Assembly: GCF_963921235.1 (NCBI RefSeq)
Contig: NC_086097.1
Coordinates: 2,418,001-2,482,000, forward strand
Length of the DNA stretch: 64,000 nt
Source: Mobula hypostoma
Taxonomy: Eukaryota
Direction: 5' to 3'
Part shown: piece after piece, positions 1 to 64,000 of the stretch
Position numbering within the stretch: position 1 is the stretch's first letter
Layout: each line of letters opens with the position of its first letter
The notes under the pieces: generated by a model
Seen by the model: only the letters and a program-made list of their open reading frames with translations
Told to the model about the DNA's origin: nothing
The model's database searches: none
Translations under genes and position numbers: made by a program

Positions 1-1117
1 TCAGCATTACATCCTACGCCTCCAGTAACCTGCAACAATGCCCGACTTAACCCTAACCTCATCATGGCACAATTTATAACGACCAATTAACTTCCTAGCC
101 CATACATCCTTGATACCTAAACAACTTAATCATCGACTCCTGTAATCCTGCCATTCTCTCTTTCACGCCTTCCATCAGGAAGATACTAAAACCAGGAAGC
201 ACATATTTCCAGGTTCAAGTACAGCTTCTGCAGCTGTAATGTGTACATCTTGGTTAGTTGTGTACAACTTTTCATTGTTGTGAAATTACTGTGAATACCC
301 AGTATCTCAGGGTTGTTCTGTGAATCTCAGGGTTGTATATGATGACATATATGCACATTGACAATAAATTTCTTGGAACTTAATCTTGTGGTTACAAGAC
401 TATCAAACAGTGTTTGCTTGGTGCATGCCCTCTATTGCTTGCTCAGTGGAATATCATGCTGGTCCAGGACAACTCAGGGACTTGGACAATATTATGTTTG
501 TTATCTTTGTGACTGTTCTTCTGAAATCATAATCATCTGTGCTATGTAATGTTGGTAAAGTGCTTTGCACCTTGATCCTGGAGAAACTCGTTTGGCTATG
601 TTTATGTATGGTTGAATGATCATTAAACCTGAAACTTGAATTTGAACGAACCTTGTTAAGACCCTGTGGACTTTATTGTCCACAATTACTCTGTGTCTGG
701 AACACCATATTCTGCATTCTGGTATTACTTTTCCCTTGTACTACAATGTACTCATGTAATTAAATGATCTGTATGGATAGCACAGTTTCTCACTGTACAC
801 ATCAGTACATGTGACAAGCAACAAATGACAAAGTACAGAAAGCAGGGGGAAAGAAATTTCATTCCAGAATCCAGAGTTGGTATTAATTGGAGGATTCAGA
901 AGCAAAGGACATGCTAACTTCACCAACGATGGTGTGGGAGTTGTGGTAAAGCATGGGTTAACATAGTGTCCAAGCAAGGATACACTACAAACAGAGTGGA
1001 GAGAGTCCAGACAAGAGCATAACTCCCTTTACATAGCAGTTTATGCTTATGGGAGATGAGATAAGAATAGAATATAACAAAAGGATGTGGAACACACACT
1101 AAGGGACAATCGTTTTA

Positions 1118-1718
1118 CAGGTGTGCGCCGCTTAACGTCCATTCGGACAACGTCCGATCGCAGATTCGTCTGTAGTCCTGATCGGAGAACGTGACGTAGC
1201 GGACGTAACCAATCTCGTGTATCATGCGACTCTTGAGTTTAGTAGCATTATCCCTCTGCTCAATTTTCTTTTGAAAATATTACCGTAAAGTGCATCCTGG
1301 CTTCCAAACACAGCAAAACCACTCTTAGTGATAGCAGCACCAAGAGGGAAAGGAAAAGTATTGATTTGGAAGTGAAACAAAAGGTTGTTAAACAACGTGA
1401 AGGTGGAAAACCAGTGAATGCTATTGCTCAGGATTTAGGCATGTCGCACTCAACAATCACGACGATCCTGAAAAACAGAGAAAAAATTCTCAAAGCTGTT
1501 AAAGGATCGGCTTCACTGAAAACTACAAAGTTCACGAAAATGCGAGAGGGACCTATATCGGACATGGAGAAATTGCTAATGAGATGGATTTAGTCAATAC
1601 AGGTACACTACAGTAATCCATATAGGTTTGCTAGGTATATAAGTGTTCACACAACGTCCAAATCACATAACGTCCGATTTCACAGAATGTATCGCGGAGG
1701 TTACGCGGTGCATACCTG
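1118..1718 (+). mobile_element. Internally deleted Tigger/pogo DNA transposon retaining the N-terminal HTH (psq/CENP-B type) coding fragment
   Basis: Imperfect TIRs caggtgtgcgccgcttaac / gttacgcggtgcatacctg; TA on the left, CA on the right; ORF 1366-1593 (KQKVVKQREGGKPVNAIAQDLGMSHSTITTILKN...ISDMEKLLMRWI) resembles Tigger/TIGD1 transposase N-termini. Confidence 0.85.
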
Positions 1719-2329
1719 CATTAACTTCAAAGTGTCACCCGTTGTCAGCTTGTAGTTTTGATCGACTTTTAACACCTTTAACGCGAATGATGATTGTTCT
1801 TACAAATAAGGAATTCAAACAGTTTGCCAAAAGGTCAATATCCGTAAGTGCTAGTCAATTCTACATAAAAATGGCATTTCTCTGTTCAGAACTCGGAATA
1901 GTGTGGGTGACAGCAGCCACGGTGTTCTCCTCGTGCACAAGTAAAATAAAGTGCATTTCAGTCTGTTCTGGGTCCAGTTGTTTTATTTTATCGTCAATGA
2001 TGAAATGGCAGTGGTGAAACAAGGACAGAATACAGTGGCTTTGAACTCTAACATTCTGTCATGAATTATTTAATGTATTTCCTGGTAAGCATTCCATCTA
2101 AAGTGGTTTAGGAAGTGAAAAAGTGTTACAAATAATTTACACTACAAACCAGGTCTACATTGGGCAGGAATCAAACCACATTCCTCTAAAAAGCCCCTGT
2201 ATCCAAACAGTTTGCAGAATCTCTCATGTTTATGATTTGCTGCTCGACTGCTAGGTTGCTTTGAGGGGTACAGACCCCGATGGGTGTTCAGTGATACTCT
2301 TTCTCACTGCTCCCCCTCTCATCTCTGCT

Positions 2330-2552
2330 GCCCTGCCCGCTGATTCTTCCACCAGGTACTCACCCAAACGTGCTACCCTAGCCATGCGTCCTTCCCGGGA
2401 ACTTGTCTCATGCTCCTTCCACTCCCCACCTTCTTATTCTGGCTCTTCCTCCCTTCCTTTCCAGTCCTGACGAGGGATCTCTGCCTGAAATGTCAACTGT
2501 TTATTAATTTCCATGGATGCTGCCTGACCCGCTGAGTTTCTGTGCGTGTTTG
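2330..2552 (+). mobile_element. Old Penelope-like 3'-end fragment
   Basis: Degenerate cagtcctgacgaggg...tgaaatgtcaactg motif followed by gatgctgcctgacc, as in younger copies in this window. Confidence 0.65.
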
Positions 2553-3279
2553 TCATTTCACTTCAACAACAGCAAGTATCACACGCCAGTCAGCACCAAG
2601 AAATCACAAGCATACAATTAATTACAATAATTTGGGATACAAGATATGATAATATCACCTGTCCATGTCCGCAATATAACATTGAAACATATCATGAACA
2701 TATTCGTAGGCCCGATACAATCGTACAATCTTTACAACCTGGGACCTTTGACAGGCTCCAAACCATTGCCATTGTACAGCTCAGATTGCGACACCGCATG
2801 GGTTAAGAGTTTGCAATTGTACAGACACGTTCATGGAAACTACTTTATCTGGACCGAGAGTGACTGAGACCAAAAACCACCATTAGAAAAACTCCACACA
2901 TTTCCAAATGCAAAAATTACAGCATTCAGAGTAAACTTATTATCAAAGTACACATATGTTACCATATACTATCCTGAGATTCATTTACTTTTAGACGTTA
3001 ACGGGGAAAAAAACACCACGGAATTTATGAAAAACAAAGAACTAAACTGCAAAGTGCAAATAAAAAGTAATATTGAGAACATGAGTTGTAACAAGTCCTT
3101 GAAAGTGAGCCTGCAAAGCTTTAAAGATTAGCTTCCTTTGTCACATGGACATCGAAATATACAGTGAACTACATCACTTGCAACAGATGAAATGAGTGAG
3201 GATTGTGCTGGGCAGCCCAGAATGTTACCACGCCTCTGGTACTAATTTCCAATGGCCATAACTTACTAAACCCAACCCA

Positions 3280-3468
3280 AACAACAGGAATTCTGCAGAT
3301 GCTGGAAATTCAAACAACACACATCAAAGTTGCTGGTGAACGCAGCAGGCCAGGTAGCATCTATAGGAAGAGGTGACGAAGGGTCTCGGCCTGAAACGTC
3401 GACTGCACCTCTTCCTACAGATGCTGCCTGGCCTGCTGCATTCACCAGCAACTTTGATGTGTGTTACT
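3280..3468. mobile_element. Miniature two-ended (hairpin) Penelope derivative with 13-bp TSD
   Basis: taaacccaaccca at 3267-3279 and 3469-3481; the left arm is the reverse complement of the element 3' terminus and the right arm is the sense 3' end. Confidence 0.85.
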
Positions 3469-3619
3469 TAAACCCAACCCATGTGTCTTTGCAATATGAG
3501 ACAAAACCCATGTAGTCACAGGGAAAAAACACATTTCCTTAAAGGCACCAGCAGGAACTGAACCTCACTTGGTATAACGACGTTACACTAACTGCTATAC
3601 TGCTGCGCTGTGTAGGCAG

Positions 3620-4555
3620 TCGAATCGATTCAGAGTTGTAGGGAGTGAAGTTACCACACAGTTCAGCAGACTGATAGTTGAAGAGTAATAACTGGGGCTG
3701 AAACCGATAGTGAGGGACCCAAGGCTTCCTGGTGGTAGGAGTGAGAAAGCATTGCCTGGATGGTGGGGTCCTTGTGGCAATGCTCCATGTGAACGTATTC
3801 AACTGTGTGGAGGCCTTTGCCTGTGGTGGAGTGGGCTGTATCCACCACTTTCTGTAGGCTTTCCATTCTTGGGCACTGGTGGTTCCATACCAGGCCAAGA
3901 CGCAACTAATGAGGATATTCTCCATTGAGCATCTACATATAAAAAAAAGTTTGTCAAAGTTTCTGGTGACATGCCAAAGCTGCAGAAGATTGTGAACACG
4001 GCACAGCACATCACACAAACCAATCTTCTGCCCTTGGACTCACTTTACACCGCACGCTGTCGGAGCAGTGCTGCCAGGATAATCAAGGACACGACCCACC
4101 CAGCCAACACACTTTTCGTCCCTCTTCCCTCCGGGAGAAGGCTCAGGAGCTTGAAGACTCGTACGGTCAGATTTGGGAACAGCTTCTTTCCAACTGTGAT
4201 AAGACTGCTGAACTGATCCTGACCCGGATCTGGGCCATACCCTCCAAATATCTGGACCTGCCTCTCAGTTTTTTTGCACCACCTTACTTTCCATTTTTTC
4301 TATTTTCTACTTATGATTTATAATTTAAATTTTTAATATTTACTAATTTTTTAATATTTAATATTTGTAATCCAGGGAGTGGGAAGCGCAGAATCAAATA
4401 TCGCTGTGATGATTGTACGTTCTTGTACCAATTGTCTGGCGACAATAAAGTATAAAGTAAAATCTACACAAATTTCTATGAACGTGGAGCTGCCCTTGTG
4501 CCTTCTTTGTGATGACACAACATGCTGGTCCCAGAGAGATACGCCGATATGTTAA
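3620..4555 (-). mobile_element. Old Rex1/Babar-type LINE fragment split by a younger copy
   Basis: Degenerate CRCSMENILISCVLAWYG motif; the sequence resumes at ~4461 after the nested insertion. Confidence 0.65.
3977..4460 (+). mobile_element. 5'-truncated young Rex1/Babar-type LINE (3' end)
   Basis: ORF 3971-4216 is nearly identical to the C-terminus of ORF 8746-9393; same 3'UTR and aataaagtataaagtaaa tail. Confidence 0.85.
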
Positions 4556-4789
4556 AGTCAAGAAAGGCATTATAGTGAATAAAACTGGAAACCAGCACTC
4601 CAAATAGTTCCTCTCAGTTGTCACAGAACCATCTGATGTAGATAGGACTACTTGTAAAAGTACTCTGGCAGTTGATGACATGGGCCATGATGCAACCAAT
4701 GAGGATATTCTCCACTGTGCATTTATAAAAGTTTTGTCAAATCTACACAAGTTTCTATGAAAGTAGCTGCCTGCCGATTTAGCCACTGA

Positions 4790-4958
4790 CAATTTACAAT
4801 GACCAATTAACCGGTACGTCTTTGGTATGTAGGAGGAAAGAGGAGCACCAGGAGGAAACCCACGTGGTCATGGGGAGAACGTACAGAATATGCCAGAACT
4901 GAACTCAGAACTCCAACACTGAGCTGTGATAGTGATGTATTAACCGCTAAGCTACCAG
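4790..4958 (-). mobile_element. tRNA-derived V-SINE (HE1-like) fragment
   Basis: ggtacgtctttgg...ggagcaccaggaggaaacccac...ggggagaacgtac is the reverse complement of the V-SINE core; similar copies at ~29765-30030, ~37600-38245 and ~50315-50550. Confidence 0.65.
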
Positions 4959-5830
4959 GGTGAATTACTGAGTGTTGTGGATCACCTCTCCTTTTATTAC
5001 AGTAACTGTACAACAAACAGAATCACTGCACAGAGACAAGGTCAAGTCCGGCATGGACAAGCAATCCACAGACACCAATAAATTTGAAACTTTAGCAAAA
5101 AAGGAGAATTTAAATACAAACAAGTCAAAGAGGAAGGCTGAGAGTTACCAAAATTCAAGCCACAGCTTCTCAAAACTACAAGATAAACAGAATATCTTAT
5201 TTTATAATTAGCAAAGCAACCTTTATTTTGATATTTTTCATCCTTGTCTTGAGGGTCATTGACAATGCCAGCTATTCGGTAGATGAGCTGAAGTAGATAC
5301 GGTGGGCCTCTCCTTGAACTGCTATGGGGTGGTGATGACATATCTATCAAGTTGCTGCACAAGTATTCCAGGAATTTTATGCAACTCTAGAGGAACAAAC
5401 TCAAAATATGTGGAGGTGATGGTGAATCTGTTGAGAAATGGAATCCACGTTTGGGATGTGTATATGCCGTTTGGACAAGTTACTGTGCTGTTCTTTGTTA
5501 TTAGAACTTCTAGATTTACTTGTATGGCCTCAAAACAGCAACAGAGCTGCTCATAAGCATAAGAGACTCTGCAGATGCTGGAAATCCAAATTGCTGGAGA
5601 AACTCAGCACTTTACAGAAACATCAGCAGTAACTCCAAAGACCTCATTCCTGTGAGAGGAAGGATCTTCGAAGATGGGCTACACCTACAGATAGACTGGC
5701 CCAGGCCAAAGGAATATGGCAAGCTTCTGTCTATGCCCCAGTGGGGTGATGGGCTCAAGAAGACGACTTCACACTCTACATACATCTGTTCGTTAGCGCA
5801 AAATGCTAATCATTGATTACTAAGGTAATG

Positions 5831-7209
5831 CTGACCTTAGTGGTTGGGAAGGTGTTGAAGACAATTGTTAAGGATGAGGTTAGGGAGTACTTGGTGACAC
5901 AGGACAAGATAGGACAAAGACAGCATGGTTTCCTCAAGGGAAATTCTGCCTGAGGAGCCTGTTGGGATTCTTTGAGGAGATTACAAGTAGGATAGATAAA
6001 GAGGATGCAGTGGATGTTGTATATTTGGACTTTCAGAAGGCTTTTGACAAGGTGCCACACCTGAGGCTGCTTACCAAGTTAAGAGACCATGGTATTACAG
6101 GAAAGTTACTAATGTGATTAGAGCATTTGCTGATTGGTAAGAGGCAAACAAATGGGAATAAAAGGATCCATTTTTGGTTGGCTGCCAGTGACTAGTGGTG
6201 TTCCGCAGGGGTCAGTGTTGGGACCACTTCTTTTTATGCTGTATATAAATAATTTAGATGATGGAATAGGTGGCTTTGTTGCAAAGTTTGCAAATGATAT
6301 GAAGATTGGTGAAGGGACAGGTAGTGTTGAGGAAACAGGTAGGCTGCAGAATGAATTAGATAGATTAGGAGAATGGGCAAGAAAGTGGTAAATAAAATAC
6401 AATGTTGGGAAACGCATGGTCATGCAGTTTGGTATCAGAAATAAATGTACTATATTCTAAAAGGGGAGAAAATCAAAAATCTAAGATGTAAAGGTATCTG
6501 AGATATGGAATACCCTAAAGATTAACTTGCAGATTGAGTCAGTGGTGAGGAAGGTAAATACAATGTTAGCATTCATTTCAAGAGGTTGAGAAAACAAGAG
6601 CAGGGATATAATGCTGAGGTTTTATAAGATACTGGTGAGGCCTCACCTTGAGTATTGTGGACAGTTTTGGGCTTTTTGTCTAAGAAAAGATGTGCTGGCA
6701 TTGGAGAGGGTCCAGAGGCAGTTCACAAGGATGATTCCGGGAATGAAAGGGTTATCATATGAGGAACATTTTATGGCTCTGGGTCTGTACTTACTGGAAT
6801 TCAGAAGGATGGGGTGGGGGGTTCTCATTGAAACGTTTCGACTGTTGAAAGGCCTAGACAGAGTAGATGTGGAAAGGATGTTTCCCATGGTGGGAGAGTC
6901 TAGGACAAGACAGCACAGCCTCAGTATAGAGGAGTGCCCTTTCAAAATAGAGATGCGGAGTATTTTCTTCAGCCAGAGGGTAGTGAACTTGTGGAATTTG
7001 TTTCCACAGGCAGCTGTGGAGGCCAGATTGTTGGGTGTATTTAAGGCAGAGATTAATAGGCTCTTGATTGGACATGGCATCAAAGGTTACAGGGAGAAGG
7101 CCGGGTAGTGAGACCGAGGAGGGGGGAGAAAAAGGATCAGCCACGATTGAATGGCAGAGTAGATTCAGTGAGCCAAATAGCCTAATTTTGATCCTATATC
7201 TTATGGTCT
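5831..7209 (+). mobile_element. 5'-truncated, degenerate CR1 LINE (RT region and 3' end)
   Basis: [19 protein letters not shown](D)MKIG and VRPHLEYC motifs; tail ...atcttatggtct; stops and frameshifts. Confidence 0.93.
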
Positions 7210-7779
7210 AAGTTCCACCCTATTCCTCTCCTTGAGGGCGTAAGCCTCTCTCAGTCCAATAGTCACAATTTGAAGTTTTAAAAGTGATATTCAAAGACAA
7301 ATCTTCCTGCAATGTGTCAATCTAACAAATAAAATCCTGGATATCCAGTGCTTTCCCAGGATTCTATTATATTATTATTTATCTATTATATTTGTTATTT
7401 ATCAAACGATCCTGTGCAAGGAAATCCAGAATGGTGCATCCTTGATCACCAACAATGCTCCAGATATGCAGTGAGCAGCGGGCATGGTGACAACACTCAG
7501 TTGGCAGCTTTGCTTCTTCACCACTTGATTGCTACAACACATGGAGTCCCAGGTTATCAGCAGATACAAGGCATGCTACCTGCAGCTTTAGACGTGGCAT
7601 TCCATTCAGGGATTGAGCCTGAATAATAAATCCAATATTCAGGAAATTTGGAAGAGGTACAAGGTCAAAATAGCTGTAGATTACATCAATGCCTCCTGGG
7701 ACAGTTTGGTCCATCCAATGGTGAATAGTGTGTGGAGGAAGTCACAACCAGGATGCGTGCCAACTCTCATCGATTGATG

Positions 7780-9512
7780 AGCCCATGACTGTGTGGCTAG
7801 GTACAGGTCAAATTCTACCTATAAGTTTGCTGATGGTTATTGGCAGAATTTCAGATGGTGATGAAGCGGCGTACAGGAGCGAGATATACCAGTTACGTGT
7901 TGCTCTAAACATCAGCAAGACAGAAGAGTAGATTGTGGACTTCAGAAAGGGCAAGTTGAGGAACACACACCAATCCTCAAAGAGGGATCAATGGTGGAGA
8001 GAGTGAAAAATTTCTAGCTCCTGGGTGTCAATATCTCTGAGGACCCAACCTGGATGCAGCACATTGATACAGCTATAACGAAACATCAAAAAACCTACAG
8101 CACAATACAGGCCCTTCGGCCCACACTGCTGTGCCAAACGTACTTACTTTGAAGAAGGCAAGTCAGCGGCTATATCCCATCAGGAGTTTCAGGAGATTTA
8201 ATTTATCAACTAAAACACTCAAAAACTTCTACAAATGTACCATGGAGAGCATTCTGACTGGCTCCATCACTGTCTGGTATTGGGGGGTTGGGGCAGGGTG
8301 GCTACTGCACAATGTTACAGAAACTTGTAGAATTAGTCAGGAACAGCTTCTTCCCCTCTGCTGACAGATATAAAAATGGACATTGAACTCATGAACACTA
8401 CCTCTTAATACTATTTTTATTTCTGTACTACTTATTTTTAACTTAACAATTTAATAACCATATATACACTTAATGTAACTTTATTTTTTTCCATTTACTT
8501 TACTTTATACTTTATTGTCGCCAAACAATTGATACTAAAACGTACAATCATCACAGCGATATTTGATTCTGCGCTTTCTGCTCCCTGGATTACAAATATT
8601 AAATATTAAAAATAGTAAAAATTAGTAAATATTAAAAATTTAAATTATGAATCATAAATAGAAAATAGACAAATGGAAAGTAAGGTTAGTGCAAAAAAAA
8701 CGAGAGGCAGGTCCAGATATTTGGAGGGTACGGCCCAGATCCAGGTCAGGATCCGTTCAGCAGTCTTATCACTGTTGGAAAGAAGCCATTCCCAAATCTG
8801 GCCGTACGAGTCTTCAGGCTCCTGAGCTTTCTCCCAGAGGGAAGAGGGACGAAAAGTGTGTTGGCTGGGTGGGTCGTGTCCTTGATTATCCTGGCAGCAC
8901 TGCTCCGACAGCATGCAGTGTAAAGTGAGTCCAAGGACAGAAGATTGGTTTGTGTGATGTGCTGCGCCATGTTCACGATCTTCGGCAGCTTCTTCCGGTC
9001 TTGGACAGGACAACTTCCATACCAGGTTGTGATGTACCCTAGAAGAATGCTTTCTACAGTGCATCTATAAAAATTAGTGTGGGTTTTAGGGGACAGGCCA
9101 AACTTCTTTAGTTTTCTCAGGAAGTAAAGGCGCTGGTGGGCCTTCTTGGCAGTCGACTCTGCTTGGTTGGACCAAGTCAGGTCATTTGTGATATTGACCC
9201 CGAGAAACTTAAAGCTTTTGACCTGTTCCACTTGCGCACCACCGATGTAAATTGGGCCGTGCAGTCCACTACTCCTTCTGAAGTCAACAAACAATTCCTT
9301 TGTCTTGCTGATGTTGAAGGATAGGTTATTGTCTTCGCACCATGCCACCAGGTTCTTAATTTCCTCTCTGTACTCAAACTCATCATTACCCAAGATATGG
9401 CCTACAATTACTGTGTCATCAGCAAAATTGTTTGATCATATATTTCATTGCACTGCTGCCATAAAGTTAACTAATTTCACGACATATGCCAGTAATATTA
9501 AACCCAATTCTG
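7780..9512 (+). mobile_element. Old Rex1/Babar-type LINE remnant hosting nested insertions
   Basis: IGRISDGDEAAYRSEI...LNISKT and KKASQRLY...YKCTMESILTG motifs; the 3' tail resumes at ~9430; a CR1 tail fragment is nested at ~8080-8148. Confidence 0.7.
8494..9427 (-). mobile_element. 5'-truncated young Rex1/Babar-type LINE
   Basis: Begins at FADDT; ORF 8746-9393 (WCEDNNLSFNISKTKEL, FKFLGV, QRLYFLRKL) is the post-RT region typical of this clade. Confidence 0.88.
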
Positions 9513-9539
9513 ATCGTGAACTGAGCCTGAACTGTATTC

Positions 9540-9800
9540 AATACGATATTGCCAAGTTGGCAAACAAGGCCAGACTTGCTGAAAGGAGACATTGATGTGG
9601 AAGAGTTAGAAGAATTGTTTGATGAAGAGCTCACAAATCTCTGATAGGTCTCAAATAACAGAACCATCATCACAGAACCTCCACCACCACTAAAACAGCT
9701 CACTATGAAGAGGCTCTCAGACAGAGCGAGAGACATCTTAATGACCAATGAGCCAGGGACTGAGCACACCATTAGAAGTGCACTTTATAATTTTAGTCTG
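9540..9800 (+). mobile_element. Highly decayed Tigger/pogo transposase C-terminal remnant
   Basis: Frameshifted DIAKLAN...DIDVEELEELFDEELT...LTMKRLS...NEP resembles Tigger C-termini. Confidence 0.4.
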
Positions 9801-11095
9801 AAAGAGAGCTAATAATCAACACCTTATTTTGAAATGACCTATCACCCAGGAATAGTCAGAAAAAGACTCCACACCACAGTACAAACTTTCAACTAAGAAT
9901 TCACCAGAATCTCCTGAACATCATTCATAATCTGTTTCTTGTCTCTCCCTGCTGGAGCTTCAATGTGCAAATTCACCGTCAGCATCGTGAAAGATGGAAA
10001 TACGTTAGGACCAGCAGTGAATTACTTAGCCCCTGGGACTGGCTCAATAGGACGACGACTAATCCGATTGGAGCTCCACTCTACATTTCAAGTTTACCCA
10101 CTGTGATCTGTCACCCCTTGCTCATCAACAATTTGTTTTAAAAATAATTTTGGTTCCTTTATTTGTCGACCTGGTATCACTATATTCTGCATTTGTTTGT
10201 ACTACCTCAATGTACTTATGTATGGAATTATTTGTCTGAATAATATGCAAACAGAAATTTTCAGAATCAGGTTCATTATCACCAGCACGTGACGTGAAAT
10301 TTGTTAACTTAGCAGCAGCAGTTCAATACATCATCTAGAAGAGAAAAAAATTAATAAAATTTTAAATAATAATAATAATAAATAAGTACGTATACCAAAG
10401 GACACTTCTAATACGGACATCCCAATGCACTTTACACCAAGCTGACGTGAACAGCAGTCAGTGGCAGTATTAAGGAAGAGAATTTCAAATTCTCCTCATA
10501 CTTGTGATAAAAAAACATCAGACTCCTCTAGACGAGTCCTAGATTCAAACCCCTGGTTCTAGATTCATCCGCAAGAGGATATGTCAATCCTGTCAGATCT
10601 TTAGTGTTTCACTTGGTGGTACCCAGACAGCACACTTCTTACATTTTTATTAAGATACAATTTAATTATTAAAAAATTATTTTTCATTCTTCCAGATTTT
10701 TGTGTTTCAATATTTTTAGGTGTTTAGACTTTTTTCCAGTCGAGGTTCTTGAGCTCTGTAAGGCAACCTGAGTTTTGCATTAAAACTGGTATGAAATGCC
10801 TTTAAATTTACTCATTTTGCCATTGCAAAGTTTTCCTCTTTTACTGTAAGGAATACCTATAGTTCATAGTTCAGTGAGGATTTCACATTGGTAGATATGT
10901 CGTCTTATAGACAAGGTGCAAATGGGCATTAATCTGATGATAAACTCTTAGAATCAGAGACAGGTTTAATAATGTCAAGAAATTTGTTGTATTGCAGCTG
11001 CAGAACACTGCAATACATAACTTCAAAAACTATTACAATAAGAAATATATATATATGTATGTATATACTGTGCAACACTCTTAAACTGTAGTAGT

Positions 11096-11480
11096 CAAGA
11101 GTCATAGAACACTAGCACAGAAACAGGCCCTTCGACACATTTAGTCAGTGCCATCATTACCAGCCCGGTCCCAGACCATATCCCTGCTATCCAAGAACCT
11201 ATCCAAAATTCTTTTAAATGTTTACATCCAACCTGCATGCACCACTTCTGCTGGCAGCTCATTCCACACTCACACCACCCTCTGAGTGAAAAAGTTTCCC
11301 CTCATGTTTCCGTTAAACATTTCATCTTAACCTGTGACTTCTAGTTATTAATCTCTGACTTAAATACAGCCAACGACCTGGCCTGTGACTTCTAGATGTT
11401 ATCTCACCCAACCACAGAGGAAGAACCCTGCTTGCATTTACCCCATCTGTACCCTCAAAATTTTTTATACCTATTATCAA
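11096..11480 (-). mobile_element. CR1 3'-end fragment
   Basis: cacagaaacaggccc...ctggcagctcattccacact...ccctctgagtgaa matches the 3' end of the CR1 at 50951-54610; a similar fragment lies at ~16520-16775. Confidence 0.75.
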
Positions 11481-11881
11481 AAATATAAAATATATGAAAT
11501 TTTCTAAGCTGCCTTTTTGACGCATCGCCTTTTGAAAGTGTCCTGGATGCTGGGGAGGCTGGTACCCATGATGGAGCTGACTGAGTTCACAACTTTCTGC
11601 TGTACAGTGGCCCCTCCATTTATAATAATTACAGTAGTAATGCTCCCAGCAAATACACAGCATTGAGGCACAATCATAAACTGGGGCTTGAGGGTTGAGT
11701 ATTTAAGAGACAATTTGATACATATATTAAATGATCAATATTCATGTAGTTGATTCAGTCAAGTTTCTGTCCTCGCCTGCAGGATTTTAATGGAATGACA
11801 GGGTGTTTAAAAACTTGCAAAAGTAATTCACAGAGAAGAAAAATCTCTAAAAGGCAAATATTTACATCCAGGCAGCATTAC

Positions 11882-11905
11882 CGGAGCAGAAGACTTGCAG
11901 ATGAT
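11882..11905 (-). CDS. Candidate 24-nt microexon of an unidentified host gene
   Basis: Minus strand ttctgacatac(t)10gctcag|ATCATCTGCAAGTCTTCTGCTCCG|gtaatg: branch-point-like CTGAC, poly-T tract, frame-preserving length. Splice signals only. Confidence 0.3.
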
Positions 11906-12464
11906 CTGAGCAAAAAAAAAAGTATGTCAGAAGTATATTTAACACCATGACTGAAAGACCTGGTAGCCAAGATAGCAAAAAAAACATGATACCTGCAGTG
12001 ATATTCATGATGAACGCCACAGCAACAGGCTACTCTGTCTAACTAGGCTACTTCAATTGAAGAGAAAGCTAAACAACTCACTTCAATACAAGGGTTTTAT
12101 CCTCACCAGTCCTCAGTCAACTGGATGTTGTCAGACAGAATCAAGTACAAATTAATGCAAAAGGAAGAATACTTGACAGCACATGCTGGTTTCACTGATC
12201 AGACCGCAGAAGATGAACGTGACAGCAAGTTTGAATAGGTAAGTGCCATGTGCTGATAATACTCAACATTGACCAGCAGAAAAGAATTATGCTTTCAAAG
12301 CATGAAAACAAAACAAACCACAATTTATCAGCCATCTGCCAAAATTGCCGATCGTGTATACATTCTCCCACAACAGCTCCTCCTTCAGCAAAGGGAAGGT
12401 CACTGCAATCAACCAAAAGGAAACACTGATCTACAGAATTGAAAGCAAACAGAAATCAGGGGAA

Positions 12465-15400
12465 GTCACAAGACATAGGAGCAGAATTAGGCCATTTAGC
12501 TGATCAAGTCTGCTCTGCTCTTCAATTATGGCTGGTCCTTTTTTCCCCCTCTTCAGCCCGACTCCCAGGCTTTCTCCCTGTAACCTTTGATGCCGGGGCC
12601 AATCAAGAACCTATCAATCTTTGACTTAAGTATACCCAACAACCTGGCCTGTGGCAATAAATTCCACAAATTCACCACTCTCTGGCTAACGAAATTCTCT
12701 GCATCTGTGTTTTAAATGGACGCCCCTCTATCCTGAGGCTGTGCTCATTTGTGCTAGACTCCCCCATCAAGGGAAACATCCTTTCCACATATACTCTGTC
12801 TAGGCCTTTCAACATTCAAAAGATTTCAATGTGATCCGTCCTCATCTTTTTAAATTCCAGCAAGTACAGACCCAGAGCTATCAAATGTTTCTGGTATGAT
12901 AACCCTTTCATTCCCAGAATCATGCTTGTGAAGCTCCTCTGAATCCCCTCCAAAGCCAGCACAGCTTTTCGTAGTTAAGGAGCCCAAAACTGCTCACAAT
13001 ATTTAAGGTGAGGCCTCACCAGTGCCATATAGAGCCTCAGCATCACATCCCTGCTCTTATATTGTTGAAATGAATACGAACATTGCATCTGCCTTCTTCA
13101 CCACCATTCAACCTGCAAGTTAACCTTTAGGGTGTTCTGCACAAGGACTCCCAAGTCCCCTTGCATCTCAGAATTTTGGATTTTCTCCCCATTTAGAAAA
13201 TAGCCTGCACATTTATTTTTTTCTACCAAAGTGTTGACTATGCATTTTCCAGCATTGTATTTCATTTGCCACTTTCTTACTCATTCTCCTAATCTGTCTA
13301 TGTCCTTCTGTGGCCTACCTGTTTTCTCAGCACACCAGCCCCTCCACCAAGCTTCGTATCATCCGCAAACTTGACAAAAAGCCATCTATTCCATCATCTA
13401 AACCACTGACATACAGCATAAAAAGAAATGGTCTCAACACCAACCCCTGCAGAATATCACTACTCACTGGTAGCCAACCAGACAAGGATCCTTTTATTCC
13501 CACTCGCTGCCTCCTACCAATCAGCCAATGCTCCAACCATGTTAGTAATTTTCCTGTAATACCATGGACTCTTAACTTGGTAAGCAGCCTCATAAGTGGC
13601 ACCTTGTCAAAGGCCTTCTGAAAATCCAAATATTCGCCTTCCACTGCATCACCTTTATCCATCCTGCGCATAGTCTCCCAAAGAATTCCAACAGATTCAT
13701 CAGGCAAGATTCTTCCTTAAGGAAACCATGCTGACTTCATCCTATCTTGCCCTGTGCCACCAAGTACTCCATAACCTCATCCTTAACAATTGACTCTAAC
13801 ATTTTCCCAACCACTGAGGTCAGGTTAATTGGTCTGTAATTTCCTTTCTGCTGCCTCCCTCCTTTCTTAAAGTGGAGAGACATTTGCAATTTTCTAGTCC
13901 TCCAGTCCAATAATTCTTGAAGGATCATTACTAATGCCTCTGCAATCTCTACCTCTAACTCTTTCAGAACGCTTGGATGCAGTTCATCTGGTCCGGGTGA
14001 CTTATGTACCTTTAGGTCTTTCAGCTTTTTGAGCACCTTCTCCCTTGTAATAGTAACTGCACTCACTTCTCTTCCTTGAATCCTTTCAACATCTGGCACA
14101 CTGCTAGTGTCTTCCACAGTGAAGACTGATGCAAAATACTCATTTAATTCAACTGTCATCTCCTCGTCCCTCGTTATTATTTCTCTGGCCTCATTTTCTA
14201 GCGGTCTCATCTCTCTTATTTTTTACCTACTTGAAAAAGCTTTTACATTCCAATTTGATATTGTTTGCGAGCCTACTTTCATATTTCATCTTTTCCCTCC
14301 TAATGATTCATTTAATTGTTTTCTGTAGCTTTTTAAAAGCTTCCCAATCCTCCGTCTTCCCACTAAATTTTGCTTTGTTGTATGCCCTCTCTTTTGCTTT
14401 TACATTCACTTTGACGTCCCTTGTCAACCACAGTTGTATTATTTCACCATTTGAGTATTTCTTAGTTTCTGGAATACATCTATATTGCACCTTCCTCATT
14501 TCCCCAAAAACACACAACATTGCTGCTCTACTGTCATCCCTGCCAGCATCTCCTTCCAATTTACTTTGGCTAACTCCTACATACCACTGTAATTTCCTTT
14601 ACTCTACTGAAATACTGCTACAGGCTTTACTTCCTCCCTATCAAATTTCAAGTTGAAGTCAATCATATTGTGGTCATTGACTCCATAGGGTCCTTTACCT
14701 TCAGCTCCCCAATCACCTCTGGTTCACTGCATAACATCCAATGCAGTATAGCTGATCTCAACAACAAACTGCTCACAAAGCCATCTCAGAGGCATTCAAC
14801 AAATTCACTGTCTTGGGATCCATTACCATCCTGATTTTCCTGATCTACATGCATGTTAAAATTTCCCATGACCATCATAGCATTGAACCTTTGAAACACC
14901 TCTTCTATTTTCCGTTGTAATCTGTAGTCCACATCGCAGCTACTGTTAGGAGGCCTGTGTATAACTGCCATCAGGGTCCTTTTACCCTTGCAGTTTCTTA
15001 ACTCAACACAAGGATTCAACATCTTCTGATCCTATGTCACATCTTTCTACTGATTTGATGCCATTCTTTACCAGTAGAGCCACACCACCCCCTCTGCCGA
15101 CCTTCCTATCCCTCCGATATAACATGTAACCTTGGACATTCAGCTCCCAACTACAACCATCCTTCAGCCACGATTCAGTGATGGCCACAACATCATACCT
15201 GGCAATCTGTAAAAGTGCAACAAAATCATCCACCTTATTTATTCTACTCTGTGAAGAGACATTACACTGATTACTCTATTTGCTACCCTATTTGATTCTG
15301 CATTCCTAATGCACTGATACCCACCCTGCTGGCTACAATTATGTTCTATCATCTGCCTGCCCTTCCTGACAGACTGACTGCATACATGTTAAGAGAGTTG

Positions 15401-16056
15401 ATTTCGGATACCTGTAGACAGGATGTTCATCTGTGCTTGTTTTTAAACCATCATCCTATCCTGTGTCCCTTCACTCCAGTTCACACCACCTTGCCAAATT
15501 AGTTTAAACCCTCCCCAACAGTTCTAACAAACCTGCCCATTGGTTCCCCTTGGGTTCTGGTGCAACCCGTCAATTTTGAACAGGTCAACCTCTCCCAGAA
15601 AGAATCCCAATGATCCAAGAACCTGAAGCCCTGCTCCCTGCACAAGTTTCTCAGCCACATATTAATCTCCAAAATCGTCCTGCTTCTACCCTCACTGGTG
15701 TGTAGCACAGGAGGCAATCCAGACATTACTACCCGGGAGGTCCTGCTCATCAGTTTTCTACCTAGCTCTCTAAATTCTCTCTTCAGGACCTCTTTGCTTT
15801 TCCTTCCTGTGTCATTGGTACAGACATATATCCTCCCCCTCTAAAATGCTGTGGACGCAATCCGAGATCTTCCTGATCCTGGCAACTGAGAGGGGACATA
15901 CCATCCCATTTGCATTCACCGAACCTCCTGTCTGTTCCTCTATCACCACCCCTCCCCTCTTCCCCTTCTACACTACAGACCCATACTCTGTGCCAGTGAC
16001 CCGGTCTCCATGGCATTCCCCTGGGAGGTCAACCCCCATACAGTATCCAAAATGGT
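12465..16056 (-). mobile_element. Degenerate CR1 LINE (ORF1 esterase C-terminus, APE, RT, 3'UTR)
   Basis: Fragments RVVMSGLPP...FRFLDHW...GEGLN*, YDVVAITESWL, KSPGPDELHP and YLDFQKAFDKV occur in the expected order. Confidence 0.93.
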
Positions 16057-18603
16057 AAACATTTGACCATGAACTTGATCTGGAGATATATGCACAGATC
16101 ATACCTGGGCAAATTGAGATGTCAGTTTAAGAAAATGCTTGGAATCCCAGGTTTAATAAACAGAGGCAGAACTATTGCCTAAAACTAGTAACACACTCGC
16201 TTGATCACCATTGGATCATTGTGTCAGCTGTGGCCAACCAACTTTCTGAAAGATGAAAAAGATCTATTGAGGTTTACAGGGGACGATGGACTTTGGTCTG
16301 TGAGTATTCTCCTGGGAACAGAGCTTTGCTCAGAGGAACCTGATAGTGATATGAAAGATCATAAAGATCATAGACAAAGCTGACAGAAGAAAACTTTCCC
16401 AAGTTCAAGTTCAGTTACCATTCAACCCTACATGAATATATCCAAAACGAAACAGCCAATTGCCAAACTAGGGGACACAAAATTAAAGTAATTGGCAAAA
16501 TAAACGAAGTTATATAGTAAAAGAATACTACAGCACAGAAACAGGCCCCTTGGCCCATCTAGTCTGTGCCAGCTATTCATCTGCCTAGTCCCATCAACCT
16601 GCATCCAGACCCTAGCCCACCATATACCTCCCCAAATGTCTCTTAAATGTTGACATCAAACCTGCACCCACCACTTGCTCTAGCAGCTCATTCCACACTC
16701 TCACCACCCTCTGAGTGAAGAAGCTCCCCCTCATGCTCCCCTTAAACTTCTCACCTTTCATCCCACTAATTCTAGTTAGAGTAGTGCAAGAAAATTTGTA
16801 TCTGCATCAATTACAGAAATGCAGAAACCATGCCCAAATAAGTTCTACTAATAACGAGAAGTTAAATGGATCTGCAAAAGATTGTGACTTCTACAGTCAA
16901 TAGTGGGAAGAAACACTGTAGGATGGAAGGCTTTCTATGGCACAGACAATGTACAGTGGCAGCTCACTCTAAATGGTATTAAGCACAGAAAAGAGAACTG
17001 ATGCTAACTAAGCTGTGAATGACGGATATAATGGAGCAGCAAATCATACGACCCTGATGCTCTGAAGGTGAAAGCAGGGCGGCCAAAGACATGGTTAAAA
17101 ATGGGATCTAGAAATGCAGACCACCAAGATGGAGATAGAAATACAAATTGGAAATCAAACAGCTGGCTTTGAGCTTGGCAATGTTAATCTAAAGGAAGTT
17201 CCCACTCAGTAACAACAAAGAATGGTAGATTAATAAATAGGTGTGGAGTCAAAAGTATAGATAAATGCAGAACTAAGCAAATTGCCTGGATATTCTTTCC
17301 AATATTATATACAACCGTTATCGAGAAGAGAGCTCACTCTATTTTTTTTTACAGTGATACTGTGCCAGTTGGTCCATCAACATGTGAAATCAGTAATGTT
17401 TTCCAATTATAATCACTTGTTCAAAAACCACAGCAGCTTCTCTCTGCCAATTGCCAACAATTTTACCACATCCCAGTTCAGCTTTCCTATTCCGAATGGC
17501 ATGATGCTGAACTTTGAAAACATTCAGAAATTCCACATCAGACTGTTAAAAATGTGCATCAACAGTATTCTGAAGACCTTCACGAGCAATTAACACTCAG
17601 GTTTCCTCAGAGATAACTAGAATTCAAAAGAAAAATGTATCTCACCACAGCAAACAACATTCCGTGAGTCATAGTTGGCACATTACACAATTAGTGTTTA
17701 TCCCACTCCCATTAGGGAGGAAGCTACATAGCATTAACGCCAGGACCACTCGACTCAAAAACAGTTACTTTCCCCTAAGCAGTAAGGCTGATCAACACCT
17801 CCGCCCACTAACCCACCCACCACACCCCCAGCCACCACTACTTTATCATTTCCCGTCAGTCACCTTATATACAGACACTCCTGTACCAAGTGTCACTTTA
17901 TATACCGGCTATTTTATTTATTTATAGTTACTGTGTATTTTTATTATTCTGTTCTTTCTCTTACTGTGTTTTTTTTTAAATCCTGCATCAGACGCAGAGT
18001 AACAATTATTTCATTCTCCTTTACACTTGTGTACTGGAAATGACATTAAACAATCCTGAATCACAATCAGCACATTGCAGAACGGTTACGTGCATGTGGG
18101 TACGTAGCTACCATGCACAATTAAAGCAGTTTCCAAGCACCACCCACTTCGTACTATTTTGGTATCCAATGACATCATGCCATGGCAGGACAGGCTTCAA
18201 TTAAAACTTCAACCGTTAACTTGCTAATTATGTATTGTATTCAGTTTAACTCTCAAATATTCCAATGGATGAGTGCTCTCTTGCTGCAAACACTGGTTCC
18301 TTTAGTCTCACATCCAATTACAATGGCTCGTACCAGACTTGCTTCCCCATGGAGCTTGAAAGAATGGCACAAGCCATTGTAATTAACATGCCACAAAAAT
18401 GTGGCACTCATCATTAAGGACCCCCATTGCCAGGATATGCCCTCTTCTTATTGCCACCATCAGGAAAGAGGCACAGGAGCCTGAAGACACACACTCAGTG
18501 TTTCAGGAACAACTTCTTCCCTCCTGCCATCAGATTTCTGAATGGACAATGAACACTACCTCATCATTTTTTTCTCTATTTGCACGACTTGCTTAATTTT
18601 ATA

Positions 18604-20804
18604 CAGTACTTACAAATGTCTTAGACACACGTAAAAAAAATTCTGTAAAGCAAAGATGCTTCCAAAAACAATGAAATGAGAAGTTTCTAATCATCAGAAA
18701 AATTACCATAAAGAGTAGTAAGTAGTTAAAAAACTAAATCAAATCAGTATTTGGTGTGAGCACCCTTTGCCTTTAAAACTTCATCATTTATAATGCTGTG
18801 CAGTTTTATAAAAAAAGATCAGCTGGTAGAATGTTCCAAGTATCTTGGAGAACTTGCCACAGTTCTTCTACAGACTTCAGATATCTCACTTGCCTCTGTC
18901 TCTCTAGGTAATCCCAGACAGCCTCAGTGTTGTTGAGAGCAGAACTCTATGGAGGCTAGACCATTTCCTCGTTCTTCATTTCGCTGAAGATAGTTCTTTA
19001 TGACCTTGGCTGTGTGTTTGGGCAATTGTCCTGCTGCAGGATGAAGTTGGACCTGCTTAGGTGCCTCCCTACACGTTCTGAGTGATGGATGAGAATCTGC
19101 TTATCCTTCGCAGCATTGAGAATTCTATTAATTCTGACCAGATCACCAACTCCTTCTGCAGAAATGCAGCCCTCAACCTGCAGGGAATCTCCACCATGCT
19201 TCACTGGTTAGTTGCAGACACATGCAATGCTCTCCAACTTTTTTTATGGACAAACTGCCTCCTGTTTGAGACAAAAATTTAAAATTTTGACTCATCAGTC
19301 CACAGCGCTTGCTGCCATTGCTCAGCACTCCAGTCCCTGAGTTATTAGTGTGTGGGTTTGCCCCTCAGCTTTGTTTCCACTTTGGAGAAATGACGCTTTG
19401 GCAGCAACTCCGACACGATGGGCACTTCTGACAAGACTTCTCTGGACTGTAGAGGGGTGTACTTGGGTTCCGGTGGTTGAAGGACATCAGGTTGATCCAT
19501 CTCTTGTCGGTTACACTCAGCTTCCGTGGCTGACCACTTGCCCATTTCTTTGTGTTTCTTCAGAAGAGCTTGGGCAAACTCCTGTCTGCTGCGAAACTTC
19601 TGCTTGGGAGAGACCTTGCTACTGCAGGTTGACCACCTTCTGTCATGTTGCTTTGCTCACTCTTGCCATGATGTAAGGATTGATGATTTGAAGGTTAAAC
19701 CGTCACATCTGCCACACCCTCACCTTTTAGTTTGCTTGTCCTATACAGTCTGATTTCTTCTACACCAATTTCTGTTTCAGTGAATCAATTTAGTTCATTC
19801 AACTCATTATGCCAATGATCATTAGCACCTGTTTGATATTTGTTTAATCGTGCACTGGACCATATACTTACACAGTAAGTTTTTATTTGGAAAATGGTCT
19901 AGTACTACACCTCCTCCCCCACTACTATTCCAGGCGCTAAACAGTCTTTCCAGGTGAGACGACACTTCACTTGTGAGTCTGTTGGGGTCATTTACTGTAT
20001 ACAGTAGTCCTGGTGTGGCCTCCTATATAAATCACTGAGACCGGGCATAGATTGGGAGACCGCTTCGCTGAGCATTTACGGTCTGACCGCCAGAAAAAGC
20101 AGGATTTCCCAGTGGCCACTCATTTTAAATCCACTTCCCATTCCCATTTTGATATGTCCATCCATGGCCTCTTCCACTATCATGATGAGGCCACACCTAG
20201 GTTGGAGGAGCAACACCTTATATTCCATTTGGGTAGCCTCCAACACTGATTTCTCAAACTTCCAGTACTGTCTCCCACCCCATCCCCCTTTCACCCTTTC
20301 CCCTCCCTCACCCCTTGCCTGCCCATCACCTCCCTCTGGTACTTCTTCTGCCCCCCCCTTTCTTTCTTCCATGGCCTTCTGCCTCTCTCACCAATCAACT
20401 TCCCAGCTCTTTACTCCAACCCCCCCACCTCCAGGTTTCACCTGTCACCTGGTGGTTCTCTCTGCCCTCCTCCCACTTTTCAAATCTACTCCTCAGCTTT
20501 TACCTCCAGTCCTGCCGAAGGGTCTCAGCCCAAAACGTCAACTGTACTCTTTCCCATAGATCCTTCCTGACCTGCTGAGTTCCTCCAGCGTTCTGTGTGT
20601 GTTGCTCGGACTTGCAGCATCTGCAGATCGTCTCTTATTGTGATTTGACTATTGCTTTCTTCAACAAAATACAAAGATTTCTCTGTAACATTTAATTTTG
20701 GGGAAAATGAAAGTTGGAAATCTAAAATTTGCTCTGTAAAAAATGAATTACAAAAGAAAATAAAATCAAAAAGCTAGGATGTCCAAGACTTTTGCACAGT
20801 ACTG
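18604..20804 (-). mobile_element. Degenerate Tc1-family DNA transposon interrupted by a Penelope fragment
   Basis: TA-flanked imperfect TIRs cagtacttacaaatgtcttagaca / tgtccaagacttttgcacagtactg; transposase fragment KHGGDSLQV.GCISAEGVG...ILQQDN. Confidence 0.85.
19905..20643 (+). mobile_element. Older Penelope-like fragment (GIY-YIG region and 3' end)
   Basis: GDRFAEHLRS...PVATHF...RLEEQHLIFHLGSL, a pyrimidine-rich 3' region, a degenerate hammerhead motif and the terminus. Confidence 0.88.
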
Positions 20805-22581
20805 TATACATTCTTATCGAAATTTATAGTTTTTAAAATTATGTATTGCAATTTACTGCTGCTGCAAAACAACAAATTTCATATCTGCTAGTCATATTAA
20901 ACCTGATTCTGAGGAACCATAAAGCTAGAGGTTAGCACAGGACATACAATGACCAACACTCATTTAATAGATATAGGCTTGGCTAAAGGACAGCCTGTAG
21001 ATACAAATGAGCAAGCTCACTTGCTGAGGCTGGCTGCTCTTCTCACATCTACACCTCTCCTGTCCAGTGAGATACTGTACACTCCACGCACTGGTTTTGT
21101 TCATTTCTGATTTATGAACTGCTCAAGTTATGAATGGTTCTCAAGAACAGGACACCACCAATAACAACAAGCAGTTGAATGGTCTAACCAGATCTCAATC
21201 TCTCACAGCTAAAGCATCAATGTTACAATGAAGGAGCTATTTACTGTCTTGTGGGAGATGTCTGGTTTTCAAGAATGGAACCCTGTAGTAACATGAAGAG
21301 TCCCTGTAACAATAATACCACTGAAAATCTCAAGTTAACCCATTCCCATTCATTTTCCTTTCCCAAAGACAATAACTGAGGTACATTTCCATCAGATAAA
21401 AACAGCCTTCAACACTCAGATGGTCAGACTGCACAGCATCAGTACTGACAATGAATATAGTCCCATCCTGACTAGCTCAAGCTAACAGCAACTCTGGTGA
21501 ATCTTCCACATAGCTTCCGTCTCCTGCACCAACTCCCTGCCCAAGCTAGTTACGGCCAATAACAGCACCCAGATGAATGCTTTAACCCATCACAAACTAG
21601 GAGGTAAACAAGAGAGTTTACTGGAACAATGTTACAAGAGGGGAGATGTTTATTGACTTCTGGGAGATTTCTGCATTTGACAAGAAGCAGCAGCTTCTTC
21701 GGCTCCCAATAATGGTGGAAGTTTTAAATTCTAAGATGGAGTTTCAAAGTTTCTAGACAGGGAATTTAGCCAACCAAAGATATTTATTGTAGTTTTTAAT
21801 TATTGTGTTAACTTATATTGTGTTGCATCAGAGCTGGAATAACAATTATTATTCCATTCTTCTTTACACTTTGTACTGGAAATGACATTAAACAATCTTG
21901 AATCTTGAAGCTGACTTTATCCAACTCATTATTGAAAACCCTACTCACCATCCAGTAAAATACATTTGCTAAACAGCTCTCCCTCCCATCTCCCCCTCCC
22001 TCCCATACACAAATTTCCCAGCCATGGCTCAGCAAGCAGTACAGAAAATTGGATCCTGATTCAATGGCTTTCAAAAGATGGCAACATTATGATTAGTACT
22101 TGGATTTAAAAGGAATAGGGGAAAATAGCCAAAATAAACACACTAAAAATCTTGCTTCACTGACCCCTTGTTGATGTGCTGGATTTCACTTGAGGCAATA
22201 AGATGGGACTATTTATTACTTCACGTGTATAAAGTCTAGATCGCCCAAGGACGCCCATTAATAAAGTTGCATGACTGAGGCACACACAAAGGATACACAC
22301 TCAACACACAAGACCGGAGAATGAAAGGGCGCTTAAATCAGCCAGCTCTGCTCAGTCCAAAGTTTGAAGATAATAAAGTCAAATTTGGCAATTTTCCTTC
22401 AAAGTTCCCCCACATTAAAAGTAAAGGAGAAACAATGTTAGAACAAGCCTTATAGGATAGTCTTGAGTGTGTGAGTCCAGAGTCAAGGCAATGGAGCAAC
22501 CTATCCTCTGTTCCACTCTCCTAAAAATACATAATGTTACAAACACAAGATATTTTGTGTTATACTCAATGATATACTTAC

Positions 22582-22628
22582 AAAGTATAGGCAATATCAC
22601 TTCTTTATTGCCACATTCCAGGAAAGCA
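22582..22628 (-). CDS. Candidate 47-nt exon of an unidentified host gene
   Basis: cattttcaatttctttcag|TGCTTTCC...ATACTTT|gtaagt in a repeat-poor island; only one frame is open (AFLECGNKEVILPIL). Confidence 0.4.
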
Positions 22629-23260
22629 CTGAAAGAAATTGAAAATGCCAATATTTATTGCACACAATATTAAATTTTAAAAGGTGAGCCTTAGTGAATC
22701 ATAAACCAGCGGCCATCCATTTGTAAATCCTGTAGGAATGCGCACGGTGAGCATTAGATTCCACCTCTGGCTCATTTGTGCTGTGCACAAATCATGGACA
22801 AATCAATAAAAGTGGAACTTGGCCTCAAAGTCACAATACAAACAAACTGAAAGACTAATGAAGGCATTGAACCAGCACAGAATACTCATTCACATCAGTT
22901 CTGCCTGATCCACATCCCTGAATAGGCACAGCTAGAAACTCCAAAGCCCTGCTTCTATTTGTTAAACTTTGGGCAGGAATACTCCAGCTGCCAACACAAT
23001 CGATTAAAATATTGATAATGATTTGTGCGTCATCAAAGAGTCATAAAACACTACACCGGCTCTTCAGCCCAACTCGTCTGTGCACTATATCCTCCATTGT
23101 CAAGGAAAAGCATCATTCCTTCAAAACTATGCAAGTGTTTAAACAGGTTCTTAAACTTGGCCCAGTCAGAAGTATATTTATTATCAAAGCATATATACCA
23201 TATACAACCAGAGAATCAGCCTCTCGCAGGCAGCCACAAAACAAAGAACCACAATTCACA

Positions 23261-23745
23261 GTTCACCAGATTGATTCCTGGGATGGCAGGTCTTTCATAT
23301 GAAGAAAGACTGGATGAACTGGGCTTGTACTCGTTGGAATTTAGAAGATTGAGGGGGGATCTGATTGAAACGTATAAGATCCTAAAGGGATTGGACAGGC
23401 TAGATGCGGGAAGATTGTTCCCGATGTTGGGGAGGTCTAGAACGAGGGGTCACAGTTTGAGGATAGAGGGGAAGCCTTTTAGGACCGAGGTTAGGAAAAA
23501 CTTCTTCACACAGAGAGTGGTGAATCTGTGGAATTCTCTGCCACAGCAAACTGTTGAGGCCAGTTCATTAGCTATGTTTAAAAGGAAGTTAGATATGGCC
23601 CTTGTGGCTACAGGGGTCAGGGGGTATGGAGGGAAGGCTGGGTTCTGAGTTGGATGATCAGCCATGATCATAATAAATGGCGGTGCAGGCTCGAAGGGCC
23701 GAATGGCCTACTCCTGCACCTATTTTCTATGTTTCTATGTTTCTA
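23261..23745 (+). mobile_element. Young 5'-truncated CR1 LINE
   Basis: FTRLIPGMAGLSYEERL...FFTQRVVNLWNSLP is uninterrupted; (ttctatgt)n tail. Confidence 0.93.
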
Positions 23746-24263
23746 ATTGAATCCACAAAAGAACACACACAAAGACCAACAAACATCCAATATGCAAAAA
23801 AACCGAGCAAACAATAAAAAAGAAAACAAATAGTGCACAGAACATGAACCACTGTCTCCGAAAGTGAGCCCACAGCCACCGAACCAACACAGCGCTGAGG
23901 CAAGTGAAACCAAACATCCCGACACACGGAGGATCTACGTCCAATCCTAAATTATTGTTACAGCTTTCAAAAGATTATGGAACGTTACTTTTCCTTTAAG
24001 GCAACGAGAAACTGCAGATGCAACAAGCAGCCAGCTGGAGTAACCTGGTGGCCGAGCAGCATCCATATGGGGCAAAGAATCGTCAATGTTTCTGATCAAA
24101 ACCCTGAATTACGACTGAGGGGAGAACGAAGGTGGCCAGTGTGAAGAGGAGAGAGAGGGAGTGAGTGAAAATCACAAAGAGGAGGGGTCCCAGAACAGAT
24201 CCCTGCGGAACGCCAGTGGTCACCGACCTCCATGCAGAATACAAACCATCTACAACCAACCTT

Positions 24264-24722
24264 TACACGAGGAAATCTGCAGATGCTGGAAATTCAAGCA
24301 ACACACACAAAATGCTGGCGGAACGCAGCAGGTCAGACAGCATCCACAGGAAGAAGCACAGTCGATGTTCCCATCATTCATTCTTTTTTTTTCCTCTCTC
24401 TGTCCCCCTCACAATAACTCCTTGCCTGCTCTCCATCTTCCTCTGGTACTCCCCTCCCCCTTTCTCCCTCCCTAGGCCTCCCATCCCATGATCCTCCCCC
24501 TTCTCCAGCCTTGTATCCCTTTTGCCAATCAACTTTCCAGCTCTTGGCTCCATCCCTCCCCCTCCTGTCTTCTCCTATCATTTCGGATCTCCCCCTCCCC
24601 CCTCAAATCCCTTATTAGCTCTTCCTTCAGTTAGTCCTGACGAAGGGTCTCGGCCCGAAACGTCGACTATACCTCTTCCTAGAGATGCTGCCTGGCCTGC
24701 TGCATTCACCAGCATTTTTTGT
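24264..24722. mobile_element. Two-ended Penelope derivative
   Basis: Minus arm ~24264-24369 and plus arm ~24370-24722; no TSD recognised. Confidence 0.8.
24632..24669 (+). ncRNA. Minimal type I hammerhead ribozyme motif (Penelope-associated)
   Basis: TAGTC-CTGACGA-A-GGGT(CTCG)GCCC-GAAA-CG-TC^GACTA: helix I TAGTC/GACTA, CUGANGA and GAAA core boxes, helix II and GUC cleavage triplet. Confidence 0.75.
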
Positions 24723-25028
24723 AATGACAGACTCGCCATTTGGGGGAAATTTCAACTACATCAACGCCCATTTCCAAATATTAGTTTGCAAATTAGCCTG
24801 TCACAGAAAGGTATATTCTGCTATTAACATTTCCAAATTCTGGAAATTGGACACAGAACAGTCAAATGTAGATTAGATCATGTGGAATTAAAATTGGAGT
24901 TTTGAAAACATGACATCACCCTGCTTATGAACAGGGGGTCAAGAAAGAAAAGATCAACAGGTCCTCTGAATTAAGAGGTTCCCTCTCTGCCAACTCTCCG
25001 AGTGCCCCTGCCAACTGCTTCTCTAATC

Positions 25029-25102
25029 CAGGGCTTCCCAACCTGGGCTCCACAGTCCCCTTGGTAGGTGTCCATGGTAAAAAAAAAGGTTGCAAACCCC
25101 TG
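25029..25102. mobile_element. Short hAT-like MITE
   Basis: TIRs cagggcttcccaacct / aggttgcaaacccctg; a related copy lies in the opposite orientation at 49752-49832; no 8-bp TSD visible. Confidence 0.55.
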
Positions 25103-26689
25103 ATACATCTCAACCATCTTCCTTTTATGTCTCCCTCATTATATACCTCTCTTCTTCACCACCCCACCACATCTTACAAAGAGCAAGGACAAGGAGTGGG
25201 AACAAGGTGGAACAAGACATGGAAAGATCAAATCCAGAATGAATCTATGGTGAGGCCTCCACAGCTATCTGTGTCATTAGCATTTACAGTTTAATCTTGT
25301 TAGTGCGACACTTAATGCCCACTGAGGTTTACAAAATTATAGATGGACAGATAATCCCAAGTCTTTTTATTTCCAGGGCAGGGGAATGTAAAACTAGAGG
25401 GCACAGATGAGAAGGAATGAATGGGGGTAAATTTTCTACAGAGGGTGGAGCACAGCTGGAATGAGCAGCAAGAGGAGGCAGATGCAATTACATTTGGACA
25501 GGTACAGAGTTGGAGAAGGCACAGGCAGGTGCATGCCTTACATGGGCAAATGTGGCATTAGTGCAGACAGGAAATACGGTGGGCATGAGTGAGGCAAGAC
25601 AAAATGGCCTCTTGCTGTGTTGTCTATTTCAATGATTCTATAGGTGAGTGTAGGCCTAGAAAGGCCAACCTCCCCACACACTAACACAAACAGTCCTTTC
25701 ATTCTCGAAACCTGCCTTACAAACCTTCATTGAACTCCCTCAATGGTAAGCGATCGTTTTTTAATTAAGGGCACCAACAGTGCACACGATACACTGGCAT
25801 GCTTTCACAAAGAGCCCACATAATCGTAGTATGATATCCTTGCTCCTGTATTCAGACATCCTCAGTGAAGGCCATAAACACCAATCACTTCTTAACTACT
25901 TGTTCATCGGTGTACAAGGCCGCCCAAGGCTCAGTCAATCCACATTTCCCTATCTATCACCATTTAAACAATGCACTACCCTTGTTTTATCTACCAGTTC
26001 TGATAACTGTGTTATATGGAGTTTGTCCACGCAATCGATTTGCCGAAGTCTCGAAGTCCCAAGTCCCATTCTCTCCCCATAGTCCAAGCCTGGAAATCTC
26101 CCAATCCTACTTAGTTTCTGTGTGGTTGGCAAACTTAGTAAGGTTGGATTTTGTTCCACATCATCAATATTCAGGCACTGATCCTTCCAAAGTTCAAAAT
26201 CAATTTATTATCAAAGTACATGTACGTCACAGTATACAACCCTGAGATTCATTTTCCTGTGGGTATTCACAGTAAATACAAAGAAACACAATAGAATCAA
26301 TGAAAACCCTCACACAACCAAGATAGGCAAACAACCAATGTGCAAAAAACAACAAACTGCGGAAATACAAATAGAAAAAAATGTAATAATGATAAATATC
26401 TAGAAGATGAGCTGTCCATGCCCCTCCCATTACTGCTTGCTATCCCAAGGGTCAGTTACTCCAATATGCCAATTCCTGTCATTCAGCCAATATTCTCAAT
26501 TCATACCAGTATCCCATAGCTTTAATTCTGCACAGTAATATCTGAAATGGAAACTTATCAAAATCCAAATACAACATGTTGTATTTGGACGCAAACAACA
26601 GGAATTCTGCAGATGCTGGAAATTCAAGCAACACACATCAAAGTTGCTGGTGAACGCAGCAAGCCAAGCAGCATCTATAGGAAGAGGCG

Positions 26690-26727
26690 CAGTCGACGTT
26701 TCAGGCCGAGACCCTTCGTCAGGACTA
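26690..26727 (-). ncRNA. Hammerhead ribozyme motif, left arm
   Basis: Reverse complement reads TAGTCCTGACGAAGGGTCTCGGCCTGAAACGTCGACTG. Confidence 0.7.
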
Positions 26728-28817
26728 ACTGAAGGAAGAGTGAGTAAGGAATTTGAAAGCTGGAGGAGGAGGGGGAGATGCAAAATGATAGGAGAAGACA
26801 GGAGGGGGAGGGATAGAGCCGAGAGCTGGACAGGTGATAGGCAAAAGGGGATACGAGAGGATCATGGGACAGGAGGTCCGGGAAGAAAGACGGGGGGGGG
26901 GGGGTGACCCAGAGGATGGGCAAGAGGTATATTCAGAGGGACAGAGGGAGAAAAAGGAGAGTGAGAGAAAGAATGTGTGCATAAAAATGAGTAACAGATG
27001 GGGTACGAGGGGGAGGTGGGGCCTAGCGGAAGTTAGAGAAGTCAATGTTCATGCCATCAGGTTGGAGGCTACCCAGACGGAATATAAGGTGTTGTTCCTC
27101 CAACCTAAGTGTGGCTTCATCTTTACAGTAGAGGAGGCCGTGGATAGACATGTCAGAATGGGAATGGGATGTGGAATTAAAATGTGTGGCCACTGGGAGA
27201 TCCTGCTTTCTCTGGCGGACAGAGCGTAGATGTTCAGCAAAGCGGTCTCCCAGTCTGCGTCGGGTCTCACCAATATATAAAAGGCCACATCGGGAGCACC
27301 GGACGCAGTATATCACCCCAGTCGACTCACAGGTGAAGTGATGCCTCACCTGGAAGGACTGTTTGGGGCCCTGAATGGTGGTAAGGGAGGAAGTGTAAGG
27401 GCATGTGTAGCACTTGTTCCGCTTACACGGATAAGTGCCAGGAGGGAGATCAGTGGGGAGGGATGGGGGGGACGAATGGACAAGGGAGTCGTGTAGGGAG
27501 CGATCCCTGCGGAATGCAGAGAGGGGGGGGAGGGAAAGATGTGCTTAGTGGTGGGATCCCGTTGGAGGTGGCGGAAGTTACGGAGAATAATATGTTGGAC
27601 CCGGAGGCTGGTGGGGTGGTAGGTGAGGACCCGGGGAACCCTATTCCTAGTGGGGTGGTGGGAGGATGGAGTGAGAGCAGATGTACGTGAAATGGGGGAG
27701 ATGCGTTTAAGAGCAGAGTTGATAGTGGAGGAAGGGAAGCCCCTTTCTTTAAAAAATGAAGACATCTCCCTCGTCCTAGAAAATGTCTTCATTTTTTAAA
27801 GAAAGGGGCTTCCCTTCCTCCACTATCAACTCTGCTCTTAAACACATCTCCCCCATTTCACGTACATCTGCTCTCACTCCATCCTCCCACCACCCCACTA
27901 GGAATAGGGTTCCCCTGGTCCTCACCTACCACCCCACCAGCCTCCGGGTCCAACATATTATTCTCCGTAACTTCCGCCACCTCCAACGGGATCCCACCAC
28001 TAAGCACATCTTTCCCTCCCCCCCTCTCTGCATTCCGCAGGGATCGCTCCCTACACGACTCCCTTGTCCATTCGTCCCCCCCATCCCTCCCCACTGATCT
28101 CCCTCCTGGCACTTATCCGTGTAAGCGGAACAAGTGCTACACATGCCCTTACACTTCCTCCCTTACCACCATTCAGGGCCCCAAACAGTCCTTCCAGGTG
28201 AGGCATCACTTCACCTGTGAGTCGACTGGGGTGATATACTGCGTCCGGTGCTCCCGATGTGGCCTTTTATATATTGGTGAGACCCGACGCAGACTGGGAG
28301 ACCGCTTTGCTGAACATCTACGCTCTGTCCGCCAGAGAAAGCAGGATCTCCCAGTGGCCACACATTTTAATTCCACATCCCATTCCCATTCTGACATGTC
28401 TATCCACGGCCTCCTCTACTGTAAAGATGAAGCCACACTCAGGTTGGAGGAACAACACCTTATATTCCGTCTGGGTAGCCTCCAACCTGATGGCATGAAC
28501 ATTGACTTCTCTAACTTCCGCTAGGCCCCACCTCCCCCTCGTACCCCATTTGTTACTCATTTTTATGCACACATTCTTTCTCTCACTCTCCTTTTTCTCC
28601 CTCTGTCCCTCTGAATATACCTCTTGCCCATCCTCTGGGTCACCCACCCCCCCGTCTTTCTTCCCGGACCTCCTGTCCCATGATCCTCTCGTATCCCCTT
28701 TTGCCTATCACCTGTCCAGCTCTCGGCTCCATCCCTCCCCCTCCTGTCTTCTCCTATCATTTTGCATCTCCCCCTCCCCCTCCAACTTTCAAATCCCTTA
28801 CTCACTCTTCCTTCAGT

Positions 28818-28855
28818 TAGTCCTGACGAAGGGTCTCGGCCTGAAACGTCGACTG
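28818..28855 (+). ncRNA. Hammerhead ribozyme motif, right arm
   Basis: TAGTCCTGACGAAGGGTCTCGGCCTGAAACGTCGACTG. Confidence 0.7.
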
Positions 28856-30155
28856 CGCCTCTTCCTATAGATGCTGCTTGGCCTGCTGCGTTCACCAGCA
28901 ACTTTGATGTGTGATGTTGTATTTGGTCTATAATTCATTGTAGGTAGTGTCACAGGTAGATGGGGTCATCAAGAAAGGTTTTGGCACACTGGCCTTCTGT
29001 ACTCAATACTGTGGTTTATGGTGTTAGGATGTTGTGAGGACTAATTTGGAGTATTGTGTGCAGTTTTGGTCCATTGATGGCAAGGATGTGCAGGACTATG
29101 GTTCTGATGCAGGTCATTGAGAGATGGGAACAGAGCTTAAATGCTTTGGCACAGGCTAGATGGGCTGAAGGGCTTACTTCTGCGCTGTACTGCTCAATGA
29201 CTCTGTTCATGCGTCTCCCTCATCTATTCAACCAGTCACATCCCCAAACACTCAAAAGGGTTTGTCAGATATTATCCTTCTTCATCTGTTGACATTTCTC
29301 ACAGCCTTGGAAAAGCACCTAAAAGACCCCTTCCATCCTGGACATTCTTTCATCTCCCTCTCCTAACGGACAGAAGATACAAAAAACTAAAATCTCATAC
29401 CACCATGCTCAAGGACAGCTTCTAAACTTTGCAAAAAAAAAGCTTAAAAGTAGAGGGGTTCATTGCCCATTCAGAAATCTGATGGCAGTGGGAAAGAATG
29501 TGTTCCTGAATCATTGAGTGTACGGCTTCAGGCTCCTGCACCTAATTTGACAGATTCTGCACCCTCTACTGAAAGAAGTTCCTCCTCATTTCCATTCTAA
29601 AAGGATATCCCTCTATTATGAGGCTGTGTCCTCTGGTCTTGGACTCTCCCGCCACATGAAACATCATCTCCACTATTCACTATACCAATGCCTTTCACCA
29701 AGGCTTCAATGAGGTCTCCCCTCATTCTTCTGAATTCTAGTGAATACAGGCCCAGAGCCATCAAACGCCGTACATACTGAGATACAGCATGGAACAGGCT
29801 CTTCCAGACCTTCCAGCAACACTGCCCCAGCAACCTCCCAATTTAATCGGAGCCTAATCACAGATCAAGTTACTAACCTACCAACCAGTATGTCTTTGGA
29901 TTGTGGGGTGGGGATGGGAGGAGAACTCATGCAGTCACAGGGAGAACTTATGAATTCCTTACAGGAACAGCTGGAACGGAATCTGCATCTGCCGTATTGT
30001 AAAGCACTGTGTTAACCACTTATGCTACCATGTCTAGCTCTTAATAAACGGCAAATCCAGGGAATGGGGAACCAGGGAAAAAAATTCAGGGGCAAACTTG
30101 AGCATTAACTTTCTCAGGTCCTACAACTTTGGCCTAATTATAACTGCAATATTTA

Positions 30156-31600
30156 CAGTGCCTATAAAAAGTATTCACATCCTTGGAAGTTTTCATGTTT
30201 TATTGTTTTACAACATGGAATCAGTGGATTTAATTTGGCTTTTTTTTTAAACTGATCAACAGAAAAGGGCTCTTTCATGTCAAAGTGAAAAAAGATCTCT
30301 ACAAAGTGATCCAAATTAATTACAAATATAAAACACAAAATAATTGATTGCACAAGTATTCATCCCCCTTAATATGACACATCAAATCATCACTGGTGCA
30401 GCCAACTGGTTTTTAGAAGTCAAATAATTAGTTAAATGGAGATCTGTTTTTGGAGACCTGTGTGCAGTCAATTGATTAGACACTTGTATCTGGAAGGTCC
30501 AACTTCTGGTGAGTCAGTATCCTGGCAAAAACTACACAATAAAGACAAAAAAAAAAAAGAACACTCCAAACAACTCTGTAAAAAGGTTATTGAACAGCAC
30601 AAGTCAGGAGATGGATACAAGAAGATTTCCAAGTGACTGAATATCCCCTAGGGTACAGCTAAGTCAATCATCGAGAGATGGGAAGAATATGGCACAGCTG
30701 TAAAACTGATTAGAGCAGGCTGTCTTCAAAAACTGAACGACCACGCAAGAAGTGGACTAGTGTAGGAGGCCACCAAAAGACCTATGACAACGCTGGAGAA
30801 GTTACAAGCTTCAGCGACTGAGATGGGAGAGACCGTGCATACAACTGTTGTCCGGGTGCTTCACCAGTCGCAGCTTTATGGCAGCGTGGCAAAGAGAAAG
30901 CCACTGTTGAAAAAACAACTCACATGAAATCTCAACTAGAGTTTACCAGAAGGCATGGGAGAGACTCTGAAGTCAGCTGGAAGAAGGTTCTATGGTCTGA
31001 TGAAACGAAAATTGAGCTCTTTGGCCATCAGACTGAATGCTATGTTTGGCGTAAGCCAAACACCACACATCATCAAAAACACACCATCCTTACTGTGAAG
31101 CATGGTGGTAGCTGCATCAGGCTGTGGGGATGCTTCTCTGCAGCTGGCCCTGAAAGGCTTGGGCGGCAGAGGGTAAAATGAATGCAGCAAAATACAGGGA
31201 AATCCTGGAGGAAAACCTGATGCAGTCTGTTGGAGAACTGCGACTTGGGAGAAGATTTATTTTCCAGCAAGACACTTTTCCCCAAGCACAAAGCCAAAGC
31301 TACACAGAAATGGGTTCAAAACAAAGTTACTGTCCCGAAGTGGCCAAGTCAGAGTCCAGACCTCAATCCAAATGAAAATTTGTGGCTGGACTTGAAGAGG
31401 GCTGTTCACTCACGATCCTCGTGCAATCTGACAGAGCTTGAGCAGCTTTGTAAAGGGGAAAAATTGCAGTGCCCAGACATGCAAAGCTGATAAAGACCTA
31501 TCCACTCAGACTCCAGGCTGTAATTGCTGCTAAAGAGGCTGAATACTTTGCAATCAATTATTTTCATGAAAACTTCCAAGAGGGGTGAATACAGGCACTC
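30156..31600 (+). mobile_element. Near full-length degenerate Tc1 transposon (DD34E-type)
   Basis: TA-flanked ends cagtgcctataaaaagtattcac / gtgaatacaggcactc; motifs GDGYKKISK, WSDETKIELF, KHGGSCIRLWGCF, FQQD and WPSQSPDLNPNENLW, with stops and frameshifts. Confidence 0.93.
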
Positions 31601-32389
31601 TATTATTTCAAGAGGATACAATTTCAAAGTTCAAATTTATTATCAATATAAATCAAATAGAACCCTGAGATTTATCATCATCTCCTCACAATGAAATACA
31701 ACAGAATCCATGTAAAACCATACACAATGACTGACAAACATTCAATTTGAAAAACAGGACAAATCCTGCAAATAGTAAAAAAGTAAACAGAAAACAGATG
31801 GAAGATGAACTGCAGAGTGCCTGGAAATAAGCCCACAGCAGCAGAGCACGTTCAGGGCGGAGGCGAGTGAAGCCGGTCCAGGAGCCCAGCAGGTGCAGGG
31901 CATCAACTGCTCCTGAATCTGGTGGCATAGGACCTTTCCCACGATGGTCATGGTGGCAGATGGCACTGAAAGCCTGTTTGTATCCGCTCTCATCCCGGAC
32001 AATTTTAATCGGTGCAGAGTAACACGCGATTCTGCAGATGCTCTAAATCTTGAGTAAAACACACAACACTAAAGAAACAAAGGCAGCGCCTATGAAGCAG
32101 AAATATCTGTTGTTTATCCCCCTCCATAGATGCTGCCTGACTTGCTGAGTTCCTCCAGCATTTTGTGTGTGTTGTACAATTTGTCACTCTCATCCTGTTG
32201 TGCTCTGGTCGGTTGTGATTTGATTGCTCTTTGTTTCAATGGGGTTGACTGAAACAGCAATAAACTGGGCAGATTAACAGCAGCAAATAACCAAAGATTC
32301 AAATATTCAAAATACTTTTATTGTCGAAGCATGTATATCGTAAACGATACTCTGATTCGTCCTCCCACAGGTAGCTACAAAACGAAGAC

Positions 32390-32680
32390 CACAATCGGTG
32401 CGGATTGGAAATAACATTTCCATCTCACTGACAATCAACACTGACACACCTCAGAGGTGTGTGCTTAGCCCCCTGCTCTACCTTCTGTATACACATGACT
32501 GTGTGGCTAGGCATAGCTCTAATGCCATCTATAAACTTGCTGCTGATACAACCATAGTTGGTAGAATCTCAGATGGTGATGAAGGGGCGTATCGGAGCGA
32601 GACATACCAAGTATTGGAGTGGTGTCACAACAACCTGGCACTCAACATCAGTAAGACGAAAGAGCTGATTGTGGACCATT
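32390..32680 (+). mobile_element. Rex1/Babar-type RT fragment
   Basis: [23 protein letters not shown]...YKLAADTTIVGRI...LNISKTKELIVD. Confidence 0.8.
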
Positions 32681-33213
32681 GACACAGATAGGGATTCTGC
32701 CCCCCGCCACTCAACACCACTAACTAACACCGAGTGAGAGGGGTGTTTACCTTTTCACTACGTCTTGATTTAAAAGTCATATTTTAAATCATCTACCCAA
32801 TCCAAACCTATATTTACTTGAAGTTGCCGTATGGGTTAAGTCTCCAGAACACCACAAGAAAATAAAAACATGCATTTATGTAATTGCTCTTCTCTTGTTT
32901 AGAACTCACTGAACCAGATCATGGGCGAAAGTCGAGTATAATCACCTCTTGTAAAGAAAGCCTGTGGGGTTCACTTACTCAGAGCTTTGGTTATATAACT
33001 CCACCACAGACAGTCCCAATCCAGTGGCAAAAGGAGGGCATGGGGCCCTCCCGTAATTACTCAGAACTACAGAAGCTCCAAAGGCCTCGTCCCTGGGAGA
33101 AGATGAGTTAAACCTGGAGATAACGTGGAAGACTGGCCCGGGACAGAGGACTCTGGTAGCTACTGTCGGCAGCCGATGCACCAATAGATGTGACTGGCTT
33201 AAGGAAGTTGATT

Positions 33214-33671
33214 GGATCAAAAATGACACCGGAATTTTTCTAAATTTAAACATGATATCGTTTGAGAAAACCACTGAAATGTGGTAGGAGGATTGGTCTC
33301 TTTCCAATTCAATAAAATGGACCTTCTGGCCATTAATGTAACAAATGCAATCATACAACAAGCTGAAGAGGATAAAGAGCTATGTTCCATCACTGAAGAG
33401 ACTTGGAAGCCATTTATTCAACATTTTCATATGGTGTAGTTTGACCTTTAACAAATCCTTTTTATTAACTTAGAATATATGAATAGAGGAGTGGAGTTGA
33501 CGACATTAATGAATGTATTCGATTTAATATATTGACTCAGCCCTGTTTTCTCCTGTTTGTTTTTTTGGGGGGTTTTTTGGGGGGTTTTCTTTGTGATTTT
33601 TTTTTCCCTTTTTTTTTCTCTTCATGATCAATTATATCTGGAGTTTGTAAGTCTATTACACTTGTACTATT
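33214..33671. mobile_element. Short L1 insertion with 5' inversion
   Basis: 33214-33392 on minus reads ...IAFVTLMARRSILLNWKETNPPTTFQWFSQTISCLNLEK; from 33394 the plus strand reads EETWKPFIQHFHMV* followed by a T-rich 3'UTR. Confidence 0.75.
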
Positions 33672-34190
33672 ACGCAAACAACAGGAATTCTGCAGATGCT
33701 GGAATTTCAAGCAACACACATCAAAGTTGTTGGTGAACGCAGCAGGCCAGGCAGCATCTCTAGGAAGAGGTACAGTCGACATTTCAGGCTGAGACCCTTC
33801 GTCAGGACTAACTGAAGGAAGAGTGAGTAAGGGATTTGAAAGTTGGAGGGGGAGGGGGAGATCCAAAATGATAGAAGAAGACAGGAGGGGGAGGGATGGA
33901 GCCAAGAGCTGGACAGGTGATAGGCAAAAGGGGATACGAGAGGATCATGGGACAGGAGGTCTGGGAAGAAAGACAAGGGGGGGGTGGGGACCCAGAGGAT
34001 GGGCAAGGGGTATATTCAGAGGGACAGAGGAAGAAAAAGGAGAGTGAGAGAAAGAATGTGTGTATAAAAAAAAGTAACAGATGGGGTACGAGGGGGAGGT
34101 GGGGCCTTAGTGGAAGTTAGAGAAGTCGATGTTCATGCCATCAGGTTGGAGGCTACCCAGATGGAATATAAGGTTGGAGGAACAACACCT
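33672..34190 (-). mobile_element. Penelope long arm plus a 20-nt stub of the opposite arm
   Basis: acgcaaacaacaggaattc... on minus to ~34172, then the plus-sense stub aggttggaggaacaacacct (34171-34190). Confidence 0.88.
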
Positions 34191-34212
34191 CCATTCCCAG
34201 AAAAATATATAT

Positions 34213-36275
34213 TAACCCTTTCATTCCCAGAATCATCCTCATGAACCTCCTCTAGACTCTCTCCAATGACAACACATCTCTTCCTGAGATATGGGGCCCA
34301 AAACTGTTGATAATACTCCAAGTGCATAAGTTGATAAACCTCAGCATTATCCCCTTGATTTTGTACTTCCCAACAACATATTCCCCCTACCACTCTGTCC
34401 AAGTCCTGCTGCAATAGCATTGCTTCCTCAGCACTACCTACCCCTCCACCCATCTTCGTATCATCCACAACTTCGTCACAAGGCACCAACTCCATTATCT
34501 AAATCATTGACAAACAACGTGAAAAGTAGCAGTCTCAATTCTGACCCCTGAGGAACACCACCAGTCTCTGGCAGCAACCAGAAAAGGCCCCCTTTATTCT
34601 CACTCACAGCCTCTTGCCTGCAACGCTGTAGATTTTATCTTGTTAAGCAGCTTCATGTGAGGCACCTTATCAAATGCCTTCTGAAAATCCCGGTGAATGA
34701 CATCATTGACTCTCCTTTCTCCACCCTGCTTGTTAATTCCTCAAAGAACTCTAACAGGCAAGATTTACCTTTACAGAAACCATGCTGACTTTGACTTATT
34801 TTATGATTAGTCTCCAAGTACCCCTTCACCTCATCCTTAATAATAGACTCCAACACTTTCCCAACCACTGAGGTTAGGCTAACTGGCCTATAATTTCCTT
34901 TCTTTTGCCTTCCTCCCTTCTTAAAGAGTGGAGTGACATTTGCAATCTTCCAGTCCTCCGGGACCATACCAGAATCAAGTGATTCTTGAAAGATCATGAC
35001 CAATGCATCTGTTATCTCTTCAGCAACCTCTCTCAGGACTCTGGGATGTAGTCCATCTGGCCCAGGTGACTTATCCACCTTAAGACCTTTGAGTTTGCCT
35101 AGCACTTTTCCCTTTGTAATAGAAATGGCTCTCACTCCTGCTTCCTGATACTCACGGACCTCTGGCACACTGCGAGTGTCTTCCACGGTGAAGACTGATG
35201 CAAAGTACCCATTAAGTTCATCTGCCATTTCTTTGTCCCCCATTACTACCTCACCAGCATCATTTCCAGTGATCCAATATCAACTCTCACCTCCCTATTA
35301 CTCTTACATAGGCTAGTTTGCCCTCCTATTCGTCTTTTCCCTTATAGCTTTTTTTAGTTGCCTTTTGTTGGATTTTAAAGGCTTTCCAATCATGCAACTT
35401 CCCACTCACTTTTGCTAGCTTATATGCCCTTTCCTTAGCTTTTATGCAGTCCATAACTTCCTTTGTCAGCCATGGTGGCCTACTCCTGCCATTCGAGAAC
35501 AACTTCTTCTGTGGGACCTATCTATCCTGCGCTTTGTGAACTATTCCAGGAAACTTCAGCCTTCTCTGTTCTGCAATCATCCCCACCAGCATCCTCCTCC
35601 AATCCACCTGGGCAAGCTCCTCTCTCAAGCCTCTGTAATTCCCCTTAATTCCATTGCGATCCTGAAACATGTGCTTCTCCCTCTCAAATTGCAGTATTAA
35701 TTCAATCATACCATGATCACTGCCTCCTTATAGGTTCTTTTACATTAAACTCCCTAATAAATCGGAGTTATTACATAACACCCAATCTACGGTACCCTTT
35801 CCCCACACAGGCTCAAGCACAAGCTGCTCTAAAAAGCCATCTACTGGGCATTCAACAAATGCCTTCTCTTGCAATCCGACACCAACTTGATTTTCCCAAT
35901 CCTGTTACATATTGAAGTCCCCCATTATAATTATGTCATTATCCTTAATACATGTCTTTTCCAGCTCCCTTTGCAATCTCAACCCCACATTTTGGCTACT
36001 ATTTGGAGGCCTATATATGATTTCCATAATGGGTTTTTTTTTACCCTTGCAGTTTCTTAACTCCACCCACAAAGATTCACAGAGCCACACCACCACCTAT
36101 ACCTTCCTGCCTGTCCTTTCGATATAAAATATATCCTTTGATGTGAAGCTCCCAACTACGGTCTTTCAGCCACGACTCAGTGATGCCCACAACGTCATAC
36201 CGACCAATCTCAATTTGTGCCTCGAGTTCATCCACCTTATTCTGAAAGCTCGCACATTTAAATACAGCACCTACA
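34213..36275 (-). mobile_element. Degenerate CR1 LINE (APE to RT, with internal deletions, 3' end missing)
   Basis: ORF 34653-35243 (KSPGPDGLHPRVL, NYRPVSLTSVVGK, QHGF); APE fragments SLWVELRN and IYRPPN...MGDFN. Confidence 0.92.
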
Positions 36276-37214
36276 GTGAGATCTATAGGTCAGGAAGGTG
36301 ATTCTGCTACACTCTGCAGAGAGCAAAGGATGAAGCAGCACAGAAGTCATGGTCAGTCATCCACTGCGACCAGGGAGGACCCCGGTTTGTGACAACTACT
36401 AGTACAACTGAACACAGACTTTCGATGTCAAGATTGGAACTGTCCCAGTGCAACAGTTTTTCCACATTCAGAACTCTCCTGAATAGGTTTCCTCATCAGA
36501 TACAACGGACAACCAACAATGTAATAACAATAAGCAGAATATAAATGATACCGTCAATGTAAAGATGAAAATTGTTCTTCCTCATCCTCCGCAGAAATAC
36601 ATAAAGTAGTTTAAACACACAGACCAACCATTACACAATCCCTCCATTCAAGCAAACTCTGAAAAGCTTCTTCCAACTTATTTACCTTCATTTTCAATGT
36701 GTCAGAGACAAAGACGTAGCTATGTCACCGCAGTCTTGTGGACGTTATAGAAGAAAGTTTATTAGTGTCAGATTGTTAGAGTGTTTTGGGGGTTCACACA
36801 TGCTCCTCTCCCCCCTCCCCAAAGGCTGGCAGTGTATTTGTGATATGTTGTTGAATAAAAAGACTGCTTCATATCTACTGGTACCTCTCTCCAGTGACTT
36901 CCTTCTCGTAACAACACAATGACTACTAGAAATTGAGGTATCAGAAGTGCAAAAGACAACTCACGTCCTTCCTCCTATCAACATCTCATCATTGGCAACT
37001 CGAAAACAAGTTTTATTTCACGCCACCACACAACACTGTAAAAGCAAGGGTCGTCATCAACTGAGACAAAAAAAAGTCAGTGCAGACAATCAGGCATAAT
37101 TCCTCTTGAAGCATCAATTCCATACAAGTCCACACTTGCTTTTTACTTACACATGACTAAACGCGAGTCAGCCAATCAAGTTGCAAAGTCTAGAATAAAG
37201 AAAGTGTGACTCAC

Positions 37215-37239
37215 CGGCACCACGTCAATGCCTCTTTTC
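37215..37239 (-). CDS. Candidate 25-nt microexon of an unidentified host gene
   Basis: gttatgttgtttcttttctag|GAAAAGAGGCATTGACGTGGTGCCG|gtgagt; ~70-nt AG-free zone upstream; lies in a ~1 kb repeat-free island. Confidence 0.5.
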
Positions 37240-37690
37240 CTAGAAAAGAAACAACATAACATTCAGTGAAACAGTGTAGAGTAATAGTGAATAAATATTT
37301 ATTTTAATTGCTTTATTTAACGGTTGCTGTGCAAGTAACAGCGATTCTGAAACTACTGTAATATGCTGAAAATCAGTCTCATTTGTTGTTGTTAAGAAGG
37401 GAAATCTGATCCGGACCAGACTTTACGAGTCTGCCTTCCTGTGAAGAATGCTGGGCCTACCTTTGACATTCACATGATACAAAGAAAACAAAAATTCTTT
37501 ATCAGAAAAATATTTAGTGAAACAGATGGGTTTTTAATACAATTTGCCAACTTCATCATCCCCGATTCTTGTTTTTTAATTTATTGTTATTTTTAATTTA
37601 GATACAGTGCAGAACAGAGCCTTCTAGCAACGCCCAGCAACCTAGCTCAATCACAGGACAATTCACAACGACCAACTCAGCTACCAACTG

Positions 37691-38064
37691 GCAACACACA
37701 CAAAATGCTGGAGGAACTCAGCAAGCCAGGCAGCATCTATGGGGGAAAAAAAAAGTACAGTTGATGTCTTGGCACAAAATGTCTGTACTTTTTTCCCCAT
37801 AGATGCTGCCTGGCCTGCTGAGTTCCTCCAGCATTTTGTGTGTGTTGCTGGGACTTGCAGCATCTGCAGATTGTCAAGCAACACACATCAAAGTTGCTGG
37901 TGAACGTAGCAGGCCAGGCAGCATCTCGAGGAAGAGGTACAGTCGACGTTTCGGGCCGAGACCCTTCGTCAGGACTAACGAAGACCCAGCAACTTTTATG
38001 TGTGCTGCTTGAGATTCCAGCATCTGCAGATTTCCTTGTCCTGCAGATTGTCTCTCGTCTGTGA
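37691..38064. mobile_element. Older hairpin Penelope derivative with a younger two-ended derivative (37876-38040) nested in its tail, all inside a V-SINE
   Basis: ~65-bp arms at 37691-37760 / 37783-37848; the nested copy is flanked by the 12-bp TSD ctgcagattgtc (37864-37875, 38041-38052) and has an intact hammerhead at 37940-37977 (-). Confidence 0.85.
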
Positions 38065-38337
38065 ACCTACTAACTAGTACATCTCCAGACTGTGGGAGGA
38101 AACTGGAGCACCCACAGGAAACCGCAGCACCCAGAGGAAACCCACGAGTTCACGGGGTGGATGTACAAACTCCTTACAGTATGTGCCAAAATGGAACTCT
38201 GCCACCCCGAGCTGTAATAGTATCGCACTAACCGCTACTCTACAGTGACGTCACAAAACTTATTTAATTGACTGAATATTAATCCCCCATGGGATTCAAC
38301 CAGAGCTCCAGAACAAGTTACTGGTTTATAACAGTAA

Positions 38338-40468
38338 ACAACAGGAATTCTGCAGATGCTGGAAATTCAAGCAACACACATCAAAGTTGCTGGTGAACGC
38401 AGCAGGCCAGGCAGCATCTGTAGGAAGAGGTGCAGTCGACGTTTCAGGTCGAGACCCTTCATCAGGACTAACTGAAGGAAGAGTGAGTAAGGGATTTGAA
38501 AGTTGGAGGGGGAGGGGAATACCAGAATAGGCACGGAACATAGATTGTTCCATAAACCCAACAAAAAGGCAGGCATAGCTAGGACCCATACGGGTGCCCA
38601 TAGCTACACCTTTAGTTTGGAGGAAGCGGGAGGAGCCAAAGGAGAAATTATTAAGAGTAAGGACTAATTCCGCTAGATGGAGCAGAGTGGTGGTAGAGGG
38701 GAACTGATTAGGTCTGGAATCCAAAAAGAAGCGTAGAGCTTTGCGACCTTCCTGATGGGGGATGGAAGTATATAGGGACTGGACATTCATGGTGAAAATA
38801 AAGCGGTGGGGGCCAGGGAACTTAAAATCATCGAAAAGTTTAAGAGCGTGAGAAGTGTCACGAACATAGGTCGGAAGGGATTGAACAAGGGGTGATAAAA
38901 CAAGATAGAACAAAGGGTCCTAGCTATGCCTGCCTTTTTGTTGGGTTTGTGGAACAATCTATGTTCCGTGCCTATTCTGGTATCTGTCCCCCACTTTTCC
39001 TTCGCTACATCGACGACTGCATTGGTGCTGCTTCCTGCACGCATGCAGAACTCGTTGACTTTATTAACTTTACCTTCAACTTTCACCCTGCCCTCAAGTT
39101 TACCTGGTCCATTTCTGACACCTCCCTCCCCTTTCTAGATCTTTCTGTCTCTGTCTCTGGAGACAGCTTATCCACTGATGCCTACTATAAGCCTACTGAC
39201 TCTCACAGCTATCTGGACTATTCCTCTTCTCACCCTGTCTCTTGCAAAAACGCCATCCCCTTCTCGCAATTCCTCCGTCTCCGCCGCATCTGCTCTCAGG
39301 ATGAGGCTTTTCATTCTAGGACGAGGGGGATGTCTTCCTTTTTTAAAGAAAGGGGCTTCCCTTCCTCCACAATCAACTCTGCTCTTAAACACATCTCCCC
39401 CATTTCACGTACATCTGCTCTCACTCCATCCTCCCGCCACCCCACTAGGAATAGGGTTTCCCTGGTCCTCACCTACCACCCCACCAGCCTCCGGGTCCAA
39501 CATATTATTCTCCGTAACTTCTGCCACCTCCAACGGGATCCCACCACTAAGCACATCTTTCCCTCCCCCCCTCTCTCTGCATTCCGCAGGGATCGCTCCC
39601 TACACAACTCCCTTGTCCATTCGTCCCCCCCATCCCTCCCCACTGATCTCCCTCCTGGCACTTATCCGTGTAAGCGGAACAAGTGCTACACATGCCCTTA
39701 CACTTCCTCCCTTACCACCATTCAGGGCCCCAAACAGTCCTTCCAGGTGAGGTAACACTTCACCTGTGAGTCGACTGGGGTGATGTACTGCGTCCGGTGC
39801 TCCCGATGTGGCCTTTTATATATTGGCGAGACCCGACGCAGACTGGGAGACCGCTTTGCTGAACATCTACGCTCTGTCCGCCAGAGAAAGCAGGATCTCC
39901 CAGTGGCCACACATTTTAATTCCACATCCCATTCCCATTCTGACATGTCTATCCACGGCCTCCTCTACTGTACAGATGAAGCCACACTCAGGTTGGAGGA
40001 ACAACACCTTATATTCCGTCTGGGTAGCCTCCAACCTGATGGCATGAACATCCACTTCTCTAACTTCCGCTAAGGCCCCACCTCCCCCTCGTACCCCATC
40101 TGTTACTTATTTTTATGCACACATTCTTTCTCTCACTCTCCTTTTTCTCCCTCTGTCCCTCTGAATATACCCCTTGCCCATCCTCTGGGTTCCCCCCCTC
40201 TTGTCTTTCTTCCCGGACCTCCTGTCCCATGATCCTCTCGTATCCCCTTTTGCCTATCACCTGTCCAGCTCTCGGCTCTATCCCTCCCCCTCCTGTCTTC
40301 TCCTATCATTTTGCATCTCCCCCTCCCCCTCCTACTTTCAAATCCCTTACTCACTCTTCCTTCAGTTAGTCCTGACGAAGGATCTCGGCCTGAAACGTCG
40401 ACTGCGCCTCTTCCTACAGATGCTGCCTGGCCTGCTGCGTTCACCAGCAACTTTGATGTGTGTTGCCG
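38338..40468. mobile_element. Head-to-head Neptune-type Penelope-like insertion with an internally deleted left arm, ~15-bp TSD
   Basis: ggtttataacagtaa at 38323-38337 and 40469-40483; the minus part carries RT motifs FTMNVQSLYTSIP and QTKGVAMGTRMGP; the plus part carries RYIDD, the Cys linker, a premature TAA (39753-39755), GIY-YIG, and hammerheads lie at 38433-38470 (-) and 40367-40404 (+). Confidence 0.93.
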
Positions 40469-40827
40469 GGTTTATAACAGTAACAGTTTCACCACTTTGT
40501 TACAAGACTCCTCGCACAGCACTACTTAAATAAAGTCTGTGAATTTGAAAAAAAAATGCCTTTGCATTGCCCAAACATAAATACACTACAAAATGTTTGC
40601 CACATGAAAGATTATTCAGCCTGCCAAATTCATACCAGCTCTCTAATAATACAGACGCCATTACTCTCCGGTCTCCCACCTACCCCATTCCTGCACAACC
40701 CCCAACTCTAGCCCAATAATCATGCAAGTTCTTTGCTTTCAGACACTTATACAGTTCACTTGCAAAGTAAAATTTAATCTGCCTCCATTAATACACTTCA
40801 GATGCCAAACAACTAAAAATTACTCAA

Positions 40828-40889
40828 GCAACACACTTCAAAGTTGCTTGAATTTCCAGCATCTGCAGAATTCCTGTTGTTTGCGTTTT
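40828..40889. mobile_element. 62-bp minimal two-ended Penelope insertion with 14-bp TSD
   Basis: taaaaattactcaa at 40814-40827 and 40890-40903; the two arms join at a shared gttgct. Confidence 0.8.
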
Positions 40890-41617
40890 TAAAAATTACT
40901 CAAATCAACTTTGGCTCGTTTGCCAATCACCTTCACCAGAATCTCTTACACATTGTTTTGCAGTAGTACAGTGCAAGGGAACAAGTTATAATAAATAGAG
41001 GAAGAGGAATGAGGTAGTGTTCATTGTTCATTCAGAAATCTGATGGCAAAGGAGAAGGAATTGTTCCTCAAACATTAAGAGTGTCTTCAGGCTCCTGTAT
41101 GGTAAAGGGGCCAGTCTCCGATTCTGAAGATCCATAATGACAGTACCAGCTTTTCTGCTGTTTCAAGACGTCCTCACTGGTGGGGTGTGTTGTGATGGAA
41201 CTGGCTGAATCAGCAATCTTCTGCAGCCACTTGCAATGCTGTGCACTGGAGACCCCACGCCAGACAGCGATGCAGCCAGTCAGAATGCTCTCCACTGTAC
41301 ATACATAGAATTCTGCAAGAGTCTCTGGTGGCACAAACTCCGAATGAAGTAGATTCATGGCATGCCTTCTGTGATTACATCTACATGTTGGGCCCAGGAT
41401 TAAACCTCCAAGATGTTGATGACCAGGAATCTTTCACCCCTTCCACTGTTAACACTCAATGAGGACGAGTAGATATTTTCCTGACTTCCCCCTCCTGAAG
41501 TCCACAATCAATTCCTTGGTCCTTTTACAATACCACTTAACCAGCTGCTCTATTCCGCTCTTGTACACCTCCTCACCACCATCTGAAATTCTACCAACAA
41601 TAGCATGATCAGCATAT

Positions 41618-44600
41618 TAACGCGTGGCTGAGAGACTGGTATAGGGGACAGGGCTTCGGGTTCCTGGATCATTGGGGAATCTTCTGGTGGGGGGAGGTAT
41701 GACCTGGACAAAAAGGACAAGTTACCCCTGAACCCAAAGGGGTCCAATATCCTAGCAGGCAGGTTTAACAGAGCTGTTAGGGAGAGTTTAAATAAATTTG
41801 GTCAGGGGATGGGAACCAGAGTGATGAGGCTGAGGAAGGGGGAAAACAGAAATAAATCAAGAATAACGTGCAAGAGATGATAGAAAGGATAGGCAAGAGA
41901 TGAGGCATAATCACAGCCAGTGGGATGAGTTACAGGGCAATAGAGGCATGGTGCAGTTAAAACAGAAAGCAACAAATACTGGACTGAAAAAGTGTTATAT
42001 TTGAACGCACACAGCATAAGAAATAAAATTGACGATCTTGAAATTCAGCTACAGATTAGCAAGTATGATGTTGTGGCCATCTCTGAAACTTGGCGAAAGG
42101 ATGGCTGTCATTGGGAGTTGAATGTCCAAGGAGTATCAGAAAGACAGGGGTGTGGTGTGGCCCTGTGTAGAAATAATATTAAATCGTTGGAAAGGGATAA
42201 CATAGGATCGGAAGGTGTAGAGTCTCTACAGGTTGTGTTAAGAAATGGCAAGGGTAAAAGGAACCTAATGGCAGTTGTATACAGGCCTCCAAACAGCAGC
42301 CAGGATGTATATTACAGCAGGAGATAGAAAAGGCGTGTCAGAAGGGCAATGGCATGATAATTGTTGGGGATTTTAACAGGAAAGTGTTTTGGGAAAACCA
42401 GACCAGTACTTGACCTCAAGAGAGAGAATTTGTAGAATGTCTAAGGGATGGCTTTTTAGAACAGCTTGTTGTTGAGCCCACCAGGGGATCGTCTGTGCTG
42501 GATTGGGAGTTTTGCAATGATTTGGAGGTGATAAGAGAGCTTAAGATTCCTCAGGGAACACTGATCACAATATGATCGATTTTACTTTGGAATTTAGTTT
42601 CTCCTTCTCAAGTTCCAATGTGTTGATATTTCAGTGGAATAACGGAAATTACAACAGCATGAGAAGGGAACTGGCCAAGGATGAGTATAAAGGGACACTA
42701 GAGCAGCAATGGCTGGAGTTTCTGCAAAAAATGAGGGAAGTGCAAGACAGATATATTCCAAATAAGAAGCAATTTTCAAATGGAAGAAGGACACTACCAT
42801 GGCTGACAAGTGAAGTCACAGCCAAAGTAAAAGCAAAAGAAAGGGCATTCAAGGAAGCCAAAACTAGTGGGAAGATAGAGGATTGGGAAGCTTTTAAAAA
42901 CTTGCACAAGGAAACTAAGAAGGTCATTTGGAAGGAAAAGACGAATTATGAAATGAAGCTGGTGACTAACATCAAAGAAGATACTGAAGCTTTTTTTGAA
43001 GTTTATAAAGAGTAAAAAAGTTAAGGGTAGATATAGGACCAATAGAAAATGACGCTGGAGATATTGTAATGAGAAACACAGAGATGGCAGAGGAACTGAA
43101 TGCGTATTTTGCATCAGTCTTCACAGTGGAAGCCATCTGCAGTATACCGGACATTCAAGAGTGTCAGGGAAATGAAGTATGTGCAGTGAAAATTACGACT
43201 GAGAAGATGCTGAGGAAGCTTAATGGTCTGAGGATGGATAAATCTCCTGGACCTGATGAAATGAACCCTGAGGTTCTGAAGGAAGTAGCTGGAGAGATTG
43301 TGGAGGCACTAGCAATGATCTTTCAAGAATTGCTAAGATTCTGGCATTGTACTGGATGACTGGAAAATTGTAAATGTTACTCCACTATTTAAGAAGGGTG
43401 GGAGGCAGCAGAAAGGAAACTATAATCTTGTTAGCCTGACATCAGTGGTTGGGAAATTGTTGGAATCGATTGTTAGGGCTGAGATTACGGAATACCTGGA
43501 GGCAAATGAGAAGGTAGGCCAAAGCTAGCATGGTTTCCTGAAAGGAAAATCCTGCCTGACTAACCTACTGCAATTTTTTGAGAAAATTACAAGCAGGGTA
43601 GACAAAGGAGATGCAGTAGACGTGGTGTACTTGGGATTTTCAGAAGGCCTTTGACAAGGTGCCGCACATGAGCCTGCTTAGCAAGATAAGAGCCCATGGA
43701 ATTACAGGGGAGTTACTAGCATGGGTGGAGCATTGGCTGATTGGCAGAAAACAGAGAGTGGGAATAAAGGGATCCTATTCTGGTTACCAGTGGAGTTCCA
43801 CAGGGTCGATGTTGGACCGCTACTTCTTACGATGTATGTCAATGATTTGGACAATGGGATTAGTGGATTTGTGGCTAAATTTGCTGATGATACAAAGATA
43901 GGTGGAGGAGCAGGTAGTGTTGAGGAAATAGAGAGCGTGCAGAGAGACTTAGATAGTTTAGGGGAATGGGTAAAGAAGTGGCAAATGAAATGCAATGTTG
44001 CAAAGTGTATAGTCATACACTTGGTGGAAGAAGTAAACAGGCAGACTATTATTTAGATGAGGAGAGAATTCAAAATGCAGAGATGCAAAGAGACTTGGGA
44101 GTCCTTGTGCAGGATACCCTAAAGGTTAACCTCCAGGTTGAGTTGGTGGCGAAGGCGGCAAATGCAATGTTGGGATTCATTTCTAGAGGTATAGAATATA
44201 AGAGCAGGGATGTGATGTTGAGGCTCTATAAGGCACTCGTGAGACCACACTTGGAGTATTGTGTGCAGCTTTGGGCTCCTTATTTTAGAAAGGATATACT
44301 GACATTGGAGAGGGTTCAGAGAAGATTCATGAGTATGTCTCCAGAAATGAAAGGGTTACCGTATGAATAACATCTCAGCTCTTGGGCTGTATTCCATAAG
44401 ACCATAAGACAAAGGAGCAGAAGTAGGCCATTCGGCCCATCGAGTCTGCTCCGCCATTTTATTATGAGCTGATCCATTTTATCCTATTTAGTCCCACAGC
44501 CCTGCCTTCTCACCATAACCTTTGATGCCCTGGCTGCTCAGATACTTATCAATCTCTGCCTTAAATACGCCCAATGACTTGGCCTCCACTGCTGCCCGTG

Positions 44601-45612
44601 GCAACAAATTCCATAGATTCACCACCCTCTGACTAAAAAAATTTTTTCGCATTTCTGTTCTGAAAGGGCGCCCTTCAATCCTGAAGTCATGCCCTCTCGT
44701 ACTAGACTCCCCCATCATGGGAAACAACTTTGCCACATCCACTCTGTCCATGCCTTTTAACATTCGAAATGTTTCTATGAGGTCTCCCCTCATTCTTCTA
44801 AACTCCAAGGAATACAGTCCAAGAGCGGACAAACGTTCCTCATATGTTAACCCTCTCATTCCCCGAATCATTCTAGTGAATCTTCTCTGTACCCTCTCCA
44901 ACGTCAGCACATCCTTTCTTAAATAAGGAGACCAAAACTGCCCACAGTACTCCAAGTGAGGTCTCACCAGCACCTTATACAGCCTCAACATCACATCCCT
45001 GCTCCTATACTCTATTCCTCTAGAAATGAATGCCAACATCACATTCACTTCTTCACCACCGACTCAACCTGGAGGTTAACCTTAAGGGAATCCTGTACGA
45101 GGACTCCCAAGTCCCGTTGCATCTCAGAACTTTGAATTCTTTCCCCATTTAAATAATAGTCTGCCCGTTTATTTTTTCTGCCAAGTTTAAGAATTCCCTG
45201 GAGTTCAAGAGAATTGGCGGGGCGGGGGGGGGGGGTGAAATCTCATAGAAACATTCCAAATGTTAAATTGCCTGAACAGATTAGATATGGCAAAGTTATT
45301 TCCCATGGTAGGGGAGCCTAGGACAAGAGGGCATGACTTCAGGATTGAAGGACATCCATTTGGAACAGAGATGCTTTAGTCCGAGGGTGGTAACTCTGTG
45401 GAATTTGTTGCCATGAGTGACTGTGGAGGCCAAGTCATTGGGTGTATTTAAGGCAGAGATAGATATGTTCTTGATTAGCCAGGGCATCAAAGGGTATGGG
45501 GTGAAGGCAGGGGAGTGGGGATGACTGGAAGAATTGGATCAGCCCACAATTGAATAGTGGAGCAGACTCGATAGGCCGAATGGCCTACTTCTGCTCCTAT
45601 ATCTCATGGTCT
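41618..45612 (+). mobile_element. Degenerate CR1 LINE (ORF1 end, APE, RT, 3'UTR) containing a nested antisense CR1
   Basis: LYLNAHSIRNK, YDVVAISETW, KSPGPD, KFADDTKIGG and VRPHLEYC occur in order; tail atctcatggtct. Confidence 0.93.
44394..45184 (-). mobile_element. Young 5'-truncated CR1 nested in an older CR1
   Basis: Uninterrupted ORF 44488-45048; (tcttatgg)n tail; attcc duplicated on both sides (44391-44395, 45193-45197). Confidence 0.92.
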
Positions 45613-46569
45613 AATATTGGTGTCATCAGCAAATTTATAGATGGTATTTGAGTTGTGGTTAGCCACAGAATATTGGGTGAAGATAGAGTAGAGCAGTGGG
45701 CTAGGCCCATGTTTTTGAGGTGTGCTGGTGCTGACGGTCAGTAAGGAGAGATGTTATTAACTACCTGCTCTGATGGTGATCTCCCAATAAGCAAGTCAAG
45801 GATCCAATTGTGGAGGATGATATAGATGCTGGGTTTTGAAGCTTTCACTAATAGTGAAGGGATGATGCCATTGAATTCTGACTTGCAATCAATTAACAGC
45901 ATCTGGTATGTGTCTCGGTACTCCAAAAACAAGGACAGCCAGTGAAATTGTGTCTGCTGCAGACCCACAATGACCAAAGCTCTTCCTCAAATTCTCTGAA
46001 TGTATCACCAATGGAAAATTTTTCTTCATCTACTCTGTCTATACCTATCATTTTAAACCCTTTTATTTGACCTCTTCACAATCTCTTCTGTTCCAAGACA
46101 GCAAAATAACAAAACTGCAGCTTTGGTCAACTGCAACCAAATGGCAAAAGCTAAAATGTTCATAAAATCTCATCTCCATATTCACGCTTAGGATTCCAGG
46201 CATGTATCTGTAACACCAAGGATATTCTGTTCAGCATGAGCAAACGTTTCAGTCAACTGAGGAAAAAAAATCCTCTGCTAATAAATGCAACATAATCCAA
46301 CATGTCCCGTTACTTCAATTTAAAAATGCTTTGTCAAATATCTTGTGAAAAAATTTAGGGACAATTCTGTTCAATAACAATTAAGTGACATCCAGCTGAC
46401 AATGGCTAATTGCTCTCAGCTATGATTTCACCCTGCACTTCACCCACAGGATAAACCTTGCCTAATCTGCACAAGACACTGAAAACTGCTTTCAACTAAA
46501 TGTTTTTTCTTTCAGTATCCCATGATAGAATTAGGCACCAATGTGCCCAATCCTGCCTATCCAAAATTA

Positions 46570-46697
46570 CCCCTTCCTCTCCAGTCCTGAAGAAGGTTCT
46601 TGGCCCGAAACATCAACTGTTGATTCATTCCCATAGATGCTGCCTGACCTGCTGAGTTCCTCCAGCATTGTGTGTGTGTTGCTCTGGATTTCCAGCA
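46570..46697 (+). mobile_element. Old Penelope 3'-terminal fragment
   Basis: cagtcctgaagaagg...gcccgaaacatcaactg...gatgctgcctgacctgctgagttcctccagc. Confidence 0.7.
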
Positions 46698-47309
46698 ATT
46701 TTTTATGACCTCCTGCCCTACCTATCTGTCATTGAACTAACTTTTAAGTACTGTTTCACTTGGCAGATAGCATCAAGCTATCCATTCCATGAAGAATCCA
46801 AGGTCAATGCTGGATTAACTTGCTTCAGCATTGTAAATGCTGTTGGCCTCAGGATAAAGAACCAAAGTAAATGGCATGGGCTCCTGATCTTTGCAAACAC
46901 ACTTGTACACACAGAAGATGAACAAAAAGTGCCAGCTACCGCAGCTCTCAGGAAAAGAGCCATGGCCATCAGAGTTGGAAAGTCATGAACACAAATACTC
47001 TGAAGGCTGCTGGGCCAGCAAAAATCACAGAGACAAAGGGTCTAAAGGCAGGAGGTGAAGCAGGAGCACCAGGTAAGATTTTTTTCCGAAACCATTACCA
47101 GACTGTAAAGTTGCCCGTCATTGGATGGGACTTGGGCATTTAGTGTGGGCAGCAGGGTGATGACAGAGGACCTACAAGCAAGAGCTACTGAACAGTGCTT
47201 GGCCCAAGCACCAACACGCATAATAATCTGGAGTGGTTGGACCATCCATTCTCCTCAATATCCACTTGAAGAAATATGCTTTGAAATGGTGCTCTTGGTG
47301 TAATATATA

Positions 47310-48302
47310 CACTCAGTGGCTATTTTATTAGGTACACTTGCTTGTTAATGCAAATATCTAATCAGCCAATCATGTGGCAGCAACTCAATGCATAAAAACA
47401 AAGACATGATTAAGAGGTTCCGTTACTGTTCAGTCCAAACACCAGCATGGGGAAGAAATGTGATCTAAGTGACTTTGACTGTGGAATGACCATTGGTACC
47501 AGATGGGGTGGTTTGAGTATCTCAGAAACTAGTTATAGTCAAAGTCATACTTTATCGATCCCGGGGGAAATTGGTTTTCGTTACAGTCGCAACATAAATA
47601 ATTAATCAGTAATAAAACCATAAATAGTTAAATAGTAGTATGTAAATTATGCCAGTAAATTATGAAATAAGTCCAGGACCAGCCTATTGGCTCAGGGTGT
47701 CTGACCCTCCAAGGGAGGAGTTGTAAAGTTTGATGGCCACAGGCAGGAATGACTTCCTATGACGCTCTGTGTTGCATCTCAGTGGAATGAGTCTCTGGCT
47801 GAATGTACTCCTGTGCCCACCCAGTACATTATGTAGTGGATGGGAGACATTGTCCAAGATGGCATGCAACTTGGACAGCATCTTCTTTTCAGACACCACC
47901 GTCAGAGAGTCCAGTTCCATCCCCACAACATCACTGGCCTTATGGATGAGTTTGTTGATTCTGTTGGTGTCTGCTACCCTCAGCCTGCTGCCCCAGCACA
48001 CAACAGCAAACTGCTGATCTCCTGGGATTTTCACACACAACCCTCCATGGAGTCTACAGAGAAAGATGCCAAAAAATGGAAAAACATCCAATGAGCGGCA
48101 GGTCAAACGCCTTGTTAATGTGGGGTCAGAGGAGAATGGTCAGACTGGTTCAAGCAGACAGGAAAGTGAGAGTAACTCAGATAATCACGCATTACAGCAG
48201 AAGAGCATTGAACATTGAAGTGGATGGCCTACAGCAGCAGAAACTAAACATGTACCCAGTGGCCGCTTTATTCAGCACAAATGGCAATGTGGCCACTGAG
48301 TA
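47310..48302 (+). mobile_element. Non-autonomous Tc1-like element interrupted by a LINE
   Basis: ta|cactcagtggc ... gccactgagt ends; the transposase N-terminal remnant continues across the insertion at aaact. Confidence 0.75.
47531..48010 (-). mobile_element. 5'-truncated Rex1-type LINE
   Basis: AVVCWGS...NKLIHKASDVVG...ILDNVSHPLH...KSFLPVAIKLYN; (tgacta)-like tail. Confidence 0.8.
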
Positions 48303-49023
48303 CACATAGTGACTATGTTCAGCTCAAATAATGTAAACATTTTGCAGTGCATTCATCATTCTTTGTGCTAATCGGTCTGCAGCACAAACTAAAACAAACT
48401 GGTGTTCGGAGAAATAGCTCTGGGAGAATGACCCAAACTCTAACAGGTAGCACACAACTTTATATATTATGGAGATACGAGAGACTGTATTTATTTTATA
48501 TTCTGGCAAGATCTTGGTTAAACCAAACTTAGGTTACAGAATCCTTCATACGGTGGATATGAAAAGGATTTGGAAAAGGGTATCAGTAATAACTCCCAGT
48601 TTCATCAGCCTTAGTTACTCAAATAACCTGCTTCTCACTTTAATAATGAAGAGAGCTGGCAATTTGATAGCAGAGTAGCTTCTGCTCTTCCCATCGTATA
48701 TTCAAGTCCTGATATGCCTATCAACATTTAAGAGAAGTACATGGATAGGAGGGGTATGGGCCATGTGTGGGTCGATGGGACTAGACAGAATAACCGTTTG
48801 GCACTCAGTAGGTGGGCCGAAAGGCCTGTTTGTGCTGTTGTGCTCTAAACAGAAACACAAGATTATTGAAAAGACAGAAAAATATCCTATAATTTTACTT
48901 TAAGTTGAAATGTGGGACAGATCAAGGAGAACAAGCAAGTAGCAGACTATGTCGAGAGTTAACAGTGTGTCGGACTTCTGTACAGAGCAGGAGACAAAAA
49001 TCATGGGAAGTGTCAGAACAAAG

Positions 49024-49362
49024 TCATCATCATTATGTGCCGTGTCGTAAGGCATGATTGTTCTTGACAAACTTTTCCACAGAAGCGGTTTGCCATTGCC
49101 ACCTTCTGGGCAGTGTCTTTACGTGACAGGTGACCCCTGCCATTATCAATACTCTTCAGATATTGTCAGTGGTTGCATAACCAGGACTTGTGATCTGCAC
49201 CAGCTGCTGATACGACCATCCACCACCTGTTCCACCGGCTTCACTTGACCCTGATCGGGGGGTGCTAAGCAGGTGCTACACCCTTCCCAACAATGACCTG
49301 CAGACTGGCGGAGGGAAGGAGCACTTCACACCTCCTTTGGGAGAGGCCCATCTCCATCGCAC
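49024..49362 (-). repeat. SINE-like repeat with a (TGA)n tail and an RTE/Bov-B-type motif
   Basis: tcatcatcat end and an agaagcggtttgccattgcc motif; family not determined. Confidence 0.4.
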
Positions 49363-50815
49363 TACACTGAAAACAAAGTCCATTTGCAATAAACAACTAA
49401 ACACCAAATGGCCTTCTTTATCCATTATTATCTGTGTTTGGGACCAGGAAATTAGAAATAACATCTCGGAAATGAATTTAATCCTAAAAAATAACTCAAA
49501 GAGAAAGATCTTGAGGCACTGAGCTGAAATTTCACTGAATTATCTGTTAACTGCTGATCATTATCATTCATTCCACACCAGGAATATCCAGTCATCTGCT
49601 TGTTATTATTAGAATGCATGAAGCAACTCAGCCACTGATTATACAGGTGCCTGATGTGACAGTCTTACAGCAATCCTAAAGACAAATCACTTTCAGAAAT
49701 GAGAGTAATTTTTATTGGGTACCACCATAAACCTTCAGAACGAAGCTTCTGCATAGGCTCGCAAACCTTTTTCTGCCATGGAGCTGTAATAATAACCAAG
49801 GGGTCCATGGAACCCCAGGGTGGGCAATCCTGAATGGTGTTGAATTATACAAACGTCATGAGTTTTTTGTCTACAGGAACTATTACTTTGTCGCAAACCA
49901 TCCTGTAAATCAGCATTCCTTAGTGTTTGGTAAACACCCAGGCACAAGTTACACTCACACCTCCAACCTAATGTGCTCCCTCAACAGGATATGAACCTTT
50001 TGACATCAAAATGTAGAAACATGGGACAAGACTTGGGTAGTTAGCTTGTGAGCTTATTTCACTTCCGTTCCTCTATCAGTCCTGATCCCAGTAATCATGG
50101 TGATAGCTTTAAATTTACATTTGGCTATCAAAATGTTAATACCGTAACAGACTTAGCATCAATTGCAAATGTACATACAGAATTCCTGCTGTGAAAAAGT
50201 CACACACACCTGTTAACTCTAAGCATAGTCTGTCACTTGCTTGAACTCCTCGATCTGACTTTCACTTCAACTTGAAGTTAGGATATTGTTCTGCCCCTTT
50301 GATCCCTGCCTGTTTTTAAGGAGTTTGCATGTTCTTCACGTGCTCACGTGGGATTCCTTCAGGCACTCCAGTTTCCTCCCACAGACCAAAGACATTCCAG
50401 TTAGTAGCAGTTAGCTATGTGCACATGGTATGTTGGTGACAGAAGTGTGACAGCTCAAGGACGACCCCCAGCACTTCCTCAGCCAGTGTTGGTCATTGAT
50501 ATAAAATAACACACTTTACTACGTTTCAATGTACATGAGACAAATAAAGCCCATTTATAATCTTTGTAAGTAACATGAGTTTCACACTTAATTTTTAGAC
50601 CAAGCTCCGCAGTTCTCGAAATCCAAGCTGAATAATTTCAATCCACATGATCAGATCCCGACAATACAGATGCAGGTGGGGCTTGTCAGCCGTGGGTGGC
50701 AGCTCATCTAGGAGAAGGAAATTACTGATTTCAAACCTCTGCTGCCTTGCGGCTGTAACCACTCAAGCGGAAGGTTTTGGGAGTAAACCCAAAAGGGAAA
50801 ATCTGGAGTTGGAGT

Positions 50816-53800
50816 CAGAATCAGAATCAGGTTTATTATCACCGGCAAGTTTCGTGAAATTTGTTAACTCAGCAGCAGCAGTTCAATGCGATACATAATA
50901 CAGAAGGAAAAAAAAAATAAGTACATCAATGACAGTATACGTGTACTAAATAGAAACCATAGAAAAACTACAGCACAGAAACAGGCCTTTTGGCCCTTCT
51001 TGGCTGTGCCGAGCCATTTTCTGCCTAGTCCCACTGACCTGCACACGGACCATATCCCTCCATACGCCTCCCATCCATGTATCTGTCCAATTTATTCTTA
51101 AATGTTAAAAAAGAACCCGTATTTACCACCTCGTCTGGCAGCTCATTCCATACTCCCACCACTCTGTGTGAAGAAGCCCCCACTAATGTTCTCTTTAAAC
51201 TTCTCCCCCTTCATCCTTAACCCATGTCCTCTGGTTTTTTTCTCCCCTTGCCTCAGTGGAAAAAGCCTGCTTGCATTCACTTTATCTATACCCATCATAA
51301 TTTTATATACCTCTATCAAATCTCCCCTCATTCTTCTACACTCCAGGGAATAAAGTCCGAACCTATTCAACCTTTCTCTGTAACTGAGTTTCTCAAGTCC
51401 CGGCAACATCCTTGTAAACCTTTTCTGCACTCTTTCAACCTTATTAATATCCTTCCTGTAATTTGGTGACCAAAACTGAACACAATACTCCAGATTCGGC
51501 CTCACCAATGCCTTATACAACCTCATCATAACATTCCAGCTCTTATACTCAATACTTTGATTTATAAAGGCCGATGTACCAAAAGCTCTCTTTATGACCC
51601 TATCTACCTGTGACACCACTTTCAGGGAATTTTGTATCTGTATTCCCAGATCCCTCTGTTCTACTGCACTCCTCAGTGCCTTACCATTTACCCTGTATGT
51701 TCTACCTTGGTTTGTCCTTCCAAAGTGCAATACCTCACACTTGTCTGTATTAAACTCCATCTGCCATTTTTCAGTCCATTTTTCCAGCTGGTCCAAATCC
51801 CTCTGCAAGCTTTGAAAACCTTCCTCACTATCTACTACACCTCCAATCTTTGTATCATCAGCAAATTTGCTGATCCAATTTACCACATCATCATCCAGAT
51901 CATTGATATAGATGACAAATAACAATGGACCCAGCACTGATCCCTGTGGCACACCACTAGTCACAGGCCTCCACTCGGAGAAGCAATTCTCTACCACCAC
52001 TCTCTGGCTTCTTCCATCGAGCCAATGTCTAATCCAATTTACCACCTCTCCATGTATACCTAGCGACTGAATTTTCCTAACTAACCTCCCATGCGGGACC
52101 TTGTCAAAGGCCTTACTGACGTCCATGTAGACAATATCCACTGCCTTCCCTTCATCCACTTTCCTGGTAACCTCCTTAAAAACTCCAATAGATTGGTCAA
52201 ACATGACCTACCACGCACAAAGCCATGTTGACTCTCCCTAATAAGTCCCTGTCTATCCAAATGCTTGTAGATTCTGTCTCTTAGTACTCCCTCCAATAAC
52301 TTACCCACTACCGACGTCAAACTTACCGGCCTATAATTTCCTGGATAACTTTTCGATCCTTTTTTAAACAACGGAACAACATGAGCCACTCTCCAATCCT
52401 CCGGCACCTCACCCGTAGACACTGACATTTTAAATGCATCTGCCAGGACCCCTGCAATTTCAACATTAGTCTCCTTCAAGGTCTGAGGGAACACCCTGTC
52501 AGGTCCTGGGGATTAATCCACTTTAATTTGCCTCAAGATAGCAAGCACCTCCTCCTTTTCAATCTGTACAATTTCTATGATCTCACTACTTGTTTCCCTT
52601 AACTCCATAGACTTCATGCCAGTCTCCTTAATAAATACAGATGCAGAAAACCCTTTTAAGATCTCCCCCATTTCTTTTGGTTCCGCACAAAGCCAACCAC
52701 TCTGATCTTCAAGAGGACCAACTTTATCCCTTACAATCCTTTTACTCTTGATGTACCTGTAAAAGCTCTTTGGATTATCCTTCACTTTGACTGCCAAGGC
52801 AACCTCATGTCTTCTTTTTGCCCTCCTGATTTCTTTCTTAAGTATTTTCTTGCACTTTTTTTTTACTCCTCAAGCACCTTATTTACTCCCTGCTTCCTAT
52901 ACATTTCATACAACTCCCTCTTCTTTATCAGAGTTGCAATATCCCTTGAGAACCAAGGTTCCTTATTCCTATTCACTTTGCCTTTAATCCTGACAGGAAC
53001 ATACAAGCTCTGCACTCTCAAAATTTCTCCTTTGAAGGCTTCCCACTTACCGATCACACCCTTGCCAGAGAACAACCTACCCCAATACACGCTTTTTAGA
53101 TCCTTTCTCATTTCTTCAAATTTGGCCTCCTTCCAGTTCAGAACCTCAACCCTAGGACCAGATCTATCCTTGTCCATGATCAAGTTGAAACTAATGGTGT
53201 TATGATCACTGGAACCAAAGTGCTCCCCTACACACACTTCCATCACCTGTCCTAACTCGTTTCCAAATAGGAGATCTAATACTGCATCCTCTCTAGTTGG
53301 TACCTCTATATATTGATTTAGAAAACTTTTCTGAACACATTTTACAAACTCTAACCCATCTAGACCCCTAACACTACGGGAGTCCCAATCAATATGTGGA
53401 AAATTAAAATCCCCGACCACCACAACTTTATGTTTCCTGCAGTTGCCTGCTATCTCTCTGCAGATTTGCTCTTCCAATTCTCGCTGACTGTTGGGTGGTC
53501 TATAATACAACCCCACTAATGTGGCCATACCTTTCCTGTTTCTCAGCTCCACCCATAAGGACTCAGTAGACAAGCCCTCTAATCTGTCCTGCCTGAGCAC
53601 TGCTGTAATATTTTCCCTGACAAGCAGTGCTATCCCCCCACCTTTCATTCCTCTGCCTCGATCACATCTGAAACATTGGAACCCTGGAATATTAAGCTGC
53701 CAGTCCTGCCCCTCCTGTAGCCAAGTTTCACTAATTGCTATAACGTCATAATTCCACGTGTCAATCCACGCCCTCAACTCATCCGCCTTCCCCGCAATAC

Positions 53801-55912
53801 TCCTAGCATTGAAATATATACACCTCAGAAGATTTTTACCACCACTCACAAACTTTCTATTTGCGGATTTGCTTGAACTTTTAACATCATTTATTTTCAC
53901 CCCAGCCATACTGTCAGCTCTGGCACTCTGCTTCCCATCCCCCCTGCAAATCTGGTTTAAAACCTCTCCAATAGCACTAACAAACCTCCCTGAAAGGATA
54001 TTGGTCCCCCTGTAGTTCAAGTGTAACCCGTCTCTCTTGTACAGGTCCCACCTGCCCCAGAAGAGGTCCCAATGATCCTGAAATCTGAAACCCTGTCCCC
54101 TACACCAGTTCCTCAGCCACTTGTTCCTCCTCCAGAGCATCCTATTCTTACCCTCACTGGCACCTAGCACAGGTAGCAATCCTGAGATTACCACCCTTGA
54201 GGTCCTGCTTTTCAACTTCCTACCAAGCTCTCTATACTCACTCTCCAGGACCTCCTCACTCTTCCTTGCTATGTCATTGGTACCGATGTGCACCACGACA
54301 TCTGGCTGATCACCCTCCCACTTCAGAATGTCATGCAATCGATCAGAGACATCCTTGACCCTGGCACCCGGGAGGCAACAAACCATCCTGGATTCTCTGT
54401 CACGACCACAGAACCTCCTATCTGCACCTCTAACTATCGAGTCCCCTATCACTACCATTCTCCTCTTTTTCCACCCTCCCTTCTGCACTGCAGAGCCAGA
54501 CTCAGTGCCAGAGATCCGGCTACTGCAGCTTGTCCCAGGTAAGTCATCCCCCACAACAGTATCCAGTGCTGTATACTTGTTGTTGAGGGGAATGGCCACA
54601 GGGGAACCCAGTGATTAAAAATCGTGCAAAAAACAAAAACAGAAATATATTATAAAAAAAAGGTAGTGTTCACGGGTTCAATGTCCATTTAGGAATCGGA
54701 TGACAGAGGGAAAGAAGCTGTTCCTGAATCACTGAGTATGTGTCTTCAGGGTTCTGTCCCTCCTAACAGATGGTAACAGTGAGAAAAGGGCATGCCCTGG
54801 GTGCTGGAGGTCCTTAATAATGGACGCTGCCTTTCTGAGACACTGCTCCTTGAAGATGTCCTGGGTACTTTGTAGGCTAGTACCCAAGATGGAGCTGACT
54901 AAACTTACAACCCTCTGCAGCTTCTTTCAGTCCTGTGCAGTAGCCCCTCCCCACGCACCCCCCCTCCATACCAGACAGTGATGCAGCCTGTCAGAATGTT
55001 CTCCACGGTACATCTATAGAAGCTTTTGAGTGTATTTGTTGACATACCAAATCTCTTCAACCTCCTAATGAAGTATAGTCACTGTCTTGCCTTCTTTATG
55101 ACTACATCAGTATGTTGGGATCAGGTTAGATCCTCAGAGATCTTGACACCAGGAGCTTGAAACTGCTCACTCTCTCCATTTCTGATCCCTCTATGAGGAT
55201 TGGTGTGTGTCCCTTCGTCTTACCCTTCCTGAAGTCCACAATCAGCTCTTTCGTCTTACTGATGTTGAGTGCCAGGTTGTTGCTGCGACACCACTCCACT
55301 AGTTGGCGTATCTTGCTCCTGTACATCTTCTCATCTCCATCTGAGATTCTACCAACAATCAGCAAATTTATAGATGGTATTTGAACTATGCCTAGCCACA
55401 CAGAGAGTAGAGCAGTGGGCTAAGCACACACTCCTGAGGTGCTCCAGTGTTGATCGTCAGCGAGAAGGCGATATTATCACCAATCTGTACAGATTGTGGT
55501 CTTCCAGTTAGGAAGTCGAGTATCCAATTGCAGATGGGAGGTACAGAGGCCCAGGTTCTGTAACTTCTCAATCAGGATTGTGGGAATGATGATGTTGAAT
55601 GCTGAGCTATAGTCGATGAACAGCATCCTGACATAGGTTTGTATTGTCCAGGTGGTCTCAGGCCGTTGCCTGCTGCCACTTACACACAGGAGGGAGGGGA
55701 ACTGGGAGAGATTTTAGGGTTCTAACATTTAACTGTCGTTCATTTTCTGGGGCACTCCTGTTTTCGTGGATGGTTGCGAAGAGAAAGCATTTCAGGATAT
55801 ATATTGTATACATTTCTCTGACATTAAATACACCTTTGAAGACAACTGAAATAGCATCTGCTGTTGACCTATTGTGGCGAGAGGCAAATTGCAATGGGCA
55901 AAATGAAAATCC
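50816..55912 (-). mobile_element. Rex1/Babar-type LINE split by a CR1 (pieces 50816-50950 and 54613-55912)
   Basis: (tctgat)n tail at the left; IVGRISDGDE...WCRSNNLALNISKTKELIVDFRK and LQFASRHNRSTADAIS in the right piece; a further ~180-bp insertion at ~55666-55840. Confidence 0.85.
50951..54610 (-). mobile_element. Relatively intact 5'-truncated CR1 LINE (SGNH esterase, APE, RT)
   Basis: ORF 52863-54599 (IGDSIVR, HIGTNDI, DGLHLN, then FNARSI, IAISETWL, VGDFN, SDHN) and ORF 51143-52204 ([16 protein letters not shown]); a few frameshifts; ttctatggtttcta tail. Confidence 0.95.
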
Positions 55913-56609
55913 CCGAGGCCATGCTGCACTGAGTTCACAGGACTGGGAGCTCCTGCGACACAAACTGTATTGGTCTCTGCCATTCCTTTGGGATCATCAA
56001 AATGTCCAGGCTTGCATATGGAGGCAGCTGGAACACAATACCCACGGTCAACTCTGACCGCATGCCCTCACAATGTAGTGAAAACTCCGATCAAATCATC
56101 TATTGACTCCAATTCTAACGATTAGATCATGGGTTGTGCGGTATGTCATAATTTAACCCCTGTGGTTTCAGTAAATCTATAGCAAGCTCCTTCCAAGACC
56201 ATAGTATCTTTGCTAATGTGTGGTGTTGAAAAGTGCTCAGAGCTACCGACGCATTTTCTAACTTCTAATGCTACACACAAGAAATCGAACTACAAGTGGG
56301 AGCAGCACCGTGCATTGTGTTCTCCAGCTCATTTTCCATTAAAAATTCCATTCTACCTTGTCAAATCTTATTACCATGGCAATCACTACTATTAATTTTT
56401 TATCATCCCTTAATACAGTCTGGAGAGTACCTGTGTAGTAAGTCAGAATGTTAATTTAACCCTTTTAGGGAGAACGGGGATGTAAGGTAATCAAGTCATC
56501 ATTTTCCACCATGTCCTACTAGGCTTTTTGCTAAAAAGCAAAGTAAATGAAATATTTTCAAATATAATTACTTGCGTCAGTTTCTCAACATTATACTCAA
56601 TGTACTTAC

Positions 56610-56664
56610 CTGACATCAAGTTCACTTGTCCCCCTTCTTATCAAAATGATATGAAAAGATTGAG
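56610..56664 (-). CDS. Weak candidate 55-nt exon
   Basis: Consensus donor CAG|gtaagt but a weak acceptor (tgtgtttgtgatag); one open frame, QSFHIILIRRGTSELDV. Confidence 0.15.
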
Positions 56665-56847
56665 CTATCACAAACACAATGAAGTACATGGCCTCTAACT
56701 CCACTGCACCACTTCCAAACAAATTAATGCTCTTATATACGGTTCAAAATGGTAGCCTCAACTCCAGAACACTTGATTTTCCAATTCAATAAAAGAAGTC
56801 GTTCATGAATTCTTTTGTTTTCAGCCATGATGAAGGGGATACCATGA

Positions 56848-59610
56848 GTCGGCACTGTAGCGTTGTGGTCAGTGTAACACTATCACCATTACAGTAACAG
56901 TGATGGACAGAGACAATGGTAGTAGGATTGGACGCTGAGAAAGCTTTTGATTCGGTTAGTTGGGCATTCCTATACAGAGTGTTAGGAAGATTCGGCTTTC
57001 AAGAAAAGTTTATTAAAGTAATTCAGACTCTATATGACAGCCCTACAGCCCGAATTAAGATAAATGGGGACCTCTCTGACTCCTTCATCTTAGAGAGAGG
57101 CACTAGACAGGGATGCCCAATTTCTCCTCTCCTTTTTGCGCTATATATTGAACTGCTTGCCCAACTAATAAGACAGAGCGAAATCGTAAAAGGTATCAAG
57201 GTGGCAGGGATTGAACAGAAAGTGGCGTTATTCGCAGATGATGTTTTGGTCTATCTGAGTGAACCAGAAAAATCATTTATAGGATTGTTTACACTGTTGG
57301 ATGACTTTGGGAAAATATCAGGTTATAAAATAAATGTAAAGAAAACTCAGGTTATGTCCCTAAATTATACACCATCCAAAAAATTGCAGGATACATACGA
57401 TCTTAAGTGGGAAGCTAAATCATTAAAATATTTAGGAATAACCCTGCCGAAGGATCTTTCGACACTGTCACAGGTAAATTATGGGCCATTAATCTCAGAG
57501 ATAAAAGCAGATATGCATAGATGGAATCTTATCCCCTTTTTAAGTTTAAATTCAAGGATAAATACTATAAAAATGAATATTCTTCCTCGGTTATTGTATC
57601 TTTTCCGTACTTTACCAGTGGAGGTGGATGATAATCAATTCAGGGAATGGGACAAATGGATTTCCCGCTTCATTTGGCAAGGAAAGAAACCTAGAATTCG
57701 ATATAACACCTTACAGTTAGGGAAGGAAGGAGGAGGTATGGTTCTTCCTTGCCTGAGAAATTATTTTTATGCCTCACAGATAACCCCTCTATTATATTGG
57801 TGTAATAGAGAATATAAGGCTAGATGGAAGGAAATAGAATTTGGATTAGTTGACAGTTTTCCTCTTCAGGCCTCAATAGCTGACAAAGGATTGATGGCCC
57901 AGTTGGAAAAATTTAAAAAACAGTTGGATAAATCTTACATTAAAAGTATGGCAGAAGGTGGTTAATTCATGTGGAATTAATAACATGTTAAAATTCTTTA
58001 GATGGTGTGCATATGATACCGAATTCCTTCCCAACAGAGGAGATAAAAGATTTGAGCCATGGATAAAGAAAGGTCTTACAACCTACCTCTCATTTATAGA
58101 TAAAAGAGTATTACAAAGTTTCCAAATCCTACAGGACAAACATGGCCAAGAACATAATGACTTTTTTTTAGGTACCTTCAAGTACGAAACTATGTTAACC
58201 AGAGTTGTAGATATACAGACCTATCAACAGTAGAATTAGAATTTTTCAAGATTCTGAATTCGGCTTGCAGTTCAATACCTAGTAAATCAGTTTCTCGAGT
58301 ATATAATGCACTCTCCCATGCTAAAAATGTAAATATACTGTATATTAAAGAGAAGTGGGAGAAAGAAGCGGGGTTGGTACTTTCAGAGGAGGCTTGGGGG
58401 AAAATCTGCAGCTTTCAATGGTCCTCGACTAATTCTTTGACTTGGAGAGAACATTGTTGGGAAAACATTATAAGATACTTCAAGACCCCCATATATCAGG
58501 AAAAATATAAAGATACAAACGTGACGCGTTGGAGAAGGTGCGGCTCCAAGGAGGCAAATCATTTTCATATTTTCTGGGATTGCCCTAAATTAAGTCTATA
58601 TTGGGAAGGTATTCATAGAACATTAGTTAAGGTACTTCGGTCCCAGATACCTCTGAACTTTGAGACGCTCTATTTGGGGCATGTATTGTTTCTTGAACAG
58701 AAGGAAGATATAAAGTTGCTGCAGGCCCTCTTAGCGGCAAGTAAGAAATCAATCACTAGAAAGTGGCTAAATCCAATACCAGCTACATTAGAAGATTGGC
58801 ACAAAATTATCTTGGAAATATTTAAAATGGAAAAGTTGACTTACTCCCTGAGAATTCAAAAAGAAAAATTTTATCAAATCTGGAATAAATGGATTGAATA
58901 TATAACCCCAATGCGAGCAGACTTTAGATGACTCTCCTAATGATTTATACTGCTCTTCTCATCAACACAGTCATATTGCTAACGTAAGCACCCCTAGTCT
59001 AAATGTCTTTTTTTTTTGGTTTTCTTTTGGAAAATAGAGAATTAACACAAGTAAAGGGAAAGATTTGGGAAAGGGATAAAAAATGAAAAAATTAAGTAAA
59101 TAAGTACATAGGGATTGTATAATTATGTCTGCGGGCAGGAGCAAGCATAAACAAATTAGGATATAAACACCTACAATGGTTGTTACATAGGCTTATATAC
59201 AACATTTTGGACCAGTGGAAATGGTCCAGAAGAGTTACATGGAAACTATTATTATCATTTTTCTTAACAACTATTACCATTACTTAGCCTAATAGATTAG
59301 AATTACCACAGTACATAATTATCTATTTAAGTGTCTAATTTCCTTTTATATCATCTCAATGTGTACTTAAGAATGTATAAATAATTATAGTTTTATACAT
59401 ATAAAAAAATGGAAAAGGTTATATGTGTGAAAAAAGTACATGATATTTGTGAATTCCTTATCCAAATAAAAATAAAATTTAAAAAAAAGGAAAAAAAAAT
59501 ACAGTAACAGTGATGGGGGTCAATTCCGCCACTGTCTGTAAAAACTTTTCCTTCTTTTGACTGTCTGGCTTTCCTCAGGGTGATCGGATCCCTACGATAT
59601 ATTGAAAACT
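56848..59610 (+). mobile_element. V-SINE (HE1-like) whose tRNA head is split by the L1
   Basis: Left piece gtcggcactgtagcgttgtggtcag (box A-like); right piece gggtcaattcc (box B-like) gccactgtctgtaa...tttcctcagggtg. Confidence 0.6.
56907..59499 (+). mobile_element. 5'-truncated L1-clade LINE with poly(A) and 17-bp TSD
   Basis: [26 protein letters not shown] and a C-terminal C..H..C knuckle (RCGSKEANHFHIFWDC); AATAAA plus A-tail; tacagtaacagtgatgg at 56890-56906 and 59500-59516. Confidence 0.96.
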
Positions 59611-60540
59611 TTGATCAAGTCATCAGTTCAGTCCATTTCTAGTGATTAGATCTTGGATTGTGCAGTATGTTGCAATTTAGCCACATTTCAAAGACAAATG
59701 GGTTAGTATGTTCAAGTTTATTGTCATTTAACTGTGCACATGTCTACCGTGAAATGAAACAGCATTCCTCCAGACCAAGGAGCAGAACACAGCACATATA
59801 ACTCACACACAAAGTTATACTACCACAAATCAATTAACAAATAATCAGCATTTATGACATGTAGAAAGTAAACAGCATAACACTACTGACGCTTCATACC
59901 TGATGACTGGTGGCAGGGAATTCAGCAGTTTGGCAGCCGAAAGGAAGAAGCTGTTTCCCATCCTAACAATTCTTGTCCTAATGCTACAGTACCTTCTGCC
60001 TGATGATAGGGGAACAAAGAGGCAGTTGGACAGATGGGAGAGATCTTTGACAATGCTGGCGTTAAATATCCCAGATGGGTGGAAGAGAGACCCACATGGC
60101 CACATGCTGTAATTGGGCAGTGCAGGTTGGTTGGGCTGAAAGGACCAGTTACGGTGTTGTATCTCGAAATAAATAAATACACTCTGATTGGTTCTAGGCC
60201 TCACACACTCTCTTGGAAGGAGGTTAATCTGTCATTTGACAGCATTCTTGTCAAGGTTGTAGATGTGGCATCAAGAGCACATAGCAATACTTCAGAGCAT
60301 TACTGAGGAAGTCACACTAGACCCTTGATCATAGTAGCCAAAACAAAGAGGTCAGTGTCCTGGAATGTAAGGAATTAATGTTTTCATTATATTGTTTTAT
60401 TTGATCAGGATATGACCGTCTGCTGCAGCACTGGAATGGTCAGCCAGATGTCATGGGTCCAAAGCTCACTATGGAAAGAAGTGACGTGGAATTTCAAACC
60501 CAGAAATGCCCCACCACACAAAATCTTGAGTTAAGCCCAA

Positions 60541-60977
60541 CCTCTTCCTGTTCCTAACCTCCACCCACAAAGACTCCGTAGACAATCCCTCCATGACGTC
60601 CACTTTCTCTGCAGCCGTGACAGTATCTCTGATCAACAGTGCCACACCCCCACCTCTTTTGCCTCCCTCCCTGTCCTTTCTGAAACATCTAAAACCCGGC
60701 ACTTGAAGTAATCATTCCTGTCCCTGAGCCATCCAAGTCTCTGTAATGGCCACAACATCATAGCTCCAAGTACTGATCCACGCTCTAAACTCATTTGCTT
60801 TGTTCACAACACTCCTTGCATTAAAAAAAACACAGGTCAAACCGTCCATCTGAGCGTGTCCCTTCTCTATCACCTGCCTATTTTCCCTCTCGCACTGTCT
60901 CCAAGCTTTCTCTATTTGTGAGCCAACCATCTCTTCCCCAGTCTCTTCAGTTCTGTTCCCACCCCACAACAATTCTA
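60541..60977 (-). mobile_element. CR1 APE N-terminal segment, collinear with 63587-64000
   Basis: ELLWGGNRTEE...FFNARSVVNK...YDVVAITETW...GGGVALLIR...SLWVEVRNRK. Confidence 0.9.
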
Positions 60978-63586
60978 CAGAGTCTCTGTGGGTGGAGGTT
61001 AGGAACAGGAAGGGGTCAATAACTTTACTGTGTGTTTTTAATAGGCTGCCCAATAGTAACAAGGATATCAAGGAGCAGATAGGGAAACAGATCGTGGAAA
61101 GGTGTAATAATAACAGGGTTGTCGTGATGGGAGATTTTAATTTCCCAAATATCGATTGGCATCTCCCGGCCGAGAGCAAGGAATTTAGATGGAGCGGAGT
61201 TTGTTAGCTGTGTTTAGGAAGGTTTCTTGACACAATATGTAGATAAGCCTACAAGAGGAGAGACTGTACTTGATTTGGTACTGGGAAATGAACCTGGTCA
61301 GGTGTCAGATCTCTCAGTGGGAGAGCATCTTGGAGACAGTGATCATAATTCTATCTCCTTTACAATAGCATTGGAGAGAGATAGGAACAGACAAGTTAGA
61401 AAAGCGTTTAATTGGAGTAAGGGGAATTATGAGGCTATCAGGCAGGAAATTGGAAGCTTAAATTGGGAACAGATGTTCTCAGGGAAAGTACGGAAGAAAT
61501 GTGGCAAATATTGAGGGGATATTTGTGTGGAGTTTTGCAGAGGTACGTTCCAATGAGATAGGGAAGTTATGGTAGGGTGCAGGAACCGTGGTGTTCAAAG
61601 GCTGTAATAAATCTAGTCAAGAAGAAAAGCTTACAAAAGGTTCAGAGAGCTAGGTAATGTTAGAGATCTAGAAGATTATAAGGCTAACAGGAAGGAGCTT
61701 AAGAGGGAAATTAGGAGAGCCAGAAGGGGTCATGAGAAGGCCTTGGCGGGCAGCATTAAGGAAAACCCCAAGGCATTCTACAAGTACGTGACGAGCAAGA
61801 GGATAAGATGTGAAAGAATAGGACCTGTCAAGTGTGACAGTGGGAAAGTGTGTATGGAACCACAGTAAATAGCAGAGGTACTTAATGAATAATTTACTTC
61901 AGTATTCACTATGGAAAAGGATCTTGGTGATTGTAGTGATGACTTGCAGCGGACTGAAAAGCTTGAGCATGTAGATATTAAGAAAGAGGATGTGCTGGAG
62001 CGTTTGGAAAGCATCAAGTTGGATAAGTCACCAGGACTGGATGAGATGTACCCCAGGCTTCTGTGGGAGGCAAGGGAGGAGATTACTGAGCCTCTGGCGA
62101 TGATCTTTGCATCATCAATGTGGACGGGAGAGGTTCCGGAGGATTGGAGGGTTGCAGATGTTGTTCCTTTATTCAAGAAAGGGAGTTGAGATAGCTCCGG
62201 AAGTTATTAGACTAGTGAGTCTTACTTCCGTGGTTGGTAAGTTGATGGAGAAGATCCTGAGAGGCAGGATTTATGAACATTTTGAGAGGCATAATATGAT
62301 TAGGAATAGACAGCATGGCTTTGTCAAGGGCAGATCGTGCCTTATGAGCCTGAGTGAATTTTGAGGATGTGACTAAACATATTGATGAAGGAAGAGCAGT
62401 AGATGTAGTGTATATGGATTTCAGCAAGGCATTTGATAAGGTAGTCCATGCAAGGCTCATTGAGAAAGTAAGGAGGCATGGGATCCAAGGAGACATTGCT
62501 TTGTGGATCCAGAACTGGCTTGCCCACAGAAGGCAAAGAGTGATTGTAGATGGGTCATATTCTGCATGGAGGTCGGTGACCAGTGGTGTGCCTCAAGGAT
62601 CTGTTCTGGGACCGTTACTCTTCATGATTTTTTAAATGACCTGGATGAGGAAGTGGAGGGATGGGTTAGTAAGTTTGCTGATGACACAAAGGTTGGGGGT
62701 GTTGTGGATAGTGTGGAGGGCTGTCAGAGGTTATAGCAGGACATTGATAGGATGCAAAACTGGGCTGAGAAGTGGCGGATGGAGTTCAACCCAGATAAGT
62801 GTGAGGTGGTTCATTTTGGTAGGTCAAATATGATGGCAGAATATAATATTAATGGTAAGACTCTTGGCAGTGTGGAGGATCAGAGGGATCTTGGGGTCCG
62901 AGTCCATAGGACGTTCAAAGCAGCTGCTCAGGTTGACTCTGTGGTTAAGAAGGCGTATGGTGTATTGGCCTTCATCAATCGTGGAATTGAATTTAACAGC
63001 TGAGAGGTACTGTTATATCAGACCCTAGTCAGGCTCCACTTGGAGTACTGTGCACAGTTCTGGTCACCTCACTACAGGAAAGATGTGGAAACCATAGAAA
63101 GGGTGCAGAAGAGATTTACAAGAATGTTGCCTGGATTGGGGAGCATGCCTTATGAAGGCAGGTTAAGTGAACTCAGCCTCTTCTCCTTGGAGTGACCGAG
63201 GATGAGAGGTGACCTGATAGAGGTGTGTAAGATGATGAGAGGCACTGATCGTGTGGATAGTCAGAGGCTTTTTCCCAGGGCTGAAATAGCTGCCACAAGA
63301 GGGCACAGGTGTAAGGTGCTGGGGAGTAGGTACAGAGGAGATGTCAGGGGTAAGTTTTTTTTTTAAAAACGCAGAGTGCTGAGTGCGTGGAATGGGCTGC
63401 TGGCCACGGTGGTGGAGGCGGATATGATAGGGTCTTTTAAGAGACTTTTGGATAGGTACATGGAGCTTAGAAAAATAGAGGGCTATGGGTAAAGCCTAGT
63501 AATTTCTAAGGTAGGGACATGTTCGGCACAACTTTGTGGGCCGAAGGGCCTGTATTGTGCTTTAGGTTTTCTATATTCTATGTTTC
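60974..63586 (+). mobile_element. 5'-truncated degenerate CR1 (mid-APE to tail)
   Basis: [21 protein letters not shown] and FADDTK motifs; ttctatattctatgtttc tail. Confidence 0.93.
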
Positions 63587-64000
63587 AAACTCTCCCCAGT
63601 AGCCTTAGCAAACCTCCCCGCCAGGATATTGGTCCCCCTGGGATTCAAGTGCAACCCGTCCTTTTTGTACAGGTCACTCCTGCCCCAAAAGAGGTCCCAG
63701 TGATCCAGAAATGTGAATCCCTGTCCCCTGCTCCAATCCCTCAGCCACGCTTTTATCGTCCACCTCATTCTATTCCTATACTCACTGTCACATGGCACAG
63801 GCAGTAATCCCGAGATCACTACCTTTGCAGTCCTGCTTCTCAATTTCCTTCCTAACTTCCTATAGTCTGTTTTCAGGACCTCTTCCCTTTTCTTACCCAT
63901 GTCATTGGTACCAATATGTACCACGACCTCTGGCTGTTCTCCCTCCACTGCAGGATATCTTGGACGCGATCTGAAACACCCCGGACCCTGGCACCTGCGA
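63587..64000 (-). mobile_element. CR1 ORF1 SGNH-esterase region, running off the window
   Basis: VVVHIGTND...VVISGLLPV...DHWDLFWGR...DGLHLN. Confidence 0.9.

What the first reader, a model, noticed from the sequence alone, without database searches (positions are those of the whole stretch)
3267..40903. Family of two-ended, head-to-head Penelope insertions with a fixed asymmetric-end rule and 12-15 bp TSDs (62 bp to 2.3 kb)
Seen: five insertions (3280-3468, 26589-28913, 37876-38040, 38338-40468, 40828-40889) share one architecture. Two 5'-truncated pieces of the same element are joined head-to-head, both 3' ends face outward, and a 12-15 bp direct repeat flanks the unit. One arm runs to about the full terminus (...cagaattcctgttgtt(tgcg); divergent in the 37876 copy) and the other stops ~30-43 nt earlier (...gatgtgtg/ttgc). 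Established: inverted Penelope arrangements with a short 3' tail are known from Drosophila virilis and bdelloid rotifers. Inference: both nicks of a staggered GIY-YIG cut prime synthesis at two defined positions and the products join by microhomology, so this vertebrate element routinely generates MITE-like hairpins. I cannot tell whether this has been described in cartilaginous fish.
Basis: partly seen in the sequence, partly recalled or inferred. Interest (0 to 1): 0.8.

Follow-up and report, generated by a model that had tools for sequence, protein, structure and literature searches.

The report
Two-armed Penelope-like retroelement insertions, one-sided tail
These are real but ordinary dead-on-arrival copies of a Penelope-like jumping gene in a ray-type fish genome, built as two truncated pieces joined head-to-head with an extra 35-40 bases on only one end, an architecture already described for this class of element.

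Summary
All five insertions exist at the stated coordinates. Each is two 5'-truncated 3' pieces of one element joined head-to-head and flanked by a 12-15 bp direct repeat. The element is an endonuclease-positive Penelope-like element (PLE): reverse transcriptase, then a C-terminal GIY-YIG nuclease, plus a minimal hammerhead-like motif.

In 314 kb (window plus 250 kb more of the same genome) I found 78 arms. Their ends are bimodal: 35 short (S), 30 long (L, about 35-40 nt further), 13 elsewhere. Of 22 head-to-head pairs, 17 are L+S, 5 are L plus an arm ending further upstream, and none is L+L or S+S. Every junction is unique.

A contig from a related species joins window 38323 directly to 40470. 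That is an empty site with one repeat copy and no arm.

The architecture is published (inverted 5'-truncated copy, 30-40 bp "tail" at one end: Arkhipova 2013; Craig 2021). So is most of the mechanism: an Anolis PLE protein cuts and extends both strands and starts reverse transcription at two adjacent internal sites (Frangieh 2024). New here are the host group, the strict one-tail-per-insertion count, and twin-priming-like cases suggesting both primers share one RNA. An earlier scan note on another shark-type genome reached the same verdict.

The parts
3267..3279 (.). left copy of the 13-bp target-site duplication of insertion 1 (right copy 3469-3481)
3280..3373 (-). insertion 1, long-end (tail-bearing) arm, about 95 nt
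   Evidence: 95% to the natural tail query, q74-172
3374..3468 (+). insertion 1, short-end arm (q40 to about q130); it reaches 33 nt further 5' than the other arm
26589..27779 (-). insertion 2, long-end arm of about 1.19 kb, ending ...GTTTGCGT; followed by 3 filler bases (27780-27782)
27783..28913 (+). insertion 2, short-end arm of about 1.13 kb. It encodes the C-terminal part of the ORF with the GIY-YIG nuclease (stop near 28524) and a hammerhead-like core at about 28820-28855. Duplication ATGTTGTATTTGG at 26576-26588 and 28914-28926
37876..37983 (-). insertion 3, short-end arm
37986..38040 (+). insertion 3, long-end arm of a sister subfamily (...GCAGATTTCCTTGTC). The unit lies inside the tail of an older copy, with the 12-bp duplication CTGCAGATTGTC at 37864-37875 and 38041-38052
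38338..38517 (-). insertion 4, long-end arm, terminal 180 nt
38519..38902 (-). insertion 4, second minus-strand segment from the RT region. About 1.3 kb of the element is skipped between it and the terminal piece
38915..40468 (+). insertion 4, short-end arm of about 1.55 kb (RT C-terminal part plus GIY-YIG). Duplication GGTTTATAACAGTAA at 38323-38337 and 40469-40483. A related species has the empty site
40828..40889 (.). insertion 5, 62 bp: short-end arm (-) of about 20 nt and long-end arm (+) of about 44 nt, joined through a 5-nt GCAAC/GTTGC complementarity. Duplication TAAAAATTACTCAA at 40814-40827 and 40890-40903
37691..37875 (.). older head-to-head copy of a second subfamily (short end on the left, long end on the right). 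Its tail continues after the nested insertion to about 38055
32029..32174 (.). older head-to-head copy of the second subfamily (long end left, short end right); no duplication found
24270..24714 (.). older head-to-head copy: long-end arm on the left, right arm ending about 12-17 nt before the short site; no duplication found
33672..34190 (-). long-end arm of about 500 nt whose 5' end carries a 20-nt inverted piece from just upstream (overlap 4 nt), a twin-priming-like inversion; no duplication found
19906..20650 (+). single long-end arm of the second subfamily (about 70% identical to the first), used as the natural query B

Best explanation
These are ordinary, non-functional insertion products of an endonuclease-positive Penelope-like element (PLE) in a cartilaginous-fish genome. 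The closest named proteins are from batoid rays.

The proposed sequence of events is:
1. The element's ribonucleoprotein makes two nicks 11-17 bp apart on opposite strands. This leaves two 3' overhangs, which later become the target-site duplication.
2. Both 3'-OH ends then prime reverse transcription of element RNA.
3. One primer starts in a UG-rich zone at the 3' terminus (L, ...CCUGUUGUUUGCGU).
4. The other starts at an internal UG-rich zone 35-40 nt upstream (S, ...GAUGUGUGUUGC), or occasionally elsewhere upstream.
5. Both cDNAs stop early. Their 3' ends are joined head-to-head, with 0-5 nt of microhomology or a few filler bases.
6. The L-S interval is the published PLE 'tail'.

What is shown here:
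- the architecture
- the duplications
- the bimodal ends
- the one-tail-per-pair count
- unique junctions
- one empty site

What is inferred, or taken from the Anolis in vitro work: that both ends prime on RNA at two start sites.

My own further inference, at about 35-40%, is that both primers use one RNA molecule, so each start site is available only once. That would explain why no pair is L+L or S+S.
For: PLE identity:
- The RT ORF and the GIY-YIG ORF lie consecutively on one strand. Pfam gives RVT_1 at 26.6 bits and GIY-YIG at 19.6-21.5 bits.
- 1451 homologues score E<=0.001. Among the 120 listed, PF00078 occurs in many and PF01541 in a few. The best named hits are Mobula hypostoma (92-95%) and Hypanus sabinus (85-88%).
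- The hammerhead-like core CUGACGA-A-GGGUCUCGGCCY-GAAACGUC has the extra base after position 9 and the palindromic 15.2-16.2 pair that Cervera 2014 lists.

Ends:
- Of 78 arms in 314 kb, 35 are S, 30 are L, 4 lie between and 9 lie upstream.

Pairs:
- 22 head-to-head pairs: 17 L+S, 5 L+upstream, 0 L+L, 0 S+S.
- 12 pairs have a duplication scoring 12 or more (10 L+S, 2 L+upstream). Decoys reached 11 or more in 0 of 1100.
- With S:L at 35:30, random pairing would give L+S about half the time.

Empty site:
- One contig of run X16 joins 38323 to 40470 (table 8).

Junctions:
- All differ from each other.
- The 40828 copy is joined through 5 complementary bases at the two cDNA 3' ends.

Twin-priming-like cases with non-overlapping arms:
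- Sample C2 34961-35084.
- Window 33672-34190.

Literature:
- Inverted 5'-truncated copy and one-sided tail.
- Both strands cut and extended, two internal RT start sites, and the tail lying between them.
Against: - Nothing in a genome sequence shows priming directly.
- The Pfam scores are just under the curated cut-offs.
- Rfam finds no hammerhead, either at gathering score or at E<=10.
- Frangieh 2024 saw no difference in start site between the two strands in vitro. That does not predict the strict one-L rule seen here.
- 10 of the 22 pairs lack a convincing duplication.
- The sample is 314 kb of a 3.5-Gb genome, 264 kb of it contiguous.
- One possible S/S pair (sample C1 65251-66395; no duplication; 69% arm similarity) was set aside.
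- For the one-RNA idea: in 11 of the 12 best pairs the arms overlap. The same RNA stretch would then have to be copied twice, which needs strand displacement or template re-use. Neither has been shown.
Confidence: 0.85

Rival explanations
1. Fold-back (self-primed) synthesis. A single target-primed cDNA starts at L, snaps back on itself and copies itself outward. The second arm stops at S because the protein or RNA still sits on the tail.
For: - Every pair has exactly one L end (22 of 22).
- Some junctions are nearly symmetric. Sample C1 128706-128890 has a GGACTAGTCC centre with arms offset by 2 nt. The 26589 copy has 1.19-kb and 1.13-kb arms offset by 16 nt.
- In 6 of 15 scored pairs the L arm reaches further 5', as fold-back requires.
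- Arkhipova 2013 proposed self-priming from palindromes at inverted junctions.
Against: - In 9 of 15 scored pairs the tail-less arm reaches further 5' than the L arm, by 6-253 nt, so the L arm cannot have templated it.
- The short-end arm of the 38338 copy holds about 1.3 kb that its partner lacks.
- In sample C2 34961-35084 the arms do not overlap at all.
- In vitro, the two start sites are used on RNA templates.
Confidence: 0.1
2. The hairpins are a non-autonomous, MITE-like or retrozyme-like family that is transcribed and copied as a whole unit from master hairpin copies.
For: Many units are short (62-283 bp), carry the hammerhead-like motif and are abundant. PLE-derived non-autonomous retrozymes are reported in vertebrates, including one cartilaginous fish.
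Against: - None of the 22 pairs shares its inner junction with another pair.
- Arm lengths run from 20 nt to 1.55 kb.
- Long units contain coding sequence.
- No tandem arrays were noticed in the sample.
Confidence: 0.03
3. Two independent single-armed insertions landed next to each other in opposite orientation, or a later inversion or recombination created the pairs.
For: PLE ends do attract new PLE insertions. Two of the duplication-supported units sit inside the end of an older arm: window 37876 and sample C2 34961.
Against: - The duplication flanks the whole unit in 12 pairs, against 0 of 1100 decoys.
- The related-species contig lacks the entire 2.1-kb unit and keeps a single repeat copy.
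- Independent hits would not produce exactly one L end per pair.
Confidence: 0.02

Closest known systems
Canonical EN+ Penelope-like element insertion unit (pLTRs, adjacent inverted 5'-truncated copy, optional 30-40 bp 'tail' at one end; Arkhipova et al. 2013 PMC3846280; Craig et al. 2021 PMC8557442; passages read)
   Same: - Head-to-head inverted 5'-truncated copies.
- A 30-40 nt extension on one end only.
- A short target-site duplication of variable length.
- A hammerhead motif near the end.
- An RT plus C-terminal GIY-YIG ORF.
   Different: - The host is a cartilaginous fish.
- Duplications here are 11-17 bp, against 8-10 bp in the rotifer examples read.
- Most units are tiny two-arm stubs without an ORF.
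- No direct (tandem) pLTR was noticed in 314 kb, though this was not tested systematically.
- The papers say the tail is 'often' or 'optionally' one-sided. Here it is one-sided in 22 of 22 pairs.
Poseidon of Anolis carolinensis (PAc) in vitro system (Frangieh et al. 2024, PMC11167929; main text read)
   Same: - A vertebrate PLE.
- Both DNA strands are cut and extended.
- Reverse transcription starts at two adjacent internal sites.
- The tail is the sequence between those sites.
   Different: - PAc belongs to the Penelope/Poseidon clade. This element has the CX4CxxC linker that Craig 2021 assigns to Neptune/Nematis and not to Penelope/Poseidon.
- In vitro, the two strands showed no difference in start site, whereas genomic pairs here always combine one L with a non-L end.
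- PAc start sites lie in an AC-rich stem-loop. Here the RNA at both zones is UG-rich, and no significant fold was found.
Twin priming of human LINE-1
   Same: The second nick's 3'-OH primes on the element RNA, giving an inverted 5' piece joined to a direct 3' piece. Two copies here (sample C2 34961-35084; window 33672-34190) have that non-overlapping build.
   Different: - In LINE-1 the internal priming site is arbitrary and the two pieces rarely overlap.
- Here the second start is mostly one defined site near the 3' end, so both arms carry the 3' region and overlap.
- The enzyme is a GIY-YIG nickase with a telomerase-like RT.
Non-LTR retrozymes (tandem hammerhead-bearing non-autonomous PLE derivatives; Cervera and de la Pena 2020, search listing only; Li et al. 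2026 bioRxiv, passages read)
   Same: Short, non-coding, hammerhead-bearing PLE-derived DNA, abundant in fish and amphibian genomes.
   Different: Retrozymes are head-to-tail arrays thought to move through circular RNA. The units here are head-to-head, each has a unique junction, and none shows evidence of being copied as a unit.

Membership tests
Penelope-like elements, endonuclease-positive (canonical C-terminal EN) | Single ORF with a reverse transcriptase followed by a C-terminal GIY-YIG endonuclease | tested here: met
   The RT part (L009:611-1903) and the EN part (L009:1401-2330) lie on one strand, in overlapping frames of a decayed copy. Pfam gives RVT_1 at 26.6 bits (cut-off 29.6) and GIY-YIG at 19.6-21.5 bits (cut-off 22.6). 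Several listed homologues carry both PF00078 and PF01541. Both scores are just under the curated cut-offs.
Penelope-like elements, endonuclease-positive (canonical C-terminal EN) | [quoted passage not shown] | tested here: met
   The translations read ...VIYCVRCSRCGLLYIGET...AEH.... This was judged by eye, with no profile.
Penelope-like elements, endonuclease-positive (canonical C-terminal EN) | Minimal type-I hammerhead ribozyme motif near the terminal repeat (Cervera and de la Pena 2014) | tested here: inconclusive
   The core CUGACGA / 4-bp helix II / GAAACGUC has a bulged base after position 9 and the palindromic ACGU, read. Rfam gives no hammerhead hit at gathering score or at E<=10. Cleavage was not tested.
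Penelope-like elements, endonuclease-positive (canonical C-terminal EN) | Inverted 5'-truncated copy adjoining the element and a 30-40 bp tail at one end only | tested here: met
   22 of 22 head-to-head pairs have the extension on exactly one arm. The interval between the two end zones is about 35-40 nt.
Penelope-like elements, endonuclease-positive (canonical C-terminal EN) | Target-site duplication of variable length | tested here: met
   11-17 bp in 12 well-supported pairs. Decoys reached 11 or more in 0 of 1100. An empty site holds a single copy.
Penelope-like elements, endonuclease-positive (canonical C-terminal EN) | Partial tandem arrangement forming direct pseudo-LTRs | not tested
   No full-length copy lies in the 314 kb (the longest arm is 2.1 kb). 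No adjacent same-strand arms of one subfamily were noticed. No systematic search was made.
Penelope/Poseidon clade versus Neptune/Nematis clades | CX2-5CxxC zinc-finger-like linker upstream of GIY-YIG: present in Neptune and Nematis, absent in Penelope/Poseidon (Craig 2021) | tested here: met
   YPCKRNKCYTCPY (CX4CxxC) precedes the nuclease domain. This points to Neptune/Nematis-like rather than Penelope proper. No phylogeny was made.

The most novel reading that the evidence does not exclude
The strict rule of exactly one tail per two-armed insertion (22 of 22), together with the non-overlapping twin-priming-like copies, means that the two 3' ends of one staggered break prime on a single RNA molecule. 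One primes at the terminal site and the other at the internal site, so each site can be used only once per event. The region common to both arms is then copied twice, by strand displacement. That would make PLE integration an obligately coordinated two-primer reaction on one template. This goes beyond the published in vitro result, which saw no strand difference in start-site use.
Probability: 0.35. Interest if true: 0.5.

Novelty: new member of a known kind. Interest (0 to 1): 0.3.

Why it matters
The finding adds a cartilaginous-fish, Neptune/Nematis-like example to an architecture described in flies, rotifers, bony fish and a lizard. It shows that this build accounts for a large population of short hairpin-forming repeats: about one arm per 4 kb in the 314 kb examined. 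Such repeats matter for assembly and gene annotation. Several of the closest database proteins are PLE fragments named as isoforms of host genes.

The one useful new constraint is quantitative. Pairs always combine one tail-bearing end with one tail-less end. Any model of PLE integration has to explain that, and the existing in vitro system could test it.

Tried and rejected
- Rfam, whole window at gathering score and 28700-28930 at E<=10: no hammerhead family. The motif is argued by eye only.
- The genome search on the window's own genome with the 134-nt tail: nothing, because very common words are skipped. No genome-wide census was possible.
One 50-kb request was granted. One request named a contig that was too short.
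- BLAST with a strict mismatch penalty cut alignments at subfamily-variable positions and produced false peaks at -17 and +23. I discarded it in favour of the lenient run.
- My idea that the short-end arm always reaches further 5' than the tail-bearing arm (a trailing polymerase): rejected. Of 15 scored pairs, the tail-less arm reaches further in 9 and the L arm in 6.
- RNA structure of the 3' module: z-score 0.10, with 108 of 200 shuffles folding as well. The 13-sequence alignment gives an 11-pair stem with 0 compensatory changes. No support for a structured start-site stem-loop.
- Target-site motif: the nick contexts of 14 units, compared by eye, gave no consensus.
- Read laying: depth, joints and loose ends are swamped by repeat copies from all over the genomes. 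Only the placed contig pieces in table 8 were used. The organism-G contig stops aligning at 40813, one base before the repeat of the 62-bp insertion, and its last 128 letters are not placed, so that site is undecided.
I dropped that item.
- Scan notes for this genome: nothing relevant.
- Literature searches for cartilaginous fish listed no paper on PLE insertion structure in this group. Supplements were not looked at.

Full report
**Observation.**
A natural 175-nt tail taken from the window (reverse complement of 26586-26760) finds both arms of each insertion by BLAST, at 90-100% identity. A 1.2-kb natural arm shows that the two long units are built from the element's 3' part.

| Unit | Direct repeat |
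|---|---|
| 3280-3468 | 13 bp |
| 26589-28913 | 13 bp |
| 37876-38040 | 12 bp |
| 38338-40468 | 15 bp |
| 40828-40889 | 14 bp |

With the same repeat finder, 1100 decoy right-hand boundaries gave 10 repeats scoring 8-10 and none scoring 11 or more. In every unit one arm carries the extension ...TTGAATTTCCAGCATCTGCAGAATTCCTGTTGTTTGCGT, or a subfamily variant of it. The other arm stops at ...GATGTGTG(TTGC).

I make two corrections:
- The 38338 unit has three segments. After 180 nt the tail-bearing arm skips about 1.3 kb of the element and resumes for 384 nt in the RT region, before meeting the 1.55-kb short-end arm.
- Both ends are ragged, over about 6 nt at the long end and about 10 nt at the short end.

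**What the element is.**
The long arms encode a reverse transcriptase part followed by a GIY-YIG nuclease part on the same strand. Pfam gives RVT_1 at 26.6 bits and GIY-YIG at 19.6-21.5 bits, both just under the curated cut-offs.

A search with the 431-aa RT part found 1451 proteins at E<=0.001. The best named ones are from Mobula hypostoma (92-95% identity) and Hypanus sabinus (85-88%). Invertebrate relatives lie near 55%, and a few of the 120 listed carry both PF00078 and PF01541.

[quoted passage not shown] By the criteria in Craig et al. 2021, the first marks PLE nucleases. The second marks the Neptune/Nematis clades rather than Penelope/Poseidon.

About 70-105 nt before the short end (q34-66, with the short end at q133) lies CUGACGA-A-GGGUCUCGGCCY-GAAACGUC. 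Its extra base after position 9 and its palindromic ACGU are features that Cervera and de la Pena 2014 list for PLE minimal hammerheads. Rfam does not detect it, so that feature stays inconclusive.

**A wider sample.**
I added 250 kb of the same genome: 200 kb contiguous with the window and 50 kb from a second chromosome-size contig. I searched the resulting 314 kb with two natural tails, subfamily A and a roughly 70%-identical subfamily B. This gave 78 arms.

I measured each arm end from the landmark GTGTGTTGC, correcting four values by hand:

| Position of arm end | Arms |
|---|---|
| Within -9..+8 (S) | 35 |
| At +25 or beyond, peak +35..+39 (L) | 30 |
| Between S and L | 4 |
| Further upstream | 9 |

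I listed 22 head-to-head pairs:
- 17 are L+S.
- 5 are L plus an arm ending 12-62 nt upstream of S.
- None is L+L or S+S.
- Twelve have a duplication scoring 12 or more (10 L+S, 2 L+upstream).
- Ten have a weak duplication or none. These are mostly the older copies, at 70-85% identity.

I set aside three cases:
- A possible S/S pair at sample C1 65251-66395 (no duplication; arms 69% alike).
- A 4.3-kb L...S interval at 142437-146733 (no duplication).
- Window 33672-34190 (see below).

With S:L at 35:30, random pairing would give L+S about half the time. Seventeen of 17 is far from that.

Single-armed insertions exist too. A 99-nt S-ended arm has a 15-bp duplication at sample C1 105987-106085.

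**Empty site.**
Of the public runs that hold the stretch 37500-41200, I laid four. One 677-letter contig of run X16 (coded organism G) lies with letters 1-205 on 38119-38323 and letters 206-549 on 40470-40813. It differs from the window at about 10% of positions (table 8).

This is the orthologous site without the 2.1-kb unit, with a single copy of the repeat and no arm. A contig of run X5 (organism B) spans 40443-40871, so that species has both neighbouring insertions. All other tables of that call are dominated by repeat copies, and I did not use them.

**Mechanism.**
On each side, the strand continuous with the flank reads as cDNA (antisense to the element) starting at the arm's outer end. 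So the 3' end of each flank, including its repeat copy, is placed as a primer. The break therefore had two 3' overhangs of repeat length.

The inner junctions all differ. This excludes amplification of a master hairpin.

In the 62-bp unit the two cDNA 3' ends are complementary over 5 nt (GCAAC/GTTGC). Other junctions are blunt, have 2-4 nt of palindrome, or carry 3-7 filler bases.

A pure fold-back origin, in which the second arm is copied from the first, fails as a general account:
- In 9 of 15 scored pairs the tail-less arm reaches further 5' than the tail-bearing arm.
- In one pair the arms do not overlap at all (sample C2 34961-35084: L arm about q80-168, other arm q37-71).
- Window 33672-34190 is similar. 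A 500-nt L arm stops 4 nt inside a 20-nt inverted piece from just upstream.

These last two look like LINE-1 twin priming on one RNA (that comparison is recalled, not read). Fold-back may still explain some near-symmetric units, such as sample C1 128706-128890 and the 26589 unit.

**Comparison with print.**
- Arkhipova et al. [quoted passage not shown] They report an inverted pLTR, a 31-bp tail on one of the inverted repeats and 8-10 bp duplications (passages).
- Craig et al. [quoted passage not shown]
- Frangieh et al. 2024 (main text read) purified an Anolis PLE protein. It cuts and extends both strands, and reverse transcription starts at two adjacent internal sites. The genomic tail is the sequence between those sites. 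They saw no difference in start site between strands.

My searches listed no paper on PLE insertion structure in cartilaginous fish. Supplements were not read.

**What may be new.**
The one-tail rule is strict here (22 of 22), whereas the papers say 'often' or 'optionally' and the in vitro work found no strand bias. My reading, at about 35%, is that both primers act on one RNA molecule, so each start zone can be used once. It fits the non-overlapping cases and the absence of L+L and S+S. But it requires the shared region of overlapping arms to be copied twice, which is unproven.

I found no significant RNA fold around the start zones and no target motif.

**Verdict.**
This is a real, well-described kind of feature in a new host group. 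It is of modest interest, with one testable quantitative constraint.

Noticed in passing
window 37864-38052; L024:4930-5240 (sample C2 34930-35240): Two of the duplication-supported units landed inside the terminal zone of an older PLE arm. One is in the palindromic tail core (A)TCTGCAGAT. The other is in the first 15 nt of a short end. This fits the reported recognition of the tail by the PLE nuclease, but with 2 of about 15 units it is only marginally above chance.
   Followed up: partly
window 3374, 37983; L005:1987; L007:4840; L018:9661 (5' ends near q34-50 of the tail query): Many arms, paired or single, begin within about 15 nt of the 5' edge of the hammerhead-like core. None begins at the predicted ribozyme cut site (q66/67). 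This may be a reverse-transcription stop at helix II, or only the limit of cross-subfamily homology.
   Followed up: no
L025:70-2093 (sample C2 40070-42093): An unrelated insertion of about 2 kb splits a tail-bearing arm almost exactly at the boundary between the short-end zone and the tail. Its identity was not examined.
   Followed up: no
window 38076-38175: The flank between two PLE units holds an internally repetitive stretch (ggaaac...gcacccaca/gaggaaacc...) that reminded me of the conserved core of vertebrate SINEs. That is recalled only and was not checked.
   Followed up: no
proteins P0005, P0008, P0072: Several of the closest database proteins are named as isoforms of host genes in ray annotations (chitinase domain-containing protein 1, divergent protein kinase domain 1C, nicotinamide riboside kinase 1), yet they match this PLE ORF at 70-91% identity. 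PLE fragments seem to have been taken into gene models.
   Followed up: no
window 2425-2541, 5559-5629, 46579-46697: Further old, isolated pieces of the hammerhead-to-tail module (65-85% identical). The module is present about once per 4 kb in the 314 kb examined.
   Followed up: partly
window 40813-40904 in run X16 (table 8): The related-species contig that shows the empty 38338 site stops aligning at 40813, one base before the repeat of the 62-bp insertion. Its last 128 letters are not placed, so that insertion may also be absent there. The output does not decide it.
   Followed up: partly
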